Of a stretch of 64,000 bases of DNA, positions 1 through 64,000 are shown in pieces; within the stretch, counting starts at the first letter, position 1, and each line of letters opens with the position of its first letter. The notes beneath the pieces are model-generated. The model saw only the letters and a list, made by a program, of their open reading frames with translations, was not told the origin of the DNA and did no database searches. The DNA lies in contig CAVOPW010000022.1 of the NCBI GenBank assembly GCA_963698225.1, forward strand, positions 26,244 through 90,243. The letters run 5' to 3'. The stretch comes from an uncultured bacterium (GTDB lineage: Bacteria > Zixibacteria > MSB-5A5 > CAIYYT01). A program made the position numbers and the translations under genes.

Positions 1-106
1 GCTTGTCTCACAAGATGAAGAGTGTGTTATTCTCCGGGTCTATTGACGGACGGGAGTTAGCGAGCAAGTCGTCGGGTGCGTATTGCCAACTCGGTTGTAA
101 CAAGAT

Positions 107-742
107 ATGACAAGGATGAAAGGAGATTATCGCATGCAGAGAGCAACTATGTTCACTCTAAAATCGCTTCTGATTGCAGTGCTGATGATTAGCTTCTACG
201 GCAGTGCCGATGCCATCACGGGTTTGGGTTTCGGGGCAAAATTCGGGCAGGTAACGAACTATGACAATCCGAATGTGAAGCTCTCGGATCTGAAATTTTC
301 GGATTTTGCTGCATATGGAGTCTTTGCGAAAATCGGCAGCAAGTCGATCGATCTCGAGTTCGGAATTGACTGGTCGAAAGACAACCAGAAGAAGGTGCTG
401 TTCGGCGAGGAAGTTGAAGCCGAAGCCAAGGATGTGGCATTTCACACGACGGCCAAATTTGTTTTTCAGTTTCCGGTATTGCGACCGTTCATCGGCGGGG
501 GAATAGCCGCGCACAAGTTTTCTTACTCGTATTCGGGTGAACTGGGGGAATTTGAGGACGTGACGATCGAGATTCCGTCGAATGAGACTTTTTTCGGCTA
601 TCATCTTGTTGTCGGCGCCAAGCTGCAACTGGGGGTGTTGCCGTTTCAGCCGTTTGTCGAAGGAAAGATCTCCAAGGTCAACAGCAATCCGGCGACCGAC
701 ATTACTGTAATTTCAGGCGGGATTATCTTCAGTTTCTTCTAA
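107..742 (+). CDS. Outer-membrane beta-barrel protein (8-stranded, porin/OmpA-like)
   Basis: Signal peptide, alternating amphipathic strands, PFIGGG strand, C-terminal Phe; true start may be a later ATG (134 or 149). Confidence 0.7.
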   Translation: MTRMKGDYRMQRATMFTLKSLLIAVLMISFYGSADAITGLGFGAKFGQVTNYDNPNVKLSDLKFSDFAAYGVFAKIGSKSIDLEFGIDWSKDNQKKVLFGEEVEAEAKDVAFHTTAKFVFQFPVLRPFIGGGIAAHKFSYSYSGELGEFEDVTIEIPSNETFFGYHLVVGAKLQLGVLPFQPFVEGKISKVNSNPATDITVISGGIIFSFF

Positions 743-849
743 GCGATGGGCGTATTGGGGGATGGATCAGAGTCGCGGATTCTGATTGTCCGGCAGGGGC
801 AACTTAGTTAGCTTGTGGGTGCTCAAGGCAGTAACCGGATTGGGGATGC

Positions 850-2532
850 ATGCCGCAATTAGACTTTCATAAGGCATATCGGAATTTGGGACGCTACCGC
901 CAAGTGGTGGCGGTTCTGATCAAGTACGGATTCGGCGAAGTGCTGGATCGCATGAACATCGCCAGTTATCTGCAGTTCGGCAGCCGGAAACTGTTTGCCC
1001 GCCAGCAGGAACTGGCGGCGTTTAGCTGGGCGGAGAGAATTCGTCTGGCGCTTGAGGAACTGGGGCCGACCTTTGTCAAGATCGGGCAGATTCTTTCCAC
1101 GCGGCCGTTCCTCATTCCGCCGGAACTGGCTTTGGAACTGACAAAACTCCAGGACCAGGTGACGGGATTTTCATATGTCGAGGTAGAGCAGATAATTCAA
1201 CGGGAATTTGGCCGGCCGTTAGCAGAGGTATTTTCGACATTCGAGCAGACGGCCTGTGCGTCGGCCTCGCTTTCGCAGGTTCACCGCGCAACGACGATCA
1301 ACGGGGAAGCAGTTGCAGTTAAAGTTCAGCGTCCCAATGTGCAGGAAGTCATGGAGAAGGATTTGTCGATCCTGCGCGATCTCGCCGGCTTGTTGGAGCG
1401 GTATGTGCCGGAAACGAAGGCGTTCGATCCGGTGGCGATAGTCGATGAAGTGTGGAAGTCGGCGAAACAAGAGACGGACTTCACTTTTGAGGCGCGCAAT
1501 CTGGAAATTTTTGCCCGCAATTTTGCCGATGACGACCGCCTGGTGCTGCCGGAAGTATATTGGGAGCTGACCACCAGCAAGGTGCTCACACTCAGTTACA
1601 TCGACGGCATCAAGATCTCCGACAAAGAGAAGATCCTCGCTGCGGGGATTGACCCGGTGGAGTTGACGCGCGTTGGCGGCGAGATTGCGGCTAAGCAGAT
1701 TTTTGAGCATGGGTACTTTCATGCGGATCCGCACCCGGGGAACCTGTTTGCTTTGCCGGGGAACCGGATAGCGCTGGTTGATTTCGGGATGATGGGGCGG
1801 TTGTCGCGCGGATCGATGGAGTTGATTTCGGATCTGTTGATTGCCGCGGCCAGCGACGACACCAGACGACTGGTGCGGGTCTTTCAGAGTCACGAATTGT
1901 TGAGCGATAACATCCGTCCAGCGGCGCTGGAGACGGAATTGTCGGTATTCCTGCATCGCTATCACGGTGTAGAGCTGTCGAAGTTAAACATGCGCAGCAT
2001 GCTGACGGAGGCGTTTCGGATCGTAACGACGCATCATATCAAATTTCCTCCGGAATTGATGATGCTGGGGAAGACGCTCGGGACCTACGAGGAGTTGGCG
2101 CGGGCGCTGAATCCGAAATATGAGTTCATCACCGCCTTGATGCCGGCAATCAAGAAGTTGTCGACGCGCAAGTTTGATCCACGGAACATCATCTCGGAAT
2201 TGGGGCAATATTTCGGCGAGATGCGCGATCTGGTGCTCGACCTCCCGTTCGAATTGAAGCGGATCACGCGTAATCTGCGCAACGGCGAGTTGTCGATCTC
2301 GCTTCAACACAAAGGACTCGAGCGGCTGATCATTGAGCTGGAGAAGGCTTCGAATCGCATCGCGTTTTCCATGATCATTGCGGCTATCATCGTCGGATCG
2401 TCCCTGGTCATGACACGCGATACGGGAATGATGATTTACGGCTTCCCGGTGCTGGGCCTGGTCGGCTTCATAACGGCCGGCATCTTGGGGATTTGGCTGG
2501 TGATCGCCATACTGCGTTCGGGGAAATTGTAG
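850..2532 (+). CDS. ubiB: ABC1/UbiB family atypical protein kinase
   Basis: LGPTFVKIGQILSTR, ASASLSQVHRA, VAVKVQRP, FHADPHPGN, DFGMMG motifs; two C-terminal TM helices. Confidence 0.9.
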   Translation: MPQLDFHKAYRNLGRYRQVVAVLIKYGFGEVLDRMNIASYLQFGSRKLFARQQELAAFSWAERIRLALEELGPTFVKIGQILSTRPFLIPPELALELTKLQDQVTGFSYVEVEQIIQREFGRPLAEVFSTFEQTACASASLSQVHRATTINGEAVAVKVQRPNVQEVMEKDLSILRDLAGLLERYVPETKAFDPVAIVDEVWKSAKQETDFTFEARNLEIFARNFADDDRLVLPEVYWELTTSKVLTLSYIDGIKISDKEKILAAGIDPVELTRVGGEIAAKQIFEHGYFHADPHPGNLFALPGNRIALVDFGMMGRLSRGSMELISDLLIAAASDDTRRLVRVFQSHELLSDNIRPAALETELSVFLHRYHGVELSKLNMRSMLTEAFRIVTTHHIKFPPELMMLGKTLGTYEELARALNPKYEFITALMPAIKKLSTRKFDPRNIISELGQYFGEMRDLVLDLPFELKRITRNLRNGELSISLQHKGLERLIIELEKASNRIAFSMIIAAIIVGSSLVMTRDTGMMIYGFPVLGLVGFITAGILGIWLVIAILRSGKL

Positions 2533-2533
2533 C

Positions 2534-3799
2534 ATGTCAAACAAGCCGATGGTGTTTTCGCACTCGCGGCTCGAAACATTTGAGTCGTGCGCGCTGAAGT
2601 TCAAATACCAATACATTGACAAAGTGGAGATTCCCAAGCGAGACTCGATCGAGGCGTTCCTGGGTTCACGCGTACACGACGTGCTGGAAGAACTGTACAA
2701 GCACAAATTGATGGGCAAGACGTGGACAAAGGACGAGTTCCTGAAGTTCTACTTCGATCTGTGGGAGAAGGAGAAGCACGACGAGATCTTCATCGTCAAG
2801 AAACAATATACGATTGATGATTATTACCGGCAGGGGCGGGAAGCACTGTCGAAGTACTGGGAGCGTTATTATCCGTTTGAGTCGGAGAAGACGATAGCGC
2901 TGGAGCAAAGGGTGTACTTGTCGCTTGACGATGGTGACCGTTATCGCATCCAGGGATTCATTGATCGTCTCTCGAAAACACCTGAAGGTGTCTGGCAGAT
3001 CCGGGATTACAAGACGAAACGAAAATTGCCCACCAAGGAAGAGGCCGACAAGGACCGGCAATTAGCGCTGTATCAAATCGGGATACAAAAGATGTGGGAC
3101 AACACGGAAAAGGTCGAGCTGATTTGGCACTACCTGCTTTTTGACGAGGAAGTAAAATCGGTCAGGAGCAAGAAAGACCTCGAGACGCTGAAGATCGACA
3201 CGATTCATACGATTCAGGAAGCGGAGGAAGCGATCAAGTCCGACAATTTCCCGTACCGCGAATCGGCGCTCTGTGACTGGTGTGATTTTTTCGATATCTG
3301 CCCCGCCAAGAAGCATTTGGCCAAGATACTGCCACTGGCGCCCAGGGAATTCAAAGAGGACGAAGGGGTCGTGTTGGCCGATCGTTATAGCGAACTGCAC
3401 GCAAGGCGTTATGAACTCAAAAAGCAGATCGTGGAAATCGAAGAAGAGATGTCGATGGTCGAGGAGGAGATAGTTCGCTATGCCCAGCAGTTTGGGATGA
3501 CGCGTATATATGGATCAAGCCGGTTCCTCAACGTGAAAATCGAAGAGACGTTCAGACTTCCAACGAACAGCAACAAGATGGAACGGCCACAACGCGAACA
3601 ACTCGAGGCTTACCTGAAGAATGCCGGGATTTGGCAGGATGTGTCGCAGTTGACGCCCGCAAGGCTGGTGAATTTGTTTGAGGCCGGAACCCTTCAACCA
3701 AGACTTCAATCCGGACTGTCAAAGTATCTCATTCCTCATGTGGTCAAGCAGGTGCGGGCAGGATCGACAAAAGACTACGATGAGAATTTCGAAGGCTAA
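2534..3799 (+). CDS. PD-(D/E)XK nuclease (RecB/AddB/Cas4-like) with putative 4Fe-4S staple and C-terminal extension
   Basis: SHSRLETFESC, GSRVH, GFIDRL, IRDYKT, QLALY, CDWCDFFDIC. Confidence 0.85.
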   Translation: MSNKPMVFSHSRLETFESCALKFKYQYIDKVEIPKRDSIEAFLGSRVHDVLEELYKHKLMGKTWTKDEFLKFYFDLWEKEKHDEIFIVKKQYTIDDYYRQGREALSKYWERYYPFESEKTIALEQRVYLSLDDGDRYRIQGFIDRLSKTPEGVWQIRDYKTKRKLPTKEEADKDRQLALYQIGIQKMWDNTEKVELIWHYLLFDEEVKSVRSKKDLETLKIDTIHTIQEAEEAIKSDNFPYRESALCDWCDFFDICPAKKHLAKILPLAPREFKEDEGVVLADRYSELHARRYELKKQIVEIEEEMSMVEEEIVRYAQQFGMTRIYGSSRFLNVKIEETFRLPTNSNKMERPQREQLEAYLKNAGIWQDVSQLTPARLVNLFEAGTLQPRLQSGLSKYLIPHVVKQVRAGSTKDYDENFEG

Positions 3800-3924
3800 T
3801 CCTCTGTAATGTCTTAAAGAGTAATGAGTTAAGATTCCGCGATCGATTGTGCTGCCGCACCGAATCCGGGTGGCGATTCCCCCTTCTGTTCCTTAATCGT
3901 ACAGCCAGCACTACCCCTTTCCCC

Positions 3925-3952
3925 TTGACTTTGTGCAGGGATCTCTTATATT
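3925..3952 (+). promoter_or_regulatory. sigma70-like promoter
   Basis: TTGACT-N16-TATATT about 155 nt upstream of GTG start at 4107. Confidence 0.5.
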
Positions 3953-4106
3953 TTCGCTGTCTGCGTATGTGTACTTCTCGCGGTGCTCTATACATTCAAG
4001 AGCCGAGCAAGTTCTTATTATACTTTTGAAGAAAGGTACCGGCTGTAACCGCATAGCTGGGTCAAAACGCGAGAATGAGTTCTTCCCCCGAAACCGGAGA
4101 GCCATT

Positions 4107-7100
4107 GTGAAATTTCCACGTCTCATTGCGATTCTTGTACTCTGTCTGGCGCTGATTGGGAGCAAGTCCTACGCAGCCGGTGGTGAGTACCCCTGGAGCG
4201 ATTCATTGCGGGCCAAGACGGCACTCGATGGACCATCACTTCAGCAGCTGTTGAGTACATTCGGTTATTCGATTAATGTGGCCACCGATGAGATCGGTGT
4301 TTCAGCCTTTAAACCACAATTATATGCCACCCAAGCCGAGATCACGATCAAGTATCGTGGTTCTGCCTCGAGATCGCAGGTCGGCTGGTATCCGAAAGGT
4401 GTACCGGCAAGCAGATCGATGCTGTTCGCCGGGGATGCGCCGGCTGGTACAGTAGTGACTGTGCCGACCCTGGCCGATTCGGTCGGATTCTATATCGGTC
4501 CGACACTTTATGATGACATCTGGTATAGCCAGACGAGTCTCAATTGGGACGGATTTGATCACGCCAAGGTATTTTCCGCCGGTGCGGTCGGTCACTATGT
4601 GATCGCGTTTGAAGACTTAGCGGATGGCGGCGATCAGGACTTTGAAGACGTAATCATTGATTTGCGATTTGTCGATCCTGACGCGTTGACGCTGTCGTTT
4701 GTCGGACAGACGAACTACCTTTTCTGTACTGAACAGAATATCTGCTTCGATGTGAAGGGCAATGGCGGATTTGGCAATCTGACGCTGCAGAAGAAGGTGG
4801 GTAACACTTTCACGACAGTGGCTACCGGGCCGGCACCGCTTAACTATCAGTCGTGCTTCCTGCCGTGGCCGATCGATTCGACGCACCGGTTCATTTTCAG
4901 GATTACCGACGAGGCGAGCGTCAGCATCATCGATACTTTCGAAGTGCGCGTGGAATTCCGGACGAATCCGGAGTTGACGTTAACTGACGATTATATTGAC
5001 ACGACGATCTGCGTACTTGATTCGATTTGTTTGGACGTTGCGACAGCGTTCGATTGGGACAACGATCAGCTGCAGTTTACGCTATTTCAAAGCCCGCCGG
5101 CGAATATCGATACGCTGACCGGCGAGGTGTGTTTCCTGCCGCTGGCGCTGGATTCGGCGATGTACCAATTTATCATTGTAGCGTATGACTCCTGCTGTAA
5201 GTCGTTCGGATTTCCGGGCGCCGACCCGCGGGAGTTGTTGCCTTGTCCGCGCGACACATTAACGGTAATCGTCAAGTACAGACAGCGTCCGGTTATTACT
5301 ACGATTCCGGACACGTCGATTACGCTTTGCAAGAACGCGCCGACCGAGCTGTGCTTCCCGATTACGGCCAGTGTCGGAGAGAATCCGGTCCCGGTAATTC
5401 AAGAGTGTGGGCCAGGATCGATCAGCAATGGACAGCTTTGCTTCAATGCGCTGTCTTCCGGGACATATACATTCTGTTTTGCTGCTGCGGATGACTGCGG
5501 CGGTTTTGTGCGCGATACGGTCAAATACACGGTTTTGATAGATGATGTCGCGCCGATTGCAAATGCCGGGCGCGATTCGACACTTACACTTTGTGCGCCG
5601 CGGCCAATTTGCTGGCCGGCAGGATGCTCGAGCCCAACCGGCGATCTCGCCACATGCGAATTAGTATTGGGACCGGGAACATTTGATGGTACGCATATCT
5701 GCTTCACGCCGACTGCAGGAATAGCCTATCAATTCGTGCTGCGGGCGAGCGACGGCTGCGGCAAATCTTGATTACGACACGTCGATCGTAACGGTTACGC
5801 TTCTGAATCCGCCGGTGGCATTGGTTCGCGACACGACGGTTACATTCTGTGTCGCACAACAGGTTTGTATTCCGGCGTCGTGCACCGATCCGGACGGCGA
5901 CCTGACGTCATGCCAGTTGATCGGCGGCCCGGGCACATATAATGGAAGTAACATCTGTTTCACACCGGACACTACCGGAACATACAGATTCATTGTTAGA
6001 GCAACCGATGCATGCGGAGCGACCGATTTAGACACCGGATTCGCGGTGGTTACGCTTAACCGACGCCCGGATATTCAAGTGGGCGGCGGCAGTTACACTC
6101 TTTGCGAACCGGGACTGATTTGTGTTCCGATCAGCGCAACGGATCCTGACGGAAATCCGCTGACCTATACGACGACGATGGGGACGATCAGCGGCAATAC
6201 GGTTTGTATCAACTCAGGCCCATCGGGATCGCGGGTGTACAATTTCAATGTTGTCGCCCGGGACGCCTGCGGCGCTGCTGATACGGCGCTTTACACCGTC
6301 AATGTCAGGGTGAACATGGTGCCGATTCTGACGGTGCCCTCGCCGACGCCACAGAAGCTGTGCGCTGCAACGCAGTTGTGCTTCAATGTGACGACGGTGG
6401 ATACGATTATTACGAAGTTGACTTATGCTTTATTGTCGGGTCCGGGAACGATTAATCCGACGACCGGCCAGGTGTGTTTCACACCGACGGCAGATGGGAC
6501 ATTCAATTGGAGCGTTCTGGTATCCGATAGCTGCGGCAAAGCTGACACCGGTTTCGTGAGTTGGAACGTCGACTTTGTCGATGCGCCGACTGCAGTGATT
6601 GCGGCGCCGGATGGCGATACCGCGGTATGCGTTGGCACGGAACTGACCAATATCTGCGCCAATATCACCTACACGAATGCACCGAATACTACGATTACGG
6701 CGACGCCCACCAATGCAAGCGTGGACTACACATTTACCTACGCAAACGGTGCGGGGACGCTTTGCTTTGATCCGCTGCTTGATCAAAGCCGGACGTATAC
6801 ATTTGAGTTTATCCGTGCCAACGAGTGCGGTGTCCGGGTTTCGACTTTCTGGGACTATACGGTTAGATATGACGAATGCGATTCGGCCTGTATTGTCCTG
6901 GAAATCGACAAGACCGAGTGCATAACGCTCGGTTCGCTGGTCACTATCGGGATAAACTACGAAGGACGGTTGCCGGTCGGCGGTTACGATATGCTGATCA
7001 AGTATGATGTGTCGGCATTCAGTTTTATCAACGCGAGTATCGGACCGGCAATCAGCGGTTGGGAATATTTCACCTATCGGCTTGGACCATTCGGAAACTG

Positions 7101-8370
7101 CAACGGTACGTGTCCGTCGGGATTGGTGCGGCTGGTTGCGATTGCCGATGCCAACAACGGCGCGAATCATCCGCCGGTGGCGCAGTTTACACCGACCGGT
7201 GTCATTGCGCGAATCACCTTCCGCGTGACAAGCAATAACACATTCGAAGGACAGGTGTTGCCGGTGGAGTTCTTCTGGATCGATTGCGGCGACAACGCCT
7301 TCTCGAGCCGGACCGGCGATACGCTGCTGGTGGACAAGATCATTTACGATTCGTACGATGTTTTGCTATGGGATGAAGACGACAATAGTCTCTTCCCCGA
7401 GTCGGGTCGATTTGACCACCTCGGCGTGCCGGATACTTGCATAGTCGGCGACAAGTTCTTACCGGAGCGCTGTGTGGAATTGCGCAATGGTTACATCTGC
7501 ATCATCGACAACGACTCAATTGACGCGCGCGGCGACATCAATCTCAATGGCATTGCCAATGAGATCGCCGACGCGGTATTGTATACGAATTACTTCTTGA
7601 AAGGCCTGGCGGCATTCACGATTTCGGTGCCAGCGCAGATTGCGGCGAGCGATATCAATGCCGACGGCAATACGTTGACGGTTGGCGATTTGGTATACCT
7701 GCTGCGGGTGCTGATCGGTGACGTTCAGCCGATTCCGAAGTTGACGCCGTTTGCCAATTCGGTGGCATTCAGCCTTGAAGAAGTAGAAGGCAAGACAAAG
7801 CTGTGGTCGAGCAGCAACGTTGATTTGGGCGGCGTGTATTTGCGCGCCAAGCTCAACGGCGCAGACGCGGCGACGGTCGTTGCCGAACTTGCGGCACAGA
7901 GCCTTGAGTTGGCCTACTTGGTTGATGGCGATGTGCTGAACGTGCTGATGTACTCCGATGAACTCGGGGCCAAGGTAGCTGCCGGTGAGCGGCAGATTCT
8001 GACCATCGGCGCGACAGTAACGATCGAGCATATCGAAGCCGCCGACTATGACGGCAACCAGTTGAAGTCCACCTTGGATAAGATGGTGCTTCCGGAAGAG
8101 TTTGCGCTGATTCAAAACTTCCCGAATCCGTTCAATCCGGAAACGACGATTTCGTTCTCACTGCCGAAAGCCTCGGAGTGGACGATGACGATTCTGAATA
8201 TCAGTGGACAGATTGTCAAACGCATGGCGGGCAGTTCGCCGGCGGGCGTGACCAGCGTTGTCTGGGATGCCACTGATCAAGCCGGAGCGACCGTTGCGAC
8301 CGGCGTATATTTGTATCGTCTTGACGCGGGCGAATTCAGTTCAACGCGCAAGATGGTTTTGATGAAGTAG
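4107..8370 (+). CDS. Large secreted Cys-rich repeat protein: DUF4114-like, Ig/cadherin-like repeats, cohesin-like, dockerin-like, T9SS-A/FlgD-type C-terminal domain (frameshift near 5769)
   Basis: GGAG RBS + GTG 4107, signal peptide; FEDLADGGDQDFED; repeats C..C.DPDGD..C...GPGT....ICFTP....F..RA.D.CG; RGDINLNG..IADAV / SDINADG..VGDLVYL; QNFPNPFNP..GVYLYRL..RKMVLMK. ORFs 3933-5771 and 5815-8370 join by removing one T at 5768-5769. Confidence 0.8.
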
Positions 8371-8429
8371 CACATTTCACGGACAGTCGCGAGTCGTATG
8401 CGGCGACTTGCGGCACCTTCGCAATGAGA

Positions 8430-8462
8430 AACGGCGTCCCGGCCACCACCGGGGCGCCGTTG
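8430..8462 (+). terminator. GC-rich hairpin downstream of large secreted protein, possible terminator
   Basis: AACGGCGTCCCGG-ccacca-CCGGGGCGCCGTT; weak U tract. Confidence 0.4.
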
Positions 8463-8470
8463 ACGTTTGT

Positions 8471-8970
8471 GCCCTCACCTCTCGCCCCTCTCCCCAAATG
8501 GGGAGAGGGGAAGTGCATCGGGCAGTAAACGGAATTTGTCGGGTGATTGGATGGGCGAAGGAGCAGGAATTTAAGGAAACCCACCGTACCGGTGGGGAAC
8601 AGAGCAGCAGCAGTTTCAGCCGATAACGCGGAATTGGGCAACGCCCTCACCTCCCGATGGTATCGGGATCGTGGACCTCGCCCTCTCCCAGAAGGGAGAC
8701 GGGAAAGCACAAACGGAGAGAGTCGGAACCCTCTGGGGAGATGCTCCTAAATTCCATGCAGCTTCGGGACGAGGGTTCCAACCTACTCGGCTGGATGGGA
8801 AACGTAGCAGAATTGAATGAAGCCCACCGTACAACGCCGTAGGAAAGGGCCTGACGGCTCGTTGCGATGTCAGGAGCGCACTGACTACAAGTTCTATAAG
8901 TGTCAGACAAGAATGTCTGACCTACCGGTATTCGTGATGGTGACGCGGGCGAGGGCACCTCGCCCCTACG
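8471..8970. repeat. Cluster of several REP-like palindromes between convergent genes
   Basis: GCCCTCACCTC..CCCTCTCCC..GGGAGA.GGG at 8471-8510 and 8644-8703; minus-strand GTAG-footed hairpins GTAGGTCAGACATTCTTGTCTGAC (8902-8925) and GTAGGGGCGAGGTGCCCTCGCCC (8947-8969); CCCACCGTAC occurs twice. Confidence 0.7.
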
Positions 8971-8980
8971 AAGGATAGTG

Positions 8981-10084
8981 TTACGCGACTTGGTGGATTT
9001 CGGTGAAGAGTTCGTCGGTCATGACGCCGTGGCCGAGGGCGAATTGCAGGACGTGCGACCAATAGGCGTTGCCTTCGATGAGAAGGGGGCCATCTTTGGT
9101 GATGGCGATATCCCAACCGAGACTGCGCAAAAAGGGCAGGCGCGATTGGGCCTCGAGTGCCAAAGCGGTGACTTCCTTGTGGAAGGGGAGAATCTCGCCG
9201 GCGATGGCGGCTTTGGTTTCGGGATGGTGGGTGTGATAGACAATTCCGGCATCAGTCAACTGGGCGCCGGTGCTTAAGACGCCGTTATCATCGAAGCACG
9301 CCGCCATGCCGGTGGTGCCCACGTTGTCGATGTGCTTGCCGGTGCGGGCGATCTTGAGCATGCGCATGAGAATCTGGATTTCGCCCTTGGTGGTGATATA
9401 AGTCACGACGCGCGCGGTTTGCGTGCAGTCTTTGGTGTAGCGATCGAGAAAAGGGTGCTGGATGATGCGTTCTTGGATCAGCCACGAATCGGGGCTGTGC
9501 TTGACGATACCGAAACTGGTGGCGGCGATTTTGTCGAAGAGTTCGCTGTAAGTGAATTCGCCCTCGTTGAATGACAATACGCGGTCATTGCCGATCTTGC
9601 GGCAGAGGCGGAGGCCTTCGCCACGGTCGGCGGACATGGCTTTGAGAACGAATTCGGTGAAGGCGCCCTCTTGAAGGAAGCGGGCGAAGTCTTGGCGATT
9701 ACGCAAAGGGCGATTGACGGCATCGTGACCGGAGTGCGGGTTGTAGAAACCATACTGACTGGGAACAGGAAGCCCCAGCGTGCCCATCAGGCGGTCGAAG
9801 ACCATTTTCTGCAAGACACCCTGGTCGAAGAGCTGATTGATGGTGCGGTGCATGATCCAAGCCTGTTCACGGCTCATATAGCGCGTCTTCTCCTGCCAGC
9901 TGATCTCCGGCCGAGACAATTCGTAGCGGTAGTATTCATGCGGCTGAAGTTCGTTCAGGCGCAACAGCCGTACGTTCTCGCTGATCTGGCGCAAGAGTCC
10001 GATGCGGGGTTGATGCGATAGGCGGCGGTTGCCTTCGAGGATCCGTCCGATAAAGCGACCAAGTGCAGCGGGGGAAACATTCAT
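8981..10084 (-). CDS. Sugar-transfer-associated ATP-grasp protein (ATPgrasp_ST-like)
   Basis: FVLK..ADRGEG, IQERIIQHP, TARVVT, GWDIAITKDGPLLIEGN. Confidence 0.8.
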   Translation of the reverse strand: MNVSPAALGRFIGRILEGNRRLSHQPRIGLLRQISENVRLLRLNELQPHEYYRYELSRPEISWQEKTRYMSREQAWIMHRTINQLFDQGVLQKMVFDRLMGTLGLPVPSQYGFYNPHSGHDAVNRPLRNRQDFARFLQEGAFTEFVLKAMSADRGEGLRLCRKIGNDRVLSFNEGEFTYSELFDKIAATSFGIVKHSPDSWLIQERIIQHPFLDRYTKDCTQTARVVTYITTKGEIQILMRMLKIARTGKHIDNVGTTGMAACFDDNGVLSTGAQLTDAGIVYHTHHPETKAAIAGEILPFHKEVTALALEAQSRLPFLRSLGWDIAITKDGPLLIEGNAYWSHVLQFALGHGVMTDELFTEIHQVA

Positions 10085-10141
10085 TCGTCCAAGTACTCCA
10101 TATTTATCCGATATTAACCGTCAATCGGCGATTGGCGCAAC

Positions 10142-10173
10142 AAAAAAAGACCTCCGAGATTCGGAGGTCTTTT
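10142..10173 (-). terminator. Rho-independent terminator of the PEP-CTERM gene
   Basis: AAAGACCTCCGA-gat-TCGGAGGTCTTT with A7 flank (U tract on minus strand). Confidence 0.85.
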
Positions 10174-10195
10174 GAGAGATCGATGTAAGAACGAA

Positions 10196-11008
10196 TTATT
10201 TTTTGCGGCGAAGATGGGCGCCGAGTCCAAGGAGACCCATGCCGAGGAGAACCATCGTTCCCGGTTCCGGCGTTATCGTAACATTGTGGGTTTCCTTGAC
10301 GAGGTCATTACCGCACTCGATGGTGGTGCGGAAGTTGACCGTCTGGAATTGGCGGATGTCAAAGTTCGCGCCAAAGGCACTAAGGTCGAAGCAATATTCC
10401 TTGATCCAAGTATCGCCGTTGGTCTGGCTCGGATTGGTCGGGACAATCGGGTTGGGTTCAAGCTCATCGTAGAACGTATAGGCGTTCTGTACTTGGCCAA
10501 GCTCGGTACCCTGATTGATTCTCCACGGGCCCATCGAGGCGACGATGGCGGCATTGTTGCCGAATCCACCGGGAACTGATGGAATGGTGAGGTAGCTGTC
10601 AACCTGATAGAGTTTGGAGACGCCACCGCGGGTAGCGATTGCGTAGGTGGCATCGTTGCCGTCAAATCCAAAGAACAAGTCGCCTTCGCGGTAGGTATAG
10701 TTCCAAACCGACGAATAGGCGCCGTACTGGTAGCTGGCGGTCAACGAGACATAGAACTTGTCATTGGCAGTGGCAAAATTAAGGCCTTCAGTATCGAAGC
10801 GCTCGCCACCAAGACCAGCCTGGCCCGGATTAGGCTGGAACGGGTTGGGCTGACCGGGATAACCCGGGAAGTCGATATCGGCGGTGTTATTGTGTTCATC
10901 GAACACGTTATCGCCGAAATCGTAGAAATTCCAGGTTACGGCATTGGCTGATGTGAAGGCAACAGCCACCATTGCGGTAACCAGAAGCTGTAATAGTGTT
11001 TTTTTCAT
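10196..11008 (-). CDS. PEP-CTERM sorting-domain surface protein
   Basis: GGAG RBS + MKKTLLQ signal peptide; C-terminus TPEPGTMVLLGMGLLGLGAHLRRKK. Confidence 0.9.
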   Translation of the reverse strand: MKKTLLQLLVTAMVAVAFTSANAVTWNFYDFGDNVFDEHNNTADIDFPGYPGQPNPFQPNPGQAGLGGERFDTEGLNFATANDKFYVSLTASYQYGAYSSVWNYTYREGDLFFGFDGNDATYAIATRGGVSKLYQVDSYLTIPSVPGGFGNNAAIVASMGPWRINQGTELGQVQNAYTFYDELEPNPIVPTNPSQTNGDTWIKEYCFDLSAFGANFDIRQFQTVNFRTTIECGNDLVKETHNVTITPEPGTMVLLGMGLLGLGAHLRRKK

Positions 11009-11052
11009 CGATCTCCTCCAAGAGTACATAATTCAAACCAAATATTGCAATA

Positions 11053-11068
11053 TGCAAACCGCGTGCCA
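11053..11068 (-). promoter_or_regulatory. sigma54 (-24/-12) promoter of the PEP-CTERM gene
   Basis: Minus strand TGGCAC-GCGGT-TTGCA, exact consensus. Confidence 0.85.
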
Positions 11069-11168
11069 ACACTGGAGGCCATTGCAGCCGCGTAAGTCAT
11101 TTCAATGCAATGTCTTGTGCTTGTAGATACTCTGTTTCATTTTAGAGTTTGGGGAACGCCTCCCAAAG

Positions 11169-11185
11169 TGTTCGAGATATCGACA
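11169..11185. promoter_or_regulatory. Putative enhancer-binding-protein site (TGT-N11-ACA)
   Basis: TGT-TCGAGATATCG-ACA about 100 bp upstream of the sigma54 site. Confidence 0.55.
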
Positions 11186-11270
11186 ATTCTGTCGTCGACT
11201 CTGGCGCAACTTGTCGTAAGCTATTGATATGTAATGGTATATGATGAATTGCAAAACGTCGGTGCGGTAA

Positions 11271-11303
11271 ACAAAAAGACCCTCGCGAGCGAGGGTCTTT
11301 TGT
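11271..11303 (-). terminator. Rho-independent terminator after the cohesin-like gene
   Basis: ACAAAAAGACCCTCGC-ga-GCGAGGGTCTTTTGT. Confidence 0.85.
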
Positions 11304-11328
11304 TTAGACGTAATGATATACGAAACAA

Positions 11329-11892
11329 TTACTTACAGGGAAGCGCCTTGCCGTCAGCGCCAGTTTTGAGAACCGAAAATGCCGGTTCGACGTTCTGGGC
11401 TTCAGGGGTTACGCCATAAAGCGTATTCGAGGGGGCGATGAAGGTCGTGTCGACCAGGACATTGCACCCGTTGATGGCGCTTTTGGCATCGGCGGTGAAA
11501 TAGAGAGTCGCCAGTTTCCCTTTGCCTTCGGCAAGCGGGGGTTTGGACCCGTCGAGCGTCGCAAAGAGACCCACCAGGACCTGCTGGAGGGAATCGAGCG
11601 GACGGACCGATTTTACGGCGAAGTAGTCGGTTCTGGGGGTCCAAGAAACCGAATCGTAACGCATGCGGAAACCATTGCCGCGAACGAGCAACGGGAAAGC
11701 CAGAGCCGTTAACTGCTGGTCGTTTTCCCAGTTCAGGTCGACGGCAAAGGTATTGCCCTTGACCTGACGGATCGCGACATCGGCTTTGTCGACACGGCCG
11801 AACGAATCCTTTGGTTTTCCCTGGGCGACCAGCGCCGCTGCTGCTACCAGAATCAATAGCGCGGTGAGTTTCCAGGCGATAGCTTTGTTCAT
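11329..11892 (-). CDS. Secreted stand-alone cohesin-like beta-sandwich protein
   Basis: Signal peptide; F.V.L...ND..L.A..FPL......DSVS....R.........PLAEGKGKLATLYFT..VDTTF pattern resembles cohesin-like domains. Confidence 0.5.
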   Translation of the reverse strand: MNKAIAWKLTALLILVAAAALVAQGKPKDSFGRVDKADVAIRQVKGNTFAVDLNWENDQQLTALAFPLLVRGNGFRMRYDSVSWTPRTDYFAVKSVRPLDSLQQVLVGLFATLDGSKPPLAEGKGKLATLYFTADAKSAINGCNVLVDTTFIAPSNTLYGVTPEAQNVEPAFSVLKTGADGKALPCK

Positions 11893-11918
11893 CAATATCC
11901 TCCCTGTAGTTTGGACAA

Positions 11919-13424
11919 TTAACTCATTTCGATTTTTTGGACTTCAGCCTCAACAGACGGTCTTACACCGGAAGTGGGGTATTGTTTCAGGAATTCCTGA
12001 AAGGTCTCCAGTGCTTTGGCGTCATTCTTAAGGTCATATCGATAAATATAGCCAATCTTGTAAAGAGCTTCCGCAGCCTGCGGAGTTTTCGGGTATTGTT
12101 TGATCACGGATTCAAATTGGCGGATGGCATCCTCGAAGCGATTGTTGCGCTGCAAGAAGGTGCCGAGATAACTGGCGGCCTGCAGGCCGATACGCCGATT
12201 GAGGTTGTTCTCGGCAAGTTTACGAATTTCCTGTTCCGAGCGGCGGAGCCATTCCTGTTCGAGGCCGGGTTGGCCAATCTTGCGGAAGTATTCAGGGAGA
12301 TAGGCGAGCACTTCCAAAGCCTGGACGCTGGTTGGAAACTCGTTCAGCAGGGCGACGTATTCCTGGCGGGCGCGCTCATTATTGTTCTCGCTCTCAAAGC
12401 TGCGTGCCTTGAGCATCTGAGCTTCGGCCTGGATATTGGCAAGTTGGGGAAAACGCTGGCGAAGAGCGTCCAGGTGATTACGGCCCTCCTGGAAGCGTTC
12501 GTTGCTAAAGGAAATCGTGGCGAGCTTGATGTATGCCGTGGCAATGGCAAGAGAATCCTGGCCGTCGATGAGAATCTGGTTGTAGATGCGAATTGCCTCG
12601 TCGCTGCGGTTGAGGCGAGTGAGATAGAGGTCGGCCATCATTGATCGGGCGGGGTCAAACTGCCTGCCGGTCGAATCGACAACGGTAGCGAGCAGATTTA
12701 CAGCCGTCTGATACTCTCCGGTGGCGCTGTACATTTCCGCCAGGAGGCGCGTTGCCATCATGGTCATCGGGACTTTGGGAAAACTATCGACGATGCCTTC
12801 ATAGTAGTCGATGGCCCAGCGCGCGCGCTTCAGCGCTTCTTCGCGTTCATTGGCGTCGGCAAAGTGCTGGGCGATCTTCTTGGGCAATTCCATGACATTT
12901 GAATTGGGAAGGACGCCGCGGATGACCGGCGGGTAATACTCTTTGAGCAACTGCAGGTAGAGTTGTTCGGCATCAGTCCAACGACCTTGCTGTTCAGCGA
13001 TGTTGCCGGCGGCAAATAGCGCATCGAAGCGATGCTGTTTCAGCATGACCGGCGAGTTGATGATGTATTCAAGGACACTTTTGGCGCTGTCGATTGACTC
13101 CGCGCTCAGCAGGAGTGCGGATGCCGACAGCAGCGCTTTGCCTGCGAGATTAGAAGCGTCGGCTTCGGGCACCGACATGGTTTGCAGCGAAGAGAGGTGC
13201 GAGAAATTTTCCTTGAAGCGGTTGAACACCTGCATATAGGAGTTAACAAGCAGATAGTAGTCATCGCGGGTCCGCAGTTCTGGTTTGACGGAATAGTTGT
13301 CGACAAGCTTTTCGGCTTCGAAGTAAGCCTTTTCGACCTGATAGCGTTTTTCTTCGATCTCGTAGCCTGAACAGCCGAGGGCCAGACAGAGGATCAGGCA
13401 AAGAGCAGTTCCGATTTTAGTCAT
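11919..13424 (-). CDS. TPR-repeat lipoprotein (BamD/CpoB-like repeats)
   Basis: Lipobox ALG-C; many TPRs ending YP/FP (QYPKTPQAAEALYKIG). Confidence 0.8.
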   Translation of the reverse strand: MTKIGTALCLILCLALGCSGYEIEEKRYQVEKAYFEAEKLVDNYSVKPELRTRDDYYLLVNSYMQVFNRFKENFSHLSSLQTMSVPEADASNLAGKALLSASALLLSAESIDSAKSVLEYIINSPVMLKQHRFDALFAAGNIAEQQGRWTDAEQLYLQLLKEYYPPVIRGVLPNSNVMELPKKIAQHFADANEREEALKRARWAIDYYEGIVDSFPKVPMTMMATRLLAEMYSATGEYQTAVNLLATVVDSTGRQFDPARSMMADLYLTRLNRSDEAIRIYNQILIDGQDSLAIATAYIKLATISFSNERFQEGRNHLDALRQRFPQLANIQAEAQMLKARSFESENNNERARQEYVALLNEFPTSVQALEVLAYLPEYFRKIGQPGLEQEWLRRSEQEIRKLAENNLNRRIGLQAASYLGTFLQRNNRFEDAIRQFESVIKQYPKTPQAAEALYKIGYIYRYDLKNDAKALETFQEFLKQYPTSGVRPSVEAEVQKIEMS

Positions 13425-13578
13425 TCATTCTCGCTTAAGACATTTACAGTATAATATCGTCTCTTTTGATGGATTCTTCATCGGTCAGTCGGGGTCGCGA
13501 ACGAGTGGGAGGTTTGTGCCGGCCGTCATCCGTGTCGACCTCAAAAGGAGTTTCAGTCCTCCGATGCTTATGCGAAGA

Positions 13579-13607
13579 ATGGTAATATCCGATAGAATCA
13601 ATGTCAA
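13579..13607 (-). promoter_or_regulatory. sigma70-like promoter for the TPR-cohesin operon
   Basis: TTGACA-N17-TACCAT on minus strand. Confidence 0.6.
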
Positions 13608-13657
13608 GGTCAAAGCAAATGCGTTGCAAGTCAGGCTGATTCGAGTATTTTCCAGTC

Positions 13658-16031
13658 ATGTCACAATTAGACCGCCACACGTTGGATTCGCTGGAGTTTC
13701 CGCGCGTCAAGGAACAACTTGCCAAGTTGTGTTACTGCGATGGGGGGCGCGAACTGGTCAATGAGCTGAACCCGGTGATCGATCCGCTGGTAATCGAGAG
13801 TTCGCTGCTGGAAACGCGCGAGATGAAGGAGATCATCGAGTTCGAGGAAGTCATACCGCTTGAGCATCTCGATCGGATTGAGCAATTAGTGGGGAAAGTG
13901 CGAATTGCCGGCTCAATCCTGGATGCCGAACAGTTAAAGAAGCTGGCGGATTTCCAGAAACTGATCTCGGCGCTGTTTCAATATCGAGCGCACAAGGAAG
14001 AGAAGTATCCGCGGGTGGCCGGCTACTTGTCGCAGTTGAAGCCGTTGACCGGATTGATTCAGCGCATTGACGGCGCGATCGACCGCGGCGGGGAAATCAA
14101 GGATTCGGCCTCGGACCGACTGCGGCGCATTCGCGGCGAGAAGGTTCATGCGCGCGCGCAGATTTTAGCGCGCCTGCAAAAGGCGCTGGGGGATCGGGCG
14201 CACCGTTCTGACCGCAGCGATGATATCGTCACGATGCGCGACGGGCGGTATGTCATTGCGATTGTCGACAGCGAATTTAATCCGAAGACGGCAGTGATTC
14301 ATGACCGGTCGCGGACCGGCGCCACTCTCTATGTTGAGCCGACTGAAGCGATCGAACTGAACAACAAGCTCAAGCAAGTCCTGCTCGATGAGGCACACGA
14401 AATCGAGCGCATACTGCTGGAGTTGAGTGAGCTGGCACACAGCCATGGCGAGGAAATCTCCGGCAACTGGTCGCTTTACGGCCGGCTGGATTTTCTTCAC
14501 GCCAAGGGACGGATGGCGCTGGATCTGCAGGCGGTGATGCCAATCTTGAAAGCGGATGCGGTGGTGGCGCTGCAGGCGGCCTATCATCCGCTCCTGCTCA
14601 TGAGCGCGCGCAAGCGTTCCGATGTCGTGCCGTTGAACATCGAACTGGGATATGAACACAATGTGATCATCATTACCGGTCCGAACACTGGCGGCAAGAC
14701 GGTAGCCCTGAAAACAGTCGGACTGCTGGTGTTGATGACGCAGTCGGGCATGTTGATTCCAGTTGACGAAAAATCGCAGGTGGGGATTTTCCGGAAGATC
14801 TTTGCCGACATTGGCGACGAGCAGTCGATTGAGCTGTCGCTGTCGACCTATTCGTCGCACATCGCGCGCATCACGCACGCCATAAGACAGTGTGATCAGG
14901 ACAGCCTGCTGCTTTTTGATGAATTAGGCGTAGGCACCGATCCCAAGGAAGGCGCGGCGCTGGGTGAATCAGTGATCGAATATGTTGCGACCTCGGGAGC
15001 GAAGTGTGTGGTGACGACTCACTACTCTGCGCTCAAGGCGATCGCCGAGACGAACAAGCGGGTGGAGAATGCCTCGATGGAATTCAACCGTCAGACATTT
15101 CAGCCGACATACAGATTTCGGACCGGCCTGCCGGGTTCGAGTTATGCACTTGAGGTGGCATCGCGTCTGGGGATGCCGGCAGGGATTCTCTCGCGGGCGC
15201 AGGAACTGGTGGGGACACAGGAGCGCTCGCTGGCGGATCTGATCTCGCGGCTGGAACAGGAATTGATGGCAACGGACGCGGAGCGCGAGCAGCTGCGCGT
15301 GCGGCTGAAAACGGCAGAAGAGTTGGAGGCAACTCGCCAACAGCAGCAGGCGAAACTCAACGAGCGGGAGAAACAACTCCTGCGCGAAGGGCTGGATGAT
15401 GCCAATAAACTCGTGGACGAGACACGCAAGAAGATTGACGAGCTGATGCTGGAATTGCGGGAGCCGCAGGTTACGCGGACGGATGTCAAGCGCGTGCGCA
15501 AGACGATAGATGAACTGCGGACTGAACTGGCACAGAAGACAGAGGAGCTGCAGCCACGGCGAGAGTATGACGGTGCACCGCCGGCCGAAGGCGAGGCGGT
15601 GTTTATTGAGCGTCTGCGCACCGACGGCGAATTGCTGGAGATATTCCCCGACGGCAAGAGGGGCAAGGTACGTGTCGGCAAGATTGTTTACACGATGGAA
15701 CTGCGGGACCTGCGCAAACTCAAAGCCGGCGAGGCGCGGCCGGAGATACCGCAGGGAGTGAATTACCAGCCTTACAAGGACAGCGTGCAGGTAGAGTTGT
15801 CATTGCTCGGACTGACGGTTGACGAAGCGCGCGATCGTCTCGACAAGTATTTTGATGAGATCGCGTCTGACGCACGTTCCTTATGTCCGAATCGTGCACG
15901 GCAAAGGCACCGGAGCGCTGCGGCGCTTTGTGCGCGAGTATCTCGCCAAGAACAAGATGGTGGAGTCGTTTCAGTTGGGGGAGTGGAACGAAGGCAGTTG
16001 GGGCGTGACGGTGGTTAAGCTTAAGTCCTGA
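13658..16031 (+). CDS. mutS2: Endonuclease MutS2 (frameshift near 15866 before Smr core)
   Basis: LEF..V, ITGPNTGGKT, DIGDEQSI..SLSTYSSH, DELGVGTDP, TTHY; Smr IVHGKGTGALR in alternate frame 15819-16031. Confidence 0.92.
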
Positions 16032-16039
16032 CCAATCAA

Positions 16040-17761
16040 TCACAGTTCCTGCCGGAGAAGCTTGATCTCATTCATGTAGAAATTAATCTGGTCCAGATCG
16101 TTTTCCGACTCCGCCTCTTTTAGCAGTCTCTTCAATTCCGTCAGTCGCTTGTTGCGATGCCGCCGGTGGAAGGCAATTACCAGATCAGTATAGGCCTGGT
16201 GCAGGTCGGTGCCGTGGAAATCTTTGGCTGCCAGTGCCGCGATCAGTTCTTTCTGGGCTGATGTAGTGACCTTGTCAATCAACTGGGCGGGTGTCGGAGG
16301 CTGGTCCTGCTCGTGGAGTAATAGAATCAAGATATAGATATCCGCGAGGGCCTGATCGTCGAAGTCGGTTGGTGCGACTTTTTCCGCCGCCGACTGCACC
16401 AATTCGCTGCGCTGGAGCAGCAATGCGACAAAATCGCGGTCGAGCGCGGAGCCGGTTGTCTCGCGTGGAATCATCGCTGGCCGCCGGTCTTCGATACGCA
16501 CGCCGCGCCGCACCAGGTCGATGCCGATATTGTACCAGTTGGAAATTTCCTGCAGGAAGAGCTCGCGGCGAATTTCGTCCTCGATCCGACCGGCGAGAGT
16601 CGCCAGGCGTTTGATGGCGCGGTCTTTGTCGTTGAGGCTCAACTTCTCAAAGCGGTCGGGGAGTGTTGAGATTGTGTATTCGACATACGATTTGGCTCTT
16701 GATAATTGCTCATCGATTGCGGCTTTGCCGCCTTTGCGGGCGATGGAATCAGGGTCTTCGCCGGAGGGTAATTTGACGACTTTGACGTCGAGACCGGCTT
16801 CAAAGAGATAATCAACCGAGCGAATTGCCGCCTGTTGACCGGCGGAGTCGGCGTCGAACATCAGAACCACGCTGGAGGCAGACCTTCCCAAGAGGCGGGC
16901 TTGTTCGGGTGTGAAGGCAGTTCCGGAACTGGCGACGACGTTGGTGATGCCCTGCTGATAGAGAGACAAGAAATCGAAATAACCTTCGACAACGATGGCC
17001 TCCTCGGCACGACGGATGTCGCCGCGTGAATGGGAGAGACCGTACAGAATCGAAGCTTTGTGGTATAACGGTGTCTCCGGCGAATTGATGTACTTGGCTT
17101 GTTCTTTCGGGTCGAAGGTTCGGGCGCCGAAAGCGATCGGTTTCTGCGCGGTATTGAAGATTGTGAAGGTCAGGCGGTCACGGAAGCGGTCATAGTAGCC
17201 GCCGTTTTCCTTCTTGATCACGAGCCCTGATTTTTCCAGATCAGACTCGGACAGCGATTTCTGCCTGGCGTGATTCAGGAACGCATCCCACGAGTCGGGG
17301 GCAAAGCCGATCTTGAATTTTTCGATGGTGGCATCAGTCAGTTTTCTTGATTTTAGATACTCGAGTGATTTGCGCGATTCGAGCAGATGTTCCTGAAAGA
17401 ACTTCATGGCGACTTCATGAGCCCAGTAGATCTGGTCGAACTCGCGGGTTTCGCGGACTTCGCCTTTTTCCGGGAGTTGGACGTTGGCGCGAGCAGCGAG
17501 GAGTTTCAGCGCGTCGGGGAAAGGGAGTTTTTCATACTCGATAATGAACGAGAAGACGTTTCCGCCTTTGTGACAGCCGAAGCAATGGAAGATCTGTTTG
17601 TCGGGTGAGACCGAGAAGGAAGCGGTTTTTTCCTGATGAAACGGGCAGCGCGCCCAATAATTCCTCCCTTTGCGCTTGAGCGGAAGATAAGCCGAGATGA
17701 CATCGACGATGTCGGAGGCTTCGCGTACGCGTTCAACTATGTCGTCTCCGTAGAATGGCAT
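16040..17761 (-). CDS. dnaG: DNA primase
   Basis: CPFHQEKTASF..CFGC zinc finger, DRFRDR, KYINSPET, VEGYFD, FDADSAG TOPRIM. Confidence 0.96.
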   Translation of the reverse strand: MPFYGDDIVERVREASDIVDVISAYLPLKRKGRNYWARCPFHQEKTASFSVSPDKQIFHCFGCHKGGNVFSFIIEYEKLPFPDALKLLAARANVQLPEKGEVRETREFDQIYWAHEVAMKFFQEHLLESRKSLEYLKSRKLTDATIEKFKIGFAPDSWDAFLNHARQKSLSESDLEKSGLVIKKENGGYYDRFRDRLTFTIFNTAQKPIAFGARTFDPKEQAKYINSPETPLYHKASILYGLSHSRGDIRRAEEAIVVEGYFDFLSLYQQGITNVVASSGTAFTPEQARLLGRSASSVVLMFDADSAGQQAAIRSVDYLFEAGLDVKVVKLPSGEDPDSIARKGGKAAIDEQLSRAKSYVEYTISTLPDRFEKLSLNDKDRAIKRLATLAGRIEDEIRRELFLQEISNWYNIGIDLVRRGVRIEDRRPAMIPRETTGSALDRDFVALLLQRSELVQSAAEKVAPTDFDDQALADIYILILLLHEQDQPPTPAQLIDKVTTSAQKELIAALAAKDFHGTDLHQAYTDLVIAFHRRHRNKRLTELKRLLKEAESENDLDQINFYMNEIKLLRQEL

Positions 17762-17922
17762 GGAACCAAGATACGCAACAAAGGAGTGCGGCGGCAAGGT
17801 CTAACATGGGGGCAGCAAACCTGCACAATTTTGTATCGTAACAGGCGTTCGAGTGAAACAAGCCTGTGCAATTTCGTATAATCAATAACGAGAATCCTGG
17901 GAATTTCTTTCAGCAAACGATC

Positions 17923-17938
17923 TGGTACGACTTTTGCT
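17923..17938 (+). promoter_or_regulatory. sigma54 promoter
   Basis: TGGTAC-GACTT-TTGCT; upstream direct repeat CAATTTYGTAT at 17826 and 17869. Confidence 0.65.
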
Positions 17939-17979
17939 GGAGTTAAGGCAGTAGAGACTATCTTAATGGGAGCAGTGGC

Positions 17980-20356
17980 TTGAGTCGAATTCTGTTTGTT
18001 GCGATTGCATTGTTTGCCGCTTTGATGATGTTTAGCGACAGTCTATCGGCGGCAGCGGTAGCGGGAAGAGTCTTTGACCGCGAAACCGGCCAGCCACTGC
18101 CTTATGCCACCGTACAGGTTTTGGGTACGGGCAAGGCGACATCCGCGAACGATGACGGCAATTTTCGCATCGTCTGCGAGCCAGGGCTGCAAGTACTCAA
18201 GGTCAGCCACATCGGCTACTATACGGCCTTGGATACGGTGGTCGTATCCGAAAGAGATGTCAATCGCGAGATCTCTCTGATGAGCACGGTAGTGCTTGGT
18301 CAGACGGTCATCGTCTATGATCGCCAGTTCGATCCGGCACAGTTGATCATCATCGAAGCCATCAAGCGTAAGAAGGCGATTCTCGATCGGCTTGGCGACT
18401 ACAAGTATAATTCCTACACGAAGATGGTAGTGCGTGATCTTAGCAAAGGTGATAGCGCCAAAGTCATGGCGATCACCGAGACACAGGCGCAATCATTCTG
18501 GGAACGTCCAGACAAGTACAAAGAGGTCATTACCGCAAGGCGCCAATCCGCCAACATGAGCGCGGCCGACAATCTGGTAACGATCGGAGAGATGTTGAAT
18601 TTCAACAAGAACCGCATCGACATCGGCAGTTATTCCGTGGTGTCGCCGGTCGCCGAGGATGCCCTCAATTTCTACAATTACTACCTGCTCGATTCGACAT
18701 ACATTGACAGCCGCAAGGTATACAAGCTCGAGGTTGAACCAAAGAATCAGGCTGATGCACTGGTTGCAGGGAATCTCCTGATTGCCGACTCGACCTTTGA
18801 CGTCGTCGATGTCGATTTCCGATTTAACGAAGGTGTGCGGATACCCTTTGTCAAGAATCTGCGCTACCGGCAGCATGTTACGCAATTTGCGAATCTCTAC
18901 TGGATGCCGATCGAAATTCGTTTCACAGCTGACATCGAGATCAAGTTTCCGGGAGTTCCGGACAAGATCGGCATCGACCTGGCGGCTTCGATTTATGACT
19001 ACTCGTTTGAGTCCGGTCATGACAAGAGCACTTTTGATGAGTATGCGTTTGAGGTTGCGGAGAGTGCCGACAAGTTCGACTCGGCCTCCTGGGCATTGCG
19101 CCAGAGCATTCCGCTCTCGTCGCAGGAGTTGCGCGGATATGCCCGCCTAGACTCGATCCAGCACGCGCCGAAGCCGCTGGGCAAGCAATTGTTGAAGGCT
19201 GGCGTCGGCGCGGTGGCATTGTTTACCGTGGGCGCTTATGATTGGTTTCGGTTTAACAGGGTTGAGGGGCCCTACCTTGGGTTTGGCGGTACTCTCGGTG
19301 CAAAGCGCCGGGGCTTGCAGCTGGAGGTGAAGTCGGGCTACGCCGTCGACGCGGAGCTTTATCAATACAAGTTTGGATTGCAGTATCAATTTCCGGGTCG
19401 ACAGAGGCTGACGGTCAAGGGGGAATACGAACGCGAAGTCGCGCAGCGGCAGATCGCTCAGTCAGGGGAATTATAACTCCACATTTGAGAGCTTGTTCTT
19501 TAAGTACGACCCGGTGTCGTATTTCTATCAACGTGGGGGAAGTGTTTCGCTGGAGTTGGTTCCGATCCAGCATTTCAAACTGACGAGCAAGGTGAGTGAC
19601 TACACGCAGCGTTCGCTCGACAACGCTACGGACTTCAGTTATTTCAACCGTGACGATGAGTATCTGGTTAATCCGTCGATTGAAGACGGCAAGTTGCGCC
19701 TGCTGACCGGGACTCTGGAATTTGATTCACGCAAGCTCTGGCGGAACAAAGGACGGGATCAGCGCGTCTGGTCACCTCAGTACACTACTGTTGAGTTCAC
19801 AGCCGAATTGAGTTCGCCAGATTTCTTGTCCAGCGACTTTGATTACCGGCGCTATTACGTTGCAGTGTATCGCCGCCAACGCACGCTTGGGCTTGGAAAT
19901 ACCTACATGAGCTTGTTTGCGGGATCGTCTACACGCGCATTGCCACCGCAGGCGCACTATCAAATGGTTGACTACGCCGGTGTCGTGGCGGGTGAGAATG
20001 CTGCATTCCTGACGCTTTCAGATGATCGTATTGCCGGAGATCGAGCCGCATTTGTTTATGTCAGCCACGAATTTGGCCAGTACTTGTTCAAGAAGAGCGG
20101 GTTGCCACTGATCAAGTCCATTCCATTCACGTTAGGTGTGCATGGCGGCGCGCTATGGGCGAGCTTTGAAAATGGTGAACCGCAGAAGGACGGGCGGGGG
20201 CGCCTGGAAGCGAAGAAGCCTTACAGTGAGATTGGATTCAGTCTGGGTAATCTAACTCCGTTTTTGTCGGTGCTGAACTTTGGCGTCTACTTTACCTGGC
20301 AGATCTCGGACTACGACACGAACAAGTTTGTCACGAGAGTCGGGTTTAAGTTCTGA
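17980..20356 (+). CDS. CarboxypepD_reg-like + DUF5686-like outer membrane protein (frameshift near 19465-19468)
   Basis: GRVFDRETGQPLPYATV..G.F.I..SHIGY; SPVA..A..FYNY; FNRVEG; C-terminal barrel ending Phe; two ORFs join by removing one G. Confidence 0.75.
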
Positions 20357-20360
20357 TCCG

Positions 20361-20759
20361 CTACTTGATTTCAAAGCGCTGAATTTTCCAACCGCCTTCG
20401 TTGACCAGATAGAGATATGAGAAGTTGGAATCGGCAGGGTCCGCGGTGGGGGTAAAGCTGACGGTGGCCGACTTTCCGTCGATGTTGAATTTTCGATTGT
20501 GCATGGCGAAGGCTGAGTCGCTGGCAGTGAGAAGCGAGATGAGTCGATTGGGACCGGCGCCTTCCGGGGTCGGTTGAATGAAGTACTTATTCAGGGTACC
20601 AAGGTCACCGCTGTTCACGGCAGTCGTGATTGCCCCCAGCGCGTCGCGGATCTGATTTCTGTCAAGATTCGGATCCTTTTCTTTAACACAGGCAGCGAAG
20701 GCAACGAAAAGTCCCAGTAGAACGAAAACACCCTTTAACTGCCATATTTTTGTCAGCAT
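20361..20759 (-). CDS. Small lipoprotein (NTF2-like)
   Basis: Lipobox FAA-C; LVNEGGWKI C-terminal strand; 9 nt downstream of the kinase. Confidence 0.6.
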   Translation of the reverse strand: MLTKIWQLKGVFVLLGLFVAFAACVKEKDPNLDRNQIRDALGAITTAVNSGDLGTLNKYFIQPTPEGAGPNRLISLLTASDSAFAMHNRKFNIDGKSATVSFTPTADPADSNFSYLYLVNEGGWKIQRFEIK

Positions 20760-20768
20760 CCATGCCTC

Positions 20769-22760
20769 CTACAACACGATACGAAAGGTCGTCGGCTCAC
20801 CATCGAGTAGTTCCATTGTCCCGCCGTGATCGACCACGATCCGACGGCAAATCGCCAGACCCAATCCGGTTCCGTCCGGGCGGGTCGTAAAATACGGTTG
20901 AAAGATCCTGGTCCGATCTTCCGGGGGGATCGGCGCGCCGGAATTTTGAATGTCAATCCGGATGCGTCCGGCCGGGTCTTTGCCGGCAATAATCCAAATA
21001 TCGCCAGTGTCAGCAATGGACTGAAGCGCATTCTGAACCAGATTGACGAAAACTTTCTTCATTTCGCTTTTGTCAACCGCCACTGCCAGGCCGGGCTCGA
21101 CGTTGATATTGACGGCGACACCGCGCTTCTCGGCCTCCAGTCGCACCAGTGCAGTAATCTCATTCAAGTAGGGCTTTAACTCAACTAAAACTTTGGCAAG
21201 TTGGCCGCCTCGGGCGAGAGCGAGGAAGTCCTTAATGATGGCATTAAGCCGTTCAATTTCCTCTCGGATGGTCTGGAGAAATGCCCGGTATTCGTCGGTA
21301 TTGCCGGCCGGGGTAAACTCCAATTGCAGTCGCTGCGCTGCGATGGCGATGGAATTGAGCGGATTACGGATTTCATGCGCGACACCGGCCGCGAGCGTGC
21401 CCAATTCTGAAAGTCGTTCGGCGGCACGGGCGTTTTCTTCCAAACGCTTCATTTCCGTGAGATCATAGATGAGCGAAACGCCGCCATTAAGCGATCCGGT
21501 CGGGTCAAACAGCGGTGAAGTCGAGACGAGCAGATGCAGACGCGGAGTATCCGGCCGATTAAGGACGGTCTCTCCGCGGAAGACACGTGCGGGTCCGCTG
21601 CGAATACGATTGAGGGACAACTCATCGTCGCTGAAGATCTCATCATAGAACTTGCCGAGGACAGCGCGTGAAGAGCGCGCAAAAATCCGTTCGGCGAGGG
21701 GGTTGAAGATAATCAAGCGGCTGGATTTATCGGTTGCGATGACCGCGGCTTCGAGGGACTGAACGATTTCGTCGGTCATGGATTTCAGTTGTTCAAGGCT
21801 ACCCTCAGTGACCTGCAGCTTCTTGCTTGAGGTTGTGGCGTAGGCGCCGACGATTCCGAGTGCGAAGAGCACGAGGGAGAGAATTCCGAGTTGCTTGAGC
21901 GAGTCGATGTAAAGTTGATGATAGACGTTGAGGGACATGCCAATGCGGAAAAGGCCCGAGGGCATAACGTCGCTCTTGAAGGAGCGCACAACTTCAAGAA
22001 TCTGCTCGTCCTCGAATTCATAGAGGCGGTTGACGGTCTGTTCGTGTCCAAGAGCATCCACAAGGAACGGATCGTCCGGAATTGCCACCATTGGCGCAAT
22101 TGCACGAGAGGCGAGAACGATACCGGAATCGGTTTGGAGCACGGCATAACTGATAGCCTCCTGGCCCCCCAACTGGCGAATGACGTAGCCGATGCCGAGC
22201 GATTCCTGGAAGTCGGTCAGTTTGCGAACGGGCGCCTCGAGCAGGAGTGCACCGCGCCGAGTTGCGGTTGCCAGGTAAGCGAGATTGTCCTGGGGCAGCG
22301 CCGATGGCAGGGGGACGGAGATTGCGGTGCTTTTTTGTTTGGAGAAGATTGAATCCAGAACCGCCATGCGTTCGGGCTCAAATTCGATGGTCTTGCCAAC
22401 GTTTTCGCTCCAGGAAGATGCGGCGACGATCGAATCTGTGGTGATGAAATCAATGCGGGCGAGTTGGTATCGTCGTTCCCAGTATTCGAGCGTGTCGACC
22501 AAGTGCGGATTGCCATCGAGGAGACGGCCAAGCAAGGTGCCGATTTCCACCAAGCGCTGTGCGCTGGATTCTTCGACGATTGCCGAGGCGGCGAGGTTGT
22601 TTCCGGCGGAAGTGACCAGTGCCTGCATCATTGATTCGCCGTTTTGAGCGATCAAATGCAGCATATTGTCGCGGCTCGACTCAATGCCGGAGTAAGCGAG
22701 AACCAAAATGATCACGCCGACTAAGATGGTCAGCGTCAGGATGATGCGGCCGCGCATCAT
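20769..22760 (-). CDS. Membrane sensor histidine kinase with PAS domain (NtrB/ZraS/AtoS-like)
   Basis: Two TMs, periplasmic domain, PAS, AHEIRNPL, NLVQNA, FQPYFTTR..GTGLGL. Confidence 0.9.
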   Translation of the reverse strand: MMRGRIILTLTILVGVIILVLAYSGIESSRDNMLHLIAQNGESMMQALVTSAGNNLAASAIVEESSAQRLVEIGTLLGRLLDGNPHLVDTLEYWERRYQLARIDFITTDSIVAASSWSENVGKTIEFEPERMAVLDSIFSKQKSTAISVPLPSALPQDNLAYLATATRRGALLLEAPVRKLTDFQESLGIGYVIRQLGGQEAISYAVLQTDSGIVLASRAIAPMVAIPDDPFLVDALGHEQTVNRLYEFEDEQILEVVRSFKSDVMPSGLFRIGMSLNVYHQLYIDSLKQLGILSLVLFALGIVGAYATTSSKKLQVTEGSLEQLKSMTDEIVQSLEAAVIATDKSSRLIIFNPLAERIFARSSRAVLGKFYDEIFSDDELSLNRIRSGPARVFRGETVLNRPDTPRLHLLVSTSPLFDPTGSLNGGVSLIYDLTEMKRLEENARAAERLSELGTLAAGVAHEIRNPLNSIAIAAQRLQLEFTPAGNTDEYRAFLQTIREEIERLNAIIKDFLALARGGQLAKVLVELKPYLNEITALVRLEAEKRGVAVNINVEPGLAVAVDKSEMKKVFVNLVQNALQSIADTGDIWIIAGKDPAGRIRIDIQNSGAPIPPEDRTRIFQPYFTTRPDGTGLGLAICRRIVVDHGGTMELLDGEPTTFRIVL

Positions 22761-22836
22761 CGCCTAACCCACTCTAATTTTTCGTTTGTCTTCACAGTGC
22801 GAATATGATACTTTCCAATTGTTCAACCAAGCGATT

Positions 22837-23625
22837 ATGCGAGTAGGATTTCTTCAATACAATGTGGTCTTTGGCGAGCCGGAGACGAATCGCAGGCGCG
22901 TCGCTGATCTTATCGGTGACTTGCGATTCGATCTGCTGGTGCTGCCGGAACTCTGCTTCTCGGGGTACTATATGCCTTCGCGGAAGGCGACATTTCAGAT
23001 GGCTGAGAATTTTGGGACCGGCACGAGTTTCGACTTCGTCAGGGGGATAGCCAGGCGTCATGACGGAGCCGTAGTTTTTGGATTTCCGGAGTTGAGCGGC
23101 GACAGGGTTTACAATTCGGCGGCGCTGGTTCTTCCGGACGGAAATTGTCATCTTTACCGCAAGACGCATTTATTCAATCTGGAGAAGAACTGGTTCGACG
23201 CGGGAGACACCGGATTTTCGATTCACGAGTTCCGCGGATGTCGGCTCGGATTAATGATCTGTTTTGACTGGCGATTTCCAGAATCAGCCCGGACTTTGAT
23301 GTTAAAGGGAGCGGATATCATTTGTCATCCGTCGAATCTGGTTCTGCCGAACTGCCAGGACGCGATGGTGACCAGATGCCTGGAGAATGGAGTTTTTGCA
23401 GTGACCTGCAACCGCTGGGGTGCAGACCGGCAGGGTGAAGAAGAGATCCGGTTCACCGGGCGGAGTCAGATAACCTCGTCGCGCGGGGAAGTTTTGGCCC
23501 GTGCTCAAGCCGAAGAAGATATCGTAGCCTTTGTCGAGATAGACCCCATTTGCGCCCGAGACAAGGCTGTAAACGCATTAAACGACATGGTTTCCGACCG
23601 AAAAGAAGAGTATTACTTCAAGTAG
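22837..23625 (+). CDS. Carbon-nitrogen hydrolase (nitrilase superfamily)
   Basis: Catalytic E-K-C: LPEL, YRKTHLF, ICFDWRFPE. Confidence 0.92.
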   Translation: MRVGFLQYNVVFGEPETNRRRVADLIGDLRFDLLVLPELCFSGYYMPSRKATFQMAENFGTGTSFDFVRGIARRHDGAVVFGFPELSGDRVYNSAALVLPDGNCHLYRKTHLFNLEKNWFDAGDTGFSIHEFRGCRLGLMICFDWRFPESARTLMLKGADIICHPSNLVLPNCQDAMVTRCLENGVFAVTCNRWGADRQGEEEIRFTGRSQITSSRGEVLARAQAEEDIVAFVEIDPICARDKAVNALNDMVSDRKEEYYFK

Positions 23626-23677
23626 CCGCTCCCGCCTCCGACGTGCTAATTGTCCTCACCCTCCGCGCAAATCGAGC

Positions 23678-23704
23678 TAAAGAACGCAGCTTCTGTTCCG
23701 ATAA
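23678..23704 (+). promoter_or_regulatory. sigma28 (FliA) promoter
   Basis: TAAA-N15-TCCGATAA 35 nt before the receiver gene. Confidence 0.7.
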
Positions 23705-23739
23705 CTTAAAGGAACCGTTTTCAAATTGGAAGTGCGGAT

Positions 23740-24129
23740 ATGGGTTTAAGAAAAGCAAAAATATTGGTCGTCGATGATGAACCCGAGATTACTGACATTC
23801 TCGAGGCGTTTCTCAGCAATGCCGGTCACACCGTCGTCGCCGAAAATTCCGCAGTGATGGGGCTTGAACGGGCCAAGACTTTCAAGCCCGACATGATTTT
23901 CCTCGATATCATGATGCCGCAGATGGATGGCTATGAAATCTGCAATGAACTCAAGAAAGATCAACTGACCGAGAATATTCCGGTGATTTTTCTGACCGGA
24001 AAAGACACTTCGGACGATCAGGGCCGGGGCTTCAAAGCGGGTGGCGATATGTTCATCAAGAAGCCGTTTGTTTGCGAACGACTGCTCGAAATAGTCAATG
24101 TTGTGCTCCTTAGTTTTGCTAAGGTATAG
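23740..24129 (+). CDS. Single-domain response regulator (CheY-like)
   Basis: VVDDE, LDIMMP, FLT, KPF. Confidence 0.9.
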   Translation: MGLRKAKILVVDDEPEITDILEAFLSNAGHTVVAENSAVMGLERAKTFKPDMIFLDIMMPQMDGYEICNELKKDQLTENIPVIFLTGKDTSDDQGRGFKAGGDMFIKKPFVCERLLEIVNVVLLSFAKV

Positions 24130-24186
24130 TGGATATACCTTAAGTGTTGCTGTAGGATGGCTGTGGTGGCAGCCATCCTTTTTTTC

Positions 24187-24216
24187 TTGACAATATTTGT
24201 GCGGTGCACAATATTG
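24187..24216 (+). promoter_or_regulatory. Promoter with overlapping PhaR-type operator
   Basis: TTGACA at 24187; imperfect palindrome CAATATTTGTGC-ggt-GCACAATATTG containing TGCGGTGCACAA. Confidence 0.6.
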
Positions 24217-24240
24217 CATGCAGAGGTTACTCGTGGCGCA

Positions 24241-24804
24241 ATGAAGACAATTAAACGATATCCCAATCGACTTCTGTACGATACGACCATTAGCCGATTC
24301 GTTACCGGGCCGGACTTACGCCTGTACATCCGGCGGGATGTAGCTTTTCAGATAGTCGATAGTCGTTCCGGAGAGGATGTGACGGTACCGGTGTTGGGAC
24401 AGTTGTTTGTTGACGAAATTACGGCCAAGAACAATAAGAGGTCAATCATCGAAACGTTGCGGGGCTTCATCGCCCTGGGAGGAGAATTCAAAATGGATAT
24501 CCTGAAAAAAACCGTGCTGGCGTCGATCGGTGTGTTTGAAATCACCAAGAGCAAGGCGGAAGAAATTGTCGACACGCTGATCAAGGAAGGGGAGATTGCC
24601 AAGACGAAACGTTCGGAAGCGATCCTGGAATTGCTCGACAAAGCCGAGAGCTCGACGAAGGATCTGAAGGAAAGGATTTCCAAGGATGTCGAGATAACCA
24701 TTGAAAACCTCAAGGTTGCCAGGAAGAAGGATCTGGAGGAACTGAGCCGCAAGGTTGACGATCTGGCCGAGCAAGTGCGGAAGATTGCGGACAGGCTGAC
24801 GTAA
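24241..24804 (+). CDS. PhaR-type DNA-binding domain fused to phasin-like domain
   Basis: IKRYPNRLLYDT..SRFVT..(F)QIVDSRSGEDVT (PHB_acc_N); MDILKKTVLASIG...KAEEIVDTLIKEGEI..ARKKDLEELSRKVDDL (phasin family). Confidence 0.8.
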   Translation: MKTIKRYPNRLLYDTTISRFVTGPDLRLYIRRDVAFQIVDSRSGEDVTVPVLGQLFVDEITAKNNKRSIIETLRGFIALGGEFKMDILKKTVLASIGVFEITKSKAEEIVDTLIKEGEIAKTKRSEAILELLDKAESSTKDLKERISKDVEITIENLKVARKKDLEELSRKVDDLAEQVRKIADRLT

Positions 24805-24979
24805 CCGATCACTGAACAGAAGTTAGTCAACCGCGTCAGGAGAAGGTGGCATTAGATAGGCATGTATCGCCATAGCGATAATTCACAGTGGCTAAAAACA
24901 GGGGAGAGGCTTATATTGTCATAGTGGGAGTGGAGGATTCGGAGTCCGGGGTGGGATTCCGTGTGAGGTGGTTGGTTCT

Positions 24980-27900
24980 ATGCGGCTTGCGAAAACAATT
25001 ATTACCTGCTGTTGTCTCCTTTCGGTTCTGACCTCATCAGTAAGTGCAATCAGTTACAGTTCAAAGGGAAAACAGCCTGGGCAAAGTCAGGATACAAGGC
25101 GTGTTATAGTCAAGATTCGCAATTTGGCGAACAATTCAAAAAGCGGGAATGCGACGGCGCACGAGTCAGCACTTGGCGAGTTACTTGGCAAATCTAATCC
25201 AATATCAGTCAGTCAATTTGCCGAGGCTCGTCCGAACCAAGCGACCGGCGAGAAATTTGCGAGAATTCGGGTCATCGAGTTCGCGACGGCCACGGAGGCA
25301 AGTGACTTTATAGCCAATTCGGCCGGATCCGACGTGATTGAGTATGCCGAACCGGACTATGTGCTGGAGCTCTTCGAAATCCCCAATGACGGACTTTTCC
25401 GTTATCAGTGGAATCTACGAAATATAGGCCAGGAGTACTACTCGGTTCTGCGATTTGACGGCAACAACAATGATATCCAGACCATGTTGACCGGCAATGA
25501 GGGTGCTGATATCCGAAGCACCGATGCTCCGGAAGCCAGCAACAGCGCCGAGGTGATTGTGGCGATCATCGATACGGGTCTCGATCGATACCATCCTGAT
25601 CTTAATGGCAGTGTGTGGCAGAACATGGATGAGATTCCGGCAAACAACGTCGACGACGATCACAATGGCTATGTGGATGATACCTGGGGCTGGGATTATT
25701 CCGCCAATGAAGCGTCGATCCCGATCTACTCCGACAATGACCCGGACGATACCTATGGCCACGGCACGCATTGTGCGGGCATCATTGCGGCGCAAACCAA
25801 CAACAATATCGGGATTGCGGGGGTGTCCAAGCACGCTAAATTGATGCCTTTGAAGATCTACCCGACGATGTCAGTTTCTCTGGCGGCCAGGGCGGTGATC
25901 TATGCTGCCGATAACGGAGCCGATGTTATCAGCATGTCGTGGGGGATGTCCTACGAATCGCTGTTGTTGCGCGATGCTCTGCTGTATGCGCGGGAAAAAG
26001 GAGCGGTCCTATGTGCCGGAAGCGGTAACTCGGGAGCCGAAGACCAGTTCTTTCCTGCAGCTTTTGAGTTTGTAATCGCTGTTGGGGCCACTGACAGCCG
26101 GGATAAGGTTGCGGGATTTTCTACATTTGGCGCGCATCTCGACCTCTGTGCCCCCGGAGAATCGATCCTGTCTTTGCGCGCAAGAAACACCGATATGTAC
26201 GCGGCATCACCATCAAACGAACCGCTGGTGCACGTGGTCGAGGATTGGTTTTATGAAGCATCCGGCACCAGCATGGCTTGTCCGCATGTTGCCGGAGTAA
26301 TAGCGGAAATGCGTGCGCAGTCGCCGGGGCTGCCTTCCGACAGTATCAAACGAATTTTGAATGCTACGAGCGATGATCTGGTTGATCCGCAGGGGGAGGG
26401 GGCGAGTCTTGTCGGCTGGGACCGGTTCAGCGGTTTTGGCCGAGTGAACCTGGAGCGCGCACTGGAAAGCACACCGACGACGCAGGCCCGCATCGAGCAG
26501 CCCCAGGAGGGATCAATTCTTTCCGGCAGAGTCCAGATCGTCGGCAGGGCATTTGATGAGGGCATCCTGGACTATGCGCTGGATTACCGGCGGGTCGGTG
26601 ATTCTGAATGGAGACTGATTCGACAAAGCGCGGCGACTGTAACCTCCGGCGTGCTCAGCACGTGGGACACGGGTCAATTGTCCGGGCTCTATGAGATTCG
26701 TTTGCGCGTCGGTGCTTCGAATGAGTCACGCAGGACTGTGTTGTTAGTGCCCGAGGCCATTGTCGAGATTGCTCTGCCGGAGGGCAGTAACGTTTCGTCA
26801 GGCGCCGTCGAGCTGGGCCTGAACTCAATCTGCCCGAACTTCGAGAGGACGGTGATCGATTATCGTCCGGCCGCAAGCAGCGAGGATTGGACGACGATTG
26901 CCGAGTTGACCGCGCCGGCAGTGGGCGAGACAAGTGTCTTCTGGGATCTCATGGCGGTGCCGAATGGCGAATATATCGTGCGGGCCCGCGTCTTCAGTTC
27001 CTCCGGGTTGGAGGACTCATTCGAGGATTCACTCACTGTGGTTTCGCCATTCTCCGGGAACCACGGTTGGCGCGCCGAAATCGGTGCGAACGCAGCGATA
27101 ATGGCAAATTATGGTGATTTTGACGGCGATGGACGCAACGAGATTGTGGTGGGGACCGACTCGGGTCTCGCGTTTTTTGATCTTGAAGGAAATCGCCAAT
27201 ACGCGGGAATGCCGGATCTGCCGGAAGAGAATTTCCTGGTAGTCCCGGTTGTCTGCTCGATCGACTCTGACTCCGTCGACGATTTGGCGGTAATTGCAGA
27301 AACTTCGAATCTGATCTACGGACTGTCTTCGAGCGGGAGGATTTTTCGTGATGTCGTCTACAACTCGCCGCGAACGTCGCTGTACGGTTCGCTAAGCGAG
27401 GCGTATTTCCCGTTGTTGTTTGCGCGGGATCTCGACCACGACGGTTTCGACGAGATCATTTACAAATCGGGCGGCAGTTCCACGGGACCCAGTCAGATCA
27501 AAATTGTGAGTCCACATCCGGCTTCAGGATCGTGCTTCCCGCTGGATCTCGAAGGGGGCATGGTTCAGGCTGCGGACCTGGATCGCGACTCGCTGGATGA
27601 GTTGTACATCATGGACCGGAACGGCTTGTTGAAGAAGATTAATCTCTGCGGCGAAACGCAACGGACGATGAATTTTGTTTTTGGCGATTATCACCTAACA
27701 CCATCCGGATTGACAGCGGCGGATGCCGACGGCGACGGTGACCACGACTTAGTGCTGATGGGATATCTATGGCGACCGGATCGGAACTACGGGTACTTCC
27801 TGATTGTGATGGACTCGGATCTCCGGGTGCTAAAAAAAGAGGCACGCAGTCTCGGGATACCATCATTCCTGGATCCGCCGATGGCGGTTTATGGCGACAT

Positions 27901-28729
27901 CGATGGAGACGGACAGCCGGAATCGGTGGTCTCATTTCATGACGGCAATTACGGATATCTGTTTGCCTGGAATGCTGATGGTTCACCGGCCGTTGACGAA
28001 CAGCCGATGAACGGTTTGTTGGCCGCGATCGCGCATCCGGGGATTGCCGCGATGCCGTTGTTAGTAGATGTAAATGGCCGCGGTGGGGCCGATGCAGTTG
28101 TGGCGGCGGGCCGCGATTTGTTCGGCGTGTTTCCGCGCCAGAGGGTAGAAGCTTTCAGCGCTTCCGGGGAACCCGTGGCAGACTGGCCGCTATTCGTGGC
28201 GGCGCATACGCAGGATTATCCTACCAAGGCAAATGTGCCAACATTTGGTGACATTGACGGCGACGGTTACACCGACATGATCATGATCACTCCGGCAAAT
28301 GAGCTGGTCTACACCTCTCTCGCAGGCATGGAGTGGAATGCGAGCAGTTCTCCTTGCCCGATGTGGCGGTACAATCGCCGACTCAACAACATTGCACCGA
28401 TACATCACGATGTTGCCACGGATATTGCATCGGACGGTGACCCACTGCCGAGAGAATACATGACAGCACAGAACTTTCCCAACCCGTTCAATTCGGCAAC
28501 GTCAATTGAGTATGCGATTCCCCGGGCGGGTGATGTCGAGATTAGTGTTTTCAATTTGTCGGGACAGAGAATTCGTAAAATTCTCGTTCCCGGACAAGCG
28601 GCGGGAAAGCACCGAATCCGCTGGGAGGCAGTGAGTCAAGCAGGGGTGATCCTGCCGTCAGGTGTGTACTTCTACCAGGTTGAAAGCAACAACGAGAAGG
28701 CGACCGGCAAGATGGTTCTAGTCAAGTAG
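24980..28729 (+). CDS. Secreted S8 subtilase with Ig-like and FG-GAP repeats and T9SS-A/FlgD-type C-terminal domain
   Basis: IDTG, HGTHCAG, GSGN, GTSMACP; GDFDGDG/GDIDGDG repeats; QNFPNPFN..GVYFYQV..GKMVLVK. Confidence 0.9.
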   Translation: MRLAKTIITCCCLLSVLTSSVSAISYSSKGKQPGQSQDTRRVIVKIRNLANNSKSGNATAHESALGELLGKSNPISVSQFAEARPNQATGEKFARIRVIEFATATEASDFIANSAGSDVIEYAEPDYVLELFEIPNDGLFRYQWNLRNIGQEYYSVLRFDGNNNDIQTMLTGNEGADIRSTDAPEASNSAEVIVAIIDTGLDRYHPDLNGSVWQNMDEIPANNVDDDHNGYVDDTWGWDYSANEASIPIYSDNDPDDTYGHGTHCAGIIAAQTNNNIGIAGVSKHAKLMPLKIYPTMSVSLAARAVIYAADNGADVISMSWGMSYESLLLRDALLYAREKGAVLCAGSGNSGAEDQFFPAAFEFVIAVGATDSRDKVAGFSTFGAHLDLCAPGESILSLRARNTDMYAASPSNEPLVHVVEDWFYEASGTSMACPHVAGVIAEMRAQSPGLPSDSIKRILNATSDDLVDPQGEGASLVGWDRFSGFGRVNLERALESTPTTQARIEQPQEGSILSGRVQIVGRAFDEGILDYALDYRRVGDSEWRLIRQSAATVTSGVLSTWDTGQLSGLYEIRLRVGASNESRRTVLLVPEAIVEIALPEGSNVSSGAVELGLNSICPNFERTVIDYRPAASSEDWTTIAELTAPAVGETSVFWDLMAVPNGEYIVRARVFSSSGLEDSFEDSLTVVSPFSGNHGWRAEIGANAAIMANYGDFDGDGRNEIVVGTDSGLAFFDLEGNRQYAGMPDLPEENFLVVPVVCSIDSDSVDDLAVIAETSNLIYGLSSSGRIFRDVVYNSPRTSLYGSLSEAYFPLLFARDLDHDGFDEIIYKSGGSSTGPSQIKIVSPHPASGSCFPLDLEGGMVQAADLDRDSLDELYIMDRNGLLKKINLCGETQRTMNFVFGDYHLTPSGLTAADADGDGDHDLVLMGYLWRPDRNYGYFLIVMDSDLRVLKKEARSLGIPSFLDPPMAVYGDIDGDGQPESVVSFHDGNYGYLFAWNADGSPAVDEQPMNGLLAAIAHPGIAAMPLLVDVNGRGGADAVVAAGRDLFGVFPRQRVEAFSASGEPVADWPLFVAAHTQDYPTKANVPTFGDIDGDGYTDMIMITPANELVYTSLAGMEWNASSSPCPMWRYNRRLNNIAPIHHDVATDIASDGDPLPREYMTAQNFPNPFNSATSIEYAIPRAGDVEISVFNLSGQRIRKILVPGQAAGKHRIRWEAVSQAGVILPSGVYFYQVESNNEKATGKMVLVK

Positions 28730-28760
28730 CGGGGCTTCAAGAAGACAGTCGCAAAAAGGA

Positions 28761-28789
28761 AACAGGGACTTCAATTGAAGTCCCTGTTC
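28761..28789. terminator. Hairpin between convergent S8 protease genes, probable bidirectional terminator
   Basis: AACAGGGACTTC-aatt-GAAGTCCCTGTT. Confidence 0.75.
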
Positions 28790-28812
28790 GTTTATCGAGA
28801 CAATCGCTGCGT

Positions 28813-30525
28813 CTATGAGCAGAGAGTCGGCGTTGGTCCGCCATTGAAGATGAAACTGATGATAAACACGGCGTCGGAAATCGTGATTGTGCCGGTGCAA
28901 TCGCCGTCTGCCGCAGCGAGCGGCGACGGAGCAGTTCCGGACGCAAAAATGTAGTTGATGATAAACACGGCGTCCGAGATCGTGATGGTGCCGCTGCCAT
29001 CGGCGTCGCCGGGCATGTAGCTCGGCGGTGCGAAGACGTAACGAAGCGCATTCCAGGTATTGATGATACCCCAGCCATAGTTATTGTTCGGCGTTGCTGC
29101 GTTATTTGCGGTGAGCATCAGCGCTTCACGAACCTGCATGTTGGTCCACGTCGGATTTGCACCCCAGACGATGGCGGCAGCGCCGGCAGTCAACGGGCAA
29201 GAGAATGAAGTGCCGCTGGAGAATCCGTAGGAGGCATCTCCTGCGGAACTGGCTACGCTGGCATTTGATCCCAGCGCACAGACCTCAGGCTTGATGCGGC
29301 CATCGGCGGTCGGTCCGCGCGAGGAAAAGCTGACGATAGTGCCGGAGGAATTTACCGCACCGACAGTAATGATGCTGTCGGCGTCCGCCGGTGCACCAAG
29401 CGACTGCGGCGCCGAGCCGGAGTTGCCGGCCGAATTGACGACCAAGATGCCGTAGGATGCGGCGATGTCGGCGGCGATGGTCGATACGCAGAAATCACCA
29501 TTGTAGTTGATCGTAGCATACCAGTCTGTGTAACCGAGCGAAGAAGAGATAATGTCGGCACCAATTGAGTCGGACCATTCGACGGCAGCCGTCCAGTTGT
29601 ATTCTTCCTGAACGGTCTCACTCCTCACGTCTTCGGTCTTGCAGAGAATGAACTGGGCAAGATAAGCCGGACCGTAATGAACGCCGGGATTGGCGCCGCC
29701 GCAGGTGGACCAGGTGCTGGTACCGTGGCTCCAGGCGCTGGCATCGTCGCCGACCTCATTAGAGACATTGCCATCGTTGAAAACAAAGTCGTGTTCAGCG
29801 ATGACGCGGCCGCTGAGGTAAGCCTGCGCGAACGAATTGTGACTCTTACGGAATCCAGTGTCAAAGATCGAGATCAGCATACCCTGACCGGCATAGCCGG
29901 AGTCGTGACAGATCGGGACATTGATTTGTGTCAGCTGAGCGAGCGAGGACCCATAGGAGAGACCGGTTGGCTGCAGAGCCTGTTGGTCGCCCTGCGGAGC
30001 CGTCTTTTCGTAGGTAACCTCTTCGATCGGACGTTTAAAGGTCGCCGTCGGTTGCACGCGTGCCACGAATTCCATTCCGGCAATCATACCGACACGGTTG
30101 AGGTCGATCTCGATTGCGGCAGAATTCAGCCACTTGGAAGTGCTAAGAACCGTCGCACCCATTGACTGCAGCTGGTTTACATAGCGGGCATTGACCGGCA
30201 GATCGGTAAAACGGATTTCCGCGACGCCGTGCTTCTCGCGCCGGGCTTTGGCCCGCGCGGACATACCCGCGTCTGCTGCCAAAGCAGCAGCCTGGAATTC
30301 AGACTTGTTGAAAATACCTTTATCCGTGAAAAAGACCCAGATCTTGACTTTGCCGTCAGCCTGGTTCTTTGCCAGGTAGTCTACGGCGCGGTCGGAAATG
30401 GGGATTTCGCTCTTTGCCCGAAAGAAGCTCGGATCCTGAAAATCGGGACGCTGTTTTGCAGCAGTCATTCCGACTACGAAGAGCAGTGCTATCAGCGCCC
30501 CGGTGCCAAAAACTTTCATGTTCAC
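28813..30525 (-). CDS. Secreted S8 serine protease with C-terminal dockerin-like domain
   Basis: FDTG, HGT, NSAGN, GTSFSCP; duplicated GDADGSGTITISDAVFIINYIF / ADGDCTGTITISDAVFIISFIF. Confidence 0.9.
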   Translation of the reverse strand: MNMKVFGTGALIALLFVVGMTAAKQRPDFQDPSFFRAKSEIPISDRAVDYLAKNQADGKVKIWVFFTDKGIFNKSEFQAAALAADAGMSARAKARREKHGVAEIRFTDLPVNARYVNQLQSMGATVLSTSKWLNSAAIEIDLNRVGMIAGMEFVARVQPTATFKRPIEEVTYEKTAPQGDQQALQPTGLSYGSSLAQLTQINVPICHDSGYAGQGMLISIFDTGFRKSHNSFAQAYLSGRVIAEHDFVFNDGNVSNEVGDDASAWSHGTSTWSTCGGANPGVHYGPAYLAQFILCKTEDVRSETVQEEYNWTAAVEWSDSIGADIISSSLGYTDWYATINYNGDFCVSTIAADIAASYGILVVNSAGNSGSAPQSLGAPADADSIITVGAVNSSGTIVSFSSRGPTADGRIKPEVCALGSNASVASSAGDASYGFSSGTSFSCPLTAGAAAIVWGANPTWTNMQVREALMLTANNAATPNNNYGWGIINTWNALRYVFAPPSYMPGDADGSGTITISDAVFIINYIFASGTAPSPLAAADGDCTGTITISDAVFIISFIFNGGPTPTLCS

Positions 30526-30566
30526 CTCGTGCGTGGTCCTCTATTTGAAGTAGACGTTACTTTAAC

Positions 30567-30595
30567 AAGATATCAACTAATTTCAATTCTGTCAA
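30567..30595 (-). promoter_or_regulatory. sigma70-like promoter
   Basis: TTGACA-N17-TATCTT on minus strand. Confidence 0.6.
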
Positions 30596-30765
30596 CACTT
30601 TAGTCGGTACCAACCGGGATCGCCCCAGCAGAATGTCATGTGGTCCAGACCAGGGCCTCCGGAGGGTTCGGTTTTCCGGCAACATTTACTACATCGGCTG
30701 TTTCAATGCCATTCGTCAGTTTTGACTGGACGTTTCCGCATTCGCTACGTACTCTAACCACCTGA

Positions 30766-32367
30766 ATGAATAAGAGTTTCCTGAAATTCGTTATTTGTGC
30801 GTTTTGCACAGTGATTTTCGCCGGCTGTTCACGAAACGACTCCGAAGTGTCGCAAAGTGAATGGGAGAAATTGATCGCGATCCGGGGCGAGGCTCGCGAG
30901 TATTGCCGGAGCACGATGATAGCGAGCTTCAATCACGACTTGCGGACTGATTCGACTACTGCTGATTCTGTCAATGATCATACGAGTGAGGATCTGGTGG
31001 ACGAGTTGACCAGCGGGGATAATCTCCGGCTGCTGCAGAAGATTGAGGACAGCTATCCGCCTGATTCGGAAGACGAGCGAAAAGTGCGGCGGCTGCGCCA
31101 CTATCTGATAAGCGCAATCTTGAAGAGAGACACACAAGATGTCGAGCATTACTTGACGGAAATGCGGACCCAAGGCACGGCCCAGTTGGGTGACAAATCC
31201 CTCGGCCTTGATGAACTACAGCAAGTGATGGCGACCGAGGCTGACCGCGACTTGAGACAACAAGCGTACTATGCCTGGATTCCAGAGTTACAGAAGGAGA
31301 ATGCAGTCATTGAGGAAAGAACCAGGATCGAAGACTCGACGGCACTCGACCTTGGATACGGAGACTTGGCGGCAATTTGCCAGGAGCGCCAGCAGCTTGA
31401 CTACGCGTTACTGAGTGAGCAAGCGCGCAGCACGATTCAACGCACCGACAGTCTCTTTCGAGAACTGGCAGAGGAAGTGGTTCCGAAGTTGTCGGGCCTG
31501 AAGGTTGACATGTTGCGGGGTTATGACGTGGCGTTTCTTCTGGAGACTTCGCCGTATGACCGGTATTTCCGCAAGGCCAATCAGTTGGAACGCTGCGAAG
31601 CGGTCTTGGCGCAAATGGGACTTACTTTCGGCAATTCACCGAGGCCGCTGTTTGTGCGGCAATCCGGCCGATCAATATCGCGGCCCGCGACTTATCCGGT
31701 TACGATTCCTGATGACATCCGAGTCGTATTACCGTCTGATTCGGGACATTGGGCGACGTCGGCGTTGCTGCACGAATTTGGCCATGCCTTGCACTGGCTC
31801 AATACGGAGGAGCGCGAATTCGAGTTTACGCAGCTGGGGGCAGGCGCATTGCAGGAGGCGTACGCGTTTCTGATCGAGGGGCTACTTGATGAACCGGACA
31901 TAGTCGCGAAGGCTTTCGGAATCCCGCACAGCGAAGTCGGGGAGTTCCTGCGCCAGCGGGCATATGTGCAGCTATTGGCGACACGTTCCTATTGCAGCGA
32001 CTTGCTGTTCGAGCAGAGGGTCTATGGCGGTGCAGCAGACCTGCGAAGTGTCTACGAAGAGATCAAGCGGCCGCTCGGCGCTCATGGCTGGAGTGAAGTC
32101 GATCGAGAGATGTTGTACCGACGCCTTGATGGATTTGCGTCCGCGGAATACTTGACCGGCTGGTTCCTGGCGGCTCAGCTGCGGGAGCGGTTGCGCGCGG
32201 AATTTGGCGACCGCTGGTTTGCCTCGAGCGCCGCCGGGGATTTTCTCAAGGAACTGTGGAAATACGGCACGCGCAAGTCGGAGCTGGAAATTGCCGTCAT
32301 GCTGGGTGACAGCACAATTTCTCCCGACTCGATGATCCGGCATCTGACTTCGTTATCCTCGCAATAA
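30766..32367 (+). CDS. Gluzincin (M3/M32-like) metallopeptidase lipoprotein
   Basis: Lipobox FAG-C; LLHEFGHALH plus downstream QEAYA third ligand. Confidence 0.75.
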   Translation: MNKSFLKFVICAFCTVIFAGCSRNDSEVSQSEWEKLIAIRGEAREYCRSTMIASFNHDLRTDSTTADSVNDHTSEDLVDELTSGDNLRLLQKIEDSYPPDSEDERKVRRLRHYLISAILKRDTQDVEHYLTEMRTQGTAQLGDKSLGLDELQQVMATEADRDLRQQAYYAWIPELQKENAVIEERTRIEDSTALDLGYGDLAAICQERQQLDYALLSEQARSTIQRTDSLFRELAEEVVPKLSGLKVDMLRGYDVAFLLETSPYDRYFRKANQLERCEAVLAQMGLTFGNSPRPLFVRQSGRSISRPATYPVTIPDDIRVVLPSDSGHWATSALLHEFGHALHWLNTEEREFEFTQLGAGALQEAYAFLIEGLLDEPDIVAKAFGIPHSEVGEFLRQRAYVQLLATRSYCSDLLFEQRVYGGAADLRSVYEEIKRPLGAHGWSEVDREMLYRRLDGFASAEYLTGWFLAAQLRERLRAEFGDRWFASSAAGDFLKELWKYGTRKSELEIAVMLGDSTISPDSMIRHLTSLSSQ

Positions 32368-32515
32368 TCCACTTCACACTTATCCGATCCGATTAGAATC
32401 TTCCATTCCGACCGGAATACTTTTCCGCGTTGCGCTCATCACGGCCTCTGAACCGAATTTTGCTATTGCCGGGAAGCTGATGCCGGCAAGCAACTTAGAA
32501 GCTTGGCTGTGATGT

Positions 32516-32531
32516 TGGCATTACTCTTGCA
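32516..32531 (+). promoter_or_regulatory. sigma54 promoter of the flagellar operon
   Basis: TGGCAT-TACTC-TTGCA 50 nt upstream of ATG 32581. Confidence 0.8.
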
Positions 32532-32580
32532 GAGCAGTTTCACGGCAAGAAGGCGCAATACGCCATTTGGAGGATTAGTA

Positions 32581-33252
32581 ATGGCCGAAAAAGAAATCGA
32601 ACAGCAACCGCAAGGCGCGTCGCCCAAGGCAAAAGCGGGCGGAAAATCTCATTTCATGCTGATAGCCGTCGGCGCGACTGTGTTCTTGGCGGCAGTCGTT
32701 ATCTTCTCGCTCCAACTTGGCGTCTTCAGTTCAACCAATGTCAAGCCGGGGGTCGAGGCAGCAGACAAGCAGGCCCAGCCGGTTGATTCTACGGAGCAAG
32801 AAGATCAGAAAGATGAAGAGACAGTTGATCCATACCAGGCTTTGTTTGACGGTTACGACGGCGGGGAAGAGGATCTCCCGATGAGCGATACCGCAATTGT
32901 CCGCGACTCGATTGAAAAGAGCACCTGGTTCGTGGAACAAAGTCAGGAGATCGACCGCAAGAGGGCGGAGCTGGAGCTGGAGAAGACGCAACTCAATCAG
33001 CTCAGGAGTCAAGTGGAAGCGCTGCTGGATCGCAAGAAGGCAATGGAAGAGGGCAACATTACGCAGATGGCAAAGCTCTATGAAGGAATGAACACTGAAG
33101 AACTGGTGCCGATTCTGGCCAACCTCAGCGATGCACAGGTCGGCGTGATGATCAGCAAGATGAAGAAACAAAAAGCTTCGGAAGTACTCGGCAAGATGGC
33201 TCCGGAACGGGCAGCCAAAATTACGCAGTACATTATTTCGATGAATGACTAG
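32581..33252 (+). CDS. MotE-like/MgtE_N-domain flagellar protein
   Basis: N-terminal TM, coiled coil, MAKLYEGM..(K)ASEVLGKMAPERAAKIT; heads the fliK operon. Confidence 0.75.
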   Translation: MAEKEIEQQPQGASPKAKAGGKSHFMLIAVGATVFLAAVVIFSLQLGVFSSTNVKPGVEAADKQAQPVDSTEQEDQKDEETVDPYQALFDGYDGGEEDLPMSDTAIVRDSIEKSTWFVEQSQEIDRKRAELELEKTQLNQLRSQVEALLDRKKAMEEGNITQMAKLYEGMNTEELVPILANLSDAQVGVMISKMKKQKASEVLGKMAPERAAKITQYIISMND

Positions 33253-33258
33253 AAGCAG

Positions 33259-34892
33259 ATGATGAATCCGATACTTGACATATTCGCGGCAGCACAAAGT
33301 GGCGCATCACCGACTCCGGTCGGGATAGCAACTAACGGCCCATCCTCCGGGGATGGCCTGTTTGCGCAGTTGCTTGCCGATGTGGCTGCCGGGGCTCCCC
33401 AATCGGCGGCGTTACCGATTCCCATCCTCGCAGGCATGGGATTGTCGGGTGCGGAAATTTCGATTTCACCGGATAATCTGGCGGAGCTGGCAGCGGTATC
33501 GAGTAAAGAAGGAGCTGTCGGCGAAATTCTGATTCAGGAATTGATTGAGAATAAGATTGGAACGACGATGAGCGGCGCAGCTTCAGTTGTTCCCCAACCG
33601 CAAGTTGGTTCAGATATCATCGACGGCGAGGGCGAATCAACTGCCATTGGCACAATTGTACCTCGTGAGCCAGGCATCGCGTCGTTGAGTCAGTTAATCG
33701 GGAATGGGATACCGCAAGTTCAGGAATCACGACTTAAGAGTCTTATTGAAGCCGAGTTATCTTCGCTCACCGGCACAAAAGCGAACGGCGCAAGAATCAA
33801 CGCCACAGTGGTTGTCCTTGAGGATGCAGCAAAAGCCCTTGCGGATGCCCCGGCCGAAGCAGAATTGGCAGGTTCGTCGGTGCCAAAGGGCGAGGCCCTG
33901 CCTTTAGAACAGAAGTCGATGAGCAAATTGACAGACGGGATATCGAGCTCACTGAAGGGTAACTTGCGCCGGGCCTTCCCGAGCCTGAATATCGCGAGTC
34001 GGCGTCGGGCAAAGCCGATGTGCAATTGAAGCTGACAGACACAACTCTGAGGCGCAGGTCAAGGCCGAGATTCCGACAACCAACCAATCACTTTTATCAA
34101 CTAATGGACTGCCGATTGCGGCAGCGCCGCAGATCGCGACAGCGGTTCTCGCTGCCGGACATGCGACTGCGTCAATTCGGCTCTGCACACCAGGCACGGG
34201 TTGCTGGCAAGACATCAGGTCCGAGCACCGCCAAATCATCGGTTGAAGGCAAAGCGCCGGTCCGGTTGGAAGGCCGGGTCGCAATGCGCAAGCCGGTGCA
34301 AATGGCGTTGAAGTCACAGGGATTTGACATCGAGAAGCTGATGAGTTCCGACGGCGGCACCAAGGATCTTCTGGCAGAGAATATCGCCATCGATAAGACA
34401 GACTTCAAGGTTACGGTTGACAAGCAAGTGCAACAAGCGACAGAGAAAAGCATCGAGCTTAACGGCGCCGAGCGATTCAAATTAGAGATCAAGCGCGGAC
34501 ACATCGAAGCGCTGCTGAAGAGGGGCGAAATCAAACTTCAGCTGCAACCCGAGCATCTGGGTAATCTCAAGATCAGGCTGATGACGACTCCGACCGAAGT
34601 CAATGCACGGCTGGAAACTTCCAGCGAGGACGCCAAGCGTGCCGTCGAGCTTTCGCTGCCGCAATTGCGCGAGAGTTTCGAGCGGGCGGGCCTCAAGTTG
34701 AACAGCATTGAGGTTTCGGTCAACGATGACAGCGATTCGCGCCGTCAACACGCATTTCAGCAAGGGTGGCGCGGGCGCGAGGGCGGAATGCGCACGTCGT
34801 CCGGCCAGTTCGTCATTGACGTTCCGGCAACCGCCGAGATATCACAGAACTTGTACACCGCTTATGGCGGTGCACTAAACCTGGTGGCATGA
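33259..34892 (+). CDS. fliK: Flagellar hook-length control protein (several frameshifts about 33990-34300)
   Basis: Low-complexity N-terminus; C-terminal LQLQPEHLGNLKI..LPQLRESF..GL; precedes flgD. Confidence 0.8.
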
Positions 34893-34899
34893 GGACAAG

Positions 34900-35577
34900 A
34901 TGGAACCACAGTCTATCAGCTCGATACTAGCGCCGCAGGCCGCCGAAGCGGCGAAGAAGGCCAACGACGCTCTCGGCAAAGATGATTTTCTGAAGATGCT
35001 GACGGCACAGATGCGGTATCAGAATCCGCTGGAGCCGATGAAGGATCAAGAATTCATCGGACAAATGACGCAGTTCTCCTCGCTGGAACAGCTGCAGAAC
35101 CTCAATGAGACGATGTCGACGAGTTCGCAGTGGAACATGTTATTGTCGCAGACGATCAACAACACCATGGCGACATCGCTGATCGGCAAGACGGTGACTG
35201 CAGACGCCAGCGTCACGGCAGTCAACAGCGAAAACGCGTCGCCGATCAATTTCAGGTCCGCCGGCTTTGCACTCTCCGGAGTATTGAGCGTTTACGACGC
35301 TGAAGGAAAAATTGTGCGCACAATCACATTGTCGCAGCTGCAAGCCGGTGAGCACAGCATTTCGTGGAATGGTAAAGACAACAACGGCAACGCTCTGCCG
35401 GCAGGAAACTATGGCTATTCGGTTGATCTGCGCGATCCGCAGGGGAATGCCGTCAGCGCGGCCGGATTCAATAAGGGACTGGTAACCGGCGTGGACTACA
35501 TCGACGGTCAGGCTTATCTGCTGATCGCAGGCGGGATGATTCCGCTGGCCAGTGTCCGCAGTGTGAGCGGAGGCTAA
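34900..35577 (+). CDS. flgD: Flagellar hook capping protein
   Basis: LGKDDFLKMLTAQMRYQNPLEPM, QFSSLEQ, WNGKD. Confidence 0.95.
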   Translation: MEPQSISSILAPQAAEAAKKANDALGKDDFLKMLTAQMRYQNPLEPMKDQEFIGQMTQFSSLEQLQNLNETMSTSSQWNMLLSQTINNTMATSLIGKTVTADASVTAVNSENASPINFRSAGFALSGVLSVYDAEGKIVRTITLSQLQAGEHSISWNGKDNNGNALPAGNYGYSVDLRDPQGNAVSAAGFNKGLVTGVDYIDGQAYLLIAGGMIPLASVRSVSGG

Positions 35578-35579
35578 AG

Positions 35580-35936
35580 ATGGCGATGAATCTGATCAAT
35601 CAACTGCCGGGAGTCGGATCGGTTAATTCCGAGCCGAAGTCAAATGGCAAGGCGCGAGGTTCACGCGAGGGAGCGGCCAGCGATGGTCTGACATTTTCCA
35701 AACATCTCAACGATCGCATCAATCGGCGTCATCTGGAGATGGGGCCGGAGCGGTTGGCGCGTTTGACGGATGCGGTTGATCGGGCATCGGACAAGGGTGC
35801 GCGCGATTCGGTAGTACTGCTGGACAATCTGGCGCTGCTGGTGAATGTCCCCAGCCGCACGGTTGTGACGGCAATGGAAACAGAAAAAATGAAGCACGGT
35901 GTTTTCACCAACATCGATGCGGTGGTAGTTGGATAA
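35580..35936 (+). CDS. Flagellar operon protein (TIGR02530-like)
   Basis: FSKH...R...R, KGARDSVVL, RTVVTAM, VFTNIDAVV; lies between flgD and flgE. Confidence 0.85.
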   Translation: MAMNLINQLPGVGSVNSEPKSNGKARGSREGAASDGLTFSKHLNDRINRRHLEMGPERLARLTDAVDRASDKGARDSVVLLDNLALLVNVPSRTVVTAMETEKMKHGVFTNIDAVVVG

Positions 35937-35999
35937 GTAAACAAAGAACCACAGGCCGGACCTCCATAGAGGAAGCCTGATTTCGGAGGTAAAGGATAT

Positions 36000-37917
36000 A
36001 TGTTAGCATCACTATTCGCAGGTGTCGCAGGACTCAGGAACCATCAGGTTCGCATGAACGTCATCGGCAACAACATTTCGAACATCAATACGGTCGGTTT
36101 CAAATCGGGCCGTTCGGTGTTCCAGGAGGCTCTGGTTCAGACCTTGCGCGGCGCGGGTCGTCCATCGTCGGTGTCGGGTGGTTCGAACCCGATTCAATTG
36201 GGACTGGGAATGAATGTCGCTTCGATCGATAACCTGTTCACACAAGGCGGCCTGGAATTGACCGGACAGATTTCCGATCTGGCGATTCAGGGCAATGGTT
36301 TCTTCATCTTATCAGACGGTACTCAGAAATTCTATACTCGCGCGGGAGCGTTCGGGTTTGATGCGAACAGCTATCTCGTAAATCCGTCAAATGGACTTTA
36401 TGTCCAGGGCAAGATGGCGGACCCGTCCGGCCAGATTCCCTCGACCTCGACCGTTGGAAGTATTCAACTTCCGTTCGGGCAGCAGGATCCGGCCAAGGTT
36501 ACGACGCGCGTTTCATATGGCAATAACCTTGATGCTTCAGCTACCCGCTCGGAGGCGTCACTCACCGACAGCGTCGCATCGACTAACGGAATTACGCTCG
36601 TATCGGGTGTTGCGCGCGACGGTGCCGGGGGTTCACATGCCATAACCATTACCGGAGCAAACGCGACATTTGCCACTGGACTCGGAAACAACATACCCAA
36701 CGCTGTACTTACCGGAAACGAGACGCTGGGGTCGCTGGGAGTCACTTCGGCGACGTTGACGCTAAGCGTTGACGGCGGATCACCGATTACGATTACCGGG
36801 CTGACCACGACCTCGACAATCAATGAACTGGTCAATTCGATTGATATCATTGACGGTATTGACGCTCACATAGATTCCGGCGAGATTCGCATTGAACGGA
36901 CGAAAGCCGGAGCGTCGTACACGGTAGCAACCAACGCCGCCACTTTGGGCGACGTCGCCAACCGCATCTTCGGGGCGGCGGTTGCCGCGACGTTTGCAGC
37001 GAACAACGGCACCGACCACAATTTGGTCGCGACCGATGTGTTTACCCCGTCAGTCGGCGGCACTCCGGTGTCCTCGATTCTCGGGATAACCACGAGCCAG
37101 ACCACCGGTTTGGCAACGGGAGTTACCGGTTTGGGCGGAGGCGGTGTAACTGTTGGTTCGGCCGATTCGGGCCTGACGGCAGGAACGGCTTCGATAACCA
37201 CGAAGGACACAGCCAAGGCAACATCCTTGACGGTGTTTGATTCGTCTGGGCGGAACCCACACGCTGATGACGAACTTCATCAAATCGCATGAACCGAACA
37301 AGTGGTATTGGGCATCATCATTACAGGGTGGCGAAGTTATTTCCGCCGGCGGATCGGGCACAGTCGAGTTCAATTCCAACGGATCGCTGTTGAGATGGGG
37401 TTTTGACGGCGGCGCCGACAGACTGATTTTCGATCCGAATAACGGCGCGCAGCTTGCAGAGATTGACTTGTTTGCAGGCACATCCGGCCAATATGACGGC
37501 TTAACCGGGTTTTCCGGTGTCGAGACCGTTGCGGCGATTAATCAAGACGGTTATGGCATGGGCATTCTGGACAAGATTTCCATCGACCCGACGGGACTGA
37601 TTATCGGCATTTTCACCAACGGCGTTTCGAGAAACCTCGCTCAGATTACCCTGGCAGACTTCAACAACGAAGCCGGCTTGTTGAAATCGGGCGAGTCACT
37701 GTTCCAGACTTCAGCCAACTCCGGTGAAGGTATCGAAGGAGTGGCGGGTGAGACGGTGTCAGCGACGATTTCCTCCGGCGCTTTGGAATCGGCCAACGTC
37801 GATTTGGCGCAGGAATTCACGAACATGATTATCGCCCAGCGTGGTTTCCAGTCGAATGCCCGAGTGATCACGACATCCGACAACATGCTCGACGATCTGG
37901 TCAACCTGAAGAGATAA
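36000..37917 (+). CDS. flgE: Flagellar hook protein, long form (frameshift near 37245)
   Basis: GNNISNINTVGFK, DLAIQGNGFF, YTRAGAF; LESANVDLAQEFTNMIIAQRGFQSNARVI. Confidence 0.93.
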
Positions 37918-37933
37918 TGAGTTGAGGCATACA

Positions 37934-38146
37934 ATGATCAAGGTCACACGATTGAATGGAACCGCTATTGTCATCAATGCCGATCTCATCGAATTTGTTG
38001 AAGAGATCCCGGATACGATCGTCAGTTTGACGACGGGCAAGAAGATAATGGTGAAAGATAACTCGGAAGAGATCATCGACAAGGTAACCCGATACAAGCG
38101 ATCGACACTGGTGGGATTCCAGTCAGTGCCGATTCGGGAAGCATAG
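37934..38146 (+). CDS. flbD: Flagellar FlbD/SwrD family protein
   Basis: MIKVTRLNG..INADLIEFVEEIPDTIVSLTTGKK. Confidence 0.9.
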   Translation: MIKVTRLNGTAIVINADLIEFVEEIPDTIVSLTTGKKIMVKDNSEEIIDKVTRYKRSTLVGFQSVPIREA

Positions 38147-38156
38147 GACGCGGATT

Positions 38157-38759
38157 ATGCCGGATATCAAAGAGAAAACCGAGGCTGCCGAGCAGCCGGC
38201 CGCCGCCAAGAAGAGCTTACTGCCTCCCAGTCTGGCAGCGACTCTGACGAAGGTGGCGATCTTCGGAGTCATCGGGCTGGTGGCTGTGTCTGCGGCATAT
38301 CTGCTTACCCTTAAAGTTCTCAAGCCGATGATGGCGAGCGATGCACCGACTGAGCAGCAGGCTGAGCCGGCAAAGGCGGAACCGGTCAAGGAAGAGAAGC
38401 ATGAAGAGGCTCCATCCGGCCACGGTAGTGGTGATGGTGGTGGAGAGCATGCCGGCTCGAACCAGTTCTTCACGGTCGAGAGTATCGTTGTCAACCCGGC
38501 GGAGACGCAGGGTACGCGGTATCTTTCGTGCAGCGTGAGTTTTGAAGTTGCATCGCCGGAAGACCTGAAGGCATTCGAGGAAAAGGCCGTCAAGATCAAG
38601 GACCTGCTGATAACGATCCTGTCGTCGAAGACGGTTGACCAGCTGGCGGACATCAAGGTCCGCAACGATATGCGCCGCCAGATTCTGGCCGTGGTGAATC
38701 GATTCACGACGCCGGCGCAGGCGACAGCGGTGTATTTGACCGACTTTGTATTACAGTAA
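38157..38759 (+). CDS. fliL: Flagellar basal body-associated protein
   Basis: Single TM; IVVNPA..RYL; IKD..ITILSSKT; VYLTDFVLQ. Confidence 0.92.
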   Translation: MPDIKEKTEAAEQPAAAKKSLLPPSLAATLTKVAIFGVIGLVAVSAAYLLTLKVLKPMMASDAPTEQQAEPAKAEPVKEEKHEEAPSGHGSGDGGGEHAGSNQFFTVESIVVNPAETQGTRYLSCSVSFEVASPEDLKAFEEKAVKIKDLLITILSSKTVDQLADIKVRNDMRRQILAVVNRFTTPAQATAVYLTDFVLQ

Positions 38760-38782
38760 AGCAGCGAGAAGGCAGTAGCGAA

Positions 38783-39763
38783 GTGGCGAAAATTCTATCA
38801 CAAGACGAAATTGATGCCCTGTTATCGACGGTGTCGACCTCGGAGGAGGTTGATCCGAAGGTGGCACGCCAGGACGATTCGATGCGTTCGATTGTCGCTT
38901 ACGACTTTAAGCACCCGAATCGCGTATCCAAGGATCAGATTCGCACACTGGAGAATCTTCACGACAATTTCGCCGGCCATCTGGGTTCCAGCCTTTCGGC
39001 CATTCAGCGAGCAATGGTGGACATTGAATTGGTCAGCGTTGACCAGATAACCTACTCCGAGCTGATCATGTCATTGGTGAACCCCTCCAATGTATTCAAC
39101 ATTACTCTGGAGCCGCTCGAAGGACGATGCCTGATCGACTTCAACCCGACACTGGCATTCTTGTTCATCGACCGCATGTTTGGCGGGGTCGGACGCATCA
39201 TGGAGACCGAGCGCGAATTGACCGGAATAGAGAAAGCGGTACTTACCAAGATTTCGCGAAACGTCTTCAAGGAACTCGAACGGACGTGGGCTTCGGTGGT
39301 CAAGATACAAATTCGCCAGCATTCATTCGAGACCAATCCGCAATTCGTGCAGATCGTGCCGCCGGGTGAGACCGTGATTGTGATCGGATTTCAGATCAAA
39401 ATGCTGGGTAATTCCGGGCTGTTAACGATCTGCTACCCCTATGTCACGCTCGAGCCGATCATGAAGGATCTGGTTGGGAACACCTGGGCGGACCAGTCGA
39501 AGAAGGGCGACATCGAGCAGAATCGTCTTCTTAATGCGACGAACCTGCAAGATGTCACGGCGGAAGTGACGGCGCGCCTGGGCACGGCCACTTTAACAGT
39601 GCGCGACTTCATATCGCTGAAAGTCGGCGACGTCGTCCAACTGGATCAGCGGATTGAAGAACCCCTGGAAGTATATGTGCGTGGGAAAAAGAAGTTTTTT
39701 GCTCGCCCCGGAATTGTCGGACGGAAGGCAGGATTTCAGCTTACCGGCCGCGCCGAGGAATAG
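38783..39763 (+). CDS. fliM: Flagellar motor switch protein
   Basis: LSQDEIDALL CheY-binding peptide, YDFKHP, ETNPQF, SpoA C-terminus. Confidence 0.96.
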   Translation: MAKILSQDEIDALLSTVSTSEEVDPKVARQDDSMRSIVAYDFKHPNRVSKDQIRTLENLHDNFAGHLGSSLSAIQRAMVDIELVSVDQITYSELIMSLVNPSNVFNITLEPLEGRCLIDFNPTLAFLFIDRMFGGVGRIMETERELTGIEKAVLTKISRNVFKELERTWASVVKIQIRQHSFETNPQFVQIVPPGETVIVIGFQIKMLGNSGLLTICYPYVTLEPIMKDLVGNTWADQSKKGDIEQNRLLNATNLQDVTAEVTARLGTATLTVRDFISLKVGDVVQLDQRIEEPLEVYVRGKKKFFARPGIVGRKAGFQLTGRAEE

Positions 39764-39773
39764 GAGACCATAG

Positions 39774-40310
39774 ATGGCAGATGAGATCACACCGAACACG
39801 CCGCTGGAGGATGATTCGATTTTAGGCGGACCGCCGGCGGGCAGCGGCAGTGCCAACCGGGCGATGCCGCAATCGATACCGGCGGACCAGATGTCTTCGT
39901 CTTCAGCAGTTGACGATGAAGTCGAGCAGGCGATGCTGGCGGAGTTGGCGAATGCCGAAGCCGCGGAGGCGACTCGCATTGGTGGCAGCGGTTCGCCGAC
40001 GGTCCAGCCGGTCGCGTTTGACCGTTTCCAGCGGGCACAGCCGGCCGGCCAGCCGCAGAACATCGATATTTTATTGGACGTCAGACTTCCGGTTGCCATC
40101 GAGCTTGGCCGGACCGAAATGAGCATCCGCGACATATTGGAATTGGGCGCGGGCTCGGTTGTGGAATTGACCAAGCTTGCCGGCGAGCCGGTAGATTTAT
40201 TGGTAAACAACAAAATTGTAGCGAGAGGTGAAGTCGTCGTCGTTGACGAGAATTTTGGATTGCGGGTCACAAGTTTGATCTCGCCCGAAGACAGACTAAA
40301 GAGCTTGTAA
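39774..40310 (+). CDS. fliN: Flagellar motor switch protein
   Basis: NIDILLDV..IELGRT..GSVVEL.KLAGEPVD..ARGEVVVVDENFGLRV. Confidence 0.95.
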   Translation: MADEITPNTPLEDDSILGGPPAGSGSANRAMPQSIPADQMSSSSAVDDEVEQAMLAELANAEAAEATRIGGSGSPTVQPVAFDRFQRAQPAGQPQNIDILLDVRLPVAIELGRTEMSIRDILELGAGSVVELTKLAGEPVDLLVNNKIVARGEVVVVDENFGLRVTSLISPEDRLKSL

Positions 40311-40311
40311 C

Positions 40312-40782
40312 ATGAAATGGACGATATTCAGCATCGGATCGCTGATTCAGTTCTGCAGTGTCAAACTGTTTGCTCAGGAAGAGCAAGTCCCCGACTTCGC
40401 CAGTGAAATGGGCCCGACCCTGCTTCAGTTGGCCGGAGCGCTGCTACTGATCATCATCATCATCTACGCCTCGGTTTGGGTGATGAAGCGTTATTCTACA
40501 GGAAAGTCGCCGGTCGCCGGCGAGCTCATCAAGGTCGTTGAGAGACGACATCTCACGCCCAAGCAGGCGATATATGTGGTGAAGGTGGGCGAGAAACACG
40601 TACTCCTCGGCGCGACCGAAAACGGAATCAACAAGCTCTGCGATGTAGAAATCGCTCCGCCGCCGGCCGCCAAGATAGGCGAAGCTGCGCGCAACTCGAC
40701 CAAGTTCGGACAGTTTCTAAGACAAGCCAAAGAATCGCTGATGCCGCGCGCGGCGATCGAGCAAAAGGGAGTTGATGTATGA
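40312..40782 (+). CDS. fliO: Flagellar biosynthetic protein
   Basis: TM then IKVVERRHLTPKQAIYVVKVGEKHVLLGAT. Confidence 0.88.
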   Translation: MKWTIFSIGSLIQFCSVKLFAQEEQVPDFASEMGPTLLQLAGALLLIIIIIYASVWVMKRYSTGKSPVAGELIKVVERRHLTPKQAIYVVKVGEKHVLLGATENGINKLCDVEIAPPPAAKIGEAARNSTKFGQFLRQAKESLMPRAAIEQKGVDV

Positions 40783-41543
40783 GACTCTCCTGGCGCATCA
40801 TAGCGATCATCGTCTTTCTGCTGGCTATTGGCAGTGCGGAGATCATGGCGCAATCAGTCCCGCAGGTATCGATTTCGATCGGCGGACAGACGACTGACGG
40901 AAAGGGGCTGTCGACGACCCTGCAGATCGTGCTGTTGTTAACGGTACTGGCGTTGGCGCCGTCGATATTGGTGATGACGACCTCGTTTATTCGAATTGTG
41001 ATCGTGATGTCGTTCCTGCGGCAGGCGTTGGGAACAAACCAATTGCCGCCGTCGCAGTTAATTATGGGGATCTCGCTGGTGATGACGGTGTTTGTCATGA
41101 CACCGGTAGCGACGCAGATCAACAACAATGCGCTGCAACCGTATCTAAAGGGTGAAATCTCGCAGACGGAGTTTTTCGAAACAGGCGTCAAGCCGCTGCG
41201 TGAATTCATGCTGCGGCAGACACGTGAGAAGGACCTGGCCCTGTTTGTGAAGTACGCCGGGCTGGAGAAGCCGGCGACGCGTGATGACATTCCGACACAT
41301 GTCGTCGTTCCGGGTTTCATACTTTCGGAACTGCGGACCTCGTTCCAAATTGCATTCGTGATATTCATACCATTTCTGGTGATTGATATGGTTGTGGCAT
41401 CGGTTTTGATGTCGATGGGCATGATGATGCTGCCGCCCATTCTGGTGGCGCTACCGTTCAAAATACTGCTGTTCGTCATGGTTGACGGCTGGTATCTCAT
41501 CGTCAAATCACTGTTGGAAAGCTTCAAGATCGCGGGAGGATAA
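40779..41543 (+). CDS. fliP: Flagellar export gate protein
   Basis: TSFIRIVIV, ALGTNQLPP, MGMMMLPP, LPFKILLFVMVDGW. Confidence 0.97.
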   Translation: MRLSWRIIAIIVFLLAIGSAEIMAQSVPQVSISIGGQTTDGKGLSTTLQIVLLLTVLALAPSILVMTTSFIRIVIVMSFLRQALGTNQLPPSQLIMGISLVMTVFVMTPVATQINNNALQPYLKGEISQTEFFETGVKPLREFMLRQTREKDLALFVKYAGLEKPATRDDIPTHVVVPGFILSELRTSFQIAFVIFIPFLVIDMVVASVLMSMGMMMLPPILVALPFKILLFVMVDGWYLIVKSLLESFKIAGG

Positions 41544-41813
41544 GTGACTTCACAATACGTTATAGCGTTAGGGAAGGAAGCAATCATACTTACGCTGATG
41601 GTTTCAGCGCCGATGTTGATCCTCGGACTTATTGTCGGGTTGGCGATTGCAATCTTCCAGGCCGTCACCCAGATTCACGAAATGACGCTGACCTTTGTTC
41701 CCAAGATCATCGCGGTCGGATTGGCGCTGTTGATCTGCTTTCCCTGGATTATCAACATGATGGTCGGCTTTACGACAAGGCTGTTTACCTCGATTCCAAC
41801 GCTGGTGGGATGA
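41544..41813 (+). CDS. fliQ: Flagellar export gate protein
   Basis: FQAVTQIHEMTLTFVPK. Confidence 0.96.
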   Translation: MTSQYVIALGKEAIILTLMVSAPMLILGLIVGLAIAIFQAVTQIHEMTLTFVPKIIAVGLALLICFPWIINMMVGFTTRLFTSIPTLVG

Positions 41814-41920
41814 ATACTTTTCCCCGCCGGGAAGAAAAATACTCCTGCAATAGTCCCGGCAGTCCCCGGCGATTCTGTGCAAGTACCTCTCTTTTAACAA
41901 GTTAGAACTGCGTTCCTCTT

Positions 41921-41936
41921 CGGCACAGGCATTGCT
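41921..41936 (+). promoter_or_regulatory. Internal sigma54 promoter before fliR
   Basis: CGGCAC-AGGCA-TTGCT in a 154 bp gap. Confidence 0.75.
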
Positions 41937-41967
41937 AAAGGTAGTGCGAAGAGGAGAAATCTAACTC

Positions 41968-42759
41968 GTGCAGACAGAAGCGATATTCGGACTCACACTT
42001 GACAACATAGTCGTTTTCCTCCTGTCGACCTTCCGGGTCGGCGGGCTGTTTGTCGCCGCACCCGTTTTCGGTCAAACCACGGTTCCGGTTCAAGTCAAGA
42101 TCATGCTGACCTTGATGTTCGGCTATTTCCTCTTTCCGTTAGTCGGAACCCAGACATTCCAGCTTGATCCGGGTTTGCTGCCGCTGGTTTTGCTCGGGGC
42201 CAAGGAATTCATGTTCGGGTTGATAATCGGATTTCTGTTTCAACTCATTTTCCTTGGCGTTCAGTTCGGCGGCGGTGTCCTCGGTTATCAGATCGGATAC
42301 GCGATGGTGAACGTGATCGATCCATCGACGTCGGAAAGCGTGCCGATTATCGGCCAACTCAAGCTGATCCTTTCGACGCTAATATTCTTCATCATCGACG
42401 GCCACCATGTGATCCTGCAGGCGCTGTTTGAGTCATACAAAGTCGTGCCGTTAGGGCATGTGTCTTTCAACCCACTGGCGATGGATGCGGTCATGCATGC
42501 AACGGCGGCGGTGTTCGTCGTTGGAATCAAGATCGCGGCGCCGGTACTGGTGACTTTGTTCATAACGGACATTTGCCTGGGTATCGTTGCCCGTACCATG
42601 CCGCAGATGAACATTCTCATCGTCGGATTCCAGGTCAAGATCGGTGCGGGACTGATCATGCTGGCTCTGGGGCTGCCGTTCTTCCAGTTCATGTTCACCA
42701 AGGTGTTCAACCAATTGAGTATCGACGCCTTTAGGATTACGAAAGGCTTTGCAGGTTAG
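41968..42759 (+). CDS. fliR: Flagellar export gate protein
   Basis: APVFG..VP..VK, DGHH, RTMPQMNI. Confidence 0.95.
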   Translation: MQTEAIFGLTLDNIVVFLLSTFRVGGLFVAAPVFGQTTVPVQVKIMLTLMFGYFLFPLVGTQTFQLDPGLLPLVLLGAKEFMFGLIIGFLFQLIFLGVQFGGGVLGYQIGYAMVNVIDPSTSESVPIIGQLKLILSTLIFFIIDGHHVILQALFESYKVVPLGHVSFNPLAMDAVMHATAAVFVVGIKIAAPVLVTLFITDICLGIVARTMPQMNILIVGFQVKIGAGLIMLALGLPFFQFMFTKVFNQLSIDAFRITKGFAG

Positions 42760-42762
42760 GTC

Positions 42763-43839
42763 ATGGCAGACGAATCGTTCCAGGAACGGACTGAAGAGCC
42801 CACCCCCAAACGGATCAAGGAAGCGCGCGAGAAGGGACAGGTCGCCCGGTCGGCGGAACTTAGTTCGGTCGTGATCATGCTCGCGTCGGCGGCCTCGTTG
42901 ATCGCTTTGGGGCCGCTGATGTCCTCGACCAGCCGCGACATGCTGACCTGGATACTCACGAATGCCACCACTTTTGACCTGACGGCCGCCACGGCTCCGG
43001 CCTTCATGCTGCAGATTGCCCTGATTTTTGTGAAGATCTGTGCGCCGATTGTCATCGTGATGGTGGTGATCGCGTTCGGAGTCTCCTACGTGCAAGTCGG
43101 CAACGTAATCTCGACCCAGGCCCTCGAACCCAAGTTCGAGAAGCTCAATTTTGTTTCGGGGCTGAAGAAGCTGGTCAGTATGAAATCGATGGTCACGGCC
43201 GTGCGCGATATTATCAAGCTGACGATCATCGTTCTCATCGCCTATTACGCCATCAAGAAAGAAGTCCCGCACATGGTCGGGTTTGTGGACATGAATGTGG
43301 CGGAGATAGCGACGGCGATGACGGCGATCACACTCAAGATTTCATTCAAGATCCTCCTGGCGTTGGCGGTGATCGCAATTCTGGATTATGTTTACCAGAA
43401 GTGGGACTACACCAAAGGCCTGCGGATGTCACTGCAGGATATCAAAGAGGAACTCAAACAGACTGAAGGTAACCCGCAGATCAAGGGCCGTATCCGCGCC
43501 ATCCAGCGCGAGCAGGCGCGCAAGCGCATGATGCAAGATGTTCCCAAGGCGGACGTCGTCATCACCAACCCGACGCACATCGCCGTCGCACTGAAGTACG
43601 ATACCGATATAATGGAGGCTCCGAAGGTTTTGGCCAAGGGCGAGCGCCTGATCGCGGAAGCGATCAAGAAGATCGCTTACGAAGCGGGCGTGCCGGTTGT
43701 TGAAAACAAGCCGTTGGCGCGGGCGCTGTTCAAGACCGTCGAAGTCGGAATGCAGATTCCGGGCGACCTGTACAAGGCCGTAGCTGAAGTCCTGGCCTAC
43801 GTCTACAACCTCAACGGCAAGAGTAAGAGGAAAGCCTGA
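42763..43839 (+). CDS. flhB: Flagellar export switch protein
   Basis: ERTEEPTPKR, EG.PQIKGRIR, NPTH autocleavage motif. Confidence 0.97.
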   Translation: MADESFQERTEEPTPKRIKEAREKGQVARSAELSSVVIMLASAASLIALGPLMSSTSRDMLTWILTNATTFDLTAATAPAFMLQIALIFVKICAPIVIVMVVIAFGVSYVQVGNVISTQALEPKFEKLNFVSGLKKLVSMKSMVTAVRDIIKLTIIVLIAYYAIKKEVPHMVGFVDMNVAEIATAMTAITLKISFKILLALAVIAILDYVYQKWDYTKGLRMSLQDIKEELKQTEGNPQIKGRIRAIQREQARKRMMQDVPKADVVITNPTHIAVALKYDTDIMEAPKVLAKGERLIAEAIKKIAYEAGVPVVENKPLARALFKTVEVGMQIPGDLYKAVAEVLAYVYNLNGKSKRKA

Positions 43840-45899
43840 TGAAGAATATCGGCGGTTACTCTGATGTAATTCTGGCTGTCGCCGTCATTGGAATTATCGG
43901 TGTGCTGATCATTCCGGTGCCGACGGGGCTCCTCGATTTGCTGCTTGCCGCCAATATTTCACTGTCGCTGGTGATACTGCTGTCGACGCTATATCTGAAG
44001 CGGCCGCTCGATTTCTCGGTATTCCCCGGTCTGCTGCTGGTGGTCACCCTGTTCCGGCTTTCGCTGAACGTGGCCTCGACGCGGCTGATTCTTGGTGATG
44101 GGTATGCGGGAGCGGTGATCGAGTCATTTGGCAATTTCGTGGTGAAGGGCAATTACGTCGTCGGGTTTATCATCTTCATCATCCTGGTGGTGATTCAGTT
44201 TGTCGTGATCACAAAGGGCGCGGGAAGAATCAGCGAAGTTGCCGCAAGATTTACTTTGGATGCAATGCCCGGCAAGCAGATGGCGATCGATGCCGATCTT
44301 AATGCCGGTTTGATCAATGATGATGATGCGCGCCGCCGGCGCTCGGAAATCACGAAGGAAGCCGACTTCTATGGAGCGATGGACGGTGCGTCCAAATTTG
44401 TTCGCGGTGATGCGGTGGCCGGCATTCTCATTACGCTCGTCAACGTCATCGGCGGTTTCATTATCGGTATGGCGCAGGAGGGGCTCACGATTACGGAGGC
44501 TCTGCGCCACTACACACTGCTTTCGGTTGGCGACGGGTTGGTGACACAAATTCCGGCGCTAATCGTGGCGACGGCTTCGGGTATCCTGGTCACGCGCGCT
44601 GCCGGCGATTCCAATCTCGGCGCGGAAATGACCAAGCAAATGACGCTGCAGCCCAAGGCGCTGGCCGTGGCTTCGGGGATTGTTTTCCTGCTCGGTATTG
44701 TGCCCGGCATGCCGTTTTTGCCCTTCAGCATCTTTGCGATCATCGTTGGCGCGGCGGCCTATCTGACGACGCGGGCGATGAAGGACAAAGAGGAAGCGGC
44801 GGCAGCCGGTCCGGTGCGCATTGAACCGCCGGAGCACAAGACGCCCACGCAGCAGGCGGAAGAATCTCTCCACCTTGACACGCTGGAGCTGGAGATCGGT
44901 TACGGATTGATTCCGCTGGTCGATGTGCAGCAGGGCGGCGATCTGCTGGAGCGGATCTCGACGATTCGCCGCCAGTTAGCGCAGGAACTGGGCGTGATCG
45001 TTCCGCCGATTCGCATCCGCGACAATGTCCAGCTCAAACCGAATCTCTATGAAGTGAAACTCAAGGGCAACAGCATTGCCCGTTACGAATTGATGGTCGA
45101 CCATCTACTCGCGATCAATCCCGGTTACCTCGACGACGATATCGACGGTTTTGCGGCGAAAGAGCCGGCCTTCGGCATGAACGCCAAGTGGATTATCCAA
45201 AATTACAAAGAACTGGCAGAGATGAAGGGTTACACGGTCGTCGAGCCAGGAGCCGTGATGGCAACCCACATTACGGAACTGATCAAAAGTCATGCGGCGG
45301 AGATTTTCACGCGGCAAGACGTCAAGAATCTGGTGGACCGCGTCAAGAAGGACTCTCCGGCGGCCGTGGATGATGTTGTCGGCGAGATCGTACCGATCGC
45401 GACACTGCAGAAAGTACTGCAGAATCTGCTCCAAGAGCGCATCAGCATCCGCGACATGGTGACAATTCTCGAGTCACTGGCGGAATACTCCCAACAGACC
45501 AAGGACGCGGATGTCCTGACCGAGTATGTGCGGATGGCGCTGCGGCGGACGATCACCCACACCTATGCCGGCACTGACGGCACGATGAACGTCTTCACGC
45601 TGGAGCCGCGCACGGAAAAATTCCTGTCGGACAATGTTCAGGCGACCAAACAAGGGTTGATGCTGGTAATCCAGCCGGCGAACGGCGAGATCCTGACGCA
45701 GAGAATTGCCAAGGCCGCCGAGCGCATGAGCCGCGAAGGCCACACGCCGCTATTGCTGGTCAGTCCGAATGTGCGGATGGCTCTCCATCGTTACCTGCAG
45801 GGTGCGATTCCGAACCTGGTTGTGGTTTCGTATTCCGAGATCCTCCCTCAAGTTGAAGTTTTCTCAAAGGAAGCAGTGAGCATATACGATGCTAATTAA
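43839..45899 (+). CDS. flhA: Flagellar export apparatus protein
   Basis: EVAARFTLDAMPGKQMAIDADL, FYGAMDGASKFVRGDA. Confidence 0.98.
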   Translation: MKNIGGYSDVILAVAVIGIIGVLIIPVPTGLLDLLLAANISLSLVILLSTLYLKRPLDFSVFPGLLLVVTLFRLSLNVASTRLILGDGYAGAVIESFGNFVVKGNYVVGFIIFIILVVIQFVVITKGAGRISEVAARFTLDAMPGKQMAIDADLNAGLINDDDARRRRSEITKEADFYGAMDGASKFVRGDAVAGILITLVNVIGGFIIGMAQEGLTITEALRHYTLLSVGDGLVTQIPALIVATASGILVTRAAGDSNLGAEMTKQMTLQPKALAVASGIVFLLGIVPGMPFLPFSIFAIIVGAAAYLTTRAMKDKEEAAAAGPVRIEPPEHKTPTQQAEESLHLDTLELEIGYGLIPLVDVQQGGDLLERISTIRRQLAQELGVIVPPIRIRDNVQLKPNLYEVKLKGNSIARYELMVDHLLAINPGYLDDDIDGFAAKEPAFGMNAKWIIQNYKELAEMKGYTVVEPGAVMATHITELIKSHAAEIFTRQDVKNLVDRVKKDSPAAVDDVVGEIVPIATLQKVLQNLLQERISIRDMVTILESLAEYSQQTKDADVLTEYVRMALRRTITHTYAGTDGTMNVFTLEPRTEKFLSDNVQATKQGLMLVIQPANGEILTQRIAKAAERMSREGHTPLLLVSPNVRMALHRYLQGAIPNLVVVSYSEILPQVEVFSKEAVSIYDAN

Positions 45900-46908
45900 G
45901 AATTTTCAAGCGAACACGATTCAGGACGCCTTGGACCTGGTCCGCCGGGAATTCGGCAAAGAGGCCGTAATCCTCAAGACTGATGTTGTGCGCAACAACG
46001 GTTCACGTCAATTCAGCGTCACCGCTGCCCGCGATTACGATGCGCGGCAGGTGGCAACGGCGAAAGTCATGGCGCCGGTCGCGGCGACGCCGGCGGTCAG
46101 TGTACCCGCCACGAGTTCGCTGCGACTGGAATCGGCACTTTTGGATGTCGTGATCCCCGAGCTTCTCAGCGGCGAAGTGAAGCAAATCTATCTGTCGATG
46201 CGCTGCCACGATGTGGAATCGCGGCTGGCCCTGGACATCTGCCGTCAACTGCAACGCCAGGACACCACCAGTCGCGAGGGCTTGGCCAAGATCATGACCG
46301 CGATTGCACCGCAATCGATCGGCCTGCCGGAAGGCAGTTCGAACATTGTCTTTGTCGGGCCGTGCGGTTCGGGAAAGAGCTCGATGCTGGCGAAGTTTGC
46401 CACGGAGTTTGTATTCCATCGCAAGCAAAAGGTGACGTTGCAGACGCTCGACAATTTCCGTCCCGGCGCCGAAGAGGAAATTACGAATCTCACCGAGATC
46501 CTCGAGCTGGTCGTTGAGACCAATGGCCACAAATCGAAACCACGGCCGATCTCGCATCACCTGATCGACACTACCGGCCTGGTGCTTGGTGATCAAAGCG
46601 GGCGCGAAGCCTTAGCAAATGAACTGGCACAGATAGACAATCGTTTCACGGTTCTGGTGCTGGCACTGACGACCGGCTGGACCAATATCCGCCATTACAT
46701 TGAATTCGCGCGGCCGCTGGAAATTGATGCCATCGCGCTGACGCAACTTGACGCTACCGATAGCTGTGGAACGGTGTTGAATTTGGCGGTTGGCGAGTAT
46801 CCGCCGCTGCTTTGCCTAAGCGATTCCCGGCTGCCGAATGCCGTGATATACGATTTCGATGCAAACTTGTGTCTCGATAAGCTGATCGGGGGCGAGAGTG
46901 TTGAGTAG
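45889..46908 (+). CDS. flhF: Divergent FlhF-like SRP GTPase
   Basis: N-terminal EFGKEAVIL, GPCGSGKS, DNFRPGA, DTTG, TQLD; follows flhA. Confidence 0.8.
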   Translation: MLIKNFQANTIQDALDLVRREFGKEAVILKTDVVRNNGSRQFSVTAARDYDARQVATAKVMAPVAATPAVSVPATSSLRLESALLDVVIPELLSGEVKQIYLSMRCHDVESRLALDICRQLQRQDTTSREGLAKIMTAIAPQSIGLPEGSSNIVFVGPCGSGKSSMLAKFATEFVFHRKQKVTLQTLDNFRPGAEEEITNLTEILELVVETNGHKSKPRPISHHLIDTTGLVLGDQSGREALANELAQIDNRFTVLVLALTTGWTNIRHYIEFARPLEIDAIALTQLDATDSCGTVLNLAVGEYPPLLCLSDSRLPNAVIYDFDANLCLDKLIGGESVE

Positions 46909-47764
46909 CAGCGTGCGTCCGGCGAGCCGCGCTTTTTGCGCAACCGTATGTTCCGGCAAAGGCGGGGTGGGCAAGTCGACGATCGCGGTGCTGTTGGCCT
47001 CGAGGCTGGCGGATGCCGGCTACCGGACGCTGCTCATCGACGCGGACTGCGGACTGGGCGATTTGGCGACGTTGACCAATTCCATTGTCCGGAGAGGTTT
47101 TGAAGCCGTGTTGGCGGGCGCAGCGACCTTGGAGGAAGCGACGGTCAAGATCGGGCCGCGGCTGTGGCTCATCGGCACCGAGGCCGGCGCGAAACTCGCG
47201 GGCCAGGTTCCGGAGCTTGAGGGCCTCGGTCATTGCGCGCAAATCGACACGCTGTTTGATGTCGTGATCATCGACACGCCGTCGTCGCTTGACCCTCTGA
47301 TCCTGAACTTGATCGCACTGTGCGATCTAAGCATCAGCGTCACCACACCGCATATTCCCGCGATTGCGGATTCCTACATACAGATCAAGCAGGCCGGCGA
47401 AGTCAGCGATAAGGGCCCGGCGGCATTTATCGTCAACAAGGCAGATACAGAGATTGAAGGGGATCAATCGACCGCGAAGTTCAGCGAGCTGGTAGAGAAA
47501 TTCCTGACGCGAACAATGCTGGCCCTCGGCTATCTCGAGTTTAATCCGCTGGTGCAGAAGTATTCGGAGAGCCAGTCGTTGACGACGATTCCGGCCGAAC
47601 TTGACGGGGCTGTTAAAAAATTGGACAGAATGGTTAAGACCTTGCGCGAACAACACATAGACAAGGCAAGGCGCGGAGCATCGCTGTGGGAGCGGCTGGG
47701 CGAGGCCATGACGTTAAAACGCGTTGGCGGCTTTGACGATACGCCAGTGATGGTTCATAACTAA
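46898..47764 (+). CDS. flhG: MinD/FlhG family ATPase
   Basis: SGKGGVGKS, IDAD.GL, IIDTP, VNK; lies between flhF and fliA. Confidence 0.85.
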   Translation: MLSSSVRPASRAFCATVCSGKGGVGKSTIAVLLASRLADAGYRTLLIDADCGLGDLATLTNSIVRRGFEAVLAGAATLEEATVKIGPRLWLIGTEAGAKLAGQVPELEGLGHCAQIDTLFDVVIIDTPSSLDPLILNLIALCDLSISVTTPHIPAIADSYIQIKQAGEVSDKGPAAFIVNKADTEIEGDQSTAKFSELVEKFLTRTMLALGYLEFNPLVQKYSESQSLTTIPAELDGAVKKLDRMVKTLREQHIDKARRGASLWERLGEAMTLKRVGGFDDTPVMVHN

Positions 47765-47825
47765 ACGTGTGCTCGAATTAAATGGATTTCTATTTCGATA
47801 TTAACAGGAAAGGCGTGAAGAGCTT

Positions 47826-48584
47826 ATGAACGTTGCAGATGCATGGAAGGACTACCGCAGCACGGGTAACCCGGAGATCCGGCAACAGTTGCTGTCGCAC
47901 TATCTGCCGCTTGTCCGAAACGTCGCGGGACGCCTCGCGATGGGATTTCCCAAGACTGTGGAGCTGCCGGATCTGGTGAACACCGGCGTCATCGGACTGA
48001 TCGAGGCCTTTGCCAATTTTGATCCGACACGCGGGATCAAATTCGAGACGTATGCCGTGCCGCGCATTCGCGGCGCCATTCTGGACGAATTGCGGAGCCT
48101 TGACTGGGTGCCGCGTTCGACCCGCGCCAAGTCACGCGAACTTGATCGCGCCCACCACGAGTTGGAGGGCAGACTCGGGCGCAAGCCGTCGCACCGCGAA
48201 TTGGCGAAGTACATGAATGTGACCATCGATGAGTTCGGCGCCACACTCTCCGACGTCAGCGGTGCAACGCTCCTGTCGCTGGACGAGATGATCTACCGGG
48301 AAGAGGACAATCGCCAGATTCCGCGCATCGAAACGGTCGAAGGACCGGCGGAGTTTTCCGTGCTCGGCGAGATCGAAGAGATGGAACTGCGCGCCTACCT
48401 CGGTGTGGCAGTGGCGAATCTGACCGAGCAAGAGCGTCTGGTGATCGCCCTATACTATTACGAAGAGCTGACACTGAAGGAAATCGGGGAAGTGATGACG
48501 ATTTCCGAATCGCGCGTTTCGCAGATTCACACCAAGGCCGTCATGAAGCTGCGGAATCTGGTGCGCGAGAAATTCGCAATGTAG
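47826..48584 (+). CDS. fliA: Flagellar sigma factor sigma28
   Basis: KFETYAVPRIRGAILDELRSLDWVPRS; YYEELTLKEIGEV..ISESRVSQIH. Confidence 0.96.
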   Translation: MNVADAWKDYRSTGNPEIRQQLLSHYLPLVRNVAGRLAMGFPKTVELPDLVNTGVIGLIEAFANFDPTRGIKFETYAVPRIRGAILDELRSLDWVPRSTRAKSRELDRAHHELEGRLGRKPSHRELAKYMNVTIDEFGATLSDVSGATLLSLDEMIYREEDNRQIPRIETVEGPAEFSVLGEIEEMELRAYLGVAVANLTEQERLVIALYYYEELTLKEIGEVMTISESRVSQIHTKAVMKLRNLVREKFAM

Positions 48585-48598
48585 GCAGGTGATGCGAT

Positions 48599-48880
48599 GT
48601 GGTAAAGCCGATTGCTTTTGCTGACAATCTGGCGAAAACGCCGTTAGCCGAGCGTGTCAACCAACTGCAGAAGACAGCACCCGACACGGACCAGCGGCAG
48701 GCCGCACAGATTGCCGAAGCACAGCGAGTGCAGAAGCACCGCGAGGCTCAACCGACGGAAAAGACCGATGAAGCGATTATTCATCGGGACAAAGAGCAGG
48801 CGCAGCACGAGAGCAAAGAGAAGAAGCAAGAGAAAGACACGGATAAGGAAAAGAAGAGCGGTCTGGATGTGACCGGCTGA
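48599..48880 (+). CDS. Small charged hypothetical protein of the flagellar cluster
   Basis: RBS + GTG, Q/E/K-rich, ends GLDVTG; tightly packed in operon. Confidence 0.6.
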   Translation: MVKPIAFADNLAKTPLAERVNQLQKTAPDTDQRQAAQIAEAQRVQKHREAQPTEKTDEAIIHRDKEQAQHESKEKKQEKDTDKEKKSGLDVTG

Positions 48881-48894
48881 CAGAGGAGTCAATT

Positions 48895-49329
48895 ATGGAT
48901 ACATGGAACGTAGCGAGACTGATATTGGATAGCGCATTCGCGATCACCATCGTGAGCTTTGTTGCCATCTTCTTTTATCGCCGCGAAAAGAGAATTCGAT
49001 CGCTGATTGCCCAATACGTCATGAAGGCTGCCGATCAAACGACGCCGGTGCTGACGCACGAGCCGCAGCGCGAACCCGTTTATGAGTCCCCGATTAACCT
49101 TCGCCCGTCAAGGCCGCGCACGGTCAAGCCGGACCTGGTGGCGCAATATGAATCGCAGCGGAATTTCGCGCCGGCGCCGCCCCCGGCTCCAACGGCCAGG
49201 AAGGCGACGCGGGCGGAGAAATACCTGGAAGCGGTGCGCATGTACCGCCAAGGCAGTCGGCGTGAAGACATAGAGAAGAATCTTGGCATTTCGTTCATGG
49301 AATTGGAACTGCTGGGTCAACTGAAGTAG
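48895..49329 (+). CDS. Membrane-anchored protein with C-terminal HTH-like motif (DUF2802/SwrB-like)
   Basis: N-terminal TM; YLEAVRMYRQG..EDIEKNLGIS..ELELL. Confidence 0.6.
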   Translation: MDTWNVARLILDSAFAITIVSFVAIFFYRREKRIRSLIAQYVMKAADQTTPVLTHEPQREPVYESPINLRPSRPRTVKPDLVAQYESQRNFAPAPPPAPTARKATRAEKYLEAVRMYRQGSRREDIEKNLGISFMELELLGQLK

Positions 49330-49362
49330 AGGCGCGGAAGAATAAGGAGAAGGTAGGCAAAT

Positions 49363-50556
49363 ATGGCCATGGAATCACCGTTTTTTCTGACCAAGGTTGA
49401 ATGCCCGGTCTGCAAGACGATCAACGAATTCGAAAACATCAAAGTCGGCGCTTACATTGAAGAAGATCACGACACGGATTTCTGTCCGGTCGGCCGTCAA
49501 TGGCGCAATCCCAAGTACGAGATTTACAATCCGCTGCTTTTCTTCATGGCAACCTGTGAAAACTGCCTCTATACGCGGGAATTCAACCAAGCCTTCAAGG
49601 ACTGGAAGAACGACAGCGCGTTCCGCAGTTACCGCCTCAAGCCAATGCAGTCGCGTCACCTTGAGGCACTGGCCGTCGACGGGTCGGTGCTGAAGATGCT
49701 GGGGCAGGCGCGCGACCCGCAGCTCAATCCGTTTGCCACCGCGGTGACCAAGTTTCTCTTGGGAATATATGACGAACTATTGTTGGAGCATCCGCGCAAA
49801 CTTGACCTCGGGCGCTTCTATCTGCGCCTGGCGTGGCTTTATCGCGAAAATTTCGGGCAGGCTCCGGTCGCGGCTGCGGATGATCTTTCGCATTTCGCCT
49901 ATGATATCGAGAAGGCGTATGCCAAGCTGAAGCAGGCGCGAGATTATCTGAACCTCAATGTCAATACGATTTCGCAGCTGGTCAATGAGGCGTTTGCAAA
50001 GAACAACCCGGCCAGCTCCGGCAACGCCGAATTCCTGACTGTCCAAGAAAACTTCAAATCCGAGTTGACCCGCATCAGTGAGCTGCAGAACGCCCTCAAC
50101 GGGGCAATTGGTGAGATGGCCCAGGCGGTCGAAAAGAACTCACGGCTGCGACTGGACTGTGCGCCCCGTTCCGAAGGAGGAGCGGTGGCTTACGGCGGTT
50201 TTGCATCCTTTGAAGCATTTATCCGCGAGGTCAAATCGCGCTGGGAGTATGCGCCGGTCAACGAGCAGGAGGCGCTGCTGTACGCAATCGAGTTCTACAA
50301 GAGCGCACTGGAGGACGGCCACGAAATTCAACCGGGAAACCAGCAGATTCAGGCGACCTATCTGATCGCCGAGTTATCGCGCCGGATCGGCCGCAACACC
50401 GAAGCCAAGCTCTATTTCAATAATACCATCAAGGCCGGTCAGCAGTTCGTCTTCGACAATCGCGGCGACCAGACCCGTACGGCCCTGGCGCGCAAGATCA
50501 TTGATCTCGCGGTTGTCCAGGGCAAGAGCAACCTTGAGGCCAGTCGAGGCAATTGA
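49363..50556 (+). CDS. DUF2225-like Zn-binding/TPR protein with coiled-coil insertion
   Basis: CPVC..F, D.DFCP, CENCLY, YLRLAWLYR, YLIAELSRRIG. Confidence 0.8.
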   Translation: MAMESPFFLTKVECPVCKTINEFENIKVGAYIEEDHDTDFCPVGRQWRNPKYEIYNPLLFFMATCENCLYTREFNQAFKDWKNDSAFRSYRLKPMQSRHLEALAVDGSVLKMLGQARDPQLNPFATAVTKFLLGIYDELLLEHPRKLDLGRFYLRLAWLYRENFGQAPVAAADDLSHFAYDIEKAYAKLKQARDYLNLNVNTISQLVNEAFAKNNPASSGNAEFLTVQENFKSELTRISELQNALNGAIGEMAQAVEKNSRLRLDCAPRSEGGAVAYGGFASFEAFIREVKSRWEYAPVNEQEALLYAIEFYKSALEDGHEIQPGNQQIQATYLIAELSRRIGRNTEAKLYFNNTIKAGQQFVFDNRGDQTRTALARKIIDLAVVQGKSNLEASRGN

Positions 50557-50704
50557 CCGTGGTACAAACGAGAGATCGCGCGGCGACCGTTCGGGCATGC
50601 CCGGACTTTGGGGGAAACCCGGCGCACGGCACTACTGAATCACATTTTGCACAACAAGCGGCCCTCAACAAACCAGGGCTGATTTTATCAGACAGGAGAA
50701 GGCA

Positions 50705-51214
50705 ATGAGCAGACAAGAGACACAGGCAAAGGACGAGAACTTCGTCATCAAACAACCGCTGCAGCTCTACAAGGAGCGCAAGCGCCGTTTCGTGCGACTG
50801 GAGATTGCGGCGCCGGTCACCTACGGCGTGCTGAATATCGACCGGCCGTTAGACGAGGCTCTGCAAAATCAGCGCAATGGCACGATGCTGAACCTATCCG
50901 GCGGCGGCGTGCTGATGGTGGTCGATCAAAACCTGACCGAAGGCACCTACCTGACGTTGAGTTTTGAATTGGCCGGCAGCGATCTGATTACCGGCATCGC
51001 GGGCAAAGTCAAACGTATCGACGACGACGGCGAAGGCGGGTATCTGGCGGGTGTCGAATTCTGCTCGGAGACCGAGTTGAGTTCCGTGTTCGGCAACGCC
51101 AATATCGGCAGCGTGATTTCGAGTTTTGACAATAAGGTGAAGCGTTTCCTGCTCAAGTACATCTTCGCCCGCAAGGTCCAGGAGCGTCTGGAGCAAAGTT
51201 CAGATGAAAAATAA
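50705..51214 (+). CDS. PilZ-domain c-di-GMP receptor
   Basis: KRRFVR (RxxxR) and NLSGGG motifs. Confidence 0.85.
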   Translation: MSRQETQAKDENFVIKQPLQLYKERKRRFVRLEIAAPVTYGVLNIDRPLDEALQNQRNGTMLNLSGGGVLMVVDQNLTEGTYLTLSFELAGSDLITGIAGKVKRIDDDGEGGYLAGVEFCSETELSSVFGNANIGSVISSFDNKVKRFLLKYIFARKVQERLEQSSDEK

Positions 51215-51812
51215 TCGCCGGGCCGGACTGATGGCCGTTCTGTTGATTGTGGCGATGTCGACAGTGGTACTGGCACAAGCCGACAAATCGGTCATTATCA
51301 TCGTCAATTCAGCCGGTTCGAGTTGGCCCGACGGCCAATTCCAGGAGCGGTTGAACGCGATAATCGCCGAGCAAAATGGCATTGAGATTGCCGAGGCGGA
51401 GGATGCGCAGGAATTGCTGAAAGTCAGCGACGGCCGCTTCAACAAGCAACGGGCGATCGACTATGGTGTTGCCGGTGCGCACCGGTTTGTCTTGTGGTGT
51501 GACGTGAAGCGCGAAGAAATGCGGATCGAGAAGGGTTTCACCCTGCCGTTCTTTGCGCGACAGCGGCGAGTAACCGCGCACATGGAGCTTGACTACCGCA
51601 TCGTAGATTGCAGCCGGGGCCGCGTGGTCGCCAGCGAGAAGTTGAAGGTGAAGAAGCACGGACCGTCGACGATGCAGTATCTTGACTTTACCGACGCCGA
51701 CCCGAATTTGTATTTGTCCTACGTCGAGCGCAAAGAGATGTTTGACAATCTCGAGCAGGAAGCCGCCGACAAACTGACGGACGTATTTGCCGAGTTGGCG
51801 CGACAAAGATAA
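51204..51812 (+). CDS. Secreted hypothetical protein (possible CsgG/FlgT-like alpha/beta fold)
   Basis: Signal peptide; LDYRIVDC..GRVV..K, LE..AADKL pattern. Confidence 0.5.
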   Translation: MKNNRRAGLMAVLLIVAMSTVVLAQADKSVIIIVNSAGSSWPDGQFQERLNAIIAEQNGIEIAEAEDAQELLKVSDGRFNKQRAIDYGVAGAHRFVLWCDVKREEMRIEKGFTLPFFARQRRVTAHMELDYRIVDCSRGRVVASEKLKVKKHGPSTMQYLDFTDADPNLYLSYVERKEMFDNLEQEAADKLTDVFAELARQR

Positions 51813-51817
51813 CCCGT

Positions 51818-53581
51818 ATGGACGAGCAATTGTCGGACGATTATCACGGAGTGTCATCAGGGCCCGCGCATTTAGTATTCGACAACCTGCCGCTGGCGGC
51901 ATTCGCCGGCGACGCCAAGGGGCAGATTGTTTATACAAATCCGGCTTTCCACCGGCTGATTGACCCGGAACACTACTCTCATGATTTGTGCATGAAGTTG
52001 GAGGATTTGGAGTCGCTGTTTGACGCCAACCTGAAGCGGCACTGGCAAGAGGTGTTTTCCGGGCGCAATGTCGCGCAAATTGAGCCCTTCACATTTACCA
52101 ACCGATGCGGGCGAATCTATTACTTGTCAATGTCACTTTCGCGGTCGCGGGTTGAAGAGACTACCGGCATCATCTATGATCTGACGGAATCGAGCGAGGC
52201 AACGGCGAAAGTTGAGCGGCACTTGCGCGAGTTGAAGATTATTGAGGAGATATCACAGGCGCTGCATTCAACGATGCGCTCGGAAGAGATCCTGCGGATC
52301 ATTCTTGCCGCGGCGACGTGCAAAGAGGGGCTTGGCTTCAATCGGGCGTTTCTCTTCCAGCGTGAAAAGGGCAAAGACGCGATGGTCGGAAAGATGGCGA
52401 TCGGGCCGTCTACGCCCGACGAGGCGGGACGAATATGGGCAGGAATGAATGCCGGACACCGGTCACTTTCGGATGTTCTGCAGTGTTACCTGAGCAATGT
52501 CGACCAATACGACATTGAGGTCAACCATATGGTTCGATCGATGCAGTTTGATCTCGCGGACGAACGGCTGATCAGGGAAGTCGTCGAATCCGGCCAATGG
52601 ATCAATGTCGACAATGAAGAGCGGTTTCGTGAGGCCAGCGAATCGCGAGCGCTCCGCAGCCTGCATGTTTCCTGGTGCTCAATTGTGCCCGTATTATCGC
52701 GCGGACAGAGCATCGGCGTGATTGTGGCCGACAACCTGATCACCGGCCGGCCGATTGAGGACAGCGCCGTCCGGCTGCTTCAAGTGTTTGCTTCCCATGC
52801 ATCTACGGCGATTGAACATGCGCAACTGTTTGAAGAAGTCGAACGCAAGGCGCATTCGCTGGAGGAAGCGCAGAAGACGATTGAAAGAGTACAGCAGCAG
52901 ATAAATGCCATTGAGCGGATCTCGCTGGCTTCGGAAATCTCGCACAAGATTTCGCATGAATTGCGAAATCCGCTGACGATCATCGGCGGATTCGCCGCAC
53001 TGCTAAAAAGCAAGCTTGATCCTGCCGATAAACTAAGTGAGCATGCACAAATCATCGTTGAAGAGACGGCTCGCCTGGAAAACGCAATGACCGATGTGTT
53101 GAACTTCTCGAAGTCGTTTGCTTTGGAGAAGGAGACAGTCGATCTGACGGATATTGGCCGGGTAGCCGTAGATGTCTTCGCACGTCAGCATGCAGCCAGG
53201 CGAATCGAATTTGCGCTTGGCGCAGAGTCGGCCCATTACGTTTGCGTCAATAAAGATCAGGCGGTGCAGTCGCTCTATGATATTCTGGAGCATCTCGATT
53301 CGGTTCTGCCAACAGCGGCGCGTTTGAATATGAAGCCAGAGTTGCGTGAGGGCAGACATCGCCTGAACATATGGATCCGCACGGTGCCGAGCGAAGATTC
53401 TGAATGTCGACGCGCACTTGCCGCAGCATTTGACTCGGAATTACAGGGCTCTTCACTGCGCATGACCTTGGCTTTTGAAACAATTCGATACAACGGCGGA
53501 GAGCCGGGAATTGAGATCGGCGATGATGGGCGGGCCTGCGTCTACATCGCCTATCCGGTACTGGAGGTACTAAATGCCTAA
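51818..53581 (+). CDS. Cytoplasmic PAS-GAF-HisKA protein with degenerate HATPase domain
   Basis: PAS (YTNPAF), GAF (GLGFNRAFLF, ADNLITG), H-box SHELRNPL; N/G1/G2 boxes missing. Confidence 0.8.
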   Translation: MDEQLSDDYHGVSSGPAHLVFDNLPLAAFAGDAKGQIVYTNPAFHRLIDPEHYSHDLCMKLEDLESLFDANLKRHWQEVFSGRNVAQIEPFTFTNRCGRIYYLSMSLSRSRVEETTGIIYDLTESSEATAKVERHLRELKIIEEISQALHSTMRSEEILRIILAAATCKEGLGFNRAFLFQREKGKDAMVGKMAIGPSTPDEAGRIWAGMNAGHRSLSDVLQCYLSNVDQYDIEVNHMVRSMQFDLADERLIREVVESGQWINVDNEERFREASESRALRSLHVSWCSIVPVLSRGQSIGVIVADNLITGRPIEDSAVRLLQVFASHASTAIEHAQLFEEVERKAHSLEEAQKTIERVQQQINAIERISLASEISHKISHELRNPLTIIGGFAALLKSKLDPADKLSEHAQIIVEETARLENAMTDVLNFSKSFALEKETVDLTDIGRVAVDVFARQHAARRIEFALGAESAHYVCVNKDQAVQSLYDILEHLDSVLPTAARLNMKPELREGRHRLNIWIRTVPSEDSECRRALAAAFDSELQGSSLRMTLAFETIRYNGGEPGIEIGDDGRACVYIAYPVLEVLNA

Positions 53582-53930
53582 GACAGTAATGTGCGTCGAT
53601 GACGAGATCAATCTGCTCAAACTATATCAGCAGGTCCTGACGGACGAAGGATACCAGGTGCTTTCCGCGCGCACCATCAAGGAGGCGATGGAACTCCTCG
53701 AATCGTTCCCGATCGACCTTGTTGTCCTGGACATCAAGATGGAGAAAGAAAACGGCCTCGACCTGCTTGAGGAGATCAAACGGAATCGTCCCGGAGTGCC
53801 GGTGGTCTTGAATTCGGCATTTAACACGTACAAGTCGGACTTCAAGAGCTGGCTCGCCAATGAATATCTCGTCAAGAACAGCGACTTCGGCGAACTCAAA
53901 ACCAAGATTGGAAATCTGCTGCATGAATAA
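53574..53930 (+). CDS. Single-domain response regulator
   Basis: CVDDE, LDIKM, NSA, YLVK. Confidence 0.9.
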   Translation: MPKTVMCVDDEINLLKLYQQVLTDEGYQVLSARTIKEAMELLESFPIDLVVLDIKMEKENGLDLLEEIKRNRPGVPVVLNSAFNTYKSDFKSWLANEYLVKNSDFGELKTKIGNLLHE

Positions 53931-54288
53931 GACGGAATCGACGGTCAGCTTTGCGCAGTTGGTTGAACATGTGACACTGTTAGTGGACGAAATCAAGTTG
54001 GTCAACTTGAATCTCACGATCGCCAACGCGCGGCTACGCCTCACGGACAACGCGTTTCAAGCGGTCGGCGGGAGTTTCCGGCAACTGATCGACACCACCA
54101 CGGAGACGCAAGAAGCGGCAGAGATAGTGCTGAAACGGGCACGGGGAGAGCACTTGACAGACGCAGAGCGCGACTTCATGAAGCGAGAACTTGACCTGAA
54201 CCTGGAAAAGATTCAGCGTGCGGCCGAGAACATCATCCAGACGGTGATGTCGATCAAGAAGGGACAGCGAGTCAATCATGAGGGTTGA
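53923..54288 (+). CDS. Small helical protein resembling a fragment of an MCP signalling hairpin
   Basis: EIKLVNLNLTIANAR..FQAV resembles MCP tip QTNLLALNAAIEAAR..FAVV; ATG overlaps the upstream gene end. Confidence 0.5.
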   Translation: MNKTESTVSFAQLVEHVTLLVDEIKLVNLNLTIANARLRLTDNAFQAVGGSFRQLIDTTTETQEAAEIVLKRARGEHLTDAERDFMKRELDLNLEKIQRAAENIIQTVMSIKKGQRVNHEG

Positions 54289-54312
54289 CGACAAACCGGA
54301 AAGCAGGCTCCA

Positions 54313-54921
54313 TTGCGATTGATTACAATTGTGACCGACATCGGCGGCCCGATCGCCCTGCACGGCATTCTTTCGGAATTGCCGCGAGAATTTGGTGCGC
54401 CGATTGTGGTGATGCAGCCGGCCGGGGAAGTTCTGGTCGAGTCGGCAATTGCGGCGCTGCGACGTACTACGAAACTGAGAATCGTGCAGATGAAGGCCGA
54501 GGAAGAGCTTGAAGCCGGCACAGTCTATTTCGCCGAATCGGGGAGCGGTTATCAGCCCGGGGCCGACCGCAATCGACTGATGCTGGTGCACGCAAGAGGC
54601 AGGGGTGGGCATTCCGGCATAGCCGGGACGATGGGTGCGCTGGCGCGACTATTAGGTTCGGAATTGACGGTAATCTTCCTGTCCGGCCGGGGCGACGCGA
54701 CAGAAATCAAGCATATTTGTTCCGCCCTGGAACAATGTGGATCCCGCGTCCTGGTTCTGGACCGAAAGGAGAGCGTCGTTGAGGAGTTAGGGCAATCCGC
54801 GTTGCGATTTGCCCCGTCAGCGAAGGAACTCAGCGCGGCGCGAATAGTCGCCGTACTTTGGGAAGCAACGGCCGGACAGGGTATTGGCCGAAATACAACT
54901 GAAAGTGCCGCAAAGAAGTAA
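54313..54921 (+). CDS. CheB methylesterase-like domain, catalytically degenerate
   Basis: VTDIGGP.AL..IL.ELP..F.APIVVMQP, LSGRGD, VLD..ESVV; catalytic Ser and His replaced. Confidence 0.7.
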   Translation: MRLITIVTDIGGPIALHGILSELPREFGAPIVVMQPAGEVLVESAIAALRRTTKLRIVQMKAEEELEAGTVYFAESGSGYQPGADRNRLMLVHARGRGGHSGIAGTMGALARLLGSELTVIFLSGRGDATEIKHICSALEQCGSRVLVLDRKESVVEELGQSALRFAPSAKELSAARIVAVLWEATAGQGIGRNTTESAAKK

Positions 54922-54945
54922 ACGGCGCCAATGAGGCGCCGATAA
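54919..54945 (+). promoter_or_regulatory. sigma28 (FliA) promoter
   Basis: Exact TAAA-N15-GCCGATAA 35 nt before ATG 54981. Confidence 0.8.
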
Positions 54946-54980
54946 CTTGTAATGAAACCAATCTCTGGCAGAGGACTGTA

Positions 54981-55394
54981 ATGGAAGATTTCGATCCGAT
55001 CAAAGTTCTGGTTGTTGACGACGAAGAAGTCATGAGAAGTCGCATGACAAAGATTCTCGAGAAGGCCGGCTACCTGGTAATGACTGCGAGTGGCGGAGAG
55101 CCGGCGCGGGCAATTTTGGTCGAGCAGCCGGTCGACCTTGTTCTTGCCGACGTGAAGATGCCGGACATGAGCGGATTCGAGTTATTGAAAGAGATCAAAT
55201 CGAACTATCCCCACATTTCCGTCATCATGATGACGGCTCATGCAGACTCCGGTACGATTAAAAATGCGCTGACTTACGGTGCAGACGAATACATCACCAA
55301 GCCCTTCAAGGATTACGAAGTGACGGTCGTGATGGAGCGAGCATACTGGCGCAATCAAGCGTGGCGCAGTCAGACACCCAGACAAGACTTATAG
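54981..55394 (+). CDS. Single-domain response regulator
   Basis: VVDDE, ADVKMP, MTA, KPF. Confidence 0.9.
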   Translation: MEDFDPIKVLVVDDEEVMRSRMTKILEKAGYLVMTASGGEPARAILVEQPVDLVLADVKMPDMSGFELLKEIKSNYPHISVIMMTAHADSGTIKNALTYGADEYITKPFKDYEVTVVMERAYWRNQAWRSQTPRQDL

Positions 55395-55405
55395 AGGGAG
55401 CAGCC

Positions 55406-56935
55406 GTGACCAGAGATATGAAGTATCTCAAGACACCCAACGGGCTGATACTGACGGTCAACGGCGACGGTACTGTTGCGCAGCTGCAGGTTCTTTCGAC
55501 CGCGTCAGAAGAGCAGCCTCCTACTTTAGACAGCATCAAGAAGGTATTGGCGGAAAACGGTATTGTCTTTGGAATAGACGAGGATGCCATCGCTGAAGCA
55601 CTCACGAACCCGGGGAATATTGAACCATTCATAATCGCGCGGGGCATTTCGGCGGAGGCCGGCGTAGACGCGCAAGTTGAGCTACTGTTTGAGGTCCTGT
55701 CGAGAGCGGAACCGAGCGTTGATGCCCGGGGCCGAATCGACTACAAGAATCTTCATTTTATCCAGAATGCCCGGGCGGGACAAATTCTCGCGCGCAAGAC
55801 ACCAGCGACGCCGGGAACCCCCGGCAAATCGGTGTTCGGTTTGCCGTTAGCGCCCAGACCCGGACGTGATCGTCAGTTAGGCAAGGGCATGAGTACCGAA
55901 ATAAGCCAGGATGGCCTTGCTTTGGCGGCCACGATTGACGGGACAATAGCTTTCAAGTTCAACACCATCAGTGTACATCCCGATGAGAACATACCGTCAT
56001 CGGTGGATACTAAGACCGGCAATATCGACTGCGTGGGGTCTTTAAAAATTGGCGGTGATATTTCCTCGGACTTTACGGTGATCGCCGGTCACAATATTGA
56101 AGTGAGCGGCAATGTGGCCGATGCGGTGGTTCAGGCCGGGGGCAGCGTATTGATTCACGGCGGCTACTTCGGAGCCGGCAAAGGGAAGCTGATTGCGGGC
56201 GGGGATGTGACGCTCAAGTATGTTGAGAACCAAAAGATTCGTGCCGGCGGCAATATCATGATCGGCGGCGAGGCGTTAAATGTTGATGTTTATGCCGACG
56301 ATGCCGTGTATGTGCAGGGCAAGCCGGGCAGTATCATCGGCGGCCATGTTGCGGCGAAAAATCTGGTCCGCGCCGTGCAAATCGGAAATGAGGCCTCGGT
56401 GCCGACGCATGTTCATGTCGGCTATGACATAAAGACTGTCGACCGGCTTCGCGAGGTGGGCCATGAGCTGGAACGGCTTCAGACTGACGAAAAGCGAATC
56501 AAAGGTGCGATGGTGTTCTTGTACAAGCTGGAAATGAACGGCAAGTTGCCGGCTGACAAAAAGGAAGCACTCGACCAGTTCAAGGTCTTTATTGAAGACA
56601 TGCCGAATCTCATGAACGAGTTGAAACAAGAGCAAGAGCAGCTTCGTGGCAAACTTCAGCAGATGACAGAAGCGCGAATCGTTGTCGAAGGCAAAGCTTA
56701 CGCGGGAGCGGTTCTGCATTTTGGGCCGATTTACAAAGAACTGCTTGAAGACGTAAAAGGGCCGGTAGTGTTCGAAAAAACCGGGGACACGATCACCAAA
56801 GCGGTACTGGATTCCAACTACGAGCGCATACTTGAGGACGACAAGAAGCGGCATAAGCGGGAACAAGCGCCCCTCGTGGGAGCTCCGGAAGGGCGACCAG
56901 TCGGCGAGATGCCGGCTCTCGCAGCAAAAATCTAA
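55406..56935 (+). CDS. FapA/DUF342 family flagellar-associated protein
   Basis: GIVFGIDE, IARG, GRIDYK, VDTKTGNID, beta-helix repeats, coiled coil. Confidence 0.88.
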   Translation: MTRDMKYLKTPNGLILTVNGDGTVAQLQVLSTASEEQPPTLDSIKKVLAENGIVFGIDEDAIAEALTNPGNIEPFIIARGISAEAGVDAQVELLFEVLSRAEPSVDARGRIDYKNLHFIQNARAGQILARKTPATPGTPGKSVFGLPLAPRPGRDRQLGKGMSTEISQDGLALAATIDGTIAFKFNTISVHPDENIPSSVDTKTGNIDCVGSLKIGGDISSDFTVIAGHNIEVSGNVADAVVQAGGSVLIHGGYFGAGKGKLIAGGDVTLKYVENQKIRAGGNIMIGGEALNVDVYADDAVYVQGKPGSIIGGHVAAKNLVRAVQIGNEASVPTHVHVGYDIKTVDRLREVGHELERLQTDEKRIKGAMVFLYKLEMNGKLPADKKEALDQFKVFIEDMPNLMNELKQEQEQLRGKLQQMTEARIVVEGKAYAGAVLHFGPIYKELLEDVKGPVVFEKTGDTITKAVLDSNYERILEDDKKRHKREQAPLVGAPEGRPVGEMPALAAKI

Positions 56936-57076
56936 AGCCTACCTAACGGCTCGATAATCTCGACATCTATTTACGCCTCCTTGACTTGGGCGTCCGCGTA
57001 ACCGGAACACGGTGCGATCGCCAAGAATTCCCTTGCTTTAGCGGCGACATACGCCGTAGTTTTTGTGTCATTCGCT

Positions 57077-57148
57077 GCGGGTGTAGTTCAGCGGTAGAAC
57101 GTCAGCTTCCCAAGCTGAATGTCGAGGGTTCAACTCCCTTCACCCGCT
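57077..57148 (+). tRNA. tRNA-Gly (CCC), CCA not encoded
   Basis: Acceptor GCGGGTG/CACCCGC, anticodon arm TCAGC-ttCCCaa-GCTGA, T arm GAGGG-TTCAACT-CCCTT. Confidence 0.96.
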
Positions 57149-57176
57149 GTTTTGTTTGTCTTTAACGAATTGAGTT

Positions 57177-58511
57177 ATGGCGCTTCCAGTAGTTGCAATT
57201 ATCGGCCGTCCGAACGTCGGCAAGTCGACATTTTTCAATCGGATCATCAAAGATCGTCTGGCCGTCACCGACGATACTCCGGGTGTAACCAGAGATCGTC
57301 TCTACCGGACGATGGAGTGGACCGGGAGATATTTCGTAGCGGTAGATACCGGCGGGTTCTTACCCCGCTCACACGAACTGTTTGACCAGCGGGTCCGCGA
57401 ACAGGCGGAAATCGCCATTCAGGAAGCGGATCTGGTGTTATTCATGGTGGACAGCAAGGTCGGTCCGATGGAAATCGACAAAGAGATTGCCAAGATGCTT
57501 TTGAAGATGAAGCAGCCGACGCTGCTCATTGCCAACAAGTCGGACAATGAGACTTTGCAGTTGGAGGCGAACAATTTCTATTCGCTCGGATTGGGTGAGC
57601 CCTTTCCTGTCTCTTCGACCGACGGGTTCAACGTCGGAAATGTGCTGGACGAGATTGTGGCGCGTTTGCCGGACTTCACCGAAGAAAAGGAATTCCGACC
57701 TGATGCAATCCGGGTGGCCGTGATCGGGCGCCCGAATGTCGGCAAATCTTCGATCGTGAACAAGATGCTGGGCGACGAGCGGCTGATCGTGACGGATATT
57801 GCAGGCACGACGCGTGACTCGGTCGACACGTTTCTGGAATACAATAATCAAGATTTCGTCATGATTGACACCGCGGGGTTGCGGAGGCAGGCACGGGTGA
57901 AGGACAATCTGGAGATGTACACGGCGCTGCGGTCGATAAGGACTTTGCAGAGGGCCGACGTTGCGCTGATCCTGGTCGAGGCTCCGAACGGGATTACCGG
58001 ACAAGATATCAAGATTATCGAGCAGGCAGAGGAGGCGCGCAAAGCCATTATTGTGGTGGTGAACAAGTGGGACCTGGTGGAGAAGGACACATACACGGTT
58101 GACCAATTCACGCGCACGTTTCACGAGAAGGCACGGACGATGAGTTACATTCCCTTGGTGTTTGTATCCGCATTGACGGGCCAGCGCGTAACGAAAGTGC
58201 TCGACAAGGTGATTGAGGTTTACAATGACCGCCAGAAACGGATTCCAACGGCTGAGCTAAACAACTTTCTCGAGGCCGCTGTCGAAGAAAGACATCCGCC
58301 TGCGCACCGGGGAGTTCACATCAAGTTTTACTATGTGACGCAGACCGAGATTGCACCGCCGACCTTTGTGTTTTTTGCCAATTATCCGGAGCAAATTGAC
58401 ATCACCTATATCCGCTATTTGGAGAATCGCTTGCGCGAGCGCTTTGGATTTGTCGGGAACGCTTTGCGCATGAAGTTCAATCCGCGTTCGAGTCGTCCTG
58501 ATATGCAATAG
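57177..58511 (+). CDS. der: Ribosome biogenesis GTPase Der/EngA
   Basis: Two GRPNVGKS P-loops, DTGG/DTAG, NKSD/NKWD, KH-like C-terminus. Confidence 0.97.
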   Translation: MALPVVAIIGRPNVGKSTFFNRIIKDRLAVTDDTPGVTRDRLYRTMEWTGRYFVAVDTGGFLPRSHELFDQRVREQAEIAIQEADLVLFMVDSKVGPMEIDKEIAKMLLKMKQPTLLIANKSDNETLQLEANNFYSLGLGEPFPVSSTDGFNVGNVLDEIVARLPDFTEEKEFRPDAIRVAVIGRPNVGKSSIVNKMLGDERLIVTDIAGTTRDSVDTFLEYNNQDFVMIDTAGLRRQARVKDNLEMYTALRSIRTLQRADVALILVEAPNGITGQDIKIIEQAEEARKAIIVVVNKWDLVEKDTYTVDQFTRTFHEKARTMSYIPLVFVSALTGQRVTKVLDKVIEVYNDRQKRIPTAELNNFLEAAVEERHPPAHRGVHIKFYYVTQTEIAPPTFVFFANYPEQIDITYIRYLENRLRERFGFVGNALRMKFNPRSSRPDMQ

Positions 58512-58663
58512 TCCACTCTTGTCGCGATGATAATCCCTAAAGTTTTATGGAACGGCACTAAACTTTCCGAGCGGGTGGAGGGTATATTGGAGACCAGTAA
58601 TTGGTTGGGCCGCTGATGAGTTTGCGGTCGTAATGTTGTGCATTTGTTGAAAGGAATCCGACA

Positions 58664-59365
58664 ATGAAAAAGATGTTAGCCGCCATCTTCGCCTTAGTGC
58701 TGCTTAGCGCGGCTCCTTCGCACGCGTTAATGATCGGCCAGATGCGCAGCGCCGAGACGTCCGGGTGGGGAAGCCTCAACCTGACGACAGGAATCGGAAT
58801 ATTTGACAACGTCAAGCATATCTTCGGGACCGTGCGCTATGGAATAGCTTCGCAAATTGACCTGTCCGGCTCGCTGGCGCTGCTTGATCACGAAGCCAAC
58901 GACGACGCGTCGCTGCTTTTTAACGGGGACATTCAATATCAGTTCATGCAGTCGAAATTGGGATACTCTTTCGACATGGCGGCGGGAGCGGTATTTGAAT
59001 ACTTCTCCATGGGTTATGGAAATGTCGATGCTTCAACGTGGACAATTGGACTGAACTACATTGTGAGCAGGCCGGTAAAGCTCGAGAATGGGTTTGCGTT
59101 TACTCCATACGGGCGATTGAACGTTCGGTCGGATAATTACAGCGCTGAAACAGATATGAACCCTGATGGTGTGCCTGGGACGACTTCTGGACTCTCGAAG
59201 CTGCTTAGGTCGCAGGCAACAGTATCGAGTGATGAATCGGATTTCAACATTGGTGTAAATCTCGGCTCGGTATTTTCGATTTCAAGCAAGGTGAATTTGA
59301 CCGGCGAAGTGCAGATTGATGACGAGGTCGGATTTCTGGCTGGAATCACCTTCTTCATGTGGTAG
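58664..59365 (+). CDS. Outer membrane beta-barrel protein
   Basis: Signal peptide, amphipathic strands, terminal Trp. Confidence 0.6.
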   Translation: MKKMLAAIFALVLLSAAPSHALMIGQMRSAETSGWGSLNLTTGIGIFDNVKHIFGTVRYGIASQIDLSGSLALLDHEANDDASLLFNGDIQYQFMQSKLGYSFDMAAGAVFEYFSMGYGNVDASTWTIGLNYIVSRPVKLENGFAFTPYGRLNVRSDNYSAETDMNPDGVPGTTSGLSKLLRSQATVSSDESDFNIGVNLGSVFSISSKVNLTGEVQIDDEVGFLAGITFFMW

Positions 59366-59381
59366 TACTGACGATTAGCGA

Positions 59382-60179
59382 ATGAACATGATAGACGCCA
59401 TCATCCTCGGAGCGGTTCAAGGGGCCTCGGAGTTTCTGCCGATATCTTCTTCGGCGCACTTAGTCATTGGCCAGGCACTGCTCGGTGTCAACGAACCGAG
59501 CATCTTTCTCGAAGTTGCGCTTCACGTCGGGACGCTATTGGCGGTTTTGATATACTACTGGAAAGACGTGGTAGGCTTACTGACGTCCTTCGTTTCCTTC
59601 ATTGCCGGGAGAGATCGTGAGCGTCACCGTGACAACTATCGAATGTGCTGGTATATTATTCTTGGGTCGATTCCGGCAGCAGTTGGCGGATTGTTGTTCA
59701 AGGACTGGTTTGAAGCAAAATTCGATTCGGCGGTCTTTTCCGGGTATATGCTGTTGATTACAGCAGTCGTGCTGATCTCAACGCACTTCTTCAGGCCATC
59801 GGCCAAGCCGATCAATTCAATGCGCGCGTTCTTGATTGGCGTTGCGCAATTCTGCGCCATATTACCGGGTATTTCCCGGTCGGGTTCGACAATTGCCGCC
59901 GGACTATTTCAAGGAATTGATGCACGGGCAGCAGCGCGGTTTTCTTTCTTACTGTCGCTTCCTGCGGTGGCGGGGGCAGTGTTGCTCAAGGCAGTTGATT
60001 TGTCCAAGGTGGCGGAACCGATAACTGATATGCCGGCTTTTGCGGTCGGAGCTGGAGTATCTTTCATCGTGGGAATCGCCGCGATCCACTGGCTGCTTAA
60101 GATACTCGGCGGCCGGAAGTTCTACTTGTTTGGATTCTATTGTTTACTTGCCGGGCTGTTTACCATAATATACATCTAA
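59382..60179 (+). CDS. uppP: Undecaprenyl-diphosphate phosphatase
   Basis: QGASEFLPISSSAH, PGISRSGST, RFSFLL. Confidence 0.96.
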   Translation: MNMIDAIILGAVQGASEFLPISSSAHLVIGQALLGVNEPSIFLEVALHVGTLLAVLIYYWKDVVGLLTSFVSFIAGRDRERHRDNYRMCWYIILGSIPAAVGGLLFKDWFEAKFDSAVFSGYMLLITAVVLISTHFFRPSAKPINSMRAFLIGVAQFCAILPGISRSGSTIAAGLFQGIDARAAARFSFLLSLPAVAGAVLLKAVDLSKVAEPITDMPAFAVGAGVSFIVGIAAIHWLLKILGGRKFYLFGFYCLLAGLFTIIYI

Positions 60180-60180
60180 G

Positions 60181-61197
60181 ATGCCGACAATTCTGGTGGT
60201 GCGGTTCAGTTCGTTGGGCGACATCGTTCTAACGGAGCCGATTGTTCGGCAACTGCGCCAAGTCCATCCTGACGCCAAGATCCACTTCCTCACGAAATCG
60301 CGATTTGCTGAATTACTTTCCATGTTTGAGGGTATCGATCGCGTTCATCTGTGGGAGTCGGAAGAGGCGGGCAAGCTCCTGATGGATGAGCTGGATCAAT
60401 TTGAATTCGACTTTACAATTGATCTACACGACAATCTGCGGAGCCGGAAGGTTCGCAGCGCCATCGGAGTGCTCTGGGTCCATACGCGCAAAGAATGGTT
60501 CAAGCGATTCGCGAGTGTACGGATGAAGTGGCTGCATACAAGGCCAAGTCACGCGATCGAACGATATGCGGGAGCGCTTAAGTCGCTGGGGATGAAGTTG
60601 AACTTTGATTCACCCAGGCTCAATGTAGGAGAAGCATTCCGAAAGAGATGGGCTGACGTCAAAGCAGCGGGTAGTATTCCCGAGGACTACTTCGTCATAG
60701 CAGCCGGTGCCGCTCACGAGACTAAACAGGCGCCGGGTGAATTGTGGGCGCAAGTGGCAAAGGAGATAGCCGATGAGAGCGGCTTGAAGGCATTACTGGT
60801 CGGGGCGCTGAGCGAGAAGATGATGATGGAGGATTTGAAATTCAGGCTGCGACAGAATTGTGTCGGAGTCCTGTGTGAGGAGAGTATCGGGTTATCGGCG
60901 GCGGCCATAGCGGGATCGCGATTTGTGCTTTCGAATGACTCCGGTTCTGCGCATCTTGCTGCGGCAGTTGGAAGGCCGACGCTGGCGTTGTTTGGACCGA
61001 CGCATCCGATCCTCGGATTTGCACCGCGAGGCCAGCGAGCAGGATTTCATTCAGTGCACGAATACTGTTCGCCGTGCAGTTTACATGGCAGGAGGCCGTG
61101 CTATCGCGAGCAGCGATATTGTTTTTCGAAAATGGCGGCAACGACAATCGTTGAGCAGATCAATGCGCTGATCAGCAAGGAAGTGGACAATCAATGA
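60181..61197 (+). CDS. Glycosyltransferase family 9 (LPS heptosyltransferase-like)
   Basis: RFSSLGDIVL, IDLH, NDSG..HLAAA, LFGPT. Confidence 0.9.
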   Translation: MPTILVVRFSSLGDIVLTEPIVRQLRQVHPDAKIHFLTKSRFAELLSMFEGIDRVHLWESEEAGKLLMDELDQFEFDFTIDLHDNLRSRKVRSAIGVLWVHTRKEWFKRFASVRMKWLHTRPSHAIERYAGALKSLGMKLNFDSPRLNVGEAFRKRWADVKAAGSIPEDYFVIAAGAAHETKQAPGELWAQVAKEIADESGLKALLVGALSEKMMMEDLKFRLRQNCVGVLCEESIGLSAAAIAGSRFVLSNDSGSAHLAAAVGRPTLALFGPTHPILGFAPRGQRAGFHSVHEYCSPCSLHGRRPCYREQRYCFSKMAATTIVEQINALISKEVDNQ

Positions 61198-61752
61198 GTG
61201 AACGTGCAATTTTTTTCGATCGGGACGGAACCGTCAATGTTGAGAAGGAGTACATTTATGATCCTGGCCAGGTCGAATTGATCGACGGGGCTTTGGAAGC
61301 ACTGACGATGGCGAAATCAAAGGGATTCCGAATCTTTATCATCAGCAACCAGTCCGGGAATTGCACGGGGTTTGGCGACTGAAACGCAGGTCAGCCGGGT
61401 CAACGAGCGTCTGGAAGAACTGGTCGCGTCGGCGGGTATCAAGTTCGACGGAGTCTACTTTTGTCCGCACTTGCCGACGATTTCGGGCCGCTGCACTTGC
61501 CGCAAGCCCGCGCGGGGCATGATCGACCGGGCGCTGGAGACGTTTGATCTTGACCTCTCCGAATCGTATGTGGTTGGGGACCGGATGCTGGATATGGGGC
61601 TGGCTCACAATATCGGTGCGACGGGGATACTCGTGCGGACCGGTTACGGATCGATTGAAGAGAAGCAACTACCAAATGGCGGGGGACCGCACCACATAGT
61701 TGATGATGTCTTGGCCGCCGTGAAATTGATTGTCGAGGAAATCCGCGACTGA
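61194..61752 (+). CDS. gmhB: D-glycero-manno-heptose-1,7-bisphosphate phosphatase (frameshift near 61356-61358)
   Basis: FDRDGT, SNQSG, CPH..C.CRKP, VGDR..D; halves join by removing one G. Confidence 0.9.
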
Positions 61753-61754
61753 CA

Positions 61755-62129
61755 ATGAAACCGCGCCTGATCAATATTGAAGACTGTCCGCAGTTCGTTA
61801 CCAAAGATACATCAAGGATTCGCGAAATTCTCGCGCCACGTAACTCGCTCTTAAGGAAACAGTCGTTAGCAGAAGCGGTTGTGCCGGTGGGAGGCGCGAC
61901 CGAGGAGCACTTTCATGCGACTTCGGAGGAGATTTATTACATCATCAGCGGAATCGGCGAAATGCAGGTTGAAGGGGAGTCCTTTCCGGTGCGCGCGGGG
62001 GACGCCATTGCGCTATTGCCGGGCGAGAAACACAAGATCTGGAATCGCGGTGAATCCGACCTGGTGTTTTTGTGCATGTGTGTCCCGCCGTATGAGCACG
62101 ACGATACGGTGATCAAAAGGAGTCGCTGA
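61755..62129 (+). CDS. Cupin domain protein
   Basis: HFH..SEEIYYI..G.G, GD..PGEKH. Confidence 0.88.
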   Translation: MKPRLINIEDCPQFVTKDTSRIREILAPRNSLLRKQSLAEAVVPVGGATEEHFHATSEEIYYIISGIGEMQVEGESFPVRAGDAIALLPGEKHKIWNRGESDLVFLCMCVPPYEHDDTVIKRSR

Positions 62130-62142
62130 AGCTGACGCGGGG

Positions 62143-62457
62143 CTATTTCTTTTTCGCGGGACCCGGACCAATCATTGATTTCATGCATTCCACATTACGC
62201 AGAAAACCGAGAAGTTCGTCACGAAATCCATCTTCATTAATGGCATAGATGACTTGTTGTCCACGACGCTTGCAGACAACCAAACCGCTTTGTTTCAAGA
62301 CGCGCAGATGACGCGAGATGGTCGGCTGGGAGACGCTGAAGAGATCGACAATTTCGCCGACCGAACGCGCCCGCGAGTTGAGCATGAGAATAATCTTAAC
62401 TCGCGTTTCGTCGGACAGGGCTCTGAATATTTGAACAACTTGACTGGTATCTGCCAT
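62143..62457 (-). CDS. ArsR/SmtB family transcriptional regulator
   Basis: FRALSDETRVKI, SQPTISRHLRVLK.SGLV, G..V.Y. Confidence 0.92.
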   Translation of the reverse strand: MADTSQVVQIFRALSDETRVKIILMLNSRARSVGEIVDLFSVSQPTISRHLRVLKQSGLVVCKRRGQQVIYAINEDGFRDELLGFLRNVECMKSMIGPGPAKKK

Positions 62458-62487
62458 CTTCGGTTATCAGGTTAAATGTGTGGACAG

Positions 62488-62576
62488 AGTATGTGGCATG
62501 ATTGGCGCAGTGTCAAGCGCTTCTAAAAGGGGGGGCCGAGAATTCGATTGACACCATTGGACCTGACAGTTACAAT
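62488..62576. promoter_or_regulatory. Divergent sigma70-like promoters (arsR and aminotransferase)
   Basis: Minus: TTGACA-N17-CATACT (62488-62516); plus: TTGACA-N17-TACAAT (62548-62576). Confidence 0.6.
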
Positions 62577-62627
62577 TCTGTATGGATGGGCGAGAAAACA
62601 CAATGATTCATCCGGGAATGGCATACA

Positions 62628-63851
62628 ATGAGCACTCAAATGGCTAATCAGGCGGCAAGGATGGCGGAGCTTTCGCAACGCGCGATGGAGATGCAGGCCT
62701 CGCCGATTCGCAGGCTGGTACCCCTCGCCGACGCTGCCAAAAAGCGTGGAACCAAGGTCTATCATCTCAATATCGGACAGCCCGACATCATTACTCCCGA
62801 TGAAATTATGCAGGCAGTACGACAGTTTGATGAAAAGGTGCTGGCGTACGGGCCTTCACAGGGGCTGCTGGCCCTGCGCGAAGAGATCCGAAAGTACTTT
62901 CAGCGATTCGATATCAAGGTCAATGTCGATGAAATCGTAGTGACTACCGGCGGATCGGAGGCAATTCTCTTTGCGTTGATGGCGATCGGGGATGCGGGGG
63001 ACGAGGTCCTCGTGCCGGAGCCGTTCTACACGAACTACAACGGGTTTGCGACGATGTCGGCGATGAAGCTTGTTCCGGTGCCGACCAACATTGAAGATGG
63101 TTTCGCGATGCCGGCGCGGGAAGAATTCGAGAAGCGGATCACGCCGCGCACGCGCGCCGTTCTTTATTGTTCGCCGAACAATCCGACGGGAGCGATTTTT
63201 GGCCGCGACGATTTGAAGATGCTGACGGAATTGGCGGTTGAGCGCAATCTGTGGATTCTTGCCGACGAAGTCTATCGGGAATTTACTTACGACGGCCTTG
63301 TCCATACCAGTATTCTGAGTTTCCCCGAGATTGCCGACCGGGCGATTTGCCTCGATTCGATTTCCAAACGGTTTTCCGCCTGCGGAGCACGGATCGGCTG
63401 TCTGATCAGCAAGAACACGGAAATCATTGCCAGCGCGCTAAAACTGGGGCAGGCACGGCTATGTCCGCCGACGATCGAACAGATGGGCGCGATCGCCGGA
63501 TATCAAGTAATTGACAAGTTCCTTGACAAGATGATCGCGGAGTATCAAACCCGACGCGATATCGTATGCGAGGTGCTGGCCCAGATTCCGGGAGCGGTAT
63601 TCACCAAGCCCGCAGGGGCATTCTATATCATGCCGAAGCTGCCGGTTGATGACGCCGACAAGTTTGCCCAATGGCTGTTGACCGATTTTTCCCACAACGG
63701 TTCGACTGTGATGGTGGCGCCGGGCGACGGATTCTATGCGTCGACCGACAAGGGGAGGCAGGAAGTGCGAATCGCTTACGTACTTAAGGAAGCCGACCTT
63801 CGACAAGCGCTGCAGGCGTTGGTGCGAGCGGTGGAAATCTACAACAAGTAA
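62628..63851 (+). CDS. PLP-dependent class I/II aminotransferase (aspartate aminotransferase-like)
   Basis: NIGQPD, PNNPTG, DEVY, SISKRFS..GARIG; start may be ATG 62661. Confidence 0.93.
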   Translation: MSTQMANQAARMAELSQRAMEMQASPIRRLVPLADAAKKRGTKVYHLNIGQPDIITPDEIMQAVRQFDEKVLAYGPSQGLLALREEIRKYFQRFDIKVNVDEIVVTTGGSEAILFALMAIGDAGDEVLVPEPFYTNYNGFATMSAMKLVPVPTNIEDGFAMPAREEFEKRITPRTRAVLYCSPNNPTGAIFGRDDLKMLTELAVERNLWILADEVYREFTYDGLVHTSILSFPEIADRAICLDSISKRFSACGARIGCLISKNTEIIASALKLGQARLCPPTIEQMGAIAGYQVIDKFLDKMIAEYQTRRDIVCEVLAQIPGAVFTKPAGAFYIMPKLPVDDADKFAQWLLTDFSHNGSTVMVAPGDGFYASTDKGRQEVRIAYVLKEADLRQALQALVRAVEIYNK

Positions 63852-64000
63852 GCACACCCCACGCGGGGATTTGCCGATCACTTATGTCCTCCCCGTACTC
63901 ACATCTCAATTGGCCGCGAATACTTTTGCCGCTTAACGAGTTGCGCGATTGCTCGATTTGTCCGCACGAATGTGAGGTAGACCGAGCCGGTTCCAAGCTC

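Follow-up and report, generated by a model that had tools for sequence, protein, structure and literature searches.

Cohesin and dockerin modules in an uncultured Zixibacteria genome: a putative non-cellulosomal display system with peptidase-rich cargo

Three genes lying within 26.4 kb (positions 4107–30525) of a 64,000-nucleotide stretch of DNA, here called the window, raise the question whether they encode a cohesin-dockerin complex dedicated to protein degradation at the cell surface, as a sequence-only reading had proposed. The host is an uncultured sediment bacterium of the Zixibacteria, with a genome of 3.55 Mb that is 89% complete. All three features, a 1420-aa surface protein, a 187-aa ORF and an S8 protease, are real, and taken as a whole they are best explained, with confidence somewhat above even, as part of a non-cellulosomal cohesin-dockerin system that spans the genome and is typical of Zixibacteria. 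Its most likely role is display, in which exoproteins with a Sec signal and a dockerin tag, in many cases peptidases, would dock on T9SS-anchored single-cohesin proteins. The features are as follows.

4107–5768, + strand: N-terminal part of the 1420-aa protein in the first frame, with signal peptide, DUF4114 (35.8 bits) and Cys-rich Ig-like repeats; the start at 4107 gives 1420 codons
5760–5771, + strand: frame break, where a base that a near-identical contig lacks produces TGA at 5769–5771
5770–6879, + strand: further Ig-like repeats (Big_9/PKD-like; Big_9 40.1 bits) of the same protein in the second frame
6880–7518, + strand: cohesin belonging to the C-terminal cassette and carrying a ~70-residue insertion
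7528–7725, + strand: cassette-type dockerin, two unequal Ca-loop/helix repeats visible in the sequence
7759–8079, + strand: beta-sandwich 'X' domain (model strands at residues 324–430)
8095–8370, + strand: T9SS type A C-terminal sorting domain (CTD), FlgD_ig-like
10196–11029, − strand: PEP-CTERM sorting-domain protein, directly downstream of the small cohesin
11329–11895, − strand: 187-aa secreted single-cohesin protein (P0001), with signal peptide, invariant Cys144 and C-terminal Cys-Lys
11919–13424, − strand: TPR lipoprotein (lipobox LALGC), directly upstream of the small cohesin
24968–28729, + strand: another S8 protease, which bears FG-GAP repeats and a T9SS type A sorting domain of its own and is oriented convergently to the dockerin protease
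28813–30525, − strand: S8 serine protease that has a signal peptide, the Asp/His/Ser motifs and a C-terminal dockerin but no T9SS tail

The surface protein is spread over ORFs in different frames (3933/4107–5771 and 5770–8370). The Cys-rich Ig-like repeat pattern runs on across the break, orthologues are unbroken at 1420 aa (P0045, 92% identity), and a contig of run X2, at least 99% alike, has one base fewer at 5762 (depth 4.1); the two ORFs are therefore one gene with a one-base indel in this assembly, and 4107–8367 less one base makes exactly 1420 codons. ORF boundaries come from a mechanical call and the assembly contains indels, which counts against the display reading. Pfam matches comprise DUF4114, Big_9, FlgD_ig and Por_Secre_tail, and TIGR04183 scores 33.5 bits against a cut-off of 23, whereas the matches to Cohesin (18.1 bits against 24.1) and Dockerin_1 (17.2 against 22.9) stay below their cut-offs. 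In an AlphaFold2 model of the cassette (pLDDT 85), residues 31–243 adopt a cohesin fold that superposes on 5nrm_A with Z 16.0 and rmsd 1.9 Å over 138 of 141 residues; ranks 1–46 are all cohesins, and Foldseek likewise returns cohesin hits. The cohesin had been placed at ~6890–7350; the fold was right, but with its insertion the domain is longer. Also upheld were the dockerin-like motif, with helices at model residues 259–309, and the T9SS-A/FlgD tail, which matches the PorU CTD (6za2, Z 11.2). The dockerin matches dockerin 3ul4_B weakly (E 0.41), and each of its loops exceeds those of the C-terminal type described below by one residue. The 'X' domain is possibly a second, divergent cohesin-like domain, to which several weak leads point: a cohesin dyad as top Foldseek match, cohesin clusters as nearest Atlas clusters (score 0.84, a lead only) and a weak match of profile positions 521–629 to the Archaeoglobus fulgidus cohesin 2xdh (E 0.13).

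The 187-aa ORF gave zero hits in Pfam and NCBIfam. Its model (pLDDT 85, pTM 0.75) has solely cohesins as top Foldseek matches (E 3e-7), and when 48,161 chains were searched independently, ranks 1–20 were all cohesins (Z 14.1–9.8), the first non-cohesin fold appearing at Z 9.5. A secreted single cohesin at 11329 was thus correctly called, and the top-ranked, cohesin-only structure matches of both proteins (Z 16.0 for the cassette cohesin; 14.1, against 9.5 for the first other fold, for the small one) rule out generic Ig/CBM beta-sandwiches. Several observations on the small cohesin nevertheless count against display. Both window cohesins fall below the Pfam sequence threshold, the small-cohesin family profile found no cohesin among PDB sequences, no profile-profile relationship links it to the cassette cohesin, and in 16 of 16 loci it has the TPR lipoprotein and the PEP-CTERM protein as conserved neighbours, rather than any protein with a dockerin. 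This operon may supply a different partner for the small cohesin. The low or absent sequence-model signal and the conserved neighbours also lend some weight to a rather unlikely alternative, that the dockerins are orphans: Ca-stabilised terminal modules that bind non-cohesins (polysaccharide, LPS or other proteins) or just stabilise exoproteins, the cohesin folds serving as spacers or binders of other ligands and the small cohesin, TPR lipoprotein and PEP-CTERM protein belonging to an exosortase-type surface or floc system. The PEP-CTERM protein aligns over its full length, weakly and below the cut-off, with the model of the flocculation protein PepA (E 6.9e-6). Against the orphan alternative, a P0001-like cohesin shares a T9SS-tailed protein (C16:36977-39691) with a second, Pfam-recognised cohesin (43.2 bits) and a dockerin-X-CTD end.

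The S8 protease (Peptidase_S8, 142.5 bits) carries its dockerin at residues 505–558 (window 28852–29013), scoring 27.1 bits in the whole protein and 30.8 in the tail, above the Pfam cut-off of 22.9. Among the 120 homologues listed, 78 have PF00404 and none a T9SS CTD, and the architecture is kept down to 45% identity; dockerin and lack of a sorting tail had both been read correctly. At a density of 95 dockerin ORFs per 3.55 Mb, the 26.4-kb span should contain 0.7 of them, so that a dockerin protease here is unremarkable. Two or more cohesin ORFs are less expected (Poisson P 0.007), and the two window cohesin genes are conserved neighbours. Housekeeping genes separate the protease gene from them, a further point against display. 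The three genes do not form a dedicated local cluster or complex; they belong to a genome-wide and phylum-wide system.

The dockerin set was defined by a Dockerin_1 census, with 96 matches, 84 of them above the cut-off, in the 95 ORFs. The C-terminal dockerins have four conserved Cys, a CxxC tail and an internal duplication. Across 72 paralogues the recognition-helix positions are near-uniform in both repeats (I 62/58, S 66/64, I 68/63, N 49/48), consistent with a single cohesin specificity common to them and with dual-mode binding. Peptidase domains occur in 16 of the 95 ORFs (M1 x4, M14, M12, M28 x2, M43, M4, S8 x4, trypsin-like and C25); at least ten peptidase families are represented, and no other recognisable class of enzymes is as large. 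No GH catalytic domain was found in any of the 95. In the 89%-complete genome GH5 had no match above the cut-off and GH9 no match whatever, and the 46 window ORFs scanned contain no glycoside-hydrolase domain above threshold, in agreement with the sequence-only reading. The proposed proteolytic character holds in so far as the dockerin set is peptidase-rich and GH-free. It fits only part of the cargo, because the dockerin is the sole recognisable domain in 45 of 95 ORFs (also a point against display) and many of the remainder encode binding or repeat proteins. T9SS-tailed proteins too carry M6, S8 and C25 peptidases, so that an abundance of peptidases marks the secretome as a whole and is not confined to the dockerin set.

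The predicted diderm envelope is supported, together with a T9SS, by PorU (704.6 bits) and SprA (above cut-off); a PorZ-like protein is also present. The dockerin lies at most 23 residues from the C-terminus in 86 of 95 ORFs, and in 43 it ends exactly 12 residues before it. A CTD is absent from 90 of the 95, and present in all five with an internal dockerin. This fixed, sorting-signal-like position and the distribution of CTDs are what could be expected if dockerin proteins, having a Sec signal and no outer-membrane sorting tail, bound the cohesins of CTD proteins in the periplasm and, folded and still bound, passed with them through the T9SS translocon. The T9SS transports folded cargo, SprA and PorU are at hand, and the four Cys point to an oxidising periplasm as the place of folding. 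Such joint export is nonetheless improbable, the least likely of the alternatives considered here: cellulosomal dockerins are likewise usually C-terminal, which makes position weak proof, no precedent for T9SS hitch-hiking was found, and three secretins in the genome make a T2SS-type route available. By these secretins dockerin proteins may also leave the cell independently of the T9SS, which in turn counts against display.

Cohesins are far fewer, ~17 ORFs combining 12 Pfam matches with hits of the cassette and P0001 HMMs. A T9SS CTD is present in nine and the full cassette in five, no protein has more than two cohesins, and two ~300-aa ORFs (L057, L134) consist of a cohesin and a C-terminal dockerin. 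The dockerin:cohesin ratio of ~95:17 speaks against display and for orphan dockerins, and implies that only a small fraction of the dockerins would be docked at once unless the anchors are very abundant. At E<=1e-3 the cassette is found in 1825 proteins, whose N-termini vary and include S8 and C25 peptidases. Cassette cohesin and dockerin are contiguous, nearly linker-free and jointly conserved, and the dockerin's unequal repeats, longer loops and low score suggest a separate specificity, comparable to the type I/type II pairs of cellulosomes. Together with the many unrelated passenger domains, this would suit a self-assembling lattice of anchors, where the cassette cohesin binds the cassette-type dockerin of its own molecule (a rigid stalk) or of a neighbour (a chain or lattice of T9SS cargo), and enzyme dockerins dock on other cohesins or none. 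We regard this as unlikely, a little more so than orphan dockerins: the single-chain model (pTM just 0.47) leaves the domain arrangement undefined, and full occupation of the cassette cohesins would leave ~86 C-terminal dockerins with ~8 other cohesins.

Among 81 sampled genomes of the phylum, 80 have dockerins and 79 cohesins, and the single dockerin-free genome is also cohesin-free. This co-occurrence argues against orphan dockerins, as do the fusion of both modules in one conserved cassette and in small cohesin-dockerin proteins, and the strong conservation among paralogues of helix positions that contact cohesin in known complexes. One genome with 61 dockerin and no Pfam cohesin matches favours the orphan reading over display.

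The preferred display reading starts from ~90 Sec-exported proteins per genome, the window S8 protease among them, that end in the stereotyped, duplicated, Cys-containing dockerin, and from a far smaller set with single cohesins (one with two), about half of them, including the 1420-aa protein, with a terminal cohesin-dockerin-X-CTD cassette. The T9SS would carry the cassette proteins out of the cell and their CTD would fix them to the outer membrane; their surface-near cohesin would then, with Ca, capture free exoproteins by the C-terminal dockerin. The predicted outcome is a cell coat in which peptidases mix with other enzymes and with binding proteins; anchors could be chained together by the small cohesin-dockerin adaptors and by the cassette-type dockerin, which is distinct.

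Both module folds are shared with the clostridial cellulosome (PDB 1ohz, 2ccl, 5nrm, 2b59), and in both systems enzyme dockerins are C-terminal and internally duplicated, some proteins, in the manner of adaptor scaffoldins, combine cohesin and dockerin, the dockerins seem to fall into two classes, and the anchor is surface-attached (here by prediction). The Zixibacteria host differs in being diderm, in an anchor that is a T9SS CTD and not SLH domains or sortase, in lacking a scaffoldin with many tandem cohesins and any CBM3 seen, in its dockerin proteins free of GH domains and genome without GH5 or GH9 found, and in the dockerin Cys and CxxC tail and the insertion of the cassette cohesin. Dockerins on predicted peptidases also occur in a rumen metagenome, where 12 of 47 non-CAZy functions of dockerin proteins are tied to protein catabolism (Bensoussan et al., 2017; PMC6487960). 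The rumen set stems mostly from Firmicutes cellulosome producers and is GH-dominated, whereas here peptidases lead and GHs are missing.

A literature search found no paper connecting Zixibacteria with dockerins; a comparable idea is already published for Cloacimonadota. There, Ca. Stygibacter has a putative cellulosome-like complex, from which a polypeptide-degrading surface complex is inferred (Williams et al., 2021; PMC8542988). It too is an uncultured FCB-group diderm, with C-terminal dockerins on signal-peptide S8 and C25 peptidases and a cohesin protein with a T9SS-type CTD (PMC8542988). In contrast to the present system, a single scaffoldin of 3755 aa there combines tandem cohesins with CBM2/CBM3, and GH18 and GH57 enzymes bear dockerins as well (PMC8542988); the Zixibacteria cohesins are in comparison single, spread across ~17 proteins, with a cohesin-dockerin-X-CTD cassette and no dockerin-bearing GH.

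The non-cellulosomal cohesins of A. fulgidus (2xdh) and Clostridium perfringens GH84C/GH33 (2w1n, 2o4e, 2vo8) resemble those described here in their use outside plant cell-wall degradation and in single modules per protein, and both window cohesins match 2xdh (Z 13.5–14.3). Such cohesins and dockerins were reportedly reviewed by Peer et al. in 2009. The present system differs from them in its 95 dockerin ORFs in one genome, phylum-wide occurrence, T9SS coupling and peptidase-rich cargo. Finally, T9SS type A display in Porphyromonas gingivalis (PorU 6za2; gingipain-type C25) shares the TIGR04183-type CTD, a PorU orthologue, and C25, S8 and M6 peptidases among CTD cargo. Recruitment of CTD-less proteins by cohesin-dockerin contacts was not found described for Bacteroidota T9SS among the papers listed in a literature search; in Zixibacteria such contacts may add a second layer to T9SS display.

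The three features that the sequence-only reading had joined into one cohesin-dockerin surface complex fall within 4107-30525 and are interspersed with unrelated housekeeping genes, coding for an ATP-grasp enzyme, MutS2, DnaG, a DUF5686 outer-membrane-type protein, a histidine kinase, a nitrilase-type hydrolase, a response regulator and a PHA regulator. The remainder of the window is made up of a flagellar cluster and other housekeeping genes. The genome assembly (3.55 Mb, 24 contigs, 89% complete; the window is on contig 22) contains indels, and ORF boundaries are mechanical calls on it. Source names on homologue records assign the organism to candidate division Zixibacteria / Zixiibacteriota. 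The features discussed here are:

4107-8370 (+), gene for a 1420-aa surface protein with a C-terminal cohesin-dockerin-X-T9SS CTD cassette
10196-13424 (-), three-gene unit of a TPR lipoprotein (lipobox LALGC), P0001 and a PEP-CTERM protein
11329-11895 (-), P0001, a 187-aa protein with a single predicted cohesin
24157-24804 (+), regulator of PHB/PHA accumulation that carries a phasin-like domain, adjoining the response regulator
24968-28729, second S8 protease, convergent with the dockerin protease, with FG-GAP repeats and a T9SS tail of its own
28813-30525 (-), S8 subtilase with a C-terminal dockerin
33259-48584 (+), flagellar cluster with FliK, FlgD, FlgE, FliL, FliM, FliR, FlhB, FlhA, FlhF, a MinD-like ATPase and a FliA-type sigma factor

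Flagellar cluster and T9SS coexist in this organism; the T9SS tails are of FlgD_ig type, and the true FlgD is encoded at 34900-35577. The regulator hints at polyhydroxyalkanoate storage. The idea that the three genes form a dedicated local complex did not hold. With 0.7 dockerin ORFs expected per 26 kb, the proximity of the protease is at chance level. The two cohesin genes, in contrast, are conserved neighbours (P ~0.007 for a pair of cohesin ORFs within this span).

The large gene is called as two ORFs in different frames (3933/4107..5771 and 5770..8370), and a Cys-rich Ig-like repeat pattern runs continuously over the break. A true two-gene arrangement was rejected on these repeats, on unbroken orthologues of 1420 aa (P0045, 92% identity across the searched region) and on a single contig from run X2 (at least 99% alike, depth 4.1), which has one base fewer at 5762. 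Less one base, 4107-8367 gives exactly 1420 codons. The stretch 4107-8370 is read as one gene with a 1-base indel, caused by an assembly error or a strain variant. In the roughly 12% of raw-read runs X21 and X22 that was covered, no read matched, which bears on neither cause. For expression, no RNA data set was listed over 5300-6300. An assembly error is favoured because the genes for FlgE and SprA are split likewise. The flagellar hook protein FlgE is called as two overlapping ORFs in different frames (36000-37292 and 37237-37917, +), the first with the rod/D1 domains and the second with the D2 and C-terminal rod domains, and the SprA gene on contig 21 is broken by a TAA; both cases suggest frequent single-base assembly errors in the source genome.

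Profile searches of the large protein matched DUF4114, Big_9, FlgD_ig, Por_Secre_tail and TIGR04183. Its proposed T9SS type A/FlgD-type tail was confirmed by TIGR04183 (33.5 bits, cut-off 23), by PF18962 on the tail alone (28.2 bits, cut-off 27) and by a match of the modelled CTD (model residues 436-526) to the PorU CTD at Z 11.2. The C-terminal 526 residues, modelled with AlphaFold2 from 37 homologues (pLDDT 85, pTM 0.47), resolve into four parts. Model residues 31-243 are predicted to adopt the nine-stranded jelly-roll fold of cohesins and superpose on type I cohesins with Z 16.0 and rmsd 1.9 A over 138 of 141 residues at 20% identity; cohesins alone take ranks 1-46 in the structural alignment, and Foldseek agrees. 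The modelled domain exceeds classical cohesins by about 70 residues and reaches 18.1 bits with PF00963 (E 0.0031, partial match 3-50/139), below the gathering score of 24.1.

Predicted helices at model residues 259-309 span the duplicated Ca-loop motif of the putative cassette dockerin. Its two Ca-loop-like repeats have the acidic residue at loop position 13, not 12, and it gives 17.2 bits with Dockerin_1 (cut-off 22.9) and a weak match to the PDB dockerin 3ul4_B (E 0.41). X, the beta-sandwich modelled at residues 324-430, has three leads, all weak: its Atlas neighbours (score 0.84), a match of its stretch of the profile to the A. fulgidus cohesin (E 0.13), and a top Foldseek match to a cohesin dyad. 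They suggest that X may be another, divergent cohesin-like domain. Searched more widely, the cassette region matches 1825 proteins at E<=1e-3, mostly named as T9SS or FlgD-Ig proteins of Zixibacteria, with diverse N-termini that include S8 and C25 peptidases.

P0001 has 42 homologues of 187-201 aa, all without assigned names. It has no match in Pfam or NCBIfam, and none to Pfam Cohesin even at E<=10. Its N-terminus is signal-peptide-like, and Cys144 and Cys187-Lys188 are invariant. The model from 40 homologues (pLDDT 85, pTM 0.75) has the same predicted nine-stranded cohesin fold. Foldseek returned 84 matches at E<=0.001, all cohesins among the matches listed, and an independent search of 48,161 PDB representatives placed cohesins at ranks 1-20 (Z 14.1 to 9.8; best alignment rmsd 2.8 A, 136 of 144 residues), with the first non-cohesin fold at Z 9.5. 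A generic Ig or CBM fold was thus rejected for both cohesin-like domains, and their assignment as cohesins in the sequence-only reading is upheld by the models.

All of the 16 related loci keep the TPR-cohesin-PEP-CTERM order, with identities as low as 52%; next to it comes the ATP-grasp gene in 10 and the gene for the 1420-aa protein in seven. The unit links a cohesin to an exosortase-type substrate. Several of the related MAG contigs (L136, L138-L140, L142-L146; near-identical or related) bear the submitter label 'uncultured Ignavibacteria', and protein records of the same families are assigned to Zixibacteria, which is probably an inconsistency of taxonomic labelling in public records. The constancy of the unit is compatible with an alternative in which the small cohesin serves its TPR/PEP-CTERM operon and the dockerins are orphans. 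Profile-profile comparison of the small-cohesin and cassette families found no relationship (probability 0.3), and a PDB sequence search with the former returned only a photolyase (E 0.087). On the other side, the genome's one further match to the P0001 family is the N-terminal domain in a T9SS-tailed protein of 905 aa (C16:36977-39691) that also carries a Pfam cohesin (43.2 bits) and a dockerin-X-CTD module; this architecture links the small cohesins to the cohesin-dockerin system, and the alternative is judged unlikely.

The dockerin protease is a full-length S8 subtilase (PF00082, 142.5 bits, profile 1-288/288) with FDTG, HGTS and SGTSFS, which are taken to be the Asp, His and Ser motifs of the family. 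Its terminal dockerin at 28852-29013, already recognized without database searches, scores 27.1 bits in the whole protein and 30.8 in the tail alone against a cut-off of 22.9 (profile 1-55/57), which places it in the type I family (PF00404); both of its repeats have Asp at loop positions 1, 3 and 12. No T9SS tail was found on this protein, again as first described. PF00404 is present in 78 and a CTD in none of the best 120 homologues listed, so that the S8-dockerin architecture is stable down to 45% identity; the same 120 give no sign of an interchange of dockerin and T9SS tail among orthologues. A complex prediction of the cassette cohesin (residues 28-248 of the family alignment) with the S8 dockerin, run without controls, gave 0.09 against a mark of 0.32 and neither supports nor opposes binding.

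Over the whole genome, the Dockerin_1 profile has 96 matches at E<=0.01, 84 of them above the cut-off, in 95 ORFs. The dockerin ends at most 23 residues from the C-terminus in 86 of these ORFs, and exactly 12 residues before it in 43. The 72 C-terminal dockerins that were aligned (from loci L041-L135) are highly stereotyped, with the consensus CGDADGxGxxxISDAVYLINYIFxGGPAP, a near-identical second repeat and a CxxC. Cys occupies four columns in 49-59 of the 72, namely before the first Ca loop (50), in the second loop (52) and in the terminal CxxC (49 and 59), and the CxxC tail is found in 40. A second subtype has CLCGDANG and ICLGDANG. Classical cellulosomal dockerins are not known to have such a Cys pattern. 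Helix positions that correspond to cohesin contacts in known type I complexes are nearly identical between both repeats and among paralogues. In sequence terms this points to one shared cohesin specificity, and a dual binding mode may be possible. With a profile of the 72 paralogues, PDB type I dockerins are matched at E values from 2e-8 to 1e-6. Its best match, in two stretches and ranked above cellulosomal dockerins, is 8x39_A / 8x3a_A, a 151-aa chain named 'Serine protease' (E 1.7e-8); the papers retrieved for these two entries were all unrelated.

A Pfam scan of all 95 dockerin ORFs (E<=1e-5) assigned peptidase domains to 16, namely M1 (four), M14, M12, M28 (two), M43, M4, S8 (four), trypsin-like and C25. 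Other enzymes are a lysyl oxidase, a PAD-type deiminase fragment, PhoD, CotH, a glucose/sorbosone dehydrogenase and a BNR propeller, and binding or repeat domains are numerous (Laminin_G_3, TSP_3, FG-GAP, SBBP, beta-helix, CHRD). In the cargo, peptidases and adhesin-like proteins predominate. At the same threshold none of the 95 has a GH catalytic domain, 45 of them having the dockerin as sole assigned domain. In the whole genome (89% complete) no GH5 match exceeds the cut-off and GH9 has no match at all. The description of the system as proteolytic rather than cellulolytic therefore stands for the recognizable enzymes and is overstated for the cargo set as a whole, half of which has no known domain.

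Pfam Cohesin gives 12 matches at E<=1, five above the cut-off (for example 43.2 and 40.4 bits); with HMMs built from the cassette and P0001, about 17 cohesin ORFs are found, a total that varies with HMM sensitivity. Five ORFs carry the full cassette, and nine cohesin ORFs overall have a T9SS tail. Two cohesins is the maximum per ORF in this genome; elsewhere in the phylum, some genomes have two or three in one ORF. The nearest thing to a 'scaffoldin locus' is the cluster at C16:34602-43112, where the genes for a He_PIG-cohesin-dockerin-CTD protein, a dockerin-X-CTD protein with two cohesins and a full-cassette protein adjoin one another and a short dockerin ORF. Two ORFs of about 300 aa consist of a cohesin and a C-terminal dockerin. 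About 44 ORFs bear a CTD; they include peptidases (M6, S8, C25) and a PorZ-like protein, with no GH among them. The T9SS machinery is represented by PorU (704.6 bits) and SprA, both over their cut-offs. The genome also has three secretins.

Among 81 sampled genomes of the phylum, dockerins occur in 80 (from 2 to at least 69 per genome, 69 being the largest number of candidates scored in any one) and cohesins in 79. G066 (94% complete) has matches to neither, and G071, with 61 dockerin matches, has none to Pfam Cohesin; these two are natural test cases for the dependence of dockerins on cohesins.

A functional cohesin-dockerin system is the most economical account of modules that are real, occur in large numbers and are conserved together. 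In its layout, unlike that of a cellulosome, single cohesins are spread over many proteins, about half of them T9SS cargo with the cohesin near the anchoring tail. A display model is favoured by a modest measure: T9SS-anchored single-cohesin proteins would capture Sec-exported exoproteins through their C-terminal dockerins, and the small proteins that join a cohesin to a dockerin would, along with the distinct dockerin of the cassette, enable chaining. Joining of anchors to one another through cassettes that hold both modules would instead yield a self-assembling anchor lattice. The divergence of the cassette dockerin is in keeping with this lattice, which is rated less probable than orphan dockerins. 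Rated lower again is a reading of the dockerin as a secretion and retention tag, by which about 90 exoproteins per genome would bind CTD cassette proteins in the periplasm, ride the T9SS translocon and stay surface-held, with the cassette-type dockerin knitting the anchors into a lattice. The disulfide-stapled C-terminal dockerin would here replace the T9SS tail. If true, the cohesin-dockerin pair would serve a diderm cell as a general means of sorting proteins, and T9SS would export pre-assembled hetero-complexes. Piggy-back export via T9SS, taken by itself, is the least probable of these readings.

In anoxic sediments, where Zixibacteria are commonly found, the breakdown of protein outside cells feeds carbon and nitrogen cycling. 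The display model, if true, would give them a docked-peptidase surface coat and explain how they keep enzymes and products near the cell. It would also be a large (~95 dockerins in a 3.5-Mb genome), phylum-wide, non-cellulolytic diderm system with a new cassette architecture, a Cys-stapled dockerin subtype and a T9SS anchor instead of SLH or sortase. Designers of enzyme complexes would gain new orthogonal binding pairs from it. For T9SS it raises the testable question of display, even export, of CTD-less proteins by docking onto CTD cargo.

Searches of open-licence PubMed Central and bioRxiv (subscription journals and supplementary files being outside their scope) found no paper that treats dockerins together with Zixibacteria or Zixiibacteriota, and the same two sources gave nothing related for Latescibacteria and dockerins. 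A cellulosome would call for a scaffoldin with several tandem cohesins and a cellulose-binding module and for dockerin-bearing GHs, cellulases above all. That identity was rejected: no ORF goes beyond two cohesins, no GH catalytic domain was assigned to any of the 95 dockerin ORFs, and domain scans of the window, dockerin and CTD-bearing ORFs contained no CBM family. The solved non-cellulosomal cohesins 2xdh and 2w1n are among the best structural matches. The parts consulted of a preprint on giant genes of Omnitrophota mention dockerin-type giant proteins and no comparable system. Peptidases with dockerins are noted in rumen metagenomes (PMC6487960), and for Cloacimonadota MAGs a cellulosome-like complex of dockerin-bearing S8 and C25 peptidases with a CTD-bearing scaffoldin has been proposed (PMC8542988).
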